NCBI GenBank assembly: GCA_011109175.1
Contig: RDEW01000005.1
Location: 678,335-742,334, forward strand
DNA from: Dicyema japonicum
Lineage: Eukaryota > Animalia > Dicyemida
Length of the DNA stretch: 64,000 bases
Reading direction: 5' to 3'
Part shown: positions 1 through 64,000 of the stretch, piece after piece
Numbering within the stretch: the first letter of the stretch is position 1
Layout of the letters: each line of letters begins with the position of its first letter
Translations under genes and position numbers: made by a program
Notes under the pieces: generated by a model
Database searches by the model: none
What the model saw: only the letters and a program-made list of their open reading frames with translations
Told to the model about the DNA's origin: nothing

Positions 1-71
1 GGCTAGGAACCACTGATCTAGAGTACTGTTATTTCAGAGTATTCTTAAAGTTATTTTGATTTTAATAAATA

Positions 72-410
72 ATACGAATATTTTTAAATCGGTTCAGACA
101 CCTGGAGCAGCTGCTTCGACCGTGGAAAACCTAAAAATCAAGAAATATTCTTGCCTAGGGGATCGCTACCGATTTACTCCTGTTGCGACCGAATCATCGG
201 GAGCAGTTGGTCCAATGACGGCTGAGTTCTTGCGAGAACTCGGAGGATTGCTTGCCAGAAAGAAAAGGGATCAACGAGAAGGGTTATGGCTAAGACAAAA
301 GATTGGAATAGCCATACTCCGAGGGAACTCGTTCGCAATCCACGCAGCAGACTTCCTCAACTGACATTTGTTTAATTGTTAAAAAAATATTTTAAATAAA
401 AAAATAAAAA
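72..410 (+). mobile_element. CRE-like non-LTR retrotransposon 3' fragment (C-terminus of restriction-like endonuclease domain) with A-rich tail
   Basis: ORF 56-364 reads K.KKY..L...Y.F.PVA.ES.G..G....FL.ELG..L.....D.REG.WLRQKIGIAILRGNS, typical of CRE-clade REL C-termini. About 95% identical by eye to 6263-6585. Confidence 0.75.
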
Positions 411-510
411 AATAATATATATTGAAAATTTAATTGTAGAATATTTTACAACAAAAACTCATTTCTACATCAACATACTATTCGGAGAAATTTTATCATA
501 ACTTTAGGTA

Positions 511-2170
511 CAGTCCGACCCCAAAATGGGGCAGATTCAGGGGTGGGGCACCCTCGATTTTGGGCACCTTTTTTCAAATCAACATTTTGGCAGAATAAAA
601 TAAAAATCAATAAAAAATTATGGAAATTTTGGGGCATCGAAAAATCATTTATTAACAATTTTTGAGATAATAAAATTATAATAAATTAATTATTTTTTTT
701 TTATTTTCAATTTTCATTTTGTTGTGGTTATGGATTACGAAACTAAATTGAAAATTGCTAAAGAAATTATGAGGAACAATTTATCTGAAAGGCAATTAAT
801 CACAAAGTACAAGACAAGTAAAGGAACTATTTCAAGAATCAAACGAAATATTGTACCTTTCTTACACCGCGGCAATACTAGTTTTGAATTTTATGAGGCA
901 TTTAAAGCCGATAAATAAAAATTTGATGATCAAGTTTTGAAGTATTTCAAAAACTTCGGGTGGATAAAATTCCGATTTCAGGCCCTATTTTGAAAAAAAT
1001 CGCCTTAGTTACCTTCAAAAATTGGATTTACTTATTTTAAAGCCTCCAATGGGTGGCTTGATAGATTTAAATTGCGACATGAGCTTCAATTCAAGTCAAT
1101 AGAAAAGGCCTCATGCGATTTATCTCACGTTAAAGATTTTGAAAAATTTGACGAGAAAGTATTAAAATATGGACCTCAAAATGTATTTAATTGCGATGAA
1201 ACCGCGCTTTTTACAAAAAGAACTCCCCAAAAATCATTTGTCGAAAAAGGCGAACAGTGTTTTGGCTATAAACAAGGAAAAGAAAGACTCACTGTTCTTC
1301 TATGCTGCAGTTTAATTGGAAAAAACTTGACCCATTGATTATTGGAAAGTATAAACAACCTCGGTGCCTAAAAAAATTTGATGTCCAAAATTTTGGGTTA
1401 TTGTATTCGTCTTCAAAAATGCATGGATGACTGGAAAGACTTTTATGAGTTGGCTTACACTAATAAATGAATTGTTTCGCAAAAACAACAGAAAAATATT
1501 ATTATTGCTTGACAATGCCATAAAACATTTGAAGGTTCAAATATCGAATTTTTATTTTTACCGAAAAATACAACGCCTTATTTACAACCATTGGATATGG
1601 GAATAATCAAGGCCTTTAAGAATTATTATTCAAGTTTCTTAATGGAATTTTTGTGTTTTCACGATGTCGAAAACGATTTTGCACATTTTATTGCAAAATA
1701 AACTTGCGTCATGATGATAATTTCGAAAGGTTGGGAGAAAATAGATGCGGCATGTATTGTTAATTGTTGGAGAGAATCGACAGGAACCGTGATTCTTATG
1801 CGACAGACTGTCTAACAGATCTACTTCTAAATCATGTTATAGACGAAACAATTGATGTAGAGTGCGAAGAGTCCGAAAATAATATCTATGGTGGTTATTC
1901 AGAAACGGAGAATATCGAAAATGTCGTAGAGGAAACAAAGGATCTGCTAAACAATTTGGAGGAAAAAATTTCACATGTGGCACCAAAATGCTGCGAGACT
2001 TGTATGATTTCCGGCTAAAATTAACAAATAATATACGACAAAACTCTAAAACTAAAATAACTGATTATTTTGGCAAAAATATTATTTGATGTTAATTATT
2101 GATTCAATTTCAGAAATAATAATGAACCCCTGTTTTTGGGGCATTTGGTGCCCATTTAGGGGTCGGACTG
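511..2170 (+). mobile_element. Complete but decayed pogo/Tigger (TIGD/CENP-B-like) DNA transposon
   Basis: TIRs CAGTCCGACCCC(A/T)AAATGGG at 511 and ending 2170, each flanked by TA. Fragmented HTH_psq, HTH_Tc5 (FKASNGWLDRFK) and DDE_1 motifs (FNCDETAL, AWMT, LLLDNA, LQPLDMGII). Confidence 0.9.
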
Positions 2171-2807
2171 TATTTGACTATAATAGACTTTTGTCAAACA
2201 AAATGAGATTTCCATCGACCAATATGAGATATCATATTAGATATTTGTCGACCAATATCCTTTACAACTGATATGAGATCTTACATGTCTTCTGGCATCT
2301 AACACGAGATATTATCAATAAATGACCCCAAATGAAGTAAAAATAGAAAGCACTCATAAATGCTTATAAACACAGTCGCTAACAAATAATTTATTTTAAA
2401 TCAAGAATCTCCAATTAAAAAGATACGTAGATGTCAGGTGACCCCGACCTCTTTAGCATCTGTTTCGTCCTGTTCGTCACGATAACCGACGCATTTCCTT
2501 CACGTACAAGACACTTTACTAGATTTCGGAAATCAATGAGTTAAGTGGCTTGAACAAATTGTAGATAAAGACAGCATCCTGTTATTTGATTCCAAACTTT
2601 GATACTTTTCTATAATCATTGATTATGAAGCAAATGATTACAGACTAAGTTTATAACTTTTAATTATAATCCTGAAAGTCACAATAGTTAAAACTAGTGC
2701 GTTGTTATCAGGTGAATACAACATCTTCCCAATTTACATCTATATTTACATAGAAGCAACACTTTAGTCATATTTAAAGTTCAAAGCAAAAATATAAGAA
2801 AAAACAT

Positions 2808-4293
2808 TCAAATTTGAGAAGAAAAATGAGGGAGTCCATTTGCACGTGCTGTTAGTACTTCACAGCCGTTTTCCGTGACAAGAAGGGTTTCTTCGAATTG
2901 TGCGGACAATTTCCCATCAACAGTGACAGAAGTCCAATTATCAGGCCATGACTGATCATGCCAACTACCTAACCATCACTCCAACCCCAACCTTGGTTAA
3001 TCATAGGCTCTATAGTGAACACGTGTCCCGCCTTCATAATCCCAATGGCTCTATTATCTACCAATAAAACCTCGACAAACTCGCATAGTGAGGGACATTA
3101 GGCATCGTATGAAATAATCTAAATTAAACCAACAATCTAACAAAACATAAATTAAAAAATAATATATTAATATAACAAATTAAAAAAATAAAATTATTTT
3201 TTAAAGTGACGAACCTGTGTACTCCATGACCAATATAAGTTCTAACAACGGACAAACCGGACGCACGTGCGTGTCGTTCAATAATATTGCCAATGTCCCT
3301 GTAGCGCTTTCCAGGACGAACTAAAATAAGTAGGACCAAACCAAAGTCGATAGCTTTCCAGAGACACTCGTGAGTGGTGGTAACTAGCTTCTTTGCCTCT
3401 GGACTTACATTGCCCACAAAGACAGTTTCGTTCAGATCCGCGTGGAATCCTCTGTGGAAGACAGTCACATCGACTGCTTATTACACCACAAAACACCATT
3501 CAAAATGTCTCCATCCTCCAGAGGTCGGAGATCAGGAATTCCGTGGCAGATGCACTCGTTTACCGACCTGAAAATTATCAACATTCACACGTGCAAGCAG
3601 ATTTAGGGAATCCACGGTAATTTAAAGGAGACGGATAGCAGTCACGTGCAATACAGGCCTAATGTATAAACAAGGACAAACCTCGTGTACAATTCGATCA
3701 ATTTCGTCAGTTGTTACCCCGATGGCAACCGCATCAAGTGCTTCGTCAAGGACTTGTCTACCAAGCTTAACTAATATATGAGTTGTACTTTGCCGGCTAT
3801 TCTCATCTCCTGGATATCTTCGTCATTGAGGATCACAATATCACGTGGGGCTTCAGATTCACAACGAGAAGCACCTTCATATTATTTGGAATTTTAAATA
3901 TAATTTTTTTATTAAATTAATCAATAAAGATAAATATGAAAAAAATATAAAAAATTCAAACCATATGGGTGATCGGCGTAGTCAGGCCTCATTATATGGT
4001 TAGGGACATCTTTTAAGGGAGTCTAATATAACTGTATAAGTACTCTTGGGAACGGTCTGAGGCGTCCTGAAAAGTCGTAGTTGGGCCATGGATTAAAGAC
4101 TTCTTGCTTTTGTTTGGAGGAATGGATTGATTTGTGTGTAGCCCAGTTGGACTTGAAACATTCCTGGATAAAAACACGACTAACTTGACCTACAGAAGAA
4201 TGAGTTTTTTATTCCTAGTTTACTGCATGTTGGACAGCGGAAATTTGCACGTGCATTGCAACCAATGCATGATTCACTCCCATTCTCATTCAT
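2808..4293 (-). CDS. METAP1: Methionine aminopeptidase 1 (about 12 exons)
   Basis: The spliced model gives the N-terminal zinc finger C..C....RCPTCSKLG...FFCSQECFK..W..HK and the motifs [67 protein letters not shown] and [11 protein letters not shown]. Introns are 21-23 nt plus 87 and 96 nt. One extra G near 4190 is needed. Confidence 0.97.
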
Positions 4294-4368
4294 CAAACTT
4301 TAAGCCGCAGGAACAACGTGAAAATATAATTTTAAATATTTTATTTATTAAATTGCTAAAATTAAATT

Positions 4369-4626
4369 TTAATTAGTTAATTTATAATTATTTAAAAATT
4401 CATCAATTTCATTTTCATCTCTGAAATAGCAAAACCAAGCCAGAATAGAGAAAATGCACATTCTTACTACAAATTTCTCGTAGAATGGCATATCAAAGTT
4501 CATCTTTTTGTTTAAAGTCTTCATTTCTGATTCAGCAAAGTCCTTCGGGTTAAATCTGGCAACTGTATGCTTGTTCTGACATTGTCTCACAATTTTATAT
4601 GATATAACCGGTAGATTTCTGAACAT
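4369..4626 (-). CDS. UQCC4: Small mitochondrial membrane protein, CCSMST1/C16orf91 (UQCC4)-like
   Basis: 85 aa ORF with a basic N-terminus and P(F/W)Y...TM...WFCYFRDENEIDEFL, resembling WCYLREESEADQWL of human C16orf91 (recalled alignment). Confidence 0.65.
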   Translation of the reverse strand: MFRNLPVISYKIVRQCQNKHTVARFNPKDFAESEMKTLNKKMNFDMPFYEKFVVRMCIFSILAWFCYFRDENEIDEFLNNYKLTN

Positions 4627-4699
4627 TCACAACAAACTTATTTGAGTTATTTTGAATTTATATTTAATAAAATTTAATTAAATAATTTAAATATTAATT

Positions 4700-5640
4700 T
4701 CATCTCAGGATTCTATTGAGATCGTCGAAAAAGACGTCCACCTCGTTACTGGCGGAGAATACTAAACGTCCTTCCAATCATGGAAATACCTTACGGAACG
4801 TCACCAGGACTTCTCAAGATGGCAAAGTCTCCCTGACCATTTCCTCGGACCGCACATCAGACTATATGGGACGCCAGCCCGAGATTTTGAGAAGAAACCT
4901 TCCCCCGCTGTGGAGATTAATCCAGGACTCCAAAACTAACCGCAGGGAAAAGGACTGGTATGGACTCGGGATCATTTTATTAGACGATAACTTTTATCCT
5001 CTTTCTCGTGATTTCGGGGTTAATAAAATAAAATTACTAAAATGGTTATTTGATTACTTTTATTCCAAGAAGTATCACAGTCCATGGCTAACAAACTTCC
5101 TTTCCGGAAGACTGGGTCATTTATGTTATCATTCCCACATATCTCGATTGTCTCCCAGTTTTAACAAACATGTTGAAAGTATTGAATCCAAAGAAAAACG
5201 AAAACTAAACATCCTCCTCGTAATAGCCGGTCACTCAAACGGCTAGACTTATTTTACTGTACAAGCAATTCATTAGGACGACGTTAACCTATGCCTTTCC
5301 AAACTGCTACCTTGCATAGCGTTCTCTCTCCTATAAAAGTTGCAGGAGGTCCGAAACTCAGAATTGAGCGCTGTACATTGGGTGTTTTGAAATCATCTCC
5401 CGTCGGGCGCTTACAGTTGCATACCGTCTCTGGGTAACCACCTTGAATAGAAGAACTTGCAATTTCTCTCCGACAATCACTTGAGTTACAATCCAACCTT
5501 CCCATTGCTTATACCTGCAAACCTTAGACACATACAGAGAACAGTGACTGATTTCGAAAGAACACTAAAAAATCCCTCCTCTGACAAAAGACCAAACCTG
5601 GACTTAATATATACATGAACTGCTTATTCCAAGGGCTATC
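4700..5640 (+). mobile_element. Two decayed Ingi/Vingi-like LINE 3' fragments
   Basis: C-terminal KKPSP..LI motif and 3' GGGATCA motif at about 4966; WLTNFLSGR; YKQFIRTTLTYA. Confidence 0.55.
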
Positions 5641-6039
5641 AAAGTTGAACTTTCTCTTTTTCGATGTTGCCATCATCCGTCACTGGTTGGGGGAGAGGTT
5701 GGGATATTCTTTGCTTACCTGGACTTTCAGGACTTGACGTCAAAGTATGAATCTCTGGGAGCTCCTGTTTGAGCAGCGCGTTTTTTGGCAGTTGCCAGTT
5801 TCCATATGTTAGCGAAACTGGGGTAAATAATTTAATCCTATAATCTAATATGAATATGGAATTTAGTTTTTTCGTGAGGATGCACGTCTGAGGCGTCCTG
5901 AATAGTGAGGATGTAAAAAATGACAAACTAATCATTTATCAATTTTTTAAAATTTTATGTTAAAAATTAAATAGCATGTCACAGTCTGATAAATCGTCAC
6001 TGTTCACAGATTGAATTAAAAAATATTTAGAATATGCAC

Positions 6040-6610
6040 CCGCTGTCCTGCAGAAGAAGCGCCGGAAGGGGACCACTTCATGCCGCTCTGAATGATGTGA
6101 TCGTCAGAGCTCTCTGAAGGCTTTCAGGCTTCCCAGCACAGCTTGAACCAGTGGGTCTTGATCGAGGAGATGGGAAGAGACCTGACGGGATGACCCTTTT
6201 CCCCTTCACGTCTGGAAGATCTTTGGTCTGGGACGCAACTTGCATAGACACGTTCTCAAGCACGAAACATTTTTAAATCTGTTCAGACACCTTGAGCAGC
6301 TGCTTCGACCGCGGAAAACCTAAAAATCAAGAAATATTCTTGCCTCGAGGATCGCTACCGATTTACTCCTGTTGCGACCGAATCATCGGGAGCCGTTGGT
6401 CCAATGACGCTGAATTCTTGCAAGAACTCGGAGGATTGCTTGCCAGAAAGAAAAGGGATCAACGAGAAGGGTTATGGCTAAGACAAAAGATTGGAATAGC
6501 CATACTCCGAGGGAACTCGTTCGCAATCACGCAGCAGGCTTCCTCAACTGACATTTGTTTAATTGTTAAAAAAATTTTCGAAATAGAATTAAAATATTTT
6601 TTTTGAAAAA
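6040..6610 (+). mobile_element. CRE-like non-LTR retrotransposon 3' fragment (Zn knuckle end plus REL endonuclease)
   Basis: LSCRRSAGR..H.ALNDVI and [32 protein letters not shown] motifs; near-identical to 72-410. Confidence 0.85.
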
Positions 6611-6696
6611 AAAGAATATTTAAAAACCATTGGAATTTACAAATTGTATTAATTGAGAAATAAAATATCTATAAAATTAATTAAATTAAGCGTGCT

Positions 6697-6903
6697 GTGG
6701 AGACAACTGGAACTGTAGGCGAGAAGACGGAGGTTTTTCTCCACAGCATTGGAAGCAAACTCGCCTCAAAAATGTGCGAGCCACGGGAGGGACTCTGGTC
6801 AAGGCAGAGGCTCGAAATGGCGATTATCAGAGGTAACGTCTTCGCCATTCTGTCGTCCTAATTATTCCCTAATTTTTATTATTTAAAAACAATTTGATTT
6901 CTT
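6697..6903 (+). mobile_element. Short 5'-truncated CRE-like fragment with probable target-site duplication
   Basis: AVETTGTVG.K...FL..IG.KL.....EPREG.W.RQRL.MAIIRGN. Flanked by TAAATTA(A)GCGTGCTG at about 6682 and 6904. Confidence 0.65.
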
Positions 6904-7394
6904 TAAATTAGCGTGCTGAAATGCGTCTGCTGTAAATTTCAAGAGAAACCTTGAAAAAAATAAAAAAAATAAAGGAAATGAAGGAGGAGTTAAACATTTT
7001 AAGACGGGAAAGAGATCGTTTAAGGTCTCCTGCTGAACGCCTGTGCGTGAATAAACGATATCGTTTCCGTAAACTAAGGCTGAGTCCGTCCCATACCATA
7101 AGTATACTAGTCGGCCAATATCTGGAGCTCTCCGTTGCGAGCTTGCTCTGAGGCAGAAATTCCAAGGGTCATAGTTTCAAAGCTCAGCAGACATATCCAA
7201 GAGGCCTAGTCGCTGGTGTTGATTGCTTTATAAATTAATGATGTGAGGCATTCAACAGCGGGAATTCGAGCGGCCTTTGGTATTCTCAGTGGAATCCGTC
7301 TACCTTTTCGACTCTACGATAGGCGTAGCAAAAAGGTTCGATTTGTCCAGAATAAAAGGGATGACTGAATTTAACCAGATGACGGCATCGAGCG

Positions 7395-7545
7395 GGGTCG
7401 GCATACACACAGTATGCGCAGTCCCATTTTATAGAGATCTCGCAGCCAATTTCGACATTCGGACACACCCGATGTGGAAAAATCTCTCGCAAAATGTGCA
7501 ATTCAACCCGTACTTTTTCGCGTTGCAATATCCACAAGACACCCA
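7395..7545 (-). other. Disrupted PHD-finger coding remnant, probably a LINE N-terminus
   Basis: CGYC...YGLNCTFCERFFHIGC...(frameshift)KWDCAYC gives a C4HC3 pattern; embedded in the TE nest. Confidence 0.5.
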
Positions 7546-7799
7546 CTGCTCTTTCGATCTCGCAGGTAAAATAGTATTCCTTCGAATGTAACGTGATCCA
7601 TTGATGGACAGTGAACAGACTCAGACTTGGCCTGATTAGTTTTCTGCATGTTCTTTTCTGATTTTCCTTTCTTTTTCTCTTCTTTCTTCTTTCTTCTCAG
7701 CACCACAACGACTAGCGGCGGTAAATATTACTAATTTTTGTTATTGTGAAAGGTATCTCAAAAAATTTGAAGACTTAATATACACAAGACCAATTCCCG

Positions 7800-8800
7800 C
7801 ATCCACATAAACAAAAGGACTAAAGTACCGAATAACAATAAAACACCATCTGAAATTTCTAAACTCAATACCTGTAAATCCCTAGAACTTGACGGAATGC
7901 AAACTGTTCAACGTGGGGATTATCAAATAATAAACTTAGTAGACGCGTTCCACAGAAGGACAAATAGGTGTGGTCATTGGTGACCGACGGCCAAAAAAGA
8001 CTCTAGCCGAACAATTTATTCACATTACAAGATCAGGAACTGTCCCAAACAATCATCGACGATCTATGGGAACTTTTCTGATAATAATTGTGTGATGGAA
8101 ACGTATTTGATGGAGGAATCCCCGAAATTTTGAGGAGAGCCATGAATAACCCTTCCGGTTGTCTACAACGCCGACCTAACAAAGATCAATGGTAATCTCC
8201 TCACAGAAGATCTGACAGCCTACGAAAAAGGGCACGGAACAGGGAATCCTGTAAGTTATTTTTCAAGAGTTATTGTCGAATTAAATGATCCCGGTATTTA
8301 TGCCTAATTTCCTCCTACAGTCTTTGTTAATCCCCGTAAATGAAAAAAATCCTTCTCGCATATTGGGAAAACTTAAATTCTAAAGGGATGATCTGAAGAC
8401 TTGACAATTTTGAGGAACTGTCAATTACGTCAACTGATTCATAATTGGGACGACGTTTAAGGTTTTCCGAATAAGAGTCCTTTTCGAGAGTGGCAATAAG
8501 ATTCTAAGGCATCGGTTCTGCATCACATGCTCTGCGTCAATAACAGGCTGCAGCAGGTATAATGGACGGTAGTTCCAACTAAAGGATGGAAAATATGAAA
8601 AAGTGCAAAAACAAAAGATGCATCAGGTTCAATGTCTTTTGCACAGCTCATATCGCATCCAGGATCTTCGACGTCTTTCTGCAATAACGAGGTGGTCAGC
8701 ATTAGACAAAAGGATTGAGTTCGGGGTAACTGAATGGGAAGATCACTAAGAAACGTGTTGAACAATGTTGTATATAATAGGCATTCTTATGGGACCACGT
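7800..8800. mobile_element. Decayed LINE RT fragments (plus strand 7800-8500; minus strand 8520-8800)
   Basis: KLNTCKSLELDGM resembles KSPGPDG; FNTFLSDLP on the minus strand. Confidence 0.45.
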
Positions 8801-8875
8801 TAAAGATGATTTTCATTGATGAATATTTCAGTGTGGTTGCAGTCTTTGCAGATATTTAATTTATGTTGTTATCGT

Positions 8876-8935
8876 GGTGTCATGTGGCTCACCAGAAATG
8901 GTGTCACCCATTCCGAAAAGGAACGAAAAGAGCCA
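8876..8935 (+). ncRNA. Candidate HDV-like self-cleaving ribozyme at the LINE 5' end
   Basis: P1 GGTGTCA/TGTCACC (6 of 7 pairs), P2 TGGCTC/GAGCCA, P3 CCA/TGG, P4 TTCC/GGAA and J4/2 CGAAAA occur in HDV topological order. L3 (GAAA) is shorter than canonical. Confidence 0.55.
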
Positions 8936-9006
8936 ACAGCTTCTCCCCACCGGCAGGTAATCCACTCGACTCGTGTGTCTTTGACCCTATCTGGTGTCGT
9001 CATTTG

Positions 9007-9057
9007 TCCAGACTTCTGATTCTTTTATGTGGAGACGTCGAAACCAATCCTGGGCCA
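9007..9057 (+). other. 2A (StopGo) ribosome-skipping peptide motif
   Basis: SRLLILLCGDVETNPGP matches D(V/I)ExNPGP and sits immediately upstream of, and in frame with, the APE start. Confidence 0.85.
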
Positions 9058-11974
9058 TAGAGAGATTTTACAATTATACAACTGAATACGAATGGATCTG
9101 GAGGAAAATCTTTGAACTCCGGGCACTCCTCCGCGAAAATAGGGCTGATCTCGCTTTAATACAGGATTCCAAGCTATATACACAGTGATCCGTAAAGATC
9201 GTCAGGAAAGATCGTCAGGGAAGACGTGGAGGAGGACTACTTACTATTATAAAGTACGATATTCCCTGTATAAATACAACTCAACGAACCTCAGAGCTTT
9301 TTAGCACCGACAAGACTTTGGAGCAGATTACTGTCAAAATCGAGTTATTCCCGTCCTTTTGGATCCATTTGGCTAATTTATATATTCCCTTACAAGGATC
9401 GTGTCCGACATCTTACACCCCTGATTTATCACGCATTTCAACATTGAAAAATCTACTGTTATGTGGAGATCTTAACGCACGACATCCAGTTGGCTCACTT
9501 CGCATTCCTCTGATAACCGAGGAGAACTCATTGCAAATTATCTTCCTGACCTGATTATACCGAACAACCCTAACTCACATACGAGGACTCCATTAAGGAT
9601 ATCTGATAGCTGCACATCCCCCGACTTAACACTATGCTCACCTTCCTGGTTGGAATCATTTCCTGGAACGTCTTTTACAGCTTTTCCAGTGACCACAATC
9701 CAATCCTTCTAAAATTGAGAGGTCTTCGACGATACAGGAGACGGCCGGCGGAATCAAAAGATTCAAGGATTATGCGAAGGTAGACTGGTCCGGTTTCAGT
9801 AACCTTGTGGATAAATTCCTGGCCCGAAGAATATCCTTCCATTCAGAAAGCTGACCATATTTTTATTCCTGTATCGTCATACAAGAAGTTTATTCTTACC
9901 CTCAGCTCTTATACAATAAGTCTTATGAAACAAAGAGACCGGTTGAAGAGATGCCATTTGATGGACCTGGAATCCTTGACAGCCATCAGACAACTAAATA
10001 AAAGGATCTGTAAAAAAAGAACACGAGGACAAGAGATGGCAAGAGATGGCAGTATCTAGTTAACCACCTCGACAGAAAAAATTCATCCCGACATTTGGAA
10101 AACTCTTAGACAAGTCAAGTCGGCGCTGGATGATACAGACGGAACAGGAAAGCCTTCTTCTCTGAACACTTATGCCACATCCTAACACCCTTATGAAACA
10201 TTACGTTGGATTAGCTTCAAAACCTTCTCGAAACACCTGGACATTAAGGTGCGTGCCCATGAACCGAAGAAGGAACTTACCACGAACTATTCAGATGACA
10301 AAGTCTTGGATATTATCACCAGATTAAAGAGCTCACGGGCGTGCTGGCCTGACAATGCATCTTTTATTCACCTAAGCCACTACACAATTGGCTACCTCAC
10401 GCAAATATACAACCTGTCCATTAAATATAATATTATTCTCAAGATTTGTAAGAATTCTACTATTAGACCGATATTGAAGGCTGGGAAACCAGAGACAGAA
10501 CCTGCCTACAGGCCTATCTCTGTTACCAGCACACTGTCAAAAATTATGGAGAAACTTGTATTATCAGTCATTATTCCGTATCTTCCACGTCCTATATTTC
10601 AACATGGTTTCCTCCGCGGTAAGTCCACCGCTACATACTTGGCTACCCTATCGCAGTTCATTGCCGACGGTTTTAACACCCATCCCCGCCTCACAAACGC
10701 ACAATCTTGGTTTCTATTGACATCAACAAAGCCTTTGACACTGTTTCGAGGAAAATCCTGGTTGGAAAAATATTTTCTACTAATATTCGTCCGAATGTGA
10801 AATTATGGCTGGCCAACTTTTTGTCTGGAAGACGTGGAAGAGTAGTCAGTGGTGATCTCAGATCTAGATCACGATTACTACCGAACGGGGTACCCCAGGG
10901 GTCTCCACTTTCACCAATTCTATTCAACTTATTCCTACACGACCTACCTAATGATGGAGACGAAGATTCCCTGCTATTATCCTACGCAGACGATGTAGTC
11001 ATTGCAATACGGAACCGATCGACGCAAGTCGCATCCTTTAAGATTGAGGCAAAATTGAAACTCTACACGATTGGATTGTTGGCAATCGACCTACGATTTC
11101 TGCAACCAAGTCTGTTTGTTCCATTTTGACTTCGGACCGTATTTCTAAGGATGAACCGAGTATCTTTATTGGTCCCACTCGGATTCCAATGACAAGGTCC
11201 CCCACTGTCCTTGGAGTCAAGTACGACAGTCTACTCAATTTTAACTCCCACGCAAAAAACATGATTACCAGGGGCCTCCAGAAAATTAACGTTTAACGCG
11301 CCCTTGTCCGGAGGAGCCCGAGGAATATGGACTTTTCTGTTTCTACCCTTTACCAACAAACAATCGCACCAGCCGTTGAGTATGCCTCCGTTGCATGGAG
11401 ATTAGCGCTATCGGAGACTATGGTCCACAGAGTCAACTCAATACACCAGAAAACCATCAGTATGCTTTGCTCACGTAATGGATCAACAGTCTACCCACTA
11501 CTCATGGAAGCTAAGACCCGTAGTCGTGGTCCGGATTTCTTCGCCTGTGAGGAAGATTCCGCTTCGCCTGATCCTTCCATGGCAAGAGAAAACCGATTGG
11601 ATAAGAAATTCCCCTCCCCGATCGGATTCCTCTGCAAGACCGAGAGAAGACTCTTCCGGAAAGTAGTGGGGACATGGAAGATCACAGACGTCGAATGGCA
11701 CAATGATTGCGGGGACTGGGATCACCTAACTGTTTGACTCTTTTGTCTTTCTTTCTCGGTGTTCCCGGGGTTATTAAAAATAAATAAAAATAAATAAATA
11801 AATTATCGGACTTGAATGAAGTGCCGTCCATGGGAAAACCCCTCCAGATGGTTGTTGAAACAGTATTTTTAAAAGAAAATAAAGTACATTTAATGTTGGC
11901 TAACAAAGAAAAATTATATATTAATCGTGCTAAACTTAGATGACTTTTCAATTTCTCATAAAGTGAATGTATTA

Positions 11975-13745
11975 TTATAGGCAACTATCGTAGAAACACC
12001 ATAATTGGTATATTTCCACGCGGCACTTAAAGCAATTTGTCGGACATCCCTCCTGTTACACGCCAAACTTCTCATAGCATCCAGATCCTCCCCACTTACG
12101 AACCTCCGGTTGATTGCCTCTCATCCAGCACCCCCGGTAGCGTAGTACGCGGGCGCCCCCGATATTTCTTTCCACTTGCAGCGAAATATTCCTCCATCGC
12201 CATATTTGCAGGTGATGTAGGGTCCATCCGTAGAACGTCTCCAAACAGTCTCCATCAAGCCTCCACCACATCCCAAGTCACAGGTCGCGTTGAGCACTTT
12301 CGCTACAGTACTTCATTGTTGATCCGTGTCGGCCATTGTACCCCGCACAGTATTCGTAATTGCCTTCAGTGGAAGGAGTTAAGATTCTTGGTTTCTGAGA
12401 CTGAGGTCCCCATGCAGGAAGAGTTATATAGCAGGACCGGCTTCACGAAAGCATTGTAGAGGCGCAAACGAAGCGCGATCGTCACCAGTCAGTTAGCCAA
12501 CCAATCCGTCTTCAACCTGTTTGCGAGTAGTTTTCCTCCGGGTAGTGTCCTCATTGTCCCGAGGAGGGAGCCGAGCTTTCTGGAACGTATTCACTGTAAG
12601 AAACCATTTCCCAAGCTCTGCAGGGGAAACGTCAAGTAACCTCCTCAAGGCTGCTTTATATTCCAAACGAAGTCCACATCATCAGCATATATAATTTCGG
12701 TGATTTGGCCATTATAAAACTTCTAAGACCACGCAGTAGTGCTTCCAGGTATACCACAAACAGGGAAAGGGAGTCCCCCTGGGGGTATCCACAGGAAGGC
12801 CTGTCTCTATTGCTTGTAGATTATGTTCCATAGATGCTCGATAGATATTTCCAGTGAAATGTGAAAAACATAATCTCTCGACTAGGTATCTTCTCCGTAT
12901 GACCTGAGGTGGCTTTGTTCCTGAAGTGCGTGCATAGCGACTTGTAATATCAAACAGGGCCACGACGATGTTGTGGTCGCTTTCCACGACGGCTGCTCCG
13001 TATGACCTCGAGTCCCGTAATAATGTTCTATCTGTCGGCAAAGAATGTAATCAATCTTATTGTAAATCATCACATGACCCCCAGATTCATTTCTTCTGCA
13101 GCTCGTCCAAGTAGTCTTATGTCGTGCAGCATGCGCAAACGCAGTGTTACACAGGAATAGACAAATGCCAGGCAGAAATTTATCAGCACAGCCCCCGGCA
13201 GGTTCCTGATCCCTCTTCCGTGTCTTCCGATAGTCGACCCATGTTCCCGACGTACTCCTGCTTTAGCATTCCAGTCTCCGGCAATGAAAACTAGAAAATA
13301 CGATTCCAGTTCGGCATATGTCCTCAATAGCTGCACGTAGAAAGCATCAAGTTCGTCCGAATCATTGGCGACCCGTCCACTGTGAGGTGCATAAACATTT
13401 ATGATTGAGGTAAGGGCCCTCGAGGTGCGTTTGTTCCCAACCCGTATTTGCAGTATGCTGATTCTGTCGTTAACACTCCAACACCGATGTATCCCACGAA
13501 CAAGTTTCTTGTGCACGTCAAACCCCTGTCTTGATGACGATGGTAGTTAAAATGAGTCTATAGTCTCCATGTAGCTCGTCCATACCAGCCTGTACTTTTG
13601 TCTCTTGTAGGCATCCCACGTCTGCACCACATCTTCCCAGATCTGAACATAACAGGTTTCTTTTCCACTCCTTGCTGATCCCTCTTACATTGAAAGGTGT
13701 TATTTTAATATATTCCAAGCGCTTTAAGTGCATTTCAGACATTTG
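11975..13745 (-). mobile_element. RTE-clade non-LTR retrotransposon with a large internal deletion
   Basis: APE motifs (FNVRGI, VGCLQETK, INVYAPHS, IAGDWNAK, IDYIL, ESDH) join almost directly to the RT core (G.PQGDS, IIYADDVDF) and the C-terminal RGRPRTTLP.VL motif. Confidence 0.85.
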
Positions 13746-15959
13746 TGCAATAGAGGCACGTCACCACCTCAACCAAAAAAAGTGAATGTATGTTGTACCA
13801 ATTCCTGGTTGATTTGGAAAGAAAGTTCAGCATTTCTTCCAATTTTCATGGAAATCGCATCAAATGAGTTCAGTTAACTTTTTCTGCCAAATCAATCTCT
13901 TATTTTGCCATTGAAGAGCATAGAGTTAATAATTTTACTGAGGAGCCTGAAGATGAAATTATGATAATTTTTATAAATTTTCATAATTTTATGTAACTGA
14001 ACCAAATTTATAGGTTTTATCAAAAGCATTCACTTCTGATATTGCTGTATTTAAGCAATTTGAAGAGCCTTCTATAATCCTCAAAGTAAATTGTACCAAT
14101 CTGACCTAATTACGATGATAAAGTTCACAATGCCTTCCAAGATGATTTTATCTTAAAAATTAATGATAATTCGCAAAATTATGTTTTCTGATATCAAAAT
14201 GCTATTTTCTGTTCTCATATCGAACCGACCTGTCAATTTCGTCAAAACCCATTTTCTAAGCAAATAATCCAGGAATTTTTAAAAATTTTATTTCATTTTA
14301 CGGATCTTCTTTAAAGTCAATACCCTCGACCTCGGTCAAACTGAAAAAAACAGAGCTTACTTATAAAGCATTGAATTTGCTAAATCAGAACTATTATCGC
14401 CTCAGACCGTACAAAAGTGTCGTCACAGAGCCAGCCAGATTTGTGAATATTAACCTAATTCCCTTTCACACTATGTATCAAACAGCCATTTTAAATGACG
14501 CTTCAAATGACCTGCTATCTCTCAACTACTCATTCACATGAAAACCTTATCCACCTTCAACCCTTTTATTGCCAAGACTTGCAGCGTTAAATGAACCCGT
14601 CTAAGATGAAGCACTTAATCTTGGAATAAAATTAAGAATTGATCAATCAACCCAGTTTCCTAAAACCTACTGTCCCATGTTAGTAAATAATTAAATGGTT
14701 AGTCCTAATACTATGGCGCACGAAATCACGAAGAGATTTAAAGTATCTAAATGGTCAAGTCTAATTGAATACAATTTATTACGCTCTCTGTATTCTTACT
14801 ACTCGCTACATCAATATCTGATGCTAAATTTTAAAGCCACTAACCGAATAAAGTTTTCAACATGTCACTCATCGTTATTTCCTTTAATATAGCCAATTGA
14901 GAACTTGTAAGTATTCTCGCGCTAAAATAATATTTAGGTATTAACCAATCATTACGATTGACGACATCATACGTAGTTTCATCCCCTGTAGGTGCGGGTA
15001 GAAATGAATTAACAACACAATATAAAATTTTCCCGGGTAGTACTTTAATATAAATTATCAATACGCCAGTAATATTGATTACATAAACTTTTACTCTACC
15101 ATCTTCGTATTCGCAGTTGTCTGGACCAGTTCTAATGAATAGTTAAATGGTTACTGTGCTACTATGAGAATATCGGCTCCATTTTCCACAACAGTGATTT
15201 TCATAAATTTACTCAAAGCCTAATGGTTAACAAACATTTCAACAGATTTCACTGCATCAATGGTTTCAGACTATTTGGTTAGGTAATTTGGATTACAGGG
15301 ATATTAAGGAATTGTATTGTAGCATCTTTCAGTAATTCCTGTTGGTTGGGATTCGTTTGTGAAGCTATCTAACGATAAACTGTAATACAAATTATTCTCA
15401 ACAAAATGAAAAGCAAGCCGAGCATTGTATTTTGCGCCGCATTCGCTATTTATTTGGTTCAGACCCGGAACTTATGAAAATGTTGAATATTCATTAAGAA
15501 GTTATTATATATGTCGAGTATACTTTGCTGGGACCATTTTTGCTTACAAAACAGACTTTTAATAATTGCATTAGCTAGCTTAAGGAATTTAAAGAATTTG
15601 TGTTTTTGTTCACAAAACTGAACATTTGTTCACATCTATTTTCTAGTAATAATTACAGTTTTGAAAATTGATAAACTCTTAAATTTCCTTTATTGTAACT
15701 TTTAGTGTACAATAATAGGATTTTTGGCGGATCAGTTTATTTCAAAGGTTAATCTTTCACACATTGCACAGACAGCAGTAATGTTTCTATTCCTTATACT
15801 TCCAATGAGGTAGGACGCACATTTTCTTTTGGATAGGTTAATGATGTTGTCATCAGTGATTGTCACTTGGAACTAGATCAGAGATTTGTCAACTCAATAA
15901 ATCTTACTTGGATTGTTATTAATTTAAAATGACATATTTTTCATTGCAAAAAATTAAAA

Positions 15960-16500
15960 AAGACCGTGCATCATTGTGCCACAAAGTGTGAGAAGACGTT
16001 GCAATGGGGATTTTATAAGAAAATAACGAAGTCGTGAGTGCCTACATTCCCACTTGTGCAGAGAGTTTGGCCTCAAAAAGCGAAAAGAACTGAAGACTCA
16101 TTCAGTGCAAATCTATTGTACTGAATGACTCAGTTGAAATCAGAGTTGACACATTTATCAAAACTGACATAATTATTTAGCATAATTAGCCAGACCTGTT
16201 CGTTTTTGACAAAAGGAGAAACAAAACTATCTTGGTCGAAGTGGGATAAAATCGGCCCAAAATCTCCAACTAGTGGAATGCGAAATACTGAGGAAATATG
16301 ACCTTATTTCCAAAGAGCTGGAGTTGATACACCACGGAGAGGTCAAGATTGTCCCCATTGTACTCACTTGGGATGGCCTAGTGACTTCATATTCGTGGAA
16401 GTATGGCAGATCTTTGAATATAAGTGAAAGAACGTACGCGTATGTTCAATCGCTGGTAATCAAGAAGACTTTGGAGAGCATGATTGTTTCATATTGAACT
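15960..16500 (+). mobile_element. R4/Dong-like non-LTR 3' fragment (REL endonuclease)
   Basis: IKTD..I.HN.PDLFVFDK....ILVEVG followed by KYDLISKEL...VKIVPIVLTWDGLVT...AYVQS.V.KKTLES. Confidence 0.7.
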
Positions 16501-16799
16501 AAATGAAAGAATAAAGGATATTTACTCTCGGTCTGATTATGAAGGAATTCAAGAGAAGAGTGTGAGCGAAGCGATACAATGTATATTGAAGAAAAAGAAA
16601 AGGACTTGTGATTATTGGGTGTACTTCCATGCAGTTGCTCGAAGAAGAAACGATTATTTATTTATTAACCACAGATACACCGAGAAAAAAGTTAAAATAA
16701 ACAACTAGTATCCAGTCTCCATTTCTACAGAAACAGAGTCCGGAATCAGCAAAAAAGAAAAAAGACATTCATTAATTGCAGTTGTGGAATCACCTCCAG

Positions 16800-16972
16800 T
16801 GGAGTGGGGGATAGCAAATGATCCCTTTTCGTACAAGCTTGGCAATGGGCGCCAGCTAGACAGGTGGATCCAATGACGTCACTCTAATAGGAAGGGAAAA
16901 AGGAGGAACAGACAAAACAAGCAGAAAACTTCAATCAATTAGCCACGTAGCACCACATGGGCCACGTGGCGA
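16800..16972 (-). repeat. Short interspersed element copy A (diverged)
   Basis: Shares the CGTGG..CCATGTGGTGCTACGT hairpin and GACGTCATTGGATCCACC with copies at 44945 and 57190. Confidence 0.65.
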
Positions 16973-16974
16973 TT

Positions 16975-17490
16975 TGGATATTATTATTTGCACTTATCGC
17001 TATGTTATGGAACTTGACAAAGCATGTGCAACACGAGTTAGCAAATCACTAGTTAATTTCATCCACTTCCTCCTATTCAAAGCGGAAATGCGTAACCAGT
17101 CAAGATCCTCTCCACTTCCAAGACGCCGTCCCATTTCTTTGAGGTCCTCGTCGAGAACGACTGGCAGTGTCGTCCTTGGGCGACTATGGAAACGGGGGGC
17201 TTCAACATGAAGTAATCCTCCACGGCTACGTTCGCGGGGCATCTAGATCTAGTCGCAGAATATGACCGAAAAGCCTCCATCGTGTATCCAGAATTTGATT
17301 TGAAATTTCAGAGATCCTCGTCCTTTTATAGAGAAGATTGGATGACATCCTCGTATCACTTCTTTAGAGCATCATATGCCGTAGTTGGTCTCTATGAAAC
17401 GCATTAATCCTCTTCAGTTTATTTCTTGAGCAGGCCCAGGTACCAGCGTTATACAATAGTATGGGTTTCACTAGCGAGTTGTATTTTAAA
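16975..17490 (-). mobile_element. RTE-clade 3' fragment
   Basis: LVKPILLYNAGTW, INAFHRDQLR, SRPRTTLPVVLDEDLK...DL..LR..A..R.KW. Confidence 0.8.
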
Positions 17491-18369
17491 TTTTTTTTAA
17501 AACTTTTTAGGTTGAGCTGGTGACGTGGCTCTTGAACTCAATGTCTAGAAAGCACAGTATCAAACCATTAAATTTTTCCCTTTTCACGTTTAACGTCAGT
17601 GAACTCTCTAGCGTTTGAAAACGGAAAAAACTGGTCGAGGATCTTTCAAAATACAAGATTTTTTTTAATTTATTAATAATACATGAAATTAAATTAATTT
17701 ATTAATAATTTTGAACTTAAAGTCAATTTCTTGTACAAGACTGCATTGTGGTCTGCAACAGTGGAGGTGGGTCTAGGGTTTTGCTTAGCATCACCGCAGA
17801 GGATAATAAAAGAAACTGTGAACGTAAGCTTGGTGCTCGTCCTGTAGCCACTACTATGCAAATTAATAAATGTCTGTTGATTACAATTGTATTCAGTTTC
17901 CTCCACGAGCATATAATCCACGTGAAAACCTGGGAACGTCCGTCATTGGTAGCTACGTTTTCTAGCCGCCGATTTTCCTTACCTAAAGGGTCCGGGGATA
18001 AATAAATAATTGTCTCAATAGAGTTACCTTTTTTATATGTCGCAGTGACCAATAGAGTAACGTTTGAGAGTCATAGGTTTGAATCCGAAAGATGGACTTC
18101 TCAGCAAGGTCAATTTTGGTTAAGCAGATCCTACACGTGAGGCAGGCTATTCAATAGTAGGAACGACTCCTTCTGGCACTACAAGTCTCTATGTTTACTT
18201 CCCTCTATGGTTTGTCCTGGAATCCTGGATTAATTTCCATAAAGGAGAAGGCTTTTTCTCGTGTTTATTATTTTGTAGAGATACATCAGTTATACCAGGA
18301 TCTCTTGTATTCATCTGCCGCTTAAAGAAACTAAAATCACGGAACAATGCGATTCGAATATAAATGAGT

Positions 18370-21175
18370 GTTACATAATGTTCCTCAATTCGATTCTTTC
18401 CTTTATGAACATGGTCTCAGGAACTCAGCACAAGTACTTAACATAATGAGAACATGTCCCGTATTCTCAAAGCCAAACTTTCGGAACATTAAAGAACGGA
18501 CTTTTTGGCAGCGGTGGGCAATGGGGAACTACGAATTTAAGATGTCACTACTATTGGGGGAGCTGGATTCACTTTGCTGTTTAAAGATATTTTCTTCCGA
18601 ACTGAGTTTATATTTGGAGAGGAATAAAATTGATATCTGCCTTTTACAAGAGACCTAGCTTACTGGGAAATCCCATACTCCTAAATTTACCGGTTTCAAT
18701 GTATTGAGAATCGATCGACAATCTGGCCGAGGTGGAAGACTATTGACCCTCATCAGGAGAGGCATTATGTTCGCCAAACACTCCTCCATATTCAGGAATC
18801 TGATAGAAGACGCAAACACAGAAGTTGTTGGGATTTCGGTACAGACCTCTCTAGGAGCTATTATCATCACCAATTTATATGTTCTCCCCCACGTTCCTGT
18901 GCAAAAGGATTTTCTATGGATTTGTCTGCCCTAGATATGATGGAATTGTTGGTGTCCGGAGATTTTAATGCCAACACCCTTCGTGGTATGAGAAACAATT
19001 TTCAGACACAAGGGGATTTCATATAATTTCCCAATTAGAAAATCTGTTTATTATGACCCACCAACTAGGAATACACGAACCCCGTATAATAGCAAGGATT
19101 CGGTTACATCACCGGATATTACGTCATGTTCACCACGGCTTGCTCCCTAATATGCTGGTCGGTAAACAATGACTTACGAAGCGACCATAATCCCATTCTG
19201 ATGAAGATCAATTGTACATCAATGACGCGGTCAAAACACATTTTTTTTATGACTACATTAATGCTGACTGGACAGGATTCAGAAGATACGTGAACTCTGC
19301 CTTGTTGAATTTTCATCCGAATATTTCAACTCAATTGATAGAGCAGTCTATCACTTCAATAAGGTGATTCTGGAAGGAGAAAACTATTTGTCAGAAGAGG
19401 AATCTTAAAGCTCACCAAGAAGAAATATGATGCAAGCACAATCAAACTAATAAAAGAAAGGAATTGTCTCAAACGTAAAAAGCACCTAACAAAACATGAT
19501 ACTAACAGAATCCGTGCACTGAACATGAAGATCAACGAAAAGACGAAACTTCTTCAAAAAACAAAACTGGGCCGAATTTCTAGAGCTATGAAAAAAAGTT
19601 CACTTACCAAGATGTGGAGGATGCTGCGAAATGTCAAAAATGCTGAAAACAATATCGAGGGAGACTGTGAACAGGAGGTAAATATGAATTTATCAAACAT
19701 TGTGTGAGGATAAGCCACAAACCATTCCAAAGGATGGACATTCCTCCACAAAAAAAATCGAAAATGAGGCACTCAACAGTGCATGTTCTACCGGGAAATG
19801 TCGCTTTGGAGATCCATCGAACAAAGAACACACATTCCTGTGGACCGGACGGGATCCCGGTTTTTCTGTTGAAAAAGATGAGCACGGGGGTAGTATCAGC
19901 ATTAACATGTATCTTCAACTACTCAATCAACTGTATTCCCGCTATCTGGAAACTTTCGATATTCATCCAATGCTGAAGCCTGGGAAGTCAAGGGAGGTCC
20001 TTGCTTTTTACAGGCCTTTGTCGCTCTTGTGCGTCCAGACAAGAATTCTATAAAGATGGTTATGACACACACGACATTCCCTCCCGGATGCCAGTTTTCA
20101 GCATGGTTTTAAAGAGGGACGATCAAAACATTAAGGAAGACCTAAATACATCAAGAAGTTCATAAAAGATGACCTCAACAAAATACCAGGACAGAAAAAG
20201 ACGATTGTATGCTCAATTGATATCCAGAAGGCTTTTGAATCGGCTTCGGGGAAAATTATCACACACAAAATATATTCGTCAATCATTGACGCAAACCTGA
20301 AATTATGGTTGGAAAGTTTCTTGAGTGGTCGACGAGGACGAGTACACCATGGCAATCGATGTTCCGTATCGAGACTATTAGCAAATGGCGTTCTCCAGGA
20401 CTCCCCATTATCTCCCCTATTGTTCAACGTTATGATGGATGACTTGCCACTCCCTCAGGGGGACGATGACATATTGTTAACGTATGCTGATGATATAGTC
20501 ATTGCCTCGAGGGATGTGAGTATCGTGGAAGCAACGAAAAGAATACAGGACAATCTGAATAAATTAAGAATGGCTTTGGGAAACTCACTTGACTGCTAGC
20601 CCGGAGAAGTCGGTGTCGACCCTATTCACGACAAACAGAAGACTAGAAAAAGTATCAATTGACGGGAAGATTATCCGCAAAACAAATACCAGAAAATCCT
20701 GGGAGTCATCCTGGTCACCTTCTTAACATGTCGAAAATATGTTATTGACTTGTACGAGGAAAATCAACTTCCTGAAGGAGTTCTTGGGAAACCTAAGAGA
20801 CATAATAGATCTGAGTGGTCTGGATGTTATTTACAAACAGTTCATAGAGGCTAAAATAGGATACGCATGTAATATCTGGGGATCTAACCTTTCTGCAGCG
20901 AATTTGGACAAGATCTGCAACATTCAAGTGAGGAAATATTCCCGAGTGGAAATCCTGCCTAGAAACCTAGAAAATATGATAGAGGCGACTGGAACAGTGA
21001 CTCTGCTAAGGACTCGGTATGCAGACTCCGTCCATATCGGAAAAGTACAGGAACTCAGTCGGAACACCGAGAAAAGATGCGGAGACTGCTGAGGGAGGCC
21101 GGAATCACCTGAATTTGTTTATTTTGGATATGACTGTATTTTTGTGGTTCAAAAAAATAAAAATAAATAAATTGT
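18370..21175 (+). mobile_element. Second near-full-length Ingi/Vingi-like LINE (different subfamily, decayed)
   Basis: APE motifs (DICLLQET, RGGRLLT, GDFNA). RT motifs (SCGPDGI, YRPLSLLC, QHGF, DIQKAF, GVLQDSPLSPLLFN, TYADD). GGAATCACCT 3' motif and (TAAA) tail. Confidence 0.8.
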
Positions 21176-21509
21176 AGTGGATTCCTGAAAAACGTGTATA
21201 CTTTGTGACTATTTCTCGAAATGAAGTAAATAATAAAAACTTAATAATTTAACTAGGATAATTATTTTGTTCCTTTCAAGGCAGACTTGGTCAAATTTCT
21301 CCAAATTTTGTTACAGGCGATATTCGACCTTGAGAGTAATCTATTTGACCTTTGTTTAGAAACCTAGTGTATTCTATATTATTTTATTTATTTTAATAAA
21401 TAATTAATAAATAAAATAATATTTCCAGTCGCGTCGTTTATGGAGTAGATAGCTATTTTCCTCAATAATTTCATATTTTTTGGTATTTATGTGATCATAT
21501 AAAAAAAGT

Positions 21510-22005
21510 TTTCACTGTTATTGCTCGAATCCACGTCTTTCTCAAAAGAACAAAGTACCCAACTGCGATATCGTTTTTGTCATCTTTCCATTTTTTTTTT
21601 TTCTCATTTTTTCCGCTGATTGTTAATTTTTTCTAGCGCATTCTGAAAATATTTTCTATATTGCTGCCTTTTAACTCCAAAAATTCGAAAATGGTCAGTT
21701 CCATCTTATTCTTCATACGCCAGCAAACCTTCTAATTCATCTTCATTTGGTTGTTTAAAATTAAAATTCATATAATTTCAAAAGGTTTTGTAGTGGGAAT
21801 GTGACGATCTATTATAGTCATATGTTATTCGTTTAATAAATTTTGCTGTTGTTGCCAAAGGTCCCGTTCGACGCACTTGTGGATGATATCCATTTTTTAA
21901 TGGATCGATTATACCTAAGAAATTTCAAATAATTAATTGTTACCGTTCTACTTGTCCCCTTATCCAAGGTGCTCTAGGCCTTCCACATATGTGCCTGATA
22001 TTGAA
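21510..22005 (-). mobile_element. Decayed rve-type DDE integrase (Ginger/Ty3-like)
   Basis: IRHICGRPRAPWIRGQVER resembles GRPRHPQ.QG.VER.N; YNRSSHS...FEI; VG.FVLL-like tail. Confidence 0.6.
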
Positions 22006-22008
22006 ATA

Positions 22009-22140
22009 CAGTAAACCCTCATTAATCCGTAAACTTCAATAATCCGAATTTTTTAGATGAGTCAGCAAAATTTCACCAAGTTTCCATATAAACAGGCTTC
22101 AATAAACCGAAACTTCATAATCCGCAATCCGAAAGACATT
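22009..22140. mobile_element. Single pogo/Tigger-type terminal inverted repeat remnant
   Basis: TA followed by CAGTAAACCCTCATTAATCCG with repeated TAATCCG subterminal motifs; partner end not found. Confidence 0.45.
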
Positions 22141-23559
22141 TATTAAAAAATTCGAATTAATTTATTTTGATTTTATAATGGAAATTAATATTTATTGATA
22201 ATTTTAATTTAAAAATATGCTAGGGGTTCTTTTATAACCCGGGTTCCCTTAAGAAACCGGTGACATTGTCTATGAGCTCGTCGTTAATGGTATCTTTAAT
22301 AATTAGGGAATCACGCTTCTTTCATTTTGATTATGACAATTTGGAATTGAAGTTTCTGCAACTCAGTCCCAGTTTTATTAACTTTTAGAAACCATCTGGA
22401 GTATCCGACGAAGGTTTACTCAGATCAGATATTCCAAGTCATCAAAATGGAAGATATTAACTCCCAATATTCTATGTCCAAACTTTAAGACATCAGAGGT
22501 TCTCATATTTTAACAATCAGTGATTAAAACTTTCTTAAGAATCACAGCAAAAAGCCTCATTTTCTGTTTAAAATACTCTAATAAATCCACTCTCAGCTCC
22601 TGGCATAGAGATCAAAAATTTTCCTTGGTCACATCGCTACTTGTGTGAATCATTGGCTGGATCACAATCCAATGTTTTGCTGACTCTACCGTCTATCAAG
22701 CTGTTCAAGGTTACTATGGGAAGAAACTACAGTTTTCACTCTAACAGATTTCCTCACAGTTACCCAACTATCTAAATCCTAAGCACACTCGTTCATCCTA
22801 AAAATCGGTTGGATCATCAGAGAGGATTCGATATTTTTGGTACAAGCTTCAGTCATCTCTTGGTTAAAGAAAAGTTCGAGACTTCTTTGATTGCCATCAG
22901 GCACCAGAACTCGACATGAGAATGATGGATCTCTGAAGCGTTCAAGATGTTCCTCAAATAGTCGCCTACCTTCCACATGTGTCAGCGTACTTGTCTAAAT
23001 TCTGCTTTTCCGAAAATTTGAGGTCATGGCTCAATGCCTTCCCCCAACGTGCATTTGGTATTCTGTTTGATGGGAATACAATCCCCGTTGCTCTTGGCAG
23101 ACGTCTGGCGTACTTTGTCTCAGCACCGCAAAGTTGATCAGGTTGATCGGGCGGCTTGCAGGACACTCTATGTGAGAGCATAGAATGACATGATATCTCT
23201 TCCACATGAGAGGTAACTCCCATTGCGTGCTCAATGCCTGAAGCCCATAATGGAAACCTTGTCCTGATTAAAACCTTAATTATCACAAGTGTCAATCACA
23301 AGACTGAACGAATATGATCAATAGGAGTCACTGGATCATTGCAAGTGTTCAGTTAAAAGGGCTTAATTGGTGAGTCTAACAGCAATTACGGAATCAAACA
23401 TTCCACAGATCTGATTAAATGACAGAGAATGGACTTATCAAAATATCACGAATTCATTTCTATGAGCAATAAAACTAATTATGGGAGTAATCAATATTCT
23501 TAATTACAACTCACAATAAACCACAATTTTAAGACAACAAATTCTAATAAATCAATTCT

Positions 23560-23990
23560 TTCACCGATCGATCGAAATTTGAATAAAATTATCTAAAAGT
23601 TCCTTCCATGATCGCAAGGTAAATGTCCTTCTTGTTCGCCCTTACGATTCTATCATGCAGGTCGATTATCTCAGAAAAATCAGTGCAGGGGCCAAGCACT
23701 TCATACGTCTCTACAGAAATCGGTCAGAAGATGAGTCTCTGAAATTTCCCACTAACCACGTGTTTCCATTACTGAATAACCAGGAAACCCATTTGGAAAC
23801 AAAAACGTTTTAGCAAAGGAATCGTGATCAGCCCAAGAACATCTCGGTCAAGTTCCTCAATGAGGCACTTTATGAAAAAGTGGAATCATTGGTGGGCCGT
23901 TCGAAAAGAAATAAAATTGCTAAAAGCTGAGATCACCTAATTAGTTACCCATAGCTCCCACTTTTTGATAGTCTTGAGTTTTTTAAAAAT
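23560..23990 (+). mobile_element. LINE 3' fragment
   Basis: Ends in GAGATCACCTAATTAGTT, the shared LINE 3' motif. Confidence 0.4.
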
Positions 23991-24455
23991 TTAAAGAATT
24001 ACTCGAAAATTGCACGTGCACATTTATATCACGTGGTCTTACAACATACGAAATAAATTACAAAAGAGATGTTATATAAAATATCGAATTTATTGCATCA
24101 TAAGTCAAGACAGAATTTTATTTAATTACTTTTAAAAATGATAATTTTAATTGATTGATAAAATTATTCCAATAATAATAATATATTTTATTAAAATAAA
24201 AAATTATATTTAAATTTGAAATTAATCCGAAAATAAATAAATAACGCCGTCTGCACTACCAATTATGCAAGTAAGCCTTAAATTTACATTCATTCCACAA
24301 GTCGCCCTTAATAATAAAAATTAGCCACATTTAAGAATTTGCATAAATCCGCTAAATATTCTCAATTATGGTGCCTGTTGTTACTATTGATTTTATCGGT
24401 TTAATCCATCGATTATGGCTTATAAACACTTAACCTCACGAATTTAGAACGCTAA

Positions 24456-26777
24456 ATGAACTCCAAGGCAAGTTGGAGCGAACGACAGCACTCAATCCTC
24501 AACGAGTTAATGTCCAAGGCAGTCGTCACCAATGATTTCGAATACGCCCGGAAATCTGTTGAAAGTCTGCTTAAAAAGCTCAAAGATGACCCCCAGAATT
24601 TGTCCAACTTTTACAACGCCATTACGTCTGGGGGCGAGACGGAGACTGGCTGTGTCCCGATATCCCGGACTTTGGACGGTCGCTTGCAGGTAGTAGAAGG
24701 TCTCAAATTGAGGTCTGTGGAAGGAAGGGATTCCCCCATATGATGTTCTCTCGGATATTCCGTTGGCCTGATCTACAGAGAGGGGAGTTGAAGCATAAAT
24801 CTCTGTGCCAATTTCCCTTTGACTTCAAATTGGAGAATGTCTGTGTTAATCCTTACCACTACGAACGAATTACTTCTTCCTATACTCAAAGTGGTATGTT
24901 TTAGCATTTATACTATGTCCCCTACTTGTTTATTTTTATCATGGCTATTTGGGCCACCATTATCGCGTTGCTTGTTTGGCATACGTATGACACTTATTAG
25001 ATATTTAACGAATTTACTGTTATTGGGACAGTTATTTCGATATTCTAAGCCTTTTAATGCTATTTAAGCCTTTCTCATATCTTAGTGATTTTACTGTAAT
25101 AAATCGCTTTGTTCGATTATTTATTGGCAATGGCTCACTGTTTTATTGTTATCATTGTCTTTTAGCTGGTTTTTCCTGTTATTGATATTTGCAGTGCTTT
25201 TTAGATATTTTAAGATTTTGGTGTTATTGTTGCACTTTTTGATATATTTTGACTTTTGGCGGTTATTTATCGATTTGAGTTTGTTACTTTTATGGCTCTT
25301 ACGAGACTGTAATGCTTATTCAACATTCTTACGTACTTGTGTTGCAATAGCTTTTAGATTGGTATTTTAAGGCTTTGGTGCTACATTGGAGCTTTTCCAC
25401 AGAAATGAGGATTTGCAGTTATTATGTCGTTTACTTGACACTCTTATGTTTTGTGGCGAAGTGGCTATTATATAATTGTCTAATGGTTGATTACCATCAT
25501 GGGAGTTATTTCACTGTTATATGGATTTTGCTGTTATTGTCACTTAAGTGTATTAATGATTGTTGCTATAATGTCTCTTGTGAGATATTTGAATGATTAT
25601 GTCACTCACATTTTACATTTTACTTTATCGCATATTTCATATTTTTCGGATGTTTACAGGCAATAGGTGCTAATTTCGATATTTAAGGAGTTATAGTTAT
25701 TATGTTACTTATTTTGACGCTTTTATGAGCTTTTTGCTACATGTTAAGCTATTTTGCACCATTTCGGGTTATTTTCGGTATATTTGAGTAAATTTTGATT
25801 ATTGTCACCTTTCTGTGTTACCATGACTGTTTAGAGTTAGGTGAAGTCTCCAAACCTCGAATACAGACAGAGACAACTCCGTTTGTGAATCCAATACTGA
25901 TGCGACCACCTCACATACCAAATTTAAATTTTCAACAATTTTTCCCGCCTTTCAACCCGTACTTTCTGAGGCCACAAAATTATTGTTATTTTCCAAACCA
26001 ACCTCCTTATCCCAGAGACCCAATCTACTCCGTGTTGCACAAAAAGCTAAACCACGTTGTAAACAACTGTATTCAACCATTTTGACTTCAGATGACTCGT
26101 CCTGGTGTAAAATCAGCTATTTTGAGTATTCTTCTCAGTTGGGGGATCAAATGGAATTTCCTATGGACATCGATAGGTTCGTCGTCGATGGGTACGCCAA
26201 CATCACCAACCACGCACGTTTTTCCGTGGGGATAATCCAAAATGATAACCGGGACGCAAAATCCGAGAAATCACGGTATTCTGAACCTAAGAATTTTAGA
26301 AAGTTCATTGGAGACGGATTTGAAGTCACCAAAAAAAGTCTCCAAAGCGTGATTATGTTCAACAATGCCGACCGTCCATTATTCGTTCAGGGTTTCCTCT
26401 TGGAATACTGTGACGAGGTGGTGAAATTATTTCCGAAGACGTCGATAGAGGTAGAGATTGGGGTAACGGTCAGATTTTCAACATTAAGAAGCTTTTTGAG
26501 CTGATTGTGTCAAGTTTCACAAGCGGTAGTCAAATAGGGTGATTTGAAGGTGGGGAACCTTATTCTCTGGAGAGACTAAGGAATGAGAGCTACGTGGCCG
26601 TAGTGAGCTTCAACAAGGGTTGGGGACCAGACTATAAGCGGAGTGAAGTGAGTGATAGTCCTTGTTGGATGAAAGTGAGGGTTTCCTAGTAATTGTTAGA
26701 TCGAGTTTGGAATCGGAATGAGACTGGTGGAGGAGATGTTTGAGTCGATCACTTTGGGTGATGAGAAGGGACATTGA
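24456..26777 (+). CDS. SMAD4: SMAD4/Medea (co-SMAD)
   Basis: MH1 motifs RTLDGRLQV.GRKGFPH (co-SMAD signature) and CVNPYHYER. MH2 motifs WCKISYFE, VVDGY, RFSVG, SFNKGWGPDY and PCW. Introns of 23, 947, 23, 24, 23, 24 and 25 nt. Confidence 0.93.
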
Positions 26778-28399
26778 TTTACTGAACACTAATGTGAATA
26801 ACTACTGATTGTTAATATTTTTTTAAATAATATTTATCTTACTTCCCCCTTAATTCGACTTGCAAGGGACGGGTAAGGCTATCGGTCGCCTGTTGAAGGT
26901 TGCATCTGTCACGTGGCTGTATTTCGCTAATATTTTTAATCTCCTAAGGCCCATGTCTTTCCTCGTCTCTTTTATTCATAGATGACGGACTCGGGAGATA
27001 TTGGAGGATAGGAAGTGAGGATCCGGCTTAAAGTCCTAAGATGTGGACATTGAAGTGAATCATGAAAAAATCGTTTTTTTAAGATTATTTGTAAGATTAT
27101 TCATTTATGGATAGTCTTTCATGGACCAGTTACCCAAGAGGTTATTTGGTAGGAAGGTTGAGGTAATGACTCAACTGGACTAGATTCAACCCGGGATATT
27201 TCCTTTGTTCAGAACTTCAGGGTTCCGAAGTCTCCTGAGTCCATCACCTAGTCCAAGCTCACACAAAGTAAGACATTGACTTCCATCCACCATGAAGCTA
27301 ATATATAGAGGTACGCCATCACCTCAACTTTCTGACCGTTAAACCACCCTTTAATTTCATGCAATTTACTAGTAAACCAGATATTCAGGGAAATTAAGGA
27401 AAATGACTCAATTAAATGTTCAAATTGTCGGGTAAAACTTGTTTAATGTGAGTTTCTGTTAAATATTCAATCATCGCAGATAAAGTTGTACTTTAATGAA
27501 TCTGTGGTGAAGAATAACACAGGTGTGTACTTCAGTGTTGCCATGGTGATTTAAAGACCTGTGCTTTAATTATTATGTTGTGGTGGAGACCAATTTTCTG
27601 AGACTCTGTACTGGTTCTGGATATGGGGACGTCTTCTAGTGGACTTAATCGAAATAACACGTCCTCAACTAAGTGATCAATAACCGAAAAAATGCCAATA
27701 TAGGCGAGGACTGACATCTGGTACTCTTCTTCCTATTGGGGATTGAGTCTCGCGGTTAGTCATGATATTTGAGTCGGTGACCCAGCTCTGGTAAACTACG
27801 GTATGGTTCTGCTACACTTAATGTCTTCATCTCCTCAATGTGGTCGACCTCTCGTTCACCCTTTTTGGAGATACGATATTTCTGCTTAGGAAAGCTGCAT
27901 CCAAGATGGGCCTCCGAGATTGACTCAATGAACTCCTTGATGAAGATCGACTACTAATATCAATTGAAGAAGTCGTGGAGAAGAGGATATCGAATTTCCT
28001 GAACTTTCTGAATGTCTGGCTTCTAATCTTGTCTGGCCAAATTGGAAGAGCTCGGATATGCCTGCCTTGAAGAAAGACAGAAAAATTATTAGTTATGGTA
28101 ATGATGGAATCTCTTGTGTTTCTCCAAAGTATCCACCCTTTTCTTGCTTCCACGTGCTCTCTTATTGTTGATGAATTCTGATATCAATTCTGTTTTTGTT
28201 GAGTTATGTTGGTTTAGGAACCTCTCTAATAATGTCTATGTAATCTCAGTCTGTCTACTCTACCCCGTTTACAATTGCAACTACCTCGATTAACTGTGGA
28301 GACGTGCAAGGAGGAAAACTTTAGAAGAATGGTACGATTCGAAAAGTCTCGATTATTTAAAAAACATTTTTTGCAAAGGCTTCTGTTTCGAGAGGTTTA

Positions 28400-28522
<123 letters not shown>

Positions 28523-28546
28523 TCATGTGCAATTTTGAATTTTTAA

Positions 28547-28665
28547 ATTTGCCATTTTTAAAGAAATATTCCAACTTTAGTGGAAATTTGACAATTCTCA
28601 GATTTGCCATTTTTAAAGAAATATTTCAATTTTAGTGGAAATTTGCCAATTCAGAAATTTGCCAG
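28547..28665 (+). repeat. 55 bp tandem duplication upstream of a pogo transposase remnant
   Basis: Two copies of ATTTGCCATTTTTAAAGAAATATT(C/T)CAA(C/T)TTTAGTGGAAATTTG plus a partial third copy. Confidence 0.8.
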
Positions 28666-28726
28666 AATTTTTTAAAGTTTTTAAAAAAAATACTGAAAAT
28701 TAAAACAATAAAACTTTATTCAAGTA

Positions 28727-29720
28727 GCATGCCTCGTTGTGATTCTAGTGGTCGATATAAAATACTCACTATCGAACAAAAAGTGCAAATACTGACGACA
28801 AGGACGACAAAATATATCATGCCAAAGAATCGCCGATAAATTTTTCATTTTGTTTAAAGTGAACATTTGCCGAAGGACAGTTAACGCTATCTTAAAAAGT
28901 CGTGAGTCAATTTTGGAACAAATAAAAAACTAAAAATTCCTCAACAAAAACAGTCAAAAAGTTAAAGTTCCCACAACTTGATGAATAACATGTTTAGCAG
29001 GTGGATTCGATGGAATCAAAAAGTATTCTAATGTTTTTAAATTTTAAGGTGCATTGTTGAACGATGCATTAATATCCAGTAAAGCAGAATTCTTCGTTAA
29101 AGAGCTTTTCACGACTATGTCAAAAACTCTTATAGATTTTTATCCAAATTTAAGAAAAGGCATGGATTTCGGATGAGGAAATTACATGGACAAATGTGCA
29201 CTAAGAAAAGTGTCGATATTGAAGGGTTTCTCAAAGAATTTCAAGAAGTTTCAAAGTCATATACCTGCGATCAGATTTATAACCTGGATGAAACTTTTTT
29301 ACAAGCTTATTCCATCCAGAAGTATCTGCAAGTCTCCATTCGGAGGATACAAGAACTTCAAGGATAGAGTATCTGTGATGTTATGCACAAATATGTCTGG
29401 AAATCATAAATTAAAGCCTTCAATGATTGGAAAATCAAAAAATGCCAAGATGTTTCAAAAAATGATCATCGGTGTTCTGCTTCGCATTACAGTTCCAAAA
29501 GAGCGTGGATGACCGGATTTATTTTTTCAACTAGATGATGTGTCGATAACCTTTTGAGGGCAGAGAAGAAATCAATTTTGCTCCTTGTGGATAATTTTCC
29601 TTTTCATTGCTTACCATCTAATTTGGAAAATATTAAAATAATGTTCTTTCCTAAAAATGCTACAGGAATAATTTAGCCAATGGATTTGGGAGTCATTAAA
29701 ACATTCAAGTCCACGTTGAT
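28727..29720 (+). mobile_element. Decayed pogo/Tigger transposase, 3' truncated
   Basis: LTIEQKVQIL HTH; YNLDET; KDRVSVMLCTNMSG.HKLKP..IGKSKN; AWMT; LLVDNF; PMDLGVIK. Confidence 0.85.
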
Positions 29721-29799
29721 AGACACAAATTGGAGTATCTTACGGAAAATGAAATAGCATCCAAGTTAAGCGATATTGAAAAGGATCTTCTTGAGAACG

Positions 29800-30880
29800 T
29801 TGAAAAAGAAGAGGACGTCGTCCTTATTACATCTGTTAGAAATCCACAACGAGCTTCCTCACATCCCTGACTAACTTTATTCGCTCTGGATTTCTGTGCA
29901 AGCCAAGACACCAGAAAACTGTGTTAGGGTCACAGGACGTCAACTAAGCTTTCGACTCTGTACCGAGGAAGGACCTAACATGGAAAATCTACCAATCAGA
30001 TATCCCTGAAAACCTCAAACGCTGCTGATGAACATCCTTAGCGGACGAAGAGGTAGAGTGTGCATTGGAAACATTCATTCTGTCTCCCGTTTATTCCCAA
30101 ATGGAGTACCCCAGGGATCGCCGCTATCACCATTCCTATTGAACCTGTTTACGGCTGACATTCCGACGCCGAATGGAGAAGACGACCTCCTTCTGGCTTA
30201 TGCAGACGATATCGTCTTAGCCTCACGGGATCAAAACACCCAAACAGCGACGGAAAGAATACAACACCACATGGATCCACTACTCGAGTGGTTAATGAAA
30301 ATCGGATGTCAATCAATACCGAAAAATCTGTTACAACTCTCTATACCTCGGACAAAAAATTGTCGAACAAGACAATTGAAGTACTGCGGAGGGAAGTGAA
30401 TTGGCGTTCAGCAATGGCAAAAAATATTGGGTCTAACTTTCGATACGCTCATGAACTTTTCTAGACATGTCACTAACGTGCTGAACAAATGTGAGAAGAA
30501 AATCAACCTTCTGAAATGCCTAACAGGTCTATGGAAAATTGGACATCACCCTATACTTAAAACGCTCTACTCACAGTACATCGAACCATGCATTTCATAT
30601 GCGTGTACTTCATGGAGACCACTGGCCTCTTATACGAACATCCAGAAAATCTCCGCAACCCACAAAAGGGCCTTCAAGCTAACGGAGAGATGGTACACAG
30701 GGGAAAACATTAAATCACCGACGCCCATGGAGAGTCTAATCAAAAAAACAAAAATGGACACAAAAAGAAAGTGCTCGTCCGCAACGAACTTGTGTAGACT
30801 CAAGAGATCAACGCCGAGAAAAGATAAGAGCCTTGATCCAATTCGTCGGGATCACTTAGTTTAGTTTTTTCGGTTTAACA
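29800..30880 (+). mobile_element. Ingi/Vingi-like LINE 3' half
   Basis: GVPQGSPLSPFLLN, LAYADD, ILGLTFD, LYSQYIEPCISYA; 3' GGGATCACTTAGTT. Confidence 0.85.
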
Positions 30881-30884
30881 GTGG

Positions 30885-31460
30885 TCTTTGGAATTAAGTA
30901 GGAAACCCTGGCCATTCTTTACGTCGCCTCATCAGAAACGAGACCGCCAATGGGATGTCCGTGTGGTGCATAATTTTCCGCCTGAGAGAGTTCAAACGAT
31001 CCACTCTCGAAAAGGGAATCGCAAATCTCTAGGCGGAGCAGGCATATTCAATGGTAGGAACGATGACTTGTTGGTAGACCTTGTTGACGCAAGCAGCAGG
31101 GGGAAAGGGCTTTCCTTTATGATCGCTTTTAAAATGTTCCATTTCCGAAGACCCTTAGAAAGCACCTCCTCCACGTGACTCGAGAACGTCATCAGAGAGT
31201 TGAAAACTACCTCAAGGATCTTCTGGGTTCGCGTAGAATGGATAGAAGTATCTCCAAAAAACAGTTCGAATCCATTCTTAAATATTGTATTAGTAGTGAA
31301 AATGGTGAACTGGGATTTAGATGCTGACACACACAACATATTTGCAGATAGCCAGTCACATATTCGGTTTAGGTGTGACTGAACAGTTGCTACAACCACG
31401 GAAGGAGAATTATCTCTTGCAGCGATAATTAGGTCGTATGCGTTATACAAGTACACTTAA
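30885..31460 (-). mobile_element. Ingi/Vingi-like RT C-terminal fragment, tail-to-tail with the previous copy
   Basis: YNAYDLIIAAR (decayed YADD), KSQFTIF, KILEVVFNSLMTFSSHV. Confidence 0.75.
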
Positions 31461-31562
31461 TTAAATTGTAATCCGTAAACATTATATTAAATTAACAATT
31501 AGTCAAAACATTAATTCAAATTTGAAAATAAATTACCGATTCTGGTGATGTGGGAACTTTAA

Positions 31563-34129
31563 ATGAGCTTGATTCAAAAAAAATTAATACAAATATTCAA
31601 AACAAAGAATGTATCCTAGTGTTTTATATAACAGGAGATAATATGTGTTGGTTCTGACAATGATTCAAAGGACTCCTACTCTGTTTTAATAATAGACAGA
31701 AATACCCCCGATGAGCTCGTCGTCGACTCCCTAGAGGTTCTCCACTTAATTAAACATCAAAGGACACACAGTTTGATCGACAACAGATCAATCAGCTCCT
31801 TCAACAACACGGAATCAACCAGAAATCCTCCGACTTCAGCAGTGACCTCGATCCTCACTCTTAGAAGTCATCAAGGCCTACGGAATTGTAGGATTCGTCC
31901 GTTTTGTGGCCGGCTTTTACATGATTGTGGTCACAAAGTATGCCCATGTGGGTTGCATCGGGTGGGGGGAAGTCTTCAGAGTGCTCCACGTCGAACATGT
32001 TTACATAAACAATTCAAATATTCAAAACAACATTGAAAGAAAGTGATCCCTACTTTAACCCTAAGATACGAGAAGTTGTTCAAATCGGTGGACCTTAGCA
32101 CGCACTTTTACTTCTCTTACAACTACGACCTTACAAACACCTACCAATACAACATCATCTCCCACAACAAAGGTGGGTTTACTGTAAGACTTAGGCTACG
32201 CTAGCAAGTTTGTATGGAATAGTTTCTTACTGAGGAAACTACGGCTGAACCAGTTTTGGACTGTAAATCTGATTCACGGCTTTTATAGGGAATACAGTAT
32301 TTTTAGTAGTCCTTTCAGAGATTCTAATCTATGGGATGTCGCTGAGTATTGGTCTGCTGGCAAGGAGGTCGTCGCGATTTGCCGGGACCCGTTACCTCAA
32401 GCGTGGGTGTAATGCAAGGGGGAATGCTGCGAATGAAGTAGAATTGGAACAGATTGTCACTGATTTATCCAATATTACCTCAAATGGGTCAAAAATAAGC
32501 TCATTCGTCCAGGTGAGAGGGTCCGTTCCGTTAATATGGTGCCAGGAGTATAACAACGTCGGGAAACGCCCACCAATCACGGGTTTTTTATTTAAATATT
32601 TTTTTTCAATTTAATTAATAATAAATTAAAATAATTATACATAGTCCTAAGAAGTGATCCCCGGTTTGTCACAACATCCCGTCATTACAATAAGTTACTC
32701 CGTCGTTACGGTACTCCGTTATGTGTCCTTGACCTTGTGAAAAGGAGCCCGAAGAGTGACGAATATAAATTGGGGTGTGAGAGCCAGTGCGCAATAAAAT
32801 ACCTGAACCAGTTCCTCCCACCTCAATTTGGTATAGAATTGATTCAATTTGACATGAAAAAGTAATGTTTAGTAAAATTGTAGTATTTTGCACGCTGAAG
32901 TCCTATGTAGGCTAAGAAGTATTGGTAAAAGTGTGGTTGACAAGACTGGCTTTTTCTGGGAAGGTGAAAGGCAGTGCGGTGTTGTGAGGACTAATTGCAT
33001 TGATACTCTTGATAGGACTAATATAGCTCAATTTGCTATTGGACACTACGTGCTCAAGCAACAAGTATTTGCTTTTAAATTTAAATATTTTATCAATTTT
33101 TAAATTTATTTTTAATTAAATTAATTTTAGTTGTTAAAATTGAGTATACTTTCCGCTGGTAACCTTTCTTATGATTCGATTTATTCAACGTTTGTTTCTT
33201 TTTAATTTACAGAACATTCGAGAAGCTATTCGACGAAATGGGTGATGCCTTATCTATGCAGTATGCGGGGTCTTGTATTGTCCATTATATTCGGCATTAC
33301 TACTACCAGACTGACATAATATCAGCTGCTACTGATATTATCCCTAATATATCTCGATATTACAGCAATACTTTCACTGGTACGAGACTCTTGTTACATT
33401 TGATCAGATAAGAAGAAACAGGCTGCCTTGGATCTCTTCCTCGGTAAGCACAGGCCACGTGAGGACCCTAAAAGAGTTTTCTCTTCGGAGGATGACTCTT
33501 CTGATGATTATAAGAATGGCCCTACAAGAGAAGGTTTTACTTTAGTTAACCTAAGAAATGGAGGGAAAATTTTATTACGATTCCGCCTGGTTTGACCGCT
33601 CAATGTTAGTTCACTTTCCGAGGTCCCCTCATGAAAGTTGTCCAATCTTATTCTTAGTGAGGAAAATTAAGGATTCTGATGCTGGCATGATTCCCAGGAT
33701 GCCTTCAAATAAACCCGAGTTTCCTTTGGCCACGGTTTTCAGAGTCCCTCCTAAGTTGAATAGTCGACGTCCTTCATTCTCTCCCTCAATTAAAACCGAG
33801 CATAATTTTTCTGTTGTGAGTACCATGAATATTGAGCCTACTGAGGTTTTGAAAACCGATAAAGATGACTTGGAGATGTATAAAGCGTAGTATTCTGTAA
33901 TATTGTCAGCTATGTAAAGAGCAGCTGTAATCCTCCACGATTTGACAATTGCGCTATTATTAGAGAGATCCATGATTGTTTGGTTGTACCCGACGTAGAT
34001 AGGTTAGCTGATTGTTGAGTGTGTAGGGATTCGAATACTGCTGGGTTGAGTGGACGTATATTTGTGGATGAGGAGTCGATTGGGATTTATGAGCGTTATT
34101 TGACTAATAATATTATTAATTTTTATTAA
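31563..34129 (+). CDS. FIG4: Polyphosphoinositide phosphatase FIG4 (SAC3)
   Basis: YGIVGFVRF..GFYMIVVT, VDLSTHFYFSYNYDLT, IHGF, LARRSSRFAGTRYLKRG, ANEVELEQI, SSFVQVRGSVPL.W.Q, RYGTP and the catalytic RTNCIDTLDRTN. Many 22-24 nt introns. Confidence 0.93.
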
Positions 34130-34218
34130 ATTTGATTTTTTTATTTTGATTTTTTTTTAAGCATAGTTTTTTATTAAACTTAGTGTCTTTATCACCTCAA
34201 GTTGATATAATTTTTTTC

Positions 34219-34300
34219 CCTATCTTAGCGGAATGGGAGACATCGGATACTAGAACTACCGGATCGCTAATGTCACGGTTCGAATCCTGTCTGACTCAAC
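34219..34300 (+). pseudogene. tRNA-derived sequence (Pol III A/B boxes; SINE head or tRNA pseudogene)
   Basis: A box TAGCGGAATGG at 34226 and B box GGTTCGAATCC at about 34277; the acceptor and T stems do not pair. Confidence 0.5.
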
Positions 34301-34712
34301 TTGAAAGAAAATTGACAAGAACCGTCTACATCGGGGAGGAACTCAGTTTACAGTTATGTCTATTTACCAATTAGAATAACTCTCAGTCTATTATGCAATG
34401 AATTGTACCATTTTAATATTAATTTTACAAAGAATATGATTGAACTTTAAAAAATCTTAGTTTTCAATCAATTAAATAAACGTGAGATTACCAAACTTAG
34501 AAAAATTGAATGAGCAAATATTAGAGAATTAACTCCCCTATATTCCTCCAAATTTGTACCATAGGGAGCCAATTGACAAGCTTACCAGATAGCGGCAAAA
34601 ATTATATTTTCTGTCCCCCCTTTCTCAAAAAGATAAATATTTATAACGACGCAACAACAACAAAATTTAAATAGCGAATTTTTTATTCATAAAATTAAAA
34701 AAACTCAAGGGT

Positions 34713-35019
34713 TCAATCCCATTTGGATATTCTCTTTCTTAACTGAATGGAGTCATCATTATTAAGTACAGTGTAATATTCTGATGAGGGATATTTGGTC
34801 TTCAGGTATGCAAGGTATAGTAGACAACCAGATATGGCTGTTATACCCACTATCATTACGAACTTATTCTTATTTTATAATTATCTGAACTACCGGTTTT
34901 GTGTATAACTCAAAGTTTAATGCTCGGAAAACGCTTGTTGAGTCCGCCTTTTTAAACCCAGGATCCGATATTTGAAAGAAATCCTTGATATTTTGCTTAA
35001 TTTTACCCACAAGACCCAT
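34713..35019 (-). CDS. SMIM8: Small integral membrane protein 8 (C6orf162)
   Basis: Two exons with a 25 nt intron (34869-34893). Reads PGFKKADSTSVFRALNFELYTKPNKFVMIVG...RKRISKWD, matching human [25 protein letters not shown]...RRKTSKWD. Not in the ORF track. Confidence 0.9.
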
Positions 35020-36329
35020 TTACGATATGTTTTTTAAATTAATTAAAATACTATTTTTATTTATGTAAATAAATTAATTTAAAGTTAACCTTGCATCCTT
35101 AATATTTTAGTGTGATGTTATGTGGTTCACCAATTTTGCAAGGATTGGTATCACCTGGAGGGGACCTAATGTTCCTCCACAGAGAACCATTAAACAATTA
35201 CATCCGAGGAAACCTTTTCCCAAGCGACACGCGCTTTCAGCTTCAACTATCTTGGTAGGACCACCAGTTCATTGCAACTGTTAACCCTCAATGAGATGAG
35301 AGGCAAAATTTTGGAACTACTCTTCTCTCCTGACTGAGCTGAAGACCAAAACTTGAGGAATTTATTAAAACACATAACAACCTATTCTAACAAATCCCGG
35401 TGATCCTCCTAAAGAATATAAGTGATAATGAAATAGCTGCATGACGAGGATTTACGACCTCTCACTTTATCCGAGACTTTTCATTTTATCATTGTTTCAT
35501 GAAAAGTATACTTAGACCCCCTATCTGTCTTGACTTAATTTACACATAATAGTTTTTCGAACTGGTGGGGATATTTGAAGACTGAACTTTGCTTCATTGA
35601 CGTCCACAAGGCACTCCATCAGTGTCGAGGAAGATTATTACAAGGTAAATTTTCCAAACAAGACTCCGAGGAAAGCTTAAATTCTGTTTGGCTGACCTCC
35701 TTAGTACTACCAATAGTAAATGAGCATGGATACTTGTATTTATTTCGAACAGTTCCACTTACCATTGTGACACCTTTTTTCACTCCAAAAATCAACATTT
35801 TCATTGCTTTAGGCAAAAATAGTGAAATATAGTCAAAATCCATTAGTCGCTGATTTTAACTTTTCATCCCACAACAATTAACTTTTCAAACGTCAAATCA
35901 TTTTAAAACAAAAAATATTTAATAATGAAAATATCCTTAATATTTTAGTAAATAAGTCACAGGTTTCTGAACCTTGTACATGAAAATCCAAGGCAATATT
36001 GTACATGACAAATAATATCCGAAGGCTGAATTTGAATGAGCTCTTAGATAGCCTTCCCCAGGTGGTGGATATCTTGGAGTATACATTCGAGACGAGAAAG
36101 ACCTCGGCTCAACTCCGTTCAAGGTACTACTCAAAACGAATTTTTCTAGACCACCTTTCGATGATTCTTCTTGAAGTTTCTCCTGCAAAGCCCCTCGTTG
36201 ACTATCAGAGGCTTGTGGAAGCGTCCAGGACTAACGAAGGAGAACTTCACTAGAAGCGATAGTTAGGTCTTGTATAAATAGATGAATGGAATTTTAAATT
36301 GTCAATAAATCGTATATAAACAAATTAAA

Positions 36330-36690
36330 TAGAATCGGAGACAAAGGGAATCTGTGTGGAGCCTGCATTCTCCAGCCATAGGTTTATGTTCAGATTCACA
36401 TTAACATAAAGATATTAGTCAGAAGAGACCTTAAAATGGTTGAAGGCCTTCTGTGTTTCGATCGATACTAAAGTTGCCCGTAGGTTGGTTCTCATATTGA
36501 AGCCATTTGTGATAAACTCGAATAAGTACACACGAGCGAGCCGTGGAGATCAGGCAGCTTTAAAGCCATGCTGGAACGCAGGCATTGTCAGAATACGGTA
36601 GATCACTGCTGGAAGACTCTCCATCAAAGCCATATAATTTTTCGGTTTTCCCGTCTTCAGAATTGGCATTTGTTTAGACAGAACATCAAT
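36330..36690 (-). mobile_element. Ingi/Vingi-like RT fragment
   Basis: PILKTGKP, FQHGFK, VSIETQKAF. Confidence 0.7.
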
Positions 36691-36826
36691 TTATAAAATT
36701 AGGTAATTTTATTTTTTCAATATTTTTGGTTTTAATTTTAAAATAAAATAAATTAATTTTTAACAATTTAAAAAATTTTGGATACCTAACGTGGTGGTAA
36801 TTTAAAACTTAAATTAGTAGGACAAA

Positions 36827-38580
36827 ATGCCTGAATATAAAGTTAACGTAAAATGGGTGACTCAGAAATACAACGATATTCTACTAAACACCGATGAGCC
36901 ACCAATAGTATTTAAAGCTCAACTGATGACTTTGACTGATGTTGCAACTGAGAGACAGAAAGTGATCATCAAAGGAAAAATCCTCAAAGTAAAGGGACTT
37001 GTGTAATATTTAGGACGAATGGGATGGGATAATGCTCACTAACGTAAGAATAAATTAAAATATGTTTATAAATATTAAAATAATTTTTAATTAAAAAATT
37101 AAATTAATTTTCAGGGCCAATGGATCACCATGATGGGTCAACCTGGGGAACCCGAACCATTGAAGGCGTCCTCGCCGGCAAAGAAACCGACCACTCTCAT
37201 TTCTGCGGCCGACTTCAAAGCTTTGCTTCAAAATCCCCCGAGAAAGGCCCGCGAGGTAATGAAGTCCGTGAATTTCAGTTCTTTGGTCTTCATAATCACG
37301 TGAATACCTGCTATTTGAACGCTGTCCTTCAATGTCTCTGGGCGATTCCTGAAATCTGCGAAGCCTTGTTGCGTTTCCGTTAATTTCAGGTCTCAGACCG
37401 AATCGCCCTCCATTTTCACGGATTTTACGCTTTCCTGCATACTCAAACCTAAAGAATCCCAGTTTTCCAACCTCATTTTTCGTTGCACTGAATTTTGCTG
37501 ATTTCTAGAAATGGGAGAGCTGTTTCGGTCTGACAACAAGAAATCCGTGGAGACTAACCTCGTCAAGCTCATCAGCGTCCTCAGATTCTGTTTTCCTCGA
37601 TACGCCGAGCTGGACCCTGAGACCAAATTATTTCGACAGCATGTAAGCGCTGAATTGACCCCAGGACGCATCAGAACTCCTCTCAGATCTCCTTAACGTC
37701 CTCAAGGAAGGATTGGTTTTCAAGGCTCCATGTTTGAATGACAGAGATCCTATTTCATCGTTTTTCGGCGTGAAATTCAGCTCAAGGTTCGTTTTTCCGT
37801 GATTTAGAACTTTTTGTGATGACGAGGAGTTCATAACGGAGGAATCTGAGAATCAACTCTCATGTTTCATCACAAAAGAAGTCAGTTGTCTTCAGTCTTC
37901 CCTCGAAAAGGTCTTTTAATTTAATTCTAGTCTTTCACCACAACCATGAAGATTTTTCAGAGAAGCATCAAATTGAGCGGGAATTTAAGCGAATTGTAGA
38001 CCATGTGCTTAATTGCTTTGTAGAGTCTGCTCAATCGTCTCCCAGCTTATTTGATAGTCCAGTTTAACCGGTTCTGCTATCGAGAGGACACGAAGACCAA
38101 CGCCAAGATCCTGAAGCACGTGGCCTATGATGATGTCCTTGATCTGTACCGTCATTGTACTGATGAAATGAAATCACGGATGGATCCTTTCCGAGCGAAG
38201 ATGGAGGCACATCGGAAGCTCGTGTCTAGGGATGAGGTCCCGTTGAACTTTGATTCTGAGGTTCACGAGCCTTACTGGTTCGAAGATGGTGGGGGTTTGT
38301 GACTGAGATAGACATTGGGTCGAATTGTACTGGAATATACGAGTTGAGGGCAGTGGTGACCCACGTGGGGAGGACGGCGGACTCGGGACACTATGTGAGC
38401 TGGATTAAGGAATCAGGTACCCTTAGGGTGTGAATAGAAACCTCTTGGGTTGAGATGGATGACATAAACATGTATAATAGACCGTTTTCGAAGGTGGCTA
38501 AGCTGGCTGGGGGACTTGCGGATTGGCACATTGCTTATATTCTTATTTACGGACCTCGACTTATCCCCAAACAGAAGTAG
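36827..38580 (+). CDS. USP14: Ubiquitin C-terminal hydrolase 14 (Ubp6)
   Basis: UBL domain (VKW...NTDEPPIVFKAQL..LT.V..ERQKV), Cys box NTCYLNA, His box VVTHVGR.ADSGHYVSW and C-terminal DWHIAYILIYGPR. One missing G is needed in the G-run at about 38509-38513. Confidence 0.93.
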
Positions 38581-40801
38581 ACTGACTTTATGTGGTTTGT
38601 TATTTTGTGTATTTTTCTTGATTTCTTTGGGTTTTTGTATGTTTATGGTTATTTCTTGAGATAAGCACATGTGCATATTTTGCTATCGGAGAGAAGTTAG
38701 ATGCTTGACGGTTCGAGATTTCTGTGCTGTCTTTCCGCTTGAAGGTTCAGTGCGTCTTCGATGCTTAAGGGACGCCTTCATCAATGATACCTCACTGCGA
38801 AGCCAAATTGTCTACAGGGACTCGCTCGTAGCTAAAGGAAGTTGTTAAGAATTCTTTGACCCCTTCCTATGACTAATTAATCCAACTGTTCTTTCCTTCT
38901 TAAAGTGCGTGCTCTGCCTTAGTGGGGTTTACGAAAGGGAAACATTACTATTCCTCTACGTAAAGGCTGTTAACACTGGCGGAGACTGCGAATCATCAAG
39001 AACAGTGTGCATTCATAGAACCCCCACTAGGTAACATTTGTAGAACCATTACGCATCTGATTGAATGATTCCTCTGCCTTCTTCAAACCCCACGAAGCGT
39101 CAATCCGTCCAAAAACTAGTGCCTCCGTCGTAACTACCAATTGACTTAAGCAGTATCATTATGCACCTTCGCTTGAATTACGCCCCCATGTACACCCAAA
39201 CATAATTTTAAATGTCAGTCTCTTTCAGGCTTATTGATCGTTAACCAGTGATCTCAGAGTTTAGGTCCTCTGAGATTCTTAACTCCCTTTTCAGTGTTAG
39301 CAGAGTTGATCCTCGCCTTCCATCAAAGCAGCTCCGCCGTTAAGTCATTATTATATGTAAATTTACAGTCATTTGAGAATCGAAATCCAATAATTCTTTA
39401 AAATCTAAAAATGGTAGATTATCATTAACAATCCAATTCGAGGTATGACGGTCAATAATATTTCCTTCAGGTACATTCAAGTAGGTCGGTCATCAGTGGC
39501 CAGCTTCCTTTGCTAAATAACTTTTCTGCGGTTAAGGGACTCCGTTCACGCACAGTAAAAATTAGGTACAAAAATTGAGGTTTATGACGGCATGACTTCA
39601 GTTAAACAGAGCCACGAGATCTATTCATCCGACATCGACTATTTTACCGATTAACCAACAAGAAAAACGGAAAACAAGTCCTCAATCACCTTTACTCCAA
39701 TAGCATAGGGGTAAGGAAAGAAACAGATCTCTTAAAAAATCATGTCATCCGGCATATATTAGATGGTTCTTTAGTGCTGAGAGGCGAGGTAGGTTTGGGT
39801 GTAGGATTTTGGGTAGGATCCTTTTGGCAGGATACTAAAGTTGATCAAATAATCCAAAGAGACGGGAACAGCTGAATTTTGATGGTAATTAAATTAAATT
39901 TAGACCAAAAACCACCGTCATAATGTCTTCCGCTAGCACTACGGTGTAATAGCATTAGCGGACTGTGACATAATTACTAAAATTTGAATATAAGAAAAGT
40001 GAAACCTTGTGTTGATTGACGCCCACATTTGACTGTTCTAGATTGTTAACCTAATTAACGACTTTATAAGCCTAATTAACAACTTCACTCGGATATCACG
40101 GAAACAGATAGACTAGTACTCACAATACCGGTCAGTTGGGAGTCAATTTTGCTTGAAATCAACATGATTGACAGCTTCTCTGTAAATCAATATCGGAAGG
40201 ACAGATTGTAGTCGAGAGTTGTTAAATTTGAACATGTCGGTTGTATGTTTTGAAGAAATTAAATCCCTGGTGGATTTTACTTGTATTATAGGTGATTTAG
40301 GTCCTCCAATCACTTATCCTAGCATGAGTATATAATCTTCATGGGTCCACCAATGGAAAGTTAACGCGTCACGGTGATTTCTTATTAATACCTCCAGATT
40401 CAAGTGGTGCATCAGCGACCTCAACGATCTGTTGAGTTGCATCTACTAACGTCCACGAAGTACAAAATAAAATTCGATGAGACTGATATTATGGATCACC
40501 CCCTTTCATTAATGTCTTCTATTTTCGATGTTCTAGGAAAGTGACTTTTCCCATAAATCCTGGAAAACCATTACTGGGACGGGGGATACCAAATCTTAAC
40601 AGTGAACGGTTTGTTATTAATGCTAAATATGTCTAAAAACCATTATTACTGTAATATCAATAAATCACCGTTAAATTAAAAGGAAAAGTTTTGCTAAGAA
40701 AAAACGACTTTCACTAATTTTTGATAAAATTAATGTAAAATATAGATTTAAATAATTTTTAAATTTAAATAAATTTTCAAAAGAACGTTTTTGTGACTTG
40801 T

Positions 40802-41167
40802 ATGGTATCTTGTGAGAAGTTCCCCTTATTTTACAGTTTCAAAGAAGTCATTGAAGATGTCGAAGTTTATTTCAACATAACCAACATGGCAAATTTCATT
40901 ATAGTATGGATTGGAACCGAGAATATTATGTCATCCCTCTACATGAGTACCCCTCTCCCTACAGGGGACTTTCCGTCTTTTAATTTGTGGGAAAATCACG
41001 GAAACGACGTAAATAATGAATATATTGCGTCTTTTTTATCAAAAATCAGTGGAAAACAAATCTTTCTTTCAACGAGCCTTTCAAACTGCAACGAAGATAC
41101 TAACATTGTAAAATCTAAGATTGCCAACTATATTCGTAATATTGACTGTTTAAATGGTTTTTTGTAA
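40802..41167 (+). CDS. PSMG4: Proteasome assembly chaperone 4 (PAC4)-like, intronless
   Basis: About 121 aa; F.F....F.VWIG....L.MS...A..LSK..GKQIFLS.SL pattern resembling PSMG4 (recalled). Confidence 0.7.
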   Translation: MVSCEKFPLFYSFKEVIEDVEVYFNITNMANFIIVWIGTENIMSSLYMSTPLPTGDFPSFNLWENHGNDVNNEYIASFLSKISGKQIFLSTSLSNCNEDTNIVKSKIANYIRNIDCLNGFL

Positions 41168-41449
41168 AATTTGCCATCTTTATTGCCACACTAGGTACCT
41201 CACCATGTGGTAGCTCACTTGTTCATTGATTGCTACGTTAGTCACTTTGCCGTATTTGTTGTGACCTCACGGAACTACATGATTTTTTATTGTTAGCATT
41301 TACTACAGCTGTGGAGTCAGTTTAGTCCTCAAGTTATAAATTTTAGATATTCAGCAAATCTCACTTTCGTTGACAGAGATCCCACGTAGGTCGAGAGATC
41401 CAATAGCTCTTCCATTTGAAGATAGACTGTATCCATACCGTAGTCGTGC

Positions 41450-42000
41450 GGATCCTACTATGACAACCCCTGATTCTGAAGAAATGATATGGGAGGTTTG
41501 CGACCCACTATTTGTTTTTCGAAGAACATGAAGTCATGTATTTTTGTTGGAGGTGAGAATATCCAGGAGTTGATTTAAATAATCCGTTATAGATCTCAAG
41601 ATTGAGTTTCCACATAATGTAGTTAGTAGGGGGAGAGTGGCCCAGCTTGGAGAGGCATAATTAAGCCTCCTAATGAATTGCTTGTTAGACATTCTTTAGG
41701 TTGCCGTTTGAGTGACCTGCTCTTGCATGAAGAACTTCTGTTTTGCAGAGAACGTGTTTCTAAAACAGGGAGATTGGTCACAGACACTGCGAGAATGATT
41801 AATGTCTGATCACTGGAAATAGAGTAGGACTATAGTTGAATTGCTTCTGTGTGCGGTACATAAGGTTACTGATGACTTTAAAGGAGCCATCCTGTCAGAG
41901 TAAAATATTCCAGGATGAATCCTTTGGAGAAGAGTTTTGTCGGCTGAGAATGTGGTGGAGTAAAAAGAGGCCATGATTTTTCTGAGAAAGAAACCTTTAA
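41450..42000 (-). mobile_element. Decayed Ingi/Vingi-like 3' fragment
   Basis: GGTCACTCAAACGG...ACAAGCAATTCATTAGG is shared with 5228-5278; KQFIRRLNYASPSW. Confidence 0.55.
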
Positions 42001-42334
42001 GGGTGTACTCAGTAAGAATAATTGTCCCGCAAAGTAGTAGTTTTCAATACTAACCCCCACTAGGTTAGACACATTTATGGGGAGGGACCCAAGACATTAA
42101 AATATTTAAACTCCCTTCCTTTTGGTTACTCACACTGAGAATTATCCAAATCGTACCATCTCATTTTGACGAGGATTCAACCTTCATATGTTTCTTAAGG
42201 TTTTCAAATATTCAGCTATCCAAGGAAGGAACCCAGGAATAACGTCTGTTTGTGCCCACCAAATTCATCTCCAAATAGTCGCCTCATGGGCGGCATCTGT
42301 TTGATGAAAATTGACCTTCGCTGAAAGGCCCATT

Positions 42335-42410
42335 TTTGGATTCGAACCCACGACTGTCAGATACGATTTCATCAAAAGTTACGTTCAGCCAAAAGACCAC
42401 TTGGCAACTT
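42335..42410 (-). pseudogene. tRNA-derived SINE-like head
   Basis: GGGTTCGAATCC B box with a degenerate upstream A box (TGGCTGAACGT). Confidence 0.35.
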
Positions 42411-42867
42411 AAGGGATATCAACGACAACGGAACCACTAATTCTACACAAACGTTAAATTTCGGTTCAGTTTTCCGTCTCACACGTGTCTGATATTGTCA
42501 AAACTCACTAAAATATATGTATGCTAGATTCCACGCACTACCCTTACCTCCATTAGATTCCTATTAGCAGGTAACCCTTTTGCCACTTGTGAGAAATCTT
42601 TGGCTTAATTGTACGCATATTTGAGATTCTTTTGTACTGCCATTGTGGTAAATTCAAAAAACAATAAAATTGGCCTAACCCACCAGAAAGGCAATTCAAG
42701 GCAAACATACTAATCAGTGACTACTACGATTCCTGAGCCCAAACCCACGTGGCTAAAATAAAATTAAGGTTTTTGTACAACAAAGAGTTGTAACCACATA
42801 TATTAATGTTTTTGAATATGACTTTTCAAAAAACCATAAATAGCCGATAAATTATTTTAAAGCGCCG

Positions 42868-44756
42868 ATGAGTGAAACCAGCCTGTCCTATACTTTTACG
42901 ATGAATCAGTTCGAAGGTGGGCACTGTCCAACCGTCGAACTGTTTAACGAAACCATAGAGAGTGAGACGTGTGAGTTGAAGTCCTTAAATGCCCGTTTAA
43001 AAAACTATATGGATAAAACAAGGGATTCGGGAGATTCCCAGATGAAGCTGATTGAGGAGTATACAGAGGCTATGAGAAACATGACCGACCAATATAAGAG
43101 AGTCCAAACACAGGAAGAGGTGATTTACGGAAATCAGGTAAATCGACTCAACGACATTCAAATGGAGATCTTCAAAAATCGTCTTGACAACGGAAGGATA
43201 GGAAGAATGAACAGTTTAATGGAAGAAAGGTAATCGAATGCGAATATCCGCCAATTTTGTGATTCTCATTCGTAGGATTTCGGAATATAACGTGTGGAAT
43301 AAAAAAGACGACGGAAAAATCTCTAAGAACGACGAACTCCTTCAGAACGCCCAGCAAAAATAAGCGTGTTGGAGAAGAACCTGAAATCCTTAAACTCTGA
43401 AATCGCTGATAATGCCAACAAGTTCAAAATGCTCTCCAGTGAACTGGAGAACGCCGAAATGGTAAGGCTAATCGGTTAGAGCAGGATTTGATCGACCAAA
43501 GCGTCCAGAGGGCTGATTCCAAGAATAAAAATCAGTCACTGTGCGAAAAAATGGAGATGGAGAATGAAATCCACAAGATTGTATAACTCTGACTCAACTT
43601 TAGGAGAGAAATATAATGACTGAGATTGTAGATATCAGTTTTAGAGATTCTCCCGGCACATCAGCGGATCTACAGGACTGCATCGATAGAATCAAAGCGG
43701 TCTTTGAAGATCTGCTGGAAAGGGAAAAGTTAAAGCTGAATTCCCAATACGAGACCCAAGTTTAAATTCCATAAAATTGGAGGTTCAAAGTGAGAGAGGC
43801 CTAACCCTTCAAAGTGGGAGACCCCCCTGAACCGTAATGCGATGGACAAATTGGAGATTATGAATGATCGGTGTCAAAGTGACATTGAAGAAATGAATAA
43901 CAAAGTTTTCAAAGTAAAAATTCTCAGAATTCACAACTGAGAGAGAGAAACGCGGAATTGCAGAGTAAAATCCGTGAAATGGAAGACAAAATGAACCAAA
44001 TGCGGGAGGAAAGGACCTTACTTGCCGAAGAAATCCAACGACACTTCCAACCTCAAATTGATTCTATCAACTCTTTGACCAACTTTCAACGACTCCCTGA
44101 AACTCCAGCTTATGTCGTACGAGGAGCTTTTGAGGATAGAGGAGGCTCGGTAAAATCAGGCTTTATTCCAGCCTTGACTCTAAAAATAATAAAAGAGAAC
44201 AAAAAAGTGAAGCCGTGATGAAAAAACCAAGAGAAGTCGTGGAACAGGAACAAAGCGAAATGGTGGAAAGCTTCCTTCAAGAAACCATCAATGGTCAGAA
44301 ATTAATGTTACTCAAGCTCCTCTGATGAGTTCTCGGAGACCAGATCGATCGAGCTATGACAGTACAGCATATGGACGTGTTGCTATTCAAACAGTCCAGG
44401 AAGACGGGGATTGTATTCGAATCGAGAATTCAGTGGGTGGCAAGGTTATAAGTTCTACCATTTAAAGACGAGTCCCTCAGTGGGTGGAAAATAGTACAGA
44501 GAGTCGATAAAACAAGCTACACTTACACATTCAGTCAATTTTATTTGGGTCCAGGAAAATCTGTCACTGTTTGGAATAGAAAATCAAGGTTGGGCCCAGA
44601 AGACAAAGAAAATCTTATTTGGTCGAGTAAACCGGACTTTAGTAACCCAGAAAAAATCGAGACTTATTTGCTTGATCAGACTGGAAATGTAACCTATTTA
44701 TTGATTTGTAGCCAAGAGCAAAATTCATTTTGAATTTTATTCCCCAAATTAACTAA
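42868..44756 (+). CDS. Intermediate filament protein with lamin-tail domain (lamin or protostome cytoplasmic IF)
   Basis: Coil 1A motif ELKSLNARLKNYMDK; coil 2 end LMSYEELLRIEEARL; LTD motifs (GRVAIQ.V.EDG..IRIEN, LSGWKI, YTF, LGPGKSVTVW, LIW). Many introns of about 22-23 nt; one extra T near 44086. Confidence 0.82.
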
Positions 44757-44944
44757 TTACTCTTTAGTTGACTAACAACTCTTTTACGGTTTTTTATTTA
44801 ATTTTTTAATTAATAATTAATAATATTATTATTAATTAATCCGCGAATAAATTAATTTTTAAAATATGAAATTTCATAACTTTTTCAAATATTAAAATAT
44901 ATCTATAAATTTTAATAATAAATAAATAAACGTTGTTTTAACAC

Positions 44945-45185
44945 GGCCGCGTGGCACCATGTGGTGCTATGTGGTGTGTCTTGTTTGTCAAAAATTACTT
45001 TCCTTCTTTCCGATGGCGTCATTGGATCCACCTTACTGAGGAGACGCCCAATGCCTGCCCGACATCAAGAGGATCCGCCTATTTTTTCCGGAGACAATGC
45101 CGTTTCCTGGAGACAAGTTCAGGAACAAGTCAGGATCAAGGAGTTAGTTAGTTCGGTTACTCTTGGTTTTTAGAATAAATTTAAT
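44945..45185 (+). repeat. Short interspersed element copy B
   Basis: About 80% identical by eye to the reverse complement of 57190-57430; ends in CAGGATCAAGGAGTTAGTTAGTT plus an AT-rich tail. Confidence 0.8.
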
Positions 45186-47084
45186 TTAACGTGAACAAGT
45201 GCGTTTAGTGTGAATAGCTCAATAAAAATTAAAGAAATTAAAGGAATTCAGCATAATCTTGACGTAGGGTGAGACATTAGTAGATTTGACAGATTTCATT
45301 CAAGAAACTCTAAAAATTTATTTTCGACGAGGAAAAAGCCTATTTTTCACACGGTAATAAAAGACTACAGTTTTTATGTGAAGAACACGAATTAGTACTA
45401 AAAACAACAGAGGCATACCTTAGAGTCACTAATAGTTAGTCAGAACATAACAGAATTGGTACGAATTTGATCTCGAATTGTGCATTTTGTCAGGTATTTT
45501 TAGCCTATTTCACAGGCAAAGAAATTACTGAACAGGAAACCGCCAATAGCACCTATCTTAGCTATAAGACCAAGGGATCGCTGACTTAATAGACCTAATA
45601 CTCAGAAATGAATGATGGGTATGTTTACTGATATTAAAGTTTAGATTTTGGTTGTTGTGGACTCTCAAAATATGTTTTGGTTAAGTTGGCTGAAAATAGA
45701 CGAGCAGAAGAAATTGTAACGCTCTTCCAAAATGTTTTTACGTCGGATCCCCATTGATCTTAATGGGATATTTATGTCTTCGGCATCCTCGTCTAGAGGT
45801 TGTCTCGGAAAGTACTGTACGTAAGCCAAAGACATTGTCTTTGATTACAATAATACGACTCATATATCTACAAAAATACCTTTCTATATTTTTATGTAGT
45901 GATTTTAAGGTTCCGTACAAACACTAATTTTTATATTCTCCTGTATCCACTATAAGATGGACTTGATTATGAGAAATACTGCGTAGTTGAAAGAGATGAC
46001 GTACTTTAAGCTGAAAATGTAGAACGTATTGAAGGAATACATCGAGAAATAGTTAAATGATTTTGATTTTGGATGATTTTTTGTTCTGCCTAACCTATTT
46101 TTAAATAGATTCTAATAAAATGAGAAAACAGTCTTGCTTAGATCCTGGTGACCTTTTAGATCATCGAACCGATCCGACGGACTAGGTTGTCTGCTTGTGG
46201 ATCAAAGAACTCTTTAAGTGAATCCGGTTGGTTCAGAAACTGTCAATCAATTCAACGTCACCGATTATCACAACTTTCCATGAGGAACTTTAACTCTGAC
46301 TTCATCAACAGTATGATAGTTCCCATGAAAGGTCTGGTTCCAAGGAAATAGTAAGCCAACAAAGCGAGACCGCTTCTCAATGTCGACACAGCCATTCAGA
46401 TACATCACAAAGTTGTTACGAACGTCCAATAGATAACTTTCGTGAGAATCCTCTCAAGAAATGATCTAGTAAGATTGGAAAAAGTCAAATGATTTGTTTT
46501 TGTTTTGGAATTGGGTGCTTTCTCATGATGCCTCACTATTAACACGAAGAACTGAAATTCACGCTACTTAACTACCTCTGACCGGGTTGGAGACCATAGA
46601 GAAATTTTGATATGTTAGGTGGGATTTTGGTTATCAATTTCAGATTAGGAAGCACGAGGGCCGATCCCAAGTTAGAAAAGGTCAATATTTTGACTTAATA
46701 CGAGAAATAGGGAGCTATCAGGCAATGAGCAAAGCGAACAGCGCTCCTAGCATTAGTTTAACTATAATCAATGAGTTTACCTATAAGCAACCAGACTAGT
46801 AAGTCATCCTAAACTAAATGACTCATAACTCCGAAAACTTGACATAGCACCTTAAAAATGCCGCCAAATAACGAAAATTTGACTGATGCGAAAATTTTTT
46901 TATAGCGAAAATTTGACTGATACATTAGGGAGTTGATCTTGTATGAATTGGATATTGAAGCTCCATAGGCCCAAGCAGACCACGGTTACACAAACTAACT
47001 AATCACGTAATAAATATTTATAGTTTATTTAATAATAAAAATAATAAGTAAATATTAAAATGTTTAATTTTAGTATGTTATTAG

Positions 47085-47720
47085 ACTACAAGGAATACTA
47101 AATAACATATATGGATGGTTGTGCGAAAATCGACTAAATGCATGTTCTGGAAAGTCAGCAGTCACACTATTCACTAAGATAGAAAGATGGGAACGCAAAA
47201 TATTGATGTCACGTTAAATGGAGTGCCTATGCCACAAAGAAATCGCAGAAGATACTGGGAGTACGTTTTGATACTTTCTTCTGCTTCTCAACCCATCAAT
47301 CTGTGCAAAGAAGATCAATTTTATAAAATCCTTCCTTTGGGACTGTGAAGGAATTTATCCGCCAGGTATCGGGAATCTCTACAAGCAGTATATTGAGCCA
47401 ACAATAGGCTATGCGTGTGCTGCGTGGGGATCTAACCTGGCGGCAACGAACCTAATAAAACTTCAAGAGATCCAGTCAAGAGCAATAGAGTTACTGGAAA
47501 AATATACAGATAAAGAAATTTCCCCCAGAACATTCGAGTCTATCATAGAGGCAACTGGAGGCAATTTCAGAAGAGGAAGGAAAAAAAGACCCCCGTCTGT
47601 ATAGAAAATGTGTGGGGTCACGGTAGAATCATCGAGAAAAGATGAGAGATGCCGGGATCACCTGAATATTAGTTAGTGGTTAAGACAGTGTTTCGCTTAA
47701 ATAAATAAAATAAATTAATA
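47085..47720 (+). mobile_element. 5'-truncated Vingi-like LINE of the 18370-21175 subfamily
   Basis: ILGVRFD, LYKQYIEPTIGYACAAWGSNL, GGGATCACCTGAAT and a (TAAA) tail. Confidence 0.85.
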
Positions 47721-47721
47721 A

Positions 47722-49148
47722 TTAAATAAGGTCATACAATTTAAGATTTATTCGCCGAATTATTTCCCGACAATCATCAAACACCCTCTTTATATCCTCC
47801 GTATCAATGGCACACGTGTAGTGGGGGTAACAGTAGTGATTTTTATTTTGATCCACAGCAATATTCTACAGGTCATTCTGCGTCAAATACCATGAAAAGG
47901 TCACAAATGAAGTGCTTTCCCCTGACCAGCTCATTGGCTTCCGAATCTTACGAATTTTACTCACAACAAACCTACAAAGTTTTTGAAGTCAGGAAAATAA
48001 TTTCCCAGCGGATTAAGGTTCGAATTGATCAGTTTTTCGAAGAGGTCTTGTTTGTTGAGGAATAAAATAAAGGACACGTTCTTGAGCCAGCTAAAAATAA
48101 CTCAAAGGCTGGGACCGATTGTTCCACACATTCTTGAACAATTCCAGAGATTCCTGAAGACGGTTTAAGGTCGGATCCTCGTCCGTGAATTTGCAGTAAT
48201 CGCTGCAAGCGGAAATGAAAATTATGGCGGTCACATTGCTAAAACATTGGATCCACTTCTTCCTCTCATCCCTTTGGCCCCCCACGTCGAAAATGCTTTA
48301 CTATTAAATTTGGGGATACTGGAAGTGAATCTTATCGATAGAGAATTTGGTTTCGACGATTCCGGTGGTGAGAGTCCTGCAGAGGATAATATCCTTTATT
48401 ATCTCCAGCCCATACCTTGTTTGTCGGAATATAATCATCTTTCCTTATCCTCTCTGCTGAGTCGGTAAAACTAAATTCTTAGGAAATCAGAGCATTCCAA
48501 CTATTTTGAGAATTCAATGCTAGAAAATTCATCACTTATGTCGTAAGCCTTCTTTATTGCCGCGTCGTTCAATATTGAATCGATGACGTCATAGTATTTT
48601 GCCTGTAAATGTAAATATAAGGGGGACAAGTTCACTCTGACATTCTTCGCTAGGAGAACCCTCCAAATTTTTCTCGTCAAAATACTCCACAAAATCTAAA
48701 TTTTGTACGTTTTTGTTATTTTCGAAATTTATTGGGGGATCCAACTTTTTGAAATGGCATATAATCGCCTAAACTGAGTTTACCCCTATACTTTGATCGA
48801 ATAATGAAGATTCAGTCTAATTTGGGGGACGTACTCTAACCGTTCTCTAAAAGGTCATAGCAAATGTCAATTTTTGGAAAAAAAGCAAAATTAGCAAAAC
48901 TCACTTATTGGTGAATCCGTCGATGTGGATGATTCGAATTTGCTTCATGAATGTACTTTTCCCGGATTCCCCAGTCCCTGCAATTTACGAGAGCATTTGC
49001 CTAGCAGAAGAAGTCGATGGGTGTTTCTTAGAATATCTTTCTCCTTCAACAGAATCTTATCGATCCCCTTGCTGTGTTTCCTTTCGAGGATCTCATCCTC
49101 AGAAGCCCTAAAAAAACTGCAGCCGCATTTCATGCGATTTCCTAGCAT
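47722..49148 (-). CDS. GNAS: G protein alpha-s subunit
   Basis: THRLLLLG|[81 protein letters not shown]. Confidence 0.95.
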
Positions 49149-49249
49149 TTACAAATAATTCGTCATCTATAAAGGTCGATTAAAATGTCAATACATTGAT
49201 TTCCTAAAAATTACTGTTATTAATTAAATCTGTCAATTCTGAGAGTTAA

Positions 49250-50300
49250 TCGACCACTGGATGGGTGGCACGTGGCTTTCTTGGATTGGGGGGTTTTCGA
49301 GCTTGGATTTGTCCTGAGACGGGAGAAGAGGATTATTAGTGATTAATCTGGCCGGGTAGCTTGGCGGTCAATTGGTCGAAAGGTTGAGGTGGCGACGTAC
49401 CTCAATGTTTACTTTGCTTTATGTTGGATGAAGAGCCATATCTTCCTTCTTCCCATTAGCATGGAGGAGGTGATAAACCCGGGACACATTAGAAACCCGA
49501 AGCTATGAACAGAGGAATTGTTGGATGAGCGCATGATCCGGTTTGAAATTCATCCAGCCTGAAGTGAAAGAACTCAGAGGATCATCTGTTCTAGTATTTT
49601 ATTTAAACAATCCACAGTGAATGTATTAGCCACGTGTTGAACACGTTTAACCAGTTCTAATGACATCAACCAACTCGAATATGTTTTGTGGATAATTAGA
49701 CAGTGGAAAATCAATAATACTTCACAAATGGAACAGCCTAAGTTGCTCCAGTATCATTTGACGTAGATGCTTCAAGTCAAAATTTTAAAAACTTTTATGT
49801 TCCCGAGAATTTTGTTTTCAGACCAATTCTGACCTACGCGAGTTCATCGTGGTCAATGGTCATTTCCCAATATTCTATTAACGAGTTGACCACAATCTAA
49901 AAAGCTTCAAATAGCATCATTGGCTTTAATTCTGAGTCGGCCTGGGATCACTTAGTTGGCCTGGATATTTTTTTGTAGAATCAGCATTTTTTGAGGCTCC
50001 CCTAAAAGTGCTTGTTTTCGGCCTAAGAGTTATTAAATTCGTTTTATCGTTGACAATCGATATCCTCATTTTTGGGGAATGTACCACCAACTGATCCTCA
50101 TCTCTTTCTCCATACCGGAGTCAGCCACTTGTCTTCCAGCATCTAATATTACATCCGCATAGTTGACTCATGCCACTTCCAAAGTTGGTTCGAAGCAGAT
50201 ATGAAATCCTCATTGTAGACCTTAACCTCCTGCTTGTACTCAACCCCCATACTATCTACAATATTTTCCAAGACGACTTATTGGAGGTAAGTCATAATAG
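49250..50300. mobile_element. Cluster of decayed LINE fragments in both orientations
   Basis: LIQQF...-like C-terminus on the minus strand; plus-strand 3' motif GGGATCACTTAGTTGG at about 49944. Confidence 0.45.
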
Positions 50301-52049
50301 CTTCTTCAATGGATAGTCTATCAATGTAATTCTTGAAGCACTTAGAGACACTCATAATTCATACTTGATGTCTTTGGGAAGTGAGAGCTCTAACCTTTTT
50401 CGTTTCTTAACTCCATACATTCTGCAGATATGCAAATATTAATAAATTTATAAATTATTAAAGACATCAAATTAAATTGTCATAATCAATATTTGATTAT
50501 AATGTTATTAATAATTAGCCAACTAATAATAATAATAATAAATAACTGGCTTAATGGCTGGTTGGCTACATTGGAGGTGGCTTGTTGGGATTATTAATCG
50601 AAAATGGTGATTCCCGCCCATAAAAGGAAAAAGGCTGTTACTTTTTATAATAACTTTGATGCTATTAAATCATCTTTAAACTTATTTGTTCCATCAACAC
50701 AGGAAGCTATTCGTGAGTATTAAATATTTGTAAGAGCCTTTTATGGTTATCTTCTTCTGAATCCAACAAGAGACCCAAAACGCACAAACTACCACGTATG
50801 TTTGTTACCATGTTTTTCTGTTTATTTATTAGATTCAACTTAATCATTTCGTCTTCACTACATGTAAGCCACATTGCCTATTCTAAATGTGTAAGAATGA
50901 GAGAACACAAAAGACACCAGAGGTTTCGAATTTAAAAAGCATTGACAAAACAGGCCTCCTCTTTTTTGTCCTCAATTTCCCTGGTGGATTTAGATTACAT
51001 GACTAATCTCTGGGAGTTCTATTTTTGAATATTACATTCCTCGTAGCCGTCGGTTTCCTTCGTTTTAAACTGCTAGGACTGGGTAGCTATTAGGATGATC
51101 TAGGAATGTTGTCACTGTCTGGTTGATGGTTGGCTACAAAGTAAAAGGTTCTCCCACATTTTCTCAGAACTGTAATATGGACATCTACCACGTGCTAGAA
51201 ACCTTTTATTATCTTCCAAATGAGGTAAACTGTAATCACAGGGCGATAGCAACGAGAGAAGTGCACACAATTTCAATATTTAAATATTAAGTGTTCCCTT
51301 GATCTGAGCACTCATTAATCTAACGTATTCAGTTCCTACCGCCATATTCGTGAAAAGATAAGTCCTCCTTCACAAGTCAGTCCAGAATCACAGTTGTGGG
51401 AACCCCTCCAAGAATGTTTCTATTATTAAAGAAATCAAATTTTCATAGTAAATATCTGAGCATGATGTTGTGAGAAATTTGCCGCCAGGCTTAATGATTG
51501 GTTAGTTCAACGTGGAGGGAATTGTTGGGGTCGTACATTAATAGAAAGTGGTGGTTCTCGAGTTTTTTTAAACAATTTTGTTTTGTTCTTTAGAAAATTA
51601 TACTTTATACTTGAACATTCGTAATAGGAATGGGAGATAACTCTTATTATTAAATGACTTCCACAAAACCATAATAGCCTAGCTCTGGAAAATACACAAT
51701 TCTAAACGTCAATTTCCCCTATTGTTAACTAGTCGTCTCAACTCTAGGATACCCTTTAAAAAACAAAAAAGAAAACCTTTATGTGTCTAATTTTTCTATA
51801 AAAATAATATTCAAAAAATTATCATTTCTTTGATCTATTTTGATGGTATTAACCCAACGTTAATCATAACACCGCCATCTCCTAGTAATCAATACGACAC
51901 GTCCTTAGATCTTCTAATTACACCAACATCAATTCATAATCGATTATATTAAGCTTTGTTGTCTATTAATTATGAAATGAGCAGTCTTTATTAATGATGT
52001 GTCTGGAAGGTAGACAAATTCACTAATTTGAAGTTTATTAGTGGTCTTA

Positions 52050-52450
52050 TGTGGTAGATTCGATCAAATTTGAAAAATTATCGGATATTTTTGCAGCTCA
52101 AGCCGACCGAAGACCGGACGGAACCACTCTTTTCCCATGGGAGAATGGTAAATACCTTGGCTGGGACGCCACCTGTGTTGATAGCCTCTCTCCCTCCAAC
52201 CTATCAACGACAGCAACTGACCTAAGCTCTGCTATGGAGAAGGCTGCGACCCTAAAGATAAAAAATACGAATCATTGGAAGCAGGTCACTGACCCTGCTA
52301 AACAGGATCGGCTCGCTCATCGCCAAGAAGAAAAACGATAGGAGAAAGGAGCTGGCTCATTGAGCGCATTTCCTTGCAAATCGTCTGGGGAAATGTGTTT
52401 TCAATTATGAAAGCAGCCATCAGTTGTCAACTGTTAATTTTTGTGTTTAA
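52050..52450 (+). mobile_element. Diverged CRE-like REL fragment
   Basis: RRPDGTTLFPWENGKYLGWDATCVDS...AMEKAA..K. Confidence 0.8.
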
Positions 52451-53590
52451 ATAAAATTTGGTTTTTCATTTAATCTTTCACATAAACAGGTGCACAGTGT
52501 ATCCCACGTGGGAAATTGTCTGTACACGAGAATGTGAGAAGTGCGTGGATCCTGAGAAGAACACCTGGGGAAGATAGGAGGCTACTGATGTGGGAATTTA
52601 TAATGGGAATGTCTTTCGCCTACGAGTTCCACAGAACGCCAGACACCCTAAGGATCTCTAGGAAGTGCGCATTTGGTAGTTACTTCCGCTTAGTCTCCGG
52701 TTTCTTTCACTTGAAGTGACGGGGGAACAGAATATCTACAAAATGGACTCAATAAGTAATTGGTCACCAAACTTGAGAATCATTACTGTTAAGAACCACG
52801 TATTCTGATGAAACACAAGTCAGTTTTAAGGAGAATTAAGAATTTTAACATTGGCATTATAATCCATAACGATTCTACTGGGATTTAGGGAGTAAAGCTA
52901 ATTAATTCAAAATAGATTGAATATTCTGAGTAATATTGATTTCCTCCTTACAATCAGTTTTGCAATTTTGTCAAACCACTCAAACGTGATAACACAAGTC
53001 AGGATATCTTAAAGTGCACATTCTAATCATCAAAACAAGCCAAAACCACAAAAGTCATTAAAATATTAAAAATTGAAAAATCATACTGAGAATACAAGTC
53101 ATTTGCCAAAAATTATTCCAATAAACACTAAAACCAATTACTTTGTTAGGACGCCACTTGTATCGATAACTTTTTTATTTCCAACCGCACGCTGTGAGTT
53201 ACAAGCAGGAAAGGCCACAGTGAGAGGCAAAACCCTCGAGACTATTACCTCTGCTGATTTAATTGCTTGATTACTAAAACGAGTAAAATTGTCCTATATG
53301 ACTAAACACGTTTAAACAAGCTAAAATCAGCCAATTTGGAAAATTATAATCGCATCCATGCTACAATCACAGTAATTATGGTTTTCATGTCACCTGCATA
53401 GCCTACATTTCACGAATAACTTATTTCCCTAACCAAGCAACAATCAAACAGTTGCCTTTAAAATGGCAGCAGGACAGACGCCAAGCTACCTATCAGGATT
53501 CCTTTCATGACCATAAATTATCAAAACAGAGAAACTTGTAATATTAAATTAGTGTTATACATAATTTACACATCAATATTGAATAATCCT

Positions 53591-55020
53591 CTACCGAATA
53601 TAATTATCCAACATAAGCACAGACTTTGAGCGGCTTGGGGGCTCGTTCGCATCAAAGAGGAGCCAAAACCTGAGGGACTCGTCTCCAGATCCCGTAACAA
53701 TTGTCCTCCCATCGGGTGATAAGGCCACATAGAGGACACGTGCACTATGCCCAGGTAGTTTAACCGTTGGAGTCATCAGGGGGTACTTCCACACGACAAT
53801 TTCATTAAGAGAATATCCGTGGGTGGTAACCAGTTCATTAGAGTTCTTCGACCACAACATGTTACATATTTGGGAGTCCGTTTGGTGATGAGAGAGTGCC
53901 TGGCCTGTCAAAGAGTTCCAGAATCGTATCTCCTGGTCAGCCGTTCCTCCTCCGGAAGCTAGGAGGCCTCGTTTGTGCGGGGACCATGCAAGGGCTTTCA
54001 CCGCGGCCCTGTGTTGAGTGAATTGATACGCCGGAGTGCCAGTGCTTCCAAATACGTCCCACAGGAGAAGGTTGTTGTCATTCCCACCGGAAGCCAGGTA
54101 CCTCCCATCAGGGGAGAACTTGATTCCACACACCTCCTGCTTGTGGCCAGCCAGAATACGGGTCTTCGAGCACATGGAATTGGAGTCTTTACATGAGTAT
54201 CCACCTGTTCGTAAATCTCTCAAAGAAATGGTTTTGTCACGTGATCCACTTGCCAGGACCGTCTCATTCCACGTGAGTGCTCCAATCCTGCTGCTATGGG
54301 ATCTGAAAGACTGGATCTCCTTGCCTTCCTCAATACTATAGATCAACGTTCTTCCAGTATTCGTTGCTATAGCAACATGGTTGTCCAAATGGGAGCAGGA
54401 GACAGAGCAAACGGTCTCGTTTCCAGGAAGTTCACACAGTCTGATCACTTCAGAACTTTGGGAATTCCAAATGTAAACGACCTTGTCAAGGGCCACAGCC
54501 AGGTTCTCAAAAGGGGACCAGTCCACAAGGCTCAAATAGAAATCATCCTTCAGTAGTGGAGCCTCCAGCGTCTTGAATGGGTTTTTCGAAATTTTCCGTG
54601 GTTTCTCTAGCACGGAATCCAGCATTTACGACTTTTTTCGCTCAAAACCGTGTTTTTCCATGCATAATAGTCCGTTTTTCCAGTCGGAATTTTACGCACG
54701 TGTTTAAACTCAAAGTAATTGGTGGTTTCAGTGAGTTTCTTGACCTCTTCTCTAGCCTCCGGAGCATAGGAATTGAGAGTCTCGTTGGCTAAGAGATCCT
54801 TGTAGACTTTATTCTCAGAAAATTCAGAGCTTTCGTCCAAAGAGTCGTCAGATTGTTGTATTTCGCTATTCGAGAACCAATCGATTGAATCTGAAGTATT
54901 TTTGGAGAGTATTGAAGGCATTAAACGTTCAGAATACAAATTCTTCTTCACTGGATTAGAGGGGGTAGAATCCTTCCCAATTTGACGTAATATTCGTTTC
55001 TCAAAACTGTCATCTTTCAT
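53591..55020 (-). CDS. FZR1: Fizzy-related APC/C coactivator Cdh1
   Basis: FEKRILRQI N-terminus, KISKNPFKTLEAP.L.DDFY, WD40 repeats (GHKQEVCG, LASGGNDN, AAVKALAWSPH, GGGTADQ, HSARVLY) and a C-terminal IR tail. Single 23 nt intron at 54607-54629. Confidence 0.96.
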
Positions 55021-55064
55021 GTCCCCACGTCGAATTTTGATATCTAATTATTTATCACTTTTTA

Positions 55065-55072
55065 GCGGGAAA
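55065..55072 (-). promoter_or_regulatory. Candidate E2F site (TTTCCCGC) about 45 bp upstream of the FZR1 ATG
   Basis: Exact canonical E2F motif in an otherwise nearly pure-AT upstream region of a cell-cycle gene. Confidence 0.35.
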
Positions 55073-56299
55073 TATAATTAATTTTTAATCAAAATATAAT
55101 ATTAAATATATTTTTATAACTTAAATCAACATAATATTGACATTTTAATTAATATTCATAATAAAGAAATACCAACCAGGGCACGTCAACCACAAACGTA
55201 TTTATGAACTAATTAAATATTATTATTATTTTTATTCATAAATATATTTTTTTATTTTTAAATATTATTTAAAATTCGTTAACATTAAAATTTATTTGAA
55301 ATTTTATTCTTAAGTGGTTCATGTATCATCAATATTACTGTCATAGCTGTGTGTAATTAAAAATCGATTATTCATGCTTTTAGAAGCGAAATATCCTTTT
55401 TGGATGACATTGTTCGTCATTATTCATTCGGTAACATCATAATTGTATTATTAAAATTGATTTTTTTATTTTTGACAATTTTTTGTATAAATAGTACATT
55501 CGGGATAATACTGACAACCGACAGCATTCCGCGGACGACTGAGATCCACACTACCGATCGTCCAGTACGAGAACCTCAAAAGATTGGAAGGTGTCTCAGA
55601 GAAGACTTTGTTTGACTACAAAAGCTTGCTTGTGACAGGAACAAGTGAGGGAGGATGACGTCGTGGTTAAATTCCAAGATTGCACGTGCTCTGCCCTGAC
55701 CATGCATCAGAAAGTACCTTGTTCTTCTCAAGGCATTACTTGTCCATGGGAGACTAAGCCACTGTCTCACCAGATATCGTTGATCAGCTCAGCCGTTTAA
55801 CCACTAGCTAATAGGTACCTGGGGTGACAATTCTGGAGTGCTGATCTTAGAATGTCTGCGGGCCTTATAGAAAAAGATTTTTTGGAGTCTTCTTTGAAAA
55901 TTAGAAAGAATCAGAGTTTTTGGACTTGAGTAGTAGAAAGATTAGGCAGTCAGATAGACATCATAAGCTCAGCATTTCGATGTGATCTCCAACTGCAGTG
56001 TCTTCGTCTCCCAGTATAGGAGGTCAACAGATATTTTTTATCGTGTGCCATCTATGACATGAATATGACTTGGCGAGTAGGTTCAGGAGCTCTCGGACTG
56101 TCGTCTTACGATTTTTTAAAAAACACGAAAATATATCTCAGACCTTCGAAAAAATGCTGACTATGCGAACTGATTTCCTTCGCAATCCTAAGAAGGAATA
56201 GCCACGCAATTTGAGGTTAAGGACCACGTGGATCATTATTTAACAAAATTAATAATTTTTAGGATGAATTAACGGATTCCAGAATTTTAGTGGAGATTT

Positions 56300-56700
56300 T
56301 TGAATTTTTTCCTCCATACAATGACTTCTAAAATAACTCAATGATTATAGAATATCTATCCCTCGTTACTCCAATTTGGGCAGACTGAATTCAAACACAG
56401 AAATTGGAGCATCCATGCTTCCCTATTTCAAATTGACTTTTTTGCGTAGAAGCGAACATTGCCACGTGTGATTTTCTGGTGAAGCTTTTAGGCGGTTCTT
56501 CGAAGTCAAATCCACACAAGGTCAATATCTCTTGCACGGTCCATGTTATTGCCTCAGATCTTCGCTGTCTTGATGCAATTATGAGGTCATCATAAGTCAA
56601 AATGATGGTGATCTAAGACATCTACACTCACCAAAAGCAATTATAGCCTCTTCCAACTCTTCCTGCTGCATGGGACCTCCTCAGCACGTCTAGATAATCA
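56300..56700 (-). mobile_element. Decayed LINE RT fragment
   Basis: TYDDLIIASR....A...VQE.L and KSHVAMF. Confidence 0.55.
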
Positions 56701-57189
56701 CAGATTTATCTGCTTCTTAATATGCTTGTCCAGCAGTGATGGTAAAGGTGCACGTGGGCGACAACAGTACTTCAATCCATGAGGAAGTCGTCCATAGCTC
56801 CATTGGCATGGTTCGACCATGTTATGAGTCATAAGCTTCATTTAAAATTCAACAATATCCAGACACAACCATCTCGCTGAGGATCTTGCATATAGTGCCT
56901 GTTCTTTATTTTGTTAGGTCATGTTACTCCACGAATTGTCCATAACCAGGATAAAGGGTAGAAGATGTCCACTCCTTGTTGTAAGAACCCTTTCAGTGGA
57001 GTGGGATAGAAAATTGTCATTTTGCGTTAAATCCTGATTCTGGGTGCCTCCAAAAACATGTGGATCACACGACGCCACTCTGTTAAAAAAGAAAGAAGAA
57101 ACAAATCTCAGTCAAGTGCCATATAACAGCAAGCGGCAATTCGATCTTATTTAATAAAGTGGCTTTTAATTCAAACTACAATGATAAAA

Positions 57190-57430
57190 TTATTTCCAAA
57201 GACCAAGGGTAACCAAACCAACTAACTTATCGATCCTGACTCGCTCCAGCATTCCAGAACTTGTCACCAGGTAACGACGTTGTCCCCTGGGAAGAATTGT
57301 TGAATCCTCTTGATGCAGGCCAGGCATTAGGCGTCTCCTCAGTAAGGTGGATCCAGTGACGTCATCGGAAAGAAAATAATTTTGACAAACTATCTACGTA
57401 GCACCACAAGGCGCCACGATGGAGTTAAAA
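57190..57430 (-). repeat. Short interspersed element copy C, flanked by a 41 bp direct repeat
   Basis: Identical ATTTAATAAAGTGGCTTTTAATTCAAACTACAATGATAAAA at 57149-57189 and 57431-57471. Confidence 0.85.
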
Positions 57431-57517
57431 ATTTAATAAAGTGGCTTTTAATTCAAACTACAATGATAAAAAATAAAATAATTTTCATAAAAACTAAAAA
57501 AATAAAAATTTAAAAAA

Positions 57518-58071
57518 TTAAATAAATTCTCCAAAAATAAAACGGAATTTGGCTTTGTTGTCAATAATACCATACTTTCGTGACACAACATAAAAATTCT
57601 TTCTCCACGGATATTTACTTGTAAATGTTTATCTTGAAGGTAGAAAATTCACTAGAAATATTAATTCCAGGAATAAGCGAACTCACGGGAAGATAATCGT
57701 GGACATAACTCCCCCAAAGGTTGATTCTTGAAATTTCAATGATCTTCAACGATTTGTCGATTTTTATTGAGCCGACAAATCTTTGCAAGTAAAAACTGAT
57801 CAGACAAACACAAACCATCAACAAAGTAGAAAATATCGCCGTTTTTTTGGAATTTTTCGTGAAAAGCACTTGCAACGTAAATAGTCACTACAAATCCGGA
57901 GCAGTACAAATTCATCCTTACTATTGATTGAACTATCTTTATTTGAGGCATGTGGTAGACGATTTGAAAACCTTGTGGTTTAAATTTTGACTTTTCTGCA
58001 TATAATTTTGACTTTTCCGGAAAATTGATAGACCTAAAGATAGTCTTGAATTTGCTTTTAAGTGAATGCAT
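57518..58071 (-). CDS. TMEM186: Transmembrane protein 186 (mitochondrial)
   Basis: F..VYH.P.I, two TM segments, FYLQRFVG.I.....I.ISRINLWG, KYGIID...F..IFG. Has a 20 nt intron (57633-57652); one extra A in the A7 run at about 57842-57848. Confidence 0.75.
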
Positions 58072-58749
58072 GAACCACGTGAAGCAGATTTGATTTTTAA
58101 AATTATTTATTTATAATTAAAATATAATTCAAATTTTTTAATGATTGCTTATTTTAGACCTGATATGGTCGTTGGGGGATAAAAGATGCACCCTCAGTAT
58201 CAACTAACCAAGTGGTTAATCGGTCGAAAGATCAAAAAGTGACGTTCCTCCATTTCACTAAATGTTTACTCGGCTTCATGATGGATGAAAGCTTTTGTGA
58301 TTATTCTTGTAAGAATACGATAGGTGACTGATTCGGGAGATATCCGAAGCTTTGAACAATGGAAGTGTAGATGCAAGTAGGATTTGGGTTTGACCTCTAT
58401 ATTTCTTTCAAATTCTACACGTGGTATATTGTGGCATTTAAATCCGCTGATTTTTGCCATAAAGAAAGTTTGCTACCTAGTCCTGGTCTCCTTTGAAACT
58501 ACAGCCATGGAAATCTACTGCTTGATCCTGGAACCTTCACTGCTAGCCACTGGTTTCCTCCATTTGAAGGAACTGTTGGTAAATGAATAAATAAACCACA
58601 CTATATGTTAATTTTGAATGGGTATTGGATTCATTCTCAGTGTTATTATCCCCCTTTCTCAGAGTATGGTGGTAGCACAAGTAAAATTCAATTTCTGCTT
58701 CTAACAAAATTGTAGGACCTACGCATGGTTGCTGTGGGGATGTCTCATT

Positions 58750-59098
58750 TATTTATTTAATAACCCCGGGAACACCGGGAAGGAAAGACGAAAAAGTCAA
58801 ACAGTTAGGTGATCCCAGTCCTCGCAATCAATTGTGCCATTCGACGTCTGTGATCTTCCATTGTCCCCACTACTTTCCGGAAAAGCCTTCTATCGGTCTT
58901 GCAGAGGAATCCAATCGGGGAGGGAAATTTCTTATCCAATCGGTTTTCTCTTGCCATGGAAAGGATCAGGCGAAGAGGGTTTCCATCTTCCTCACAGACG
59001 CGAAGAAATCCGGAACCACGACTACGGATCTTAGCTCCCATGAGTAGTGGGTTGACTGTTGATCCATTACGTGGGCAAAGCATACTGATTGTTTTCTG
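58750..59098 (-). mobile_element. 5'-truncated copy of the 8875-11802 LINE with a 16 bp TSD
   Basis: About 90% identical to 11448-11800; GTGGGGATGTCTCATT at 58734-58749 and 59099-59114. Confidence 0.9.
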
Positions 59099-59376
59099 GT
59101 GGGGATGTCTCATTGGGTCTGAAAAAACGAAAGACGGTGAATCATGGAAGAAAGAAAAGTCTAAAATGAGTTGGTAGTTGATTCCTTAAGAGGAGAGGAC
59201 TTCCTCGATAATACTTAGACATGCTTCACTTAACCTCTAATAAAAATTCTCTGGAAAATGAAATTCTAATGATCATTCAATGTGATTGTCCCAGCAATTA
59301 AGGTCTTTTGAGAGCTGAGGAATACGTCAATTCAATCACTGTAAACAAAATGAACAGTAATCGCTAATAATATTAA

Positions 59377-59861
59377 ATGAGCGACAAAACTCCGAAACTG
59401 AGCACGTGAAGGTTAAATATAGGCTATAATCAAGATTGTGAGTAACACGTGGAATTTATTTTCGGGCAAATTACCAACTGTGGGATTTTGGTATTAACGG
59501 AACTTTTTGAAAACATCCCGCTTACAGAAATTTGTTTGATTTTGCAGCGGAAAATAAAGAGGAGCTAATTTTGGAGGAGAAATTCATAAAACATGCAAAT
59601 CGGTTTGCAAATTCCATCAACTTTGCGATTCAAAACATCGATAGCTTCGAAAATAAGGTAAGACCCCTGCTATTAGGACTCGGGCGGAAGCATATAAAAC
59701 AGAATGGATTCGAAGCTGAGTTTTTTGACAACTGTGTCGTACAAAACGTTCTAAAAAGCCAACTAGATGAGGAGTATACCAACTCTACTAAGCAAGCATG
59801 GGACCTCGTTTTAGCTGTTGTTATTGAAACTTTGAAGGAAGGAGCTCAATCGATGCTCTAA
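59377..59861 (+). CDS. Globin (single domain, about 150 aa)
   Basis: TW (A12), LFE.HP...LFDF (CD1 Phe), KHANRF (distal His), LGRKH (proximal His), AW..V. The 5' part needs one 23 nt intron and three single-base homopolymer corrections. Confidence 0.8.
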
Positions 59862-60431
59862 TAATTCATTAACATAAATAATCCAATTTATTTCGTAAAA
59901 TACTAATTACTCCCAAATCTGTGATCTTTGATGATTTTATTAGATTTGGCTGATGATCATTGACGTTTTTGAATCGAGTACATAAAGCTAGGGGAACCAT
60001 ATTTTCAAGTCAACTATAATTCCAATTCCACTTAATATCAACTTTCACACGTGTGACTCCCTATCCTCTTCTAACATCACCGGAAGTGGAGTTAAGGTTG
60101 ATAACATCCGTTGTAAGAAGGCGGAGAAGGCAAAGGAAAGAAATACCAAGGGTTTCTAGATTAATTGCTGCGAGGCAATTGGGAGATATAGAAAGTCTTT
60201 CCTCAGGACCCTGTGACGTCTGGACGCATTCAGAAGCCGAACAACCCAGTGACTCTTCTGTCGATCTCGATAGCTACCATGGGGCGAATTGTGAGCATTA
60301 ATTAACGTAAATTCCGACTACGTTAAGTTCACTAAACCTCCATAAAATTAAACTATTAATATTAGTATGTTTGTAAGTGTCTAATTAAGTGAGTAGTTCA
60401 TTAGTGTTGATCATTTCCACTATAATGATAA

Positions 60432-60878
60432 TCAACCAATAATACAATCACGAATATAGTTCATCAGTCCTTCGTTTACTCGTCTCCTGTGTGATGGCAG
60501 TGGTTTTCGTTCGATGGTTACCCTTCCATTTAATGACAACGGATTTCGTTCGATTGCCCCCGATTTACCAGACAGCAATAATTTTTGTTTGGTTGTAGGT
60601 CCTGTCTTCTTTGGCAGTGGCTCTTGTTCCTTGAGGGGGATGTCTTCCGGTTGGAATAGTTTTCGTTCGACTATCCACCTTTCGTAAGGCGTTAGAGACA
60701 TTGCTTCGATCTCATTCCGTGAAAGTTTAATTTTTTCGGTGACGGTAGTATCCGTTCGATTACTGGGTTTCGGGTCCCTGGGTTTAATCTCCATGGCATT
60801 CAAGTATATCGGGGTAATTGTAGGCACGAGAAAGCACAACAAAATACACGAATAATTCATCAAAACATTATGTATCAT
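60432..60878 (-). CDS. Orphan putative secreted protein (148 aa)
   Basis: Intact ATG-initiated ORF with an N-terminal hydrophobic signal-like segment (SCILLCFLVPTIT); no family recognised. Confidence 0.5.
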   Translation of the reverse strand: MIHNVLMNYSCILLCFLVPTITPIYLNAMEIKPRDPKPSNRTDTTVTEKIKLSRNEIEAMSLTPYERWIVERKLFQPEDIPLKEQEPLPKKTGPTTKQKLLLSGKSGAIERNPLSLNGRVTIERKPLPSHRRRVNEGLMNYIRDCIIG

Positions 60879-61746
60879 TTTGAGGTTGACGATAAAATTA
60901 TAGGCAATACCATCGTTTCTTTATATATTGAAAGACACGTGTATTATAGATTTATGGTTAGCTTCTAAAATAGTAATCAATTATCAAGTCAAACGTAGTT
61001 AGATTCTAAATTAGCATCGTAGCTTATTTTTAGAACTTGTTCGAATTCCAAGAGATTTATTTTATTACAAAAAATAAATCACACACCGGCCGCCAAGAGA
61101 CAGAAAGCATTTCTGCGAATGATTGCGATCCCATGAACCAATGCTGTTACCGAGGATCACCGAGTCTTGACAAGATTACACTTTCAATCTCTTGGAGAAC
61201 ACCTCTAGCGACAGTCCTGGCCCACTGAGGTCTAGAACACGATTGGATGTAGCGTAAAAGGTATTTCTAAAAATTATAACCAGATTAAATAATTCCTCTA
61301 ACAGATCGTAGTTCTCACCAAATTTTCAGATAATCAGAGTCCCTTAGTTATGAAATATTCGAGTTGACTGAGGTAGTCTTCACATTAACCAAACCATTTT
61401 TCAACTTAAAAATAGTGATTGCCCTTCCATACAAAAGCAGTAACTTGAACCTCCACTTAGGCAGGCACAATTTATTTTAGAAAGATAGAGCAGTTAGGCA
61501 ATTAATCACAGGACGACTAGAGTTTCCTGATCAACGTGCCAGGATATTGCTGAATTTCGAAGAGGCCTATAGGAAGCATATTACACTTTGACGAAGCAAC
61601 CTATGCCAACAAGTTTATGATAGAATACCTCATGGTGGATGGAAATACCGTGGTCAACCACATGTAACCTAAGTGCAGAACGAGTCTATTAAACTTCACG
61701 TATATACGGCAGCAAAATAAACAAAAACAAAATTCACCCAAAACAG

Positions 61747-63441
61747 TCAATGACAGTCAGTTGAGGTATTTCTGCTTTGAACAAAATATTTAAAGCCCAG
61801 TCCAACCGCGATCAATACAACCGACAAAATTGGGCCAAAATAATAAAAAGAATTCCAAATGGGAATAATATCTTCATAATCTTGGAGGATAAACGCAATA
61901 GACAAAAACCCCATTTGAGTCGTACGGCTAAACCAAAGGAACCTGTTAATAACCAAAAATGATAAAACCCATTGAATAAAAAATGACTCCACTTGGGTAT
62001 CAACCCATAAGTATGAGATACGAAGATCCTCTCAGACAACAACGAAACCGGGAAAAACAAAAATCCCATGAAATATCCAGGTTTCAGTCCATGCCAGTAA
62101 GCACTTATAAAAAGTGTAGCGAAAGACCGTAATCTAAGTAGAAATGTAGAAAGTATAAAAGTGTTAAATTTAAATTTATTTAATTTAAAAAATAATTGAA
62201 AATTGAATATATTTAAAATAAATAATTAAAAATGAAATAAAAAACCCGCCAAGAATAAGACATTGTGAGCAAGTAACTTTATTAACTTTTTAAATCTGCT
62301 ATAAACTGTAAAAACAAGCCAAAATTGGACAGTTCTATTCCATATTCTTGTAACTCCTTGAATCGAGGGTTCACTTTCACATTTAAAGACATCAATATTG
62401 TTCACAGTCTCGTAATTATACTCGTTGGCCTCTTCAAAGTCGACATCAAAAGATGTAGGCCCATATCCGACCTTAGGGCGACTTTCAACGGGGTAGGCTC
62501 CCAGACCGCAGCTCACACAAGCCAGCTTGGCCAAAATCCAAGCAAAGTAAAATTTTAGCCTCAAAGAGAAGAACACCACCATAACGTAGCAATACTTATA
62601 GAGAAATCTCGAATCGACGAATTCCTTAGTCCGTTCGTACTAAATTAAGTCATTAGTGACACCTTGACTGGGAACAGTACAGCCAGCGTAATATAAAGGG
62701 GTATTATCAGAGCCAACATCTTCAAGCCTGCCAAGACATAATCTCTCACAAATAGTCTTTCGAATCCCTTTCGGTTAATCACGTGGGAGAAACAGCGCAT
62801 AGTAAAGTACGGCCCTGAAATAGCCAAAGCGGCAAACCGCTGTAAAGTCCAATGAAGCAGAACGTGTAGCAGAAAAGGGGGGAGAAATCCATCTCGATGA
62901 AGTGATTCTTAAACTTAAGCTGATTAGCGTCCCCATCCAGAAAATCCGTTTCTTTCCATTCCATCTTACACCCCGATCGCAGTGCCTTCCAAAATCGCCC
63001 ACGTGATTGTGAACTTAGTAAGTTCGCCAAATCGTGAAATTCAAAGCTGGAGCCGATTATCTGAGATTATATTACTTAAACTCGCAAAGTAGTCAGCAGC
63101 AGGATCACGTTCCCCAATCTGTGCAGTTGTAAGTACTCCAAAACAATCAAAAGTCGCAATACTCCAATTATTAGGAAACACCAAATGAAACTACATAGAG
63201 CCAGAAATCTTAAATATTTAAATTTGATAAACTCGGTATGGAACTTCTTTAAAATTATATAATTCCCACAAAACATGACGAAAATGAAGTAAAAATATAC
63301 AGGAGAGGTCATCATTGTAGCCATGAAACCACATAATCCGATAAAATTGAGACGAGCTTTTCCATGGTTAATGAAACGGGAAAAGTATCCAATAAAAATG
63401 GACCCAACAAATATTAAAAAATAAATCGTTTCGTCTTTCAT
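61747..63441 (-). CDS. MBOAT7: Lysophosphatidylinositol acyltransferase (MBOAT7/LPIAT1)
   Basis: VFFSLRLKFYFAW...GLGAYP...GPT...EYNYETVNNID...WNRTVQFWL and YWHGLKPGY, as in MBOAT7. Confidence 0.9.
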
Positions 63442-63657
63442 TAGAATCCACCAGACGGGCTCTTCATTATTAATGTTAATTTATTCCAATTTTTGAAATA
63501 AAATTATTTTTAAATAATATAAACTTATTTAAAAAAAATATTTTTAGTCGCAAACTTATCAGTATGTAATAAAAATATTAATAATATAAATAAAAAATAA
63601 AATTAATTTTAAAAATATTTTCATCATTTGTTTATGTTGAACAAATTGCATAATTTA
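63442..63657. promoter_or_regulatory. Probable bidirectional promoter between MBOAT7 and RING1-like
   Basis: 216 bp, almost purely AT, separating two head-to-head start codons. Confidence 0.45.
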
Positions 63658-64000
63658 ATGCCATCGACGTCATGTTTGTCTGAAATCTTCATCGAAATGA
63701 AGTGCCCCATTTGCTTGGACTTCCTTACGGAAACTTATATCAGCAAAGGCTGTCTTCATAGATTTTGCAAAGTTTGGCGTTGATTTTATGCAGGAATGTA
63801 TTTTCACGTGCATTGAGTCTGGTCTTAGAGAATGCGCCATATGTAGGACTAAAATTATCTCCAAGAGGTCCTTGAGGCCGGATAGGAGGATGGACAAACT
63901 CATAAATAACATTCGGCCCTTTCACGTCTCAAATTCTGAAGTAAGCACGTGTTTCTCACAAGGACTCGACAATTTCGAAAATTTTTGTTAGACTCGCCCC
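63658..64000 (+). CDS. RNF2: RING1/RNF2-like Polycomb PRC1 E3 ligase (runs off the window)
   Basis: CPICLD.L..T...K.CLHRFC|.ECI....SG..EC.ICR.K..SKRSLRPD; two 22 nt introns. Confidence 0.82.

Follow-up and report, generated by a model that had tools for sequence, protein, structure and literature searches.

The palindromic hexamer CACGTG was strongly over-represented in a 64-kb stretch (hereafter the window; GC = 38.0%) of the genome of Dicyema japonicum, a tiny octopus parasite. The excess suggests that this animal carries a DNA mark of genome-wide extent that was previously undescribed. The preliminary description knew of no published account, and the excess is likewise not described in the literature that was searched. 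The 45 copies occupied exactly the positions listed in that description, with none missing and none extra; its claim of an excess was borne out, although its GC estimate (~36%) was too low. Dinucleotide-preserving shuffles yielded 5.61 copies on average (sd 2.21, maximum 11), and none of the 100 shuffles reached the observed count. The numbers expected under Markov models of orders 0 to 4 were 8.0, 5.9, 9.1, 14.9 and 27.6, respectively, the first-order value being exceeded 7.6-fold, and under orders 1, 3 and 4 CACGTG had the highest z-score among all 4,096 hexamers. CACGTG itself raises the values expected at the higher orders, as 45 of the 82 occurrences of CACGT fall in CACGTG; the excess nevertheless did not vanish under the third- and fourth-order nulls proposed beforehand. 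Density was over-dispersed along the window (variance/mean 1.5-1.9, P = 0.01-0.03).

The signal was sharply limited to six bases. The nine classes of one-mutation neighbours occurred at 0.55-1.66 times the first-order expectation, and none was significantly depleted in the window, including the CpG-transition neighbours CATGTG/CACATG. Within the window, no other CANNTG or NACGTN hexamer was comparably enriched, and the lower-affinity E-box variants CACGCG, CATGTG and CACGAG showed no enrichment. The ACGT core itself was not enriched (211 copies vs 149-222 expected). GACGTC, which had been paired with CACGTG as another frequent hexamer, proved ordinary (19 copies, 15.6 predicted at order 3), and was as enriched in transposable element (TE) DNA as in host DNA. 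Bases adjoining the motif were C 30, G 22, A 20 and T 18, where 17/17/28/28 would be expected (P = 6e-4); this preference was limited to the immediate flank base, and an extended palindrome around CACGTG was not found. The flanks were unique at every site, so a single copied repeat does not account for the motif, and together with the sharp six bases and the flank pattern this fits a compact dimer site and not a longer element or repeat.

When the window was partitioned into host and TE DNA, the partition being drawn partly after seeing the CACGTG gaps, host DNA contained 44 copies vs 3.7 expected (12x) and TE DNA a single copy vs 2.2, while GC content (0.377 vs 0.386) and CpG observed/expected ratio (o/e; 0.85 vs 0.89) were alike, in agreement with the separation suggested earlier. 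No CACGTG was present in the ~6 kb with verified TE homology, a set that takes in old fragments sharing just 39-61% identity with their relatives and for which the host density predicts ~6.5 copies. The intervals 4254-16962 and 18140-23756 indeed lacked the motif, and both contained reverse-transcriptase ORFs and repeats. The o/e of CATGTG/CACATG was nominally low in host DNA (0.71 vs 1.28 in TE DNA), on small counts. The sole site of the TE partition (31172..31177) was located at the edge of a DDE/RT block, ~460 bp upstream of a SacI-domain gene, and no TE-homologous segment included it. An island of 1.2 kb flanked by TE blocks contained three sites, one (16963..16968) in an unannotated ORF and 76 bp away from an old LINE-like fragment at 17039-17483, one in unannotated ORFs on both strands (17919..17924) and one at the island's edge (18134..18139), while the site at 47813..47818, in an unannotated 106-codon ORF, was ~250 bp from an RT-like fragment.

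Among the about ten genes covered by the gene-to-gene comparison, the motif was densest in the exons of METAP1 (seven sites), FZR (four) and USP14 (three), whereas the SMAD, lamin, globin and PAC4 genes had no internal CACGTG. The CACGTG-dense genes were about 1.4 kb long, with introns of 23-40 nt and transposons all around, and in METAP1 and USP14 the sites were spread along the gene bodies without concentration at the 5' end. Synonymous-codon shuffling of exons, confirmed or likely, totalling 5.4 kb gave 0.55 expected copies vs 5 observed, a number reached by none of the 2,000 shuffles. Of the amino-acid contexts compatible with CACGTG, about half carried it (six of the seven for His-Val). 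As the preliminary description had stated, all three frames were used in exons; likely non-coding DNA was also hit, and these observations, with the excess left under the codon-preserving null, support a signal operating at the DNA level and not a codon preference.

The seven sites assigned earlier to METAP1 (gene on the minus strand) were all exonic. The last coding exon contained 2843..2848 (frame xCA-CGT-Gxx; T-A-R-A vs human T-R-R-L), and further sites encoded the His-Val of the conserved GHVFTIEP as CAC-GTG, by synonymous codon choice (3020..3025), A-R-A vs A-Q-A in human METAP1 (3264..3269), A-R-D vs human A-R-N (3643..3648), P-R-D in the frame xCA-CGT-Gxx (3842..3847), and A-R-A in the N-terminal zinc-finger exon (4248..4253). 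The seventh (3588..3593) spans an exon/intron junction, with CAC as the exon end and GTG as the intron start; removal of the 23-nt intron (3568-3590, minus strand) restores the protein sequence, confirming the 5' splice site assigned earlier. In USP14 (plus strand), the site at 37297..37302 encodes, as CAC-GTG, a His-Val that replaces Leu-Gly in the catalytic Cys box, so that two near-invariant residues are changed (GLHNHVNTCY vs human GLTNLGNTCY). The two other USP14 sites encode K-H-V (38117..38122), where human USP14 presumably has K-D-V, and T-H-V-G vs human T-H-Q-G (38362..38367). The context TCA-CGA-GCC in the same gene, one synonymous change from CACGTG, was left unused, which together with the Cys-box replacement is more in keeping with a blind force than with placement that was optimised. 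In FZR/CDH1, 53737..53742 lies in a WD40 exon (minus strand) and encodes A-R-V vs Y-R-V in 30 of 40 homologues, 54238..54243 writes the invariant S-R-D as TCA-CGT-GAC by purely synonymous choice, 54270..54275 encodes L-T-W vs L-A-W in 35 of 40 homologues, and 54697..54702 encodes K-H-V in the N-terminal exon (frame CAC-GTG).

About a third of the sites were likely non-coding, some of them lying upstream of start codons, and likely non-coding host DNA had about 0.85-1.0 CACGTG per kb. Around the SMAD gene, an unannotated 76-codon open frame upstream contained 23757..23762, a likely non-coding pair 17 bp apart (24013..24018 and 24030..24035) preceded the MH1 exons by ~430 bp, and 26910..26915, also likely non-coding, lay downstream of the MH2 exon. 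Two likely non-coding sites were upstream of the lamin-like gene (42482..42487 and 42746..42751, the latter ~100 bp before its first long ORF), and a pair 43 bp apart (59403..59408 and 59446..59451) preceded the globin ORF by about 65-110 bp. Sites at 49269..49274, 49631..49636, 51189..51194, 56225..56230 and 56751..56756 were likely non-coding, and 55683..55688, ~640 bp upstream of FZR, lay among short ORFs only. Unannotated ORFs contained 28151..28156 (118 codons, minus strand), 52505..52510 (77 codons), 56463..56468 (73 codons) and 60048..60053 (93 codons, downstream of the globin exon), while 60936..60941 adjoined one of 162 codons on the minus strand; 58418..58423 was unannotated. The site at 58076..58081 was in a 124-codon ORF of an unannotated gene (minus strand) syntenic with the locus of a second dicyemid. 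Assigned by gene span and not by exon were 33456..33461 (SacI-domain gene, Syja_N) and 62780..62785 and 63000..63005 (MBOAT gene, minus strand); on the 5' side of the latter gene were 63805..63810, with unannotated ORFs on both strands, and 63946..63951, unannotated. The last 10.3 kb contained the 18 sites counted previously.

That the excess is not confined to the window is supported by a second dicyemid, of which a 20.9-kb locus recovered from an octopus assembly contained seven CACGTG vs 1.48±1.16, two of them inside LINE ORFs. Positions were non-orthologous, and individual FZR sites were not common to both species; such an excess with site turnover is as expected for binding-site arrays that turn over.

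The explanation that we tentatively prefer, at somewhat less than even confidence, is that these are selected class-B E-boxes, read by a putative bHLH-ZIP protein and marking host genes; the pattern is our ground for inferring such a reader, maintenance by selection, and the function. A dimeric sequence-specific protein would read CACGTG as a cis-element on double-stranded DNA, most likely a putative bHLH-ZIP factor of the Max/Myc/USF kind, as CACGTG is the optimal class-B E-box of these factors. Selection would hold the motif very dense in resident (non-transposon) dicyemid DNA, and densest over the gene bodies of some small housekeeping genes, which, set amid transposons, leave little room outside exons, so that sites would be written into coding sequence. 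Coding sites would mostly reflect extreme codon choice where the residues are compatible (His-Val; [S/P/T/A]-Arg-[V/A/D/E/G]), and sometimes a residue change. Binding might then activate these genes, or keep host genes open and non-silenced in a genome of which repeats make up half. In favour of this reading are the sharp six bases, the host/TE contrast, the undepleted CpG-transition neighbours, the uneven density with its exonic maxima, the half-filled amino-acid contexts and the site turnover, as well as the 14 HLH genes that Table S5 of PMC6736024 gives for D. japonicum, the second-largest transcription-factor family in a very reduced repertoire. Against it, to our knowledge no transcription-factor site reaches ~1 per kb of host DNA with such invasion of exons; moreover, sites run along gene bodies, lower-affinity E-box variants are unenriched, the USP14 placement looks blind, and the second dicyemid has sites in LINE ORFs.

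Other origins of the excess were also weighed. The mechanisms put forward initially, namely a self-versus-TE mark, a methylation or repair target, a chromatin or segregation anchor and an elimination signal, are candidates. A by-product of base composition, general ACGT/CpG-context bias, codon usage or a dispersed repeat might be suspected, since the initial expectation was a zero-order estimate and GACGTC also looked frequent, but the Markov rankings, both kinds of shuffle, the unenriched ACGT, the unique flanks and the lack of the motif in TE DNA of the same composition refute it and leave it next to no probability. A sequence-specific molecular drive, as proposed for HIP1 and shown for very-short-patch repair, is rather unlikely. 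A methyltransferase, a mismatch-repair nuclease or biased gene conversion recognising CACGTG or its near-variants would then steadily turn nearby stretches of resident DNA into CACGTG, with no benefit needed at individual sites. The abundance in all three frames and in non-coding DNA resembles that of HIP1 in cyanobacteria (PMC5861425, PMC4390886); site turnover between species agrees with a drive, and the replaced conserved residues, including those of the USP14 Cys box, suggest a force indifferent to protein function. The CpG o/e indicates little methylation-driven decay that would erode the central CG, and the nominally low CATGTG/CACATG in host DNA, on small counts, also points this way. 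A uniform genome-wide drive is nevertheless hard to fit to the undepleted neighbours, the absence from TE-homologous DNA, old diverged fragments included, and the over-dispersed density, with the constrained exons of some genes denser than likely non-coding DNA; exon-dense, over-dispersed sites speak against neutral mutational drive, because it should load unconstrained DNA most. No candidate enzyme was found in the 64-kb window, and hexamer-specific repair is not known to us from any eukaryotic enzyme system.

Less probable still is a tag for somatic remodelling, a sequence-encoded self/non-self code by which DNA with CACGTG would be retained or selectively amplified, whereas DNA lacking the tag (TE DNA) would undergo elimination or under-replication. 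Dicyemid somatic cells are reported to undergo chromatin elimination, formation of extrachromosomal circles, and selective and whole-genome amplification (PMC6543705, citing Noto 2003 and Awata 2006), and such a tag predicts the host-rich, TE-poor distribution seen in the window. The whole-animal assembly, however, is still 49% repeats, the reported circle-specific motifs are 12-20-bp patterns occurring once per 22 kb of assembly and are not CACGTG, and the genes without internal sites would be odd under a general retention tag. A role in RNA, with CACGUG in transcripts bound by protein or self-pairing between molecules, would suit the densest clusters being exons of expressed housekeeping genes, but is very improbable: nothing requires a signal in RNA to be perfectly palindromic, the likely non-coding sites include some upstream of start codons, and the site split by the METAP1 splice junction is absent from the mature mRNA.

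Several known systems resemble dicyemid CACGTG in part. The CCWGG excess of E. coli results from very-short-patch (Vsr) repair and illustrates that directed repair alone can raise the frequency of a palindrome-like site without per-site function; Vsr differs in leaving T:G-derived neighbours depleted, and we know of no Dcm/Vsr-like pair for CACGTG. The USS/DUS of Haemophilus and Neisseria and the Chi of E. coli are short motifs present about once per 1-5 kb of core DNA, rarer in foreign or mobile DNA and written into coding sequence at some cost, by which cellular machinery tells own from foreign DNA. They share with dicyemid CACGTG a core-dense, mobile-poor distribution in coding DNA, but are bacterial, non-palindromic and orientation-dependent, and serve DNA uptake or RecBCD; comparable machinery is not known to us in animals. 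Class-B E-boxes (Myc/Max, USF, TFE/MITF, yeast Cbf1/Pho4) are identical in sequence and palindromic, as expected for a dimer, and the mild C preference and T avoidance beside the core presumably resemble those of Myc/Max, so that the E-box identity noted initially is apt. Known E-boxes, however, occur sparsely, as regulatory sites of promoters and enhancers, and we know of none that are a genome's most over-represented hexamer, fill coding exons or overwrite catalytic-motif residues. The HIP1 analogy, also drawn initially, is apt as well. HIP1 (GCGATCGC, cyanobacteria) is a bacterial octamer tied to the orphan methyltransferases DmtA and DmtC (PMC4390886, PMC13756078), whereas dicyemid CACGTG, without a known methyltransferase, is a hexamer of an animal nuclear genome and a eukaryotic transcription-factor site, and its density varies strongly between genes. 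Both are short perfect palindromes with ~1 copy/kb, many-fold above Markov expectation, occurring in genes in every frame and in non-coding DNA, and both are the property of a lineage and not of one locus.

CACGTG was counted directly in the window, and all 45 copies listed in the preliminary description, between positions 2843 and 63951, were recovered (0 missing, 0 extra). In this DNA (GC 38.0%; CpG observed/expected ratio 0.86), Markov models of orders 0 to 4 predicted 8.0, 5.9, 9.1, 14.9 and 27.6 copies, respectively, and with orders 1, 3 and 4 the z-score of CACGTG exceeded that of every other hexamer (4,096 in all). The claimed excess was thus retained under third- and fourth-order nulls, whose expectations are themselves inflated by the motif because 45 of the 82 occurrences of CACGT sit within CACGTG. 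Dinucleotide-preserving shuffles (n = 100) contained 5.61±2.21 copies, with a maximum of 11. The signal was also sharp: relative to first-order expectation, CACGTG was enriched 7.6x, compared with 0.55-1.66x for the nine classes of hexamers one mutation away. No other CANNTG or NACGTN word in the window came near this enrichment, and the ACGT tetramer was not enriched there. According to the word counts, the signal is therefore that of the exact E-box core, with all six positions required. Next to the hexamer, C was favoured and T disfavoured (P = 6e-4), a preference to which codon context may contribute. No convincing periodic spacing, short-range clustering or palindromic extension past the hexamer was detected in the window, and Rfam and tandem-repeat scans of the window returned nothing relevant. 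A dispersed repeat or transposon-borne motif was ruled out, as the flanks of all 45 sites differ, so that the sites form no repeat family, and none of them lies in a TE-homologous segment.

GACGTC, which had been grouped with CACGTG, proved to be of another kind. Its 19 copies represented 2.8x the first-order expectation, against 15.6 copies predicted under order 3, and it was enriched in transposon DNA as much as in host DNA (3.5x and 2.4x, respectively). GACGTC is a lower-order GACG/CGTC bias and no partner of CACGTG. Several other palindromic hexamers were strongly under-represented relative to first-order expectation, including CCTAGG (1 vs 7.1), TCGCGA (1 vs 6.3), GCATGC (2 vs 5.8) and TCATGA (10 vs 27.5).

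Genes and elements of the window were mapped by Pfam scans of open frames and, for METAP1 and USP14, by PDB alignments, yielding partial gene models. The genes comprised METAP1 (2811-4299, minus strand), SMAD with its MH1 and MH2 domains (about 24.5-26.5 kb), USP14 (about 36.8-38.6 kb, plus strand) and FZR/CDH1 (53.6-55.0 kb, minus strand), as well as a SacI-domain gene, PAC4, a lamin-like gene, a globin gene and an MBOAT gene. Transposon DNA was marked by a Tc5/pogo HTH (1009-1335), reverse transcriptases (10677-11126, 20135-20596 and 30010-30396) and a DDE_1 domain (29177-29509). Three repeat pairs were also found, all free of CACGTG: 77-401 and 6266-6588 (95% identity); 11444-11788 and 58748-59101 (inverted, 91.6%), a LINE fragment amid host genes; and 44950-45185 and 57184-57418 (inverted, 77%), a non-coding element of roughly 240 bp. 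The METAP1 gene contains a 23-nt intron (3568-3590, minus strand; GTGTGA...TTTCAG), excision of which restores a 14-letter stretch of protein, consistent with the ultra-short introns described for Dicyema. Among animals, introns under 30 bp are known solely in myxobolids and Dicyema japonicum (PMC13644364). The LINE-rich genome of D. japonicum, determined from parasites of O. sinensis and read with PacBio RS II to about 100x (6.8 Gb), measures 67.5 Mb, with 36.7% GC and 49% repeats (PMC6736024), and this species is the most likely source of the window. Coding and non-coding DNA were separated by the length of the longest open frame together with Pfam and PDB homology; a codon-usage log-odds map was tried for this split and dropped, its signal being only 0.1-0.2 bits per codon. 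The sequencing runs recovered when RNA data were sought were of unspecified type and look genomic.

The window was then partitioned into TE blocks (23.4 kb) and the remainder, taken as host DNA (40.6 kb). TE blocks contained 1 CACGTG (2.2 expected) and host DNA 44 (3.7 expected), at similar composition (GC 0.386 and 0.377; CpG observed/expected 0.89 and 0.85, respectively). This contrast gave a binomial P of 3e-8, for a partition that is partly post hoc because the block borders partly follow gaps between sites. TE DNA was also marked more objectively, by self- and cross-species tblastx. TE homology at the protein level was detected in this way over about 6 kb, some of it in old fragments just 39-61% identical to their relatives. 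This DNA contained no CACGTG, whereas about 6.5 were predicted from the host density. One such old fragment, LINE-like and about 40% identical at the protein level to other copies (17039-17483), lies in a 1.2-kb island with three CACGTG, all of which flank the fragment and none of which falls within it.

Within host DNA, CACGTG occurred at 1.2-1.3 per kb in long open frames and 0.85-1.0 per kb outside them, and these near-equal densities indicate that the motif is no purely coding feature. The sites were over-dispersed (variance/mean 1.5-1.9; P = 0.01-0.03): METAP1 held seven, FZR four and USP14 three, all exonic and scattered along the genes, and none was found inside SMAD, lamin, globin or PAC4. 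Pairs of sites sit closely upstream of SMAD, lamin and globin. Promoter enrichment was nevertheless rejected as not significant: by a rough hand count, upstream stretches totalling roughly 5 kb held 9 sites, against about 5.4 expected at host density.

The use of all three reading frames, as proposed in the preliminary description, was borne out by METAP1, FZR and USP14, and further sites lie outside long open frames. Five of the seven METAP1 sites are read as xCA-CGT-Gxx, one as CAC-GTG, encoding the His-Val of the conserved GHVFTIEP, and one is divided by an exon/intron junction. The four FZR sites are in frames 2, 1, 1 and 0, and all three USP14 sites are CAC-GTG. When synonymous codons were shuffled with proteins and codon usage held fixed, 0.55 CACGTG were expected in 5.4 kb of exons, where 5 are present, and none of 2,000 shuffles reached 5; the excess thus also withstood a codon-preserving null. 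CACGTG occupied 15 of the 28 amino-acid contexts compatible with it, or about 14 of 27 after removal of one site read twice. His-Val contexts carried it in six of seven cases, compared with about 12% from codon usage, and [SPTA]-Arg-[VADEG] contexts in seven of 15, compared with about 6% expected. This extreme codon choice at motif-compatible contexts is firm. FZR had 4 such contexts against a mean of 2.4 in 119 homologues, a weak difference given that 9% of the homologues have at least 4.

Residues encoded at some CACGTG sites differ from those of homologues. FZR has L-T-W in place of L-A-W and A-R-V in place of Y-R-V, and METAP1 has HARAS for HAQAN and IARDC for IARNC. The most striking case is the USP14 catalytic Cys box (37282-37320, plus strand), where the near-universal G-L-x-N-L-G-N-T-C-Y (GLTNLGNTCY) reads GLHNHVNTCY: the catalytic Cys is kept, and the preceding Leu-Gly is replaced by His-Val, encoded by CACGTG. 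Such replacements (8 of 11 alignable sites) were rejected as stand-alone evidence, since about 45% of all residues in this lineage depart from those of homologues in any case.

A homologue search with an FZR exon gave a best match of 68% identity on a contig of 75.7 kb from an assembly labelled Octopus sinensis (VCDQ01011872.1 of GCA_006345805.1), all other matches being at about 53%; the FZR ORF of the window itself had no entry in the gene index. As this contig carries an FZR gene, a neighbour gene in synteny and LINE families that also occur in the window, it is probably DNA of another dicyemid species, a parasite present in the octopus assembly. Its locus at 1-20867 (L001, 20.9 kb) contained 7 CACGTG, compared with 1.48±1.16 in shuffles (maximum 4; Poisson P about 0.001, hand calculation), and CACGTG was the top hexamer of L001 that is not AT-rich. 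This supports an excess that extends beyond the window. The FZR orthologue in L001 possesses one CACGTG, placed differently from those of the window, which indicates a persistent excess made up of sites that come and go individually. L001 is mostly LINE DNA, and two of its sites lie within LINE ORFs, so that TE exclusion is not absolute in this locus. When the SMAD MH2 exon was used as query, no homologue was recovered, and a LINE reverse transcriptase matched nothing but contigs of at most about 1 kb; neither query added dicyemid DNA. The DNA examined thus amounted to 64 kb of the window and 21 kb of L001.

The palindrome, its six-base sharpness and a preference limited to the flanking base suggest that CACGTG would be read in double-stranded form by a protein dimer. 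Dimers of bHLH-ZIP proteins have this sequence as their optimal site. D. japonicum has kept 14 HLH genes amid a very small transcription factor repertoire (PMC6736024). That CACGTG is a selected, putatively protein-read mark appears plausible, at somewhat less than an even chance, because its exceptional density and exon invasion, the spread of its sites and the USP14 Cys box count against it. We know of no transcription-factor site with comparable density or exon invasion; the sites are spread along genes with no concentration at 5' ends; and the Cys-box case looks like the work of a force blind to protein function. The latter would suit a mutational drive resembling HIP1 (the highly iterated palindrome of cyanobacteria) or very-short-patch (VSP, Vsr) repair as the maker of CACGTG. 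We consider such a drive rather unlikely, however, as CACGTG is densest in exons under constraint, in particular genes, instead of unconstrained DNA, is absent from TE fragments both old and young, and has one-mutation neighbours that directed repair should consume and that show no significant depletion in the window. On these three points, an element under selection and read by a protein accounts for the data better than does a mutational drive acting blindly. No DNA methyltransferase gene recognising CACGTG was found within the 64-kb window.

CACGTG might also be linked to chromatin diminution or amplification, which is documented in dicyemids (PMC6543705). This link is improbable, and it could share its reader with the protein-read mark. 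Motifs described as specific to dicyemid DNA circles are longer and rare and differ from CACGTG. In a bolder form, which we regard as a long shot, CACGTG would be a sequence-encoded 'own DNA' tag in these roughly 30-cell animals, and its dimeric reader would license retention, selective amplification or silencing protection of host genes in somatic diminution. Transposons would then lack the tag, and by analogy, just as speculatively, the system would do in an animal what self-recognition motifs do in bacteria, with enough force to reshape protein sequences.

A single hexamer is the strongest word-level signal of this DNA and takes about half of the compatible codon contexts. It divides resident genes from transposons of equal base composition and is apparently common to two diverged dicyemids. 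If read by a protein, it would offer an unusually simple, directly testable code for regulation or chromatin, in an animal whose genes number about 5,000 and include very few for transcription factors. If produced by drive, it would represent a bias of repair or conversion towards one hexamer, the first of its kind in a metazoan, and if tied to chromatin diminution, a molecular handle on a dicyemid process unexplained for twenty years. On the practical side, CACGTG skews both the codons and the amino-acid composition of a fast-evolving lineage, which for that reason is already hard to place phylogenetically.

In full-text literature searches, neither an excess of CACGTG nor any other iterated palindrome turned up for dicyemids or for eukaryotes in general, and neither dicyemid genome paper mentions the excess. 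The system behind it may well be new. To our knowledge, genome-wide iterated motifs that invade coding DNA occur in bacteria (HIP1, uptake sequences, Chi) and in no animal, and these bacterial systems are the closest analogues of the CACGTG system. Like HIP1, CACGTG is a perfect palindrome many-fold above Markov expectation in the window, present in all coding frames and in non-coding DNA. Unlike the cyanobacterial motif, it sits among intron-bearing animal genes (METAP1, SMAD, FZR, USP14, lamin), so that it may work like HIP1 while being no member of its class. Its sequence is identical to the familiar class-B E-box, with sites in exons along gene bodies in place of the promoter or enhancer location of a classical E-box.
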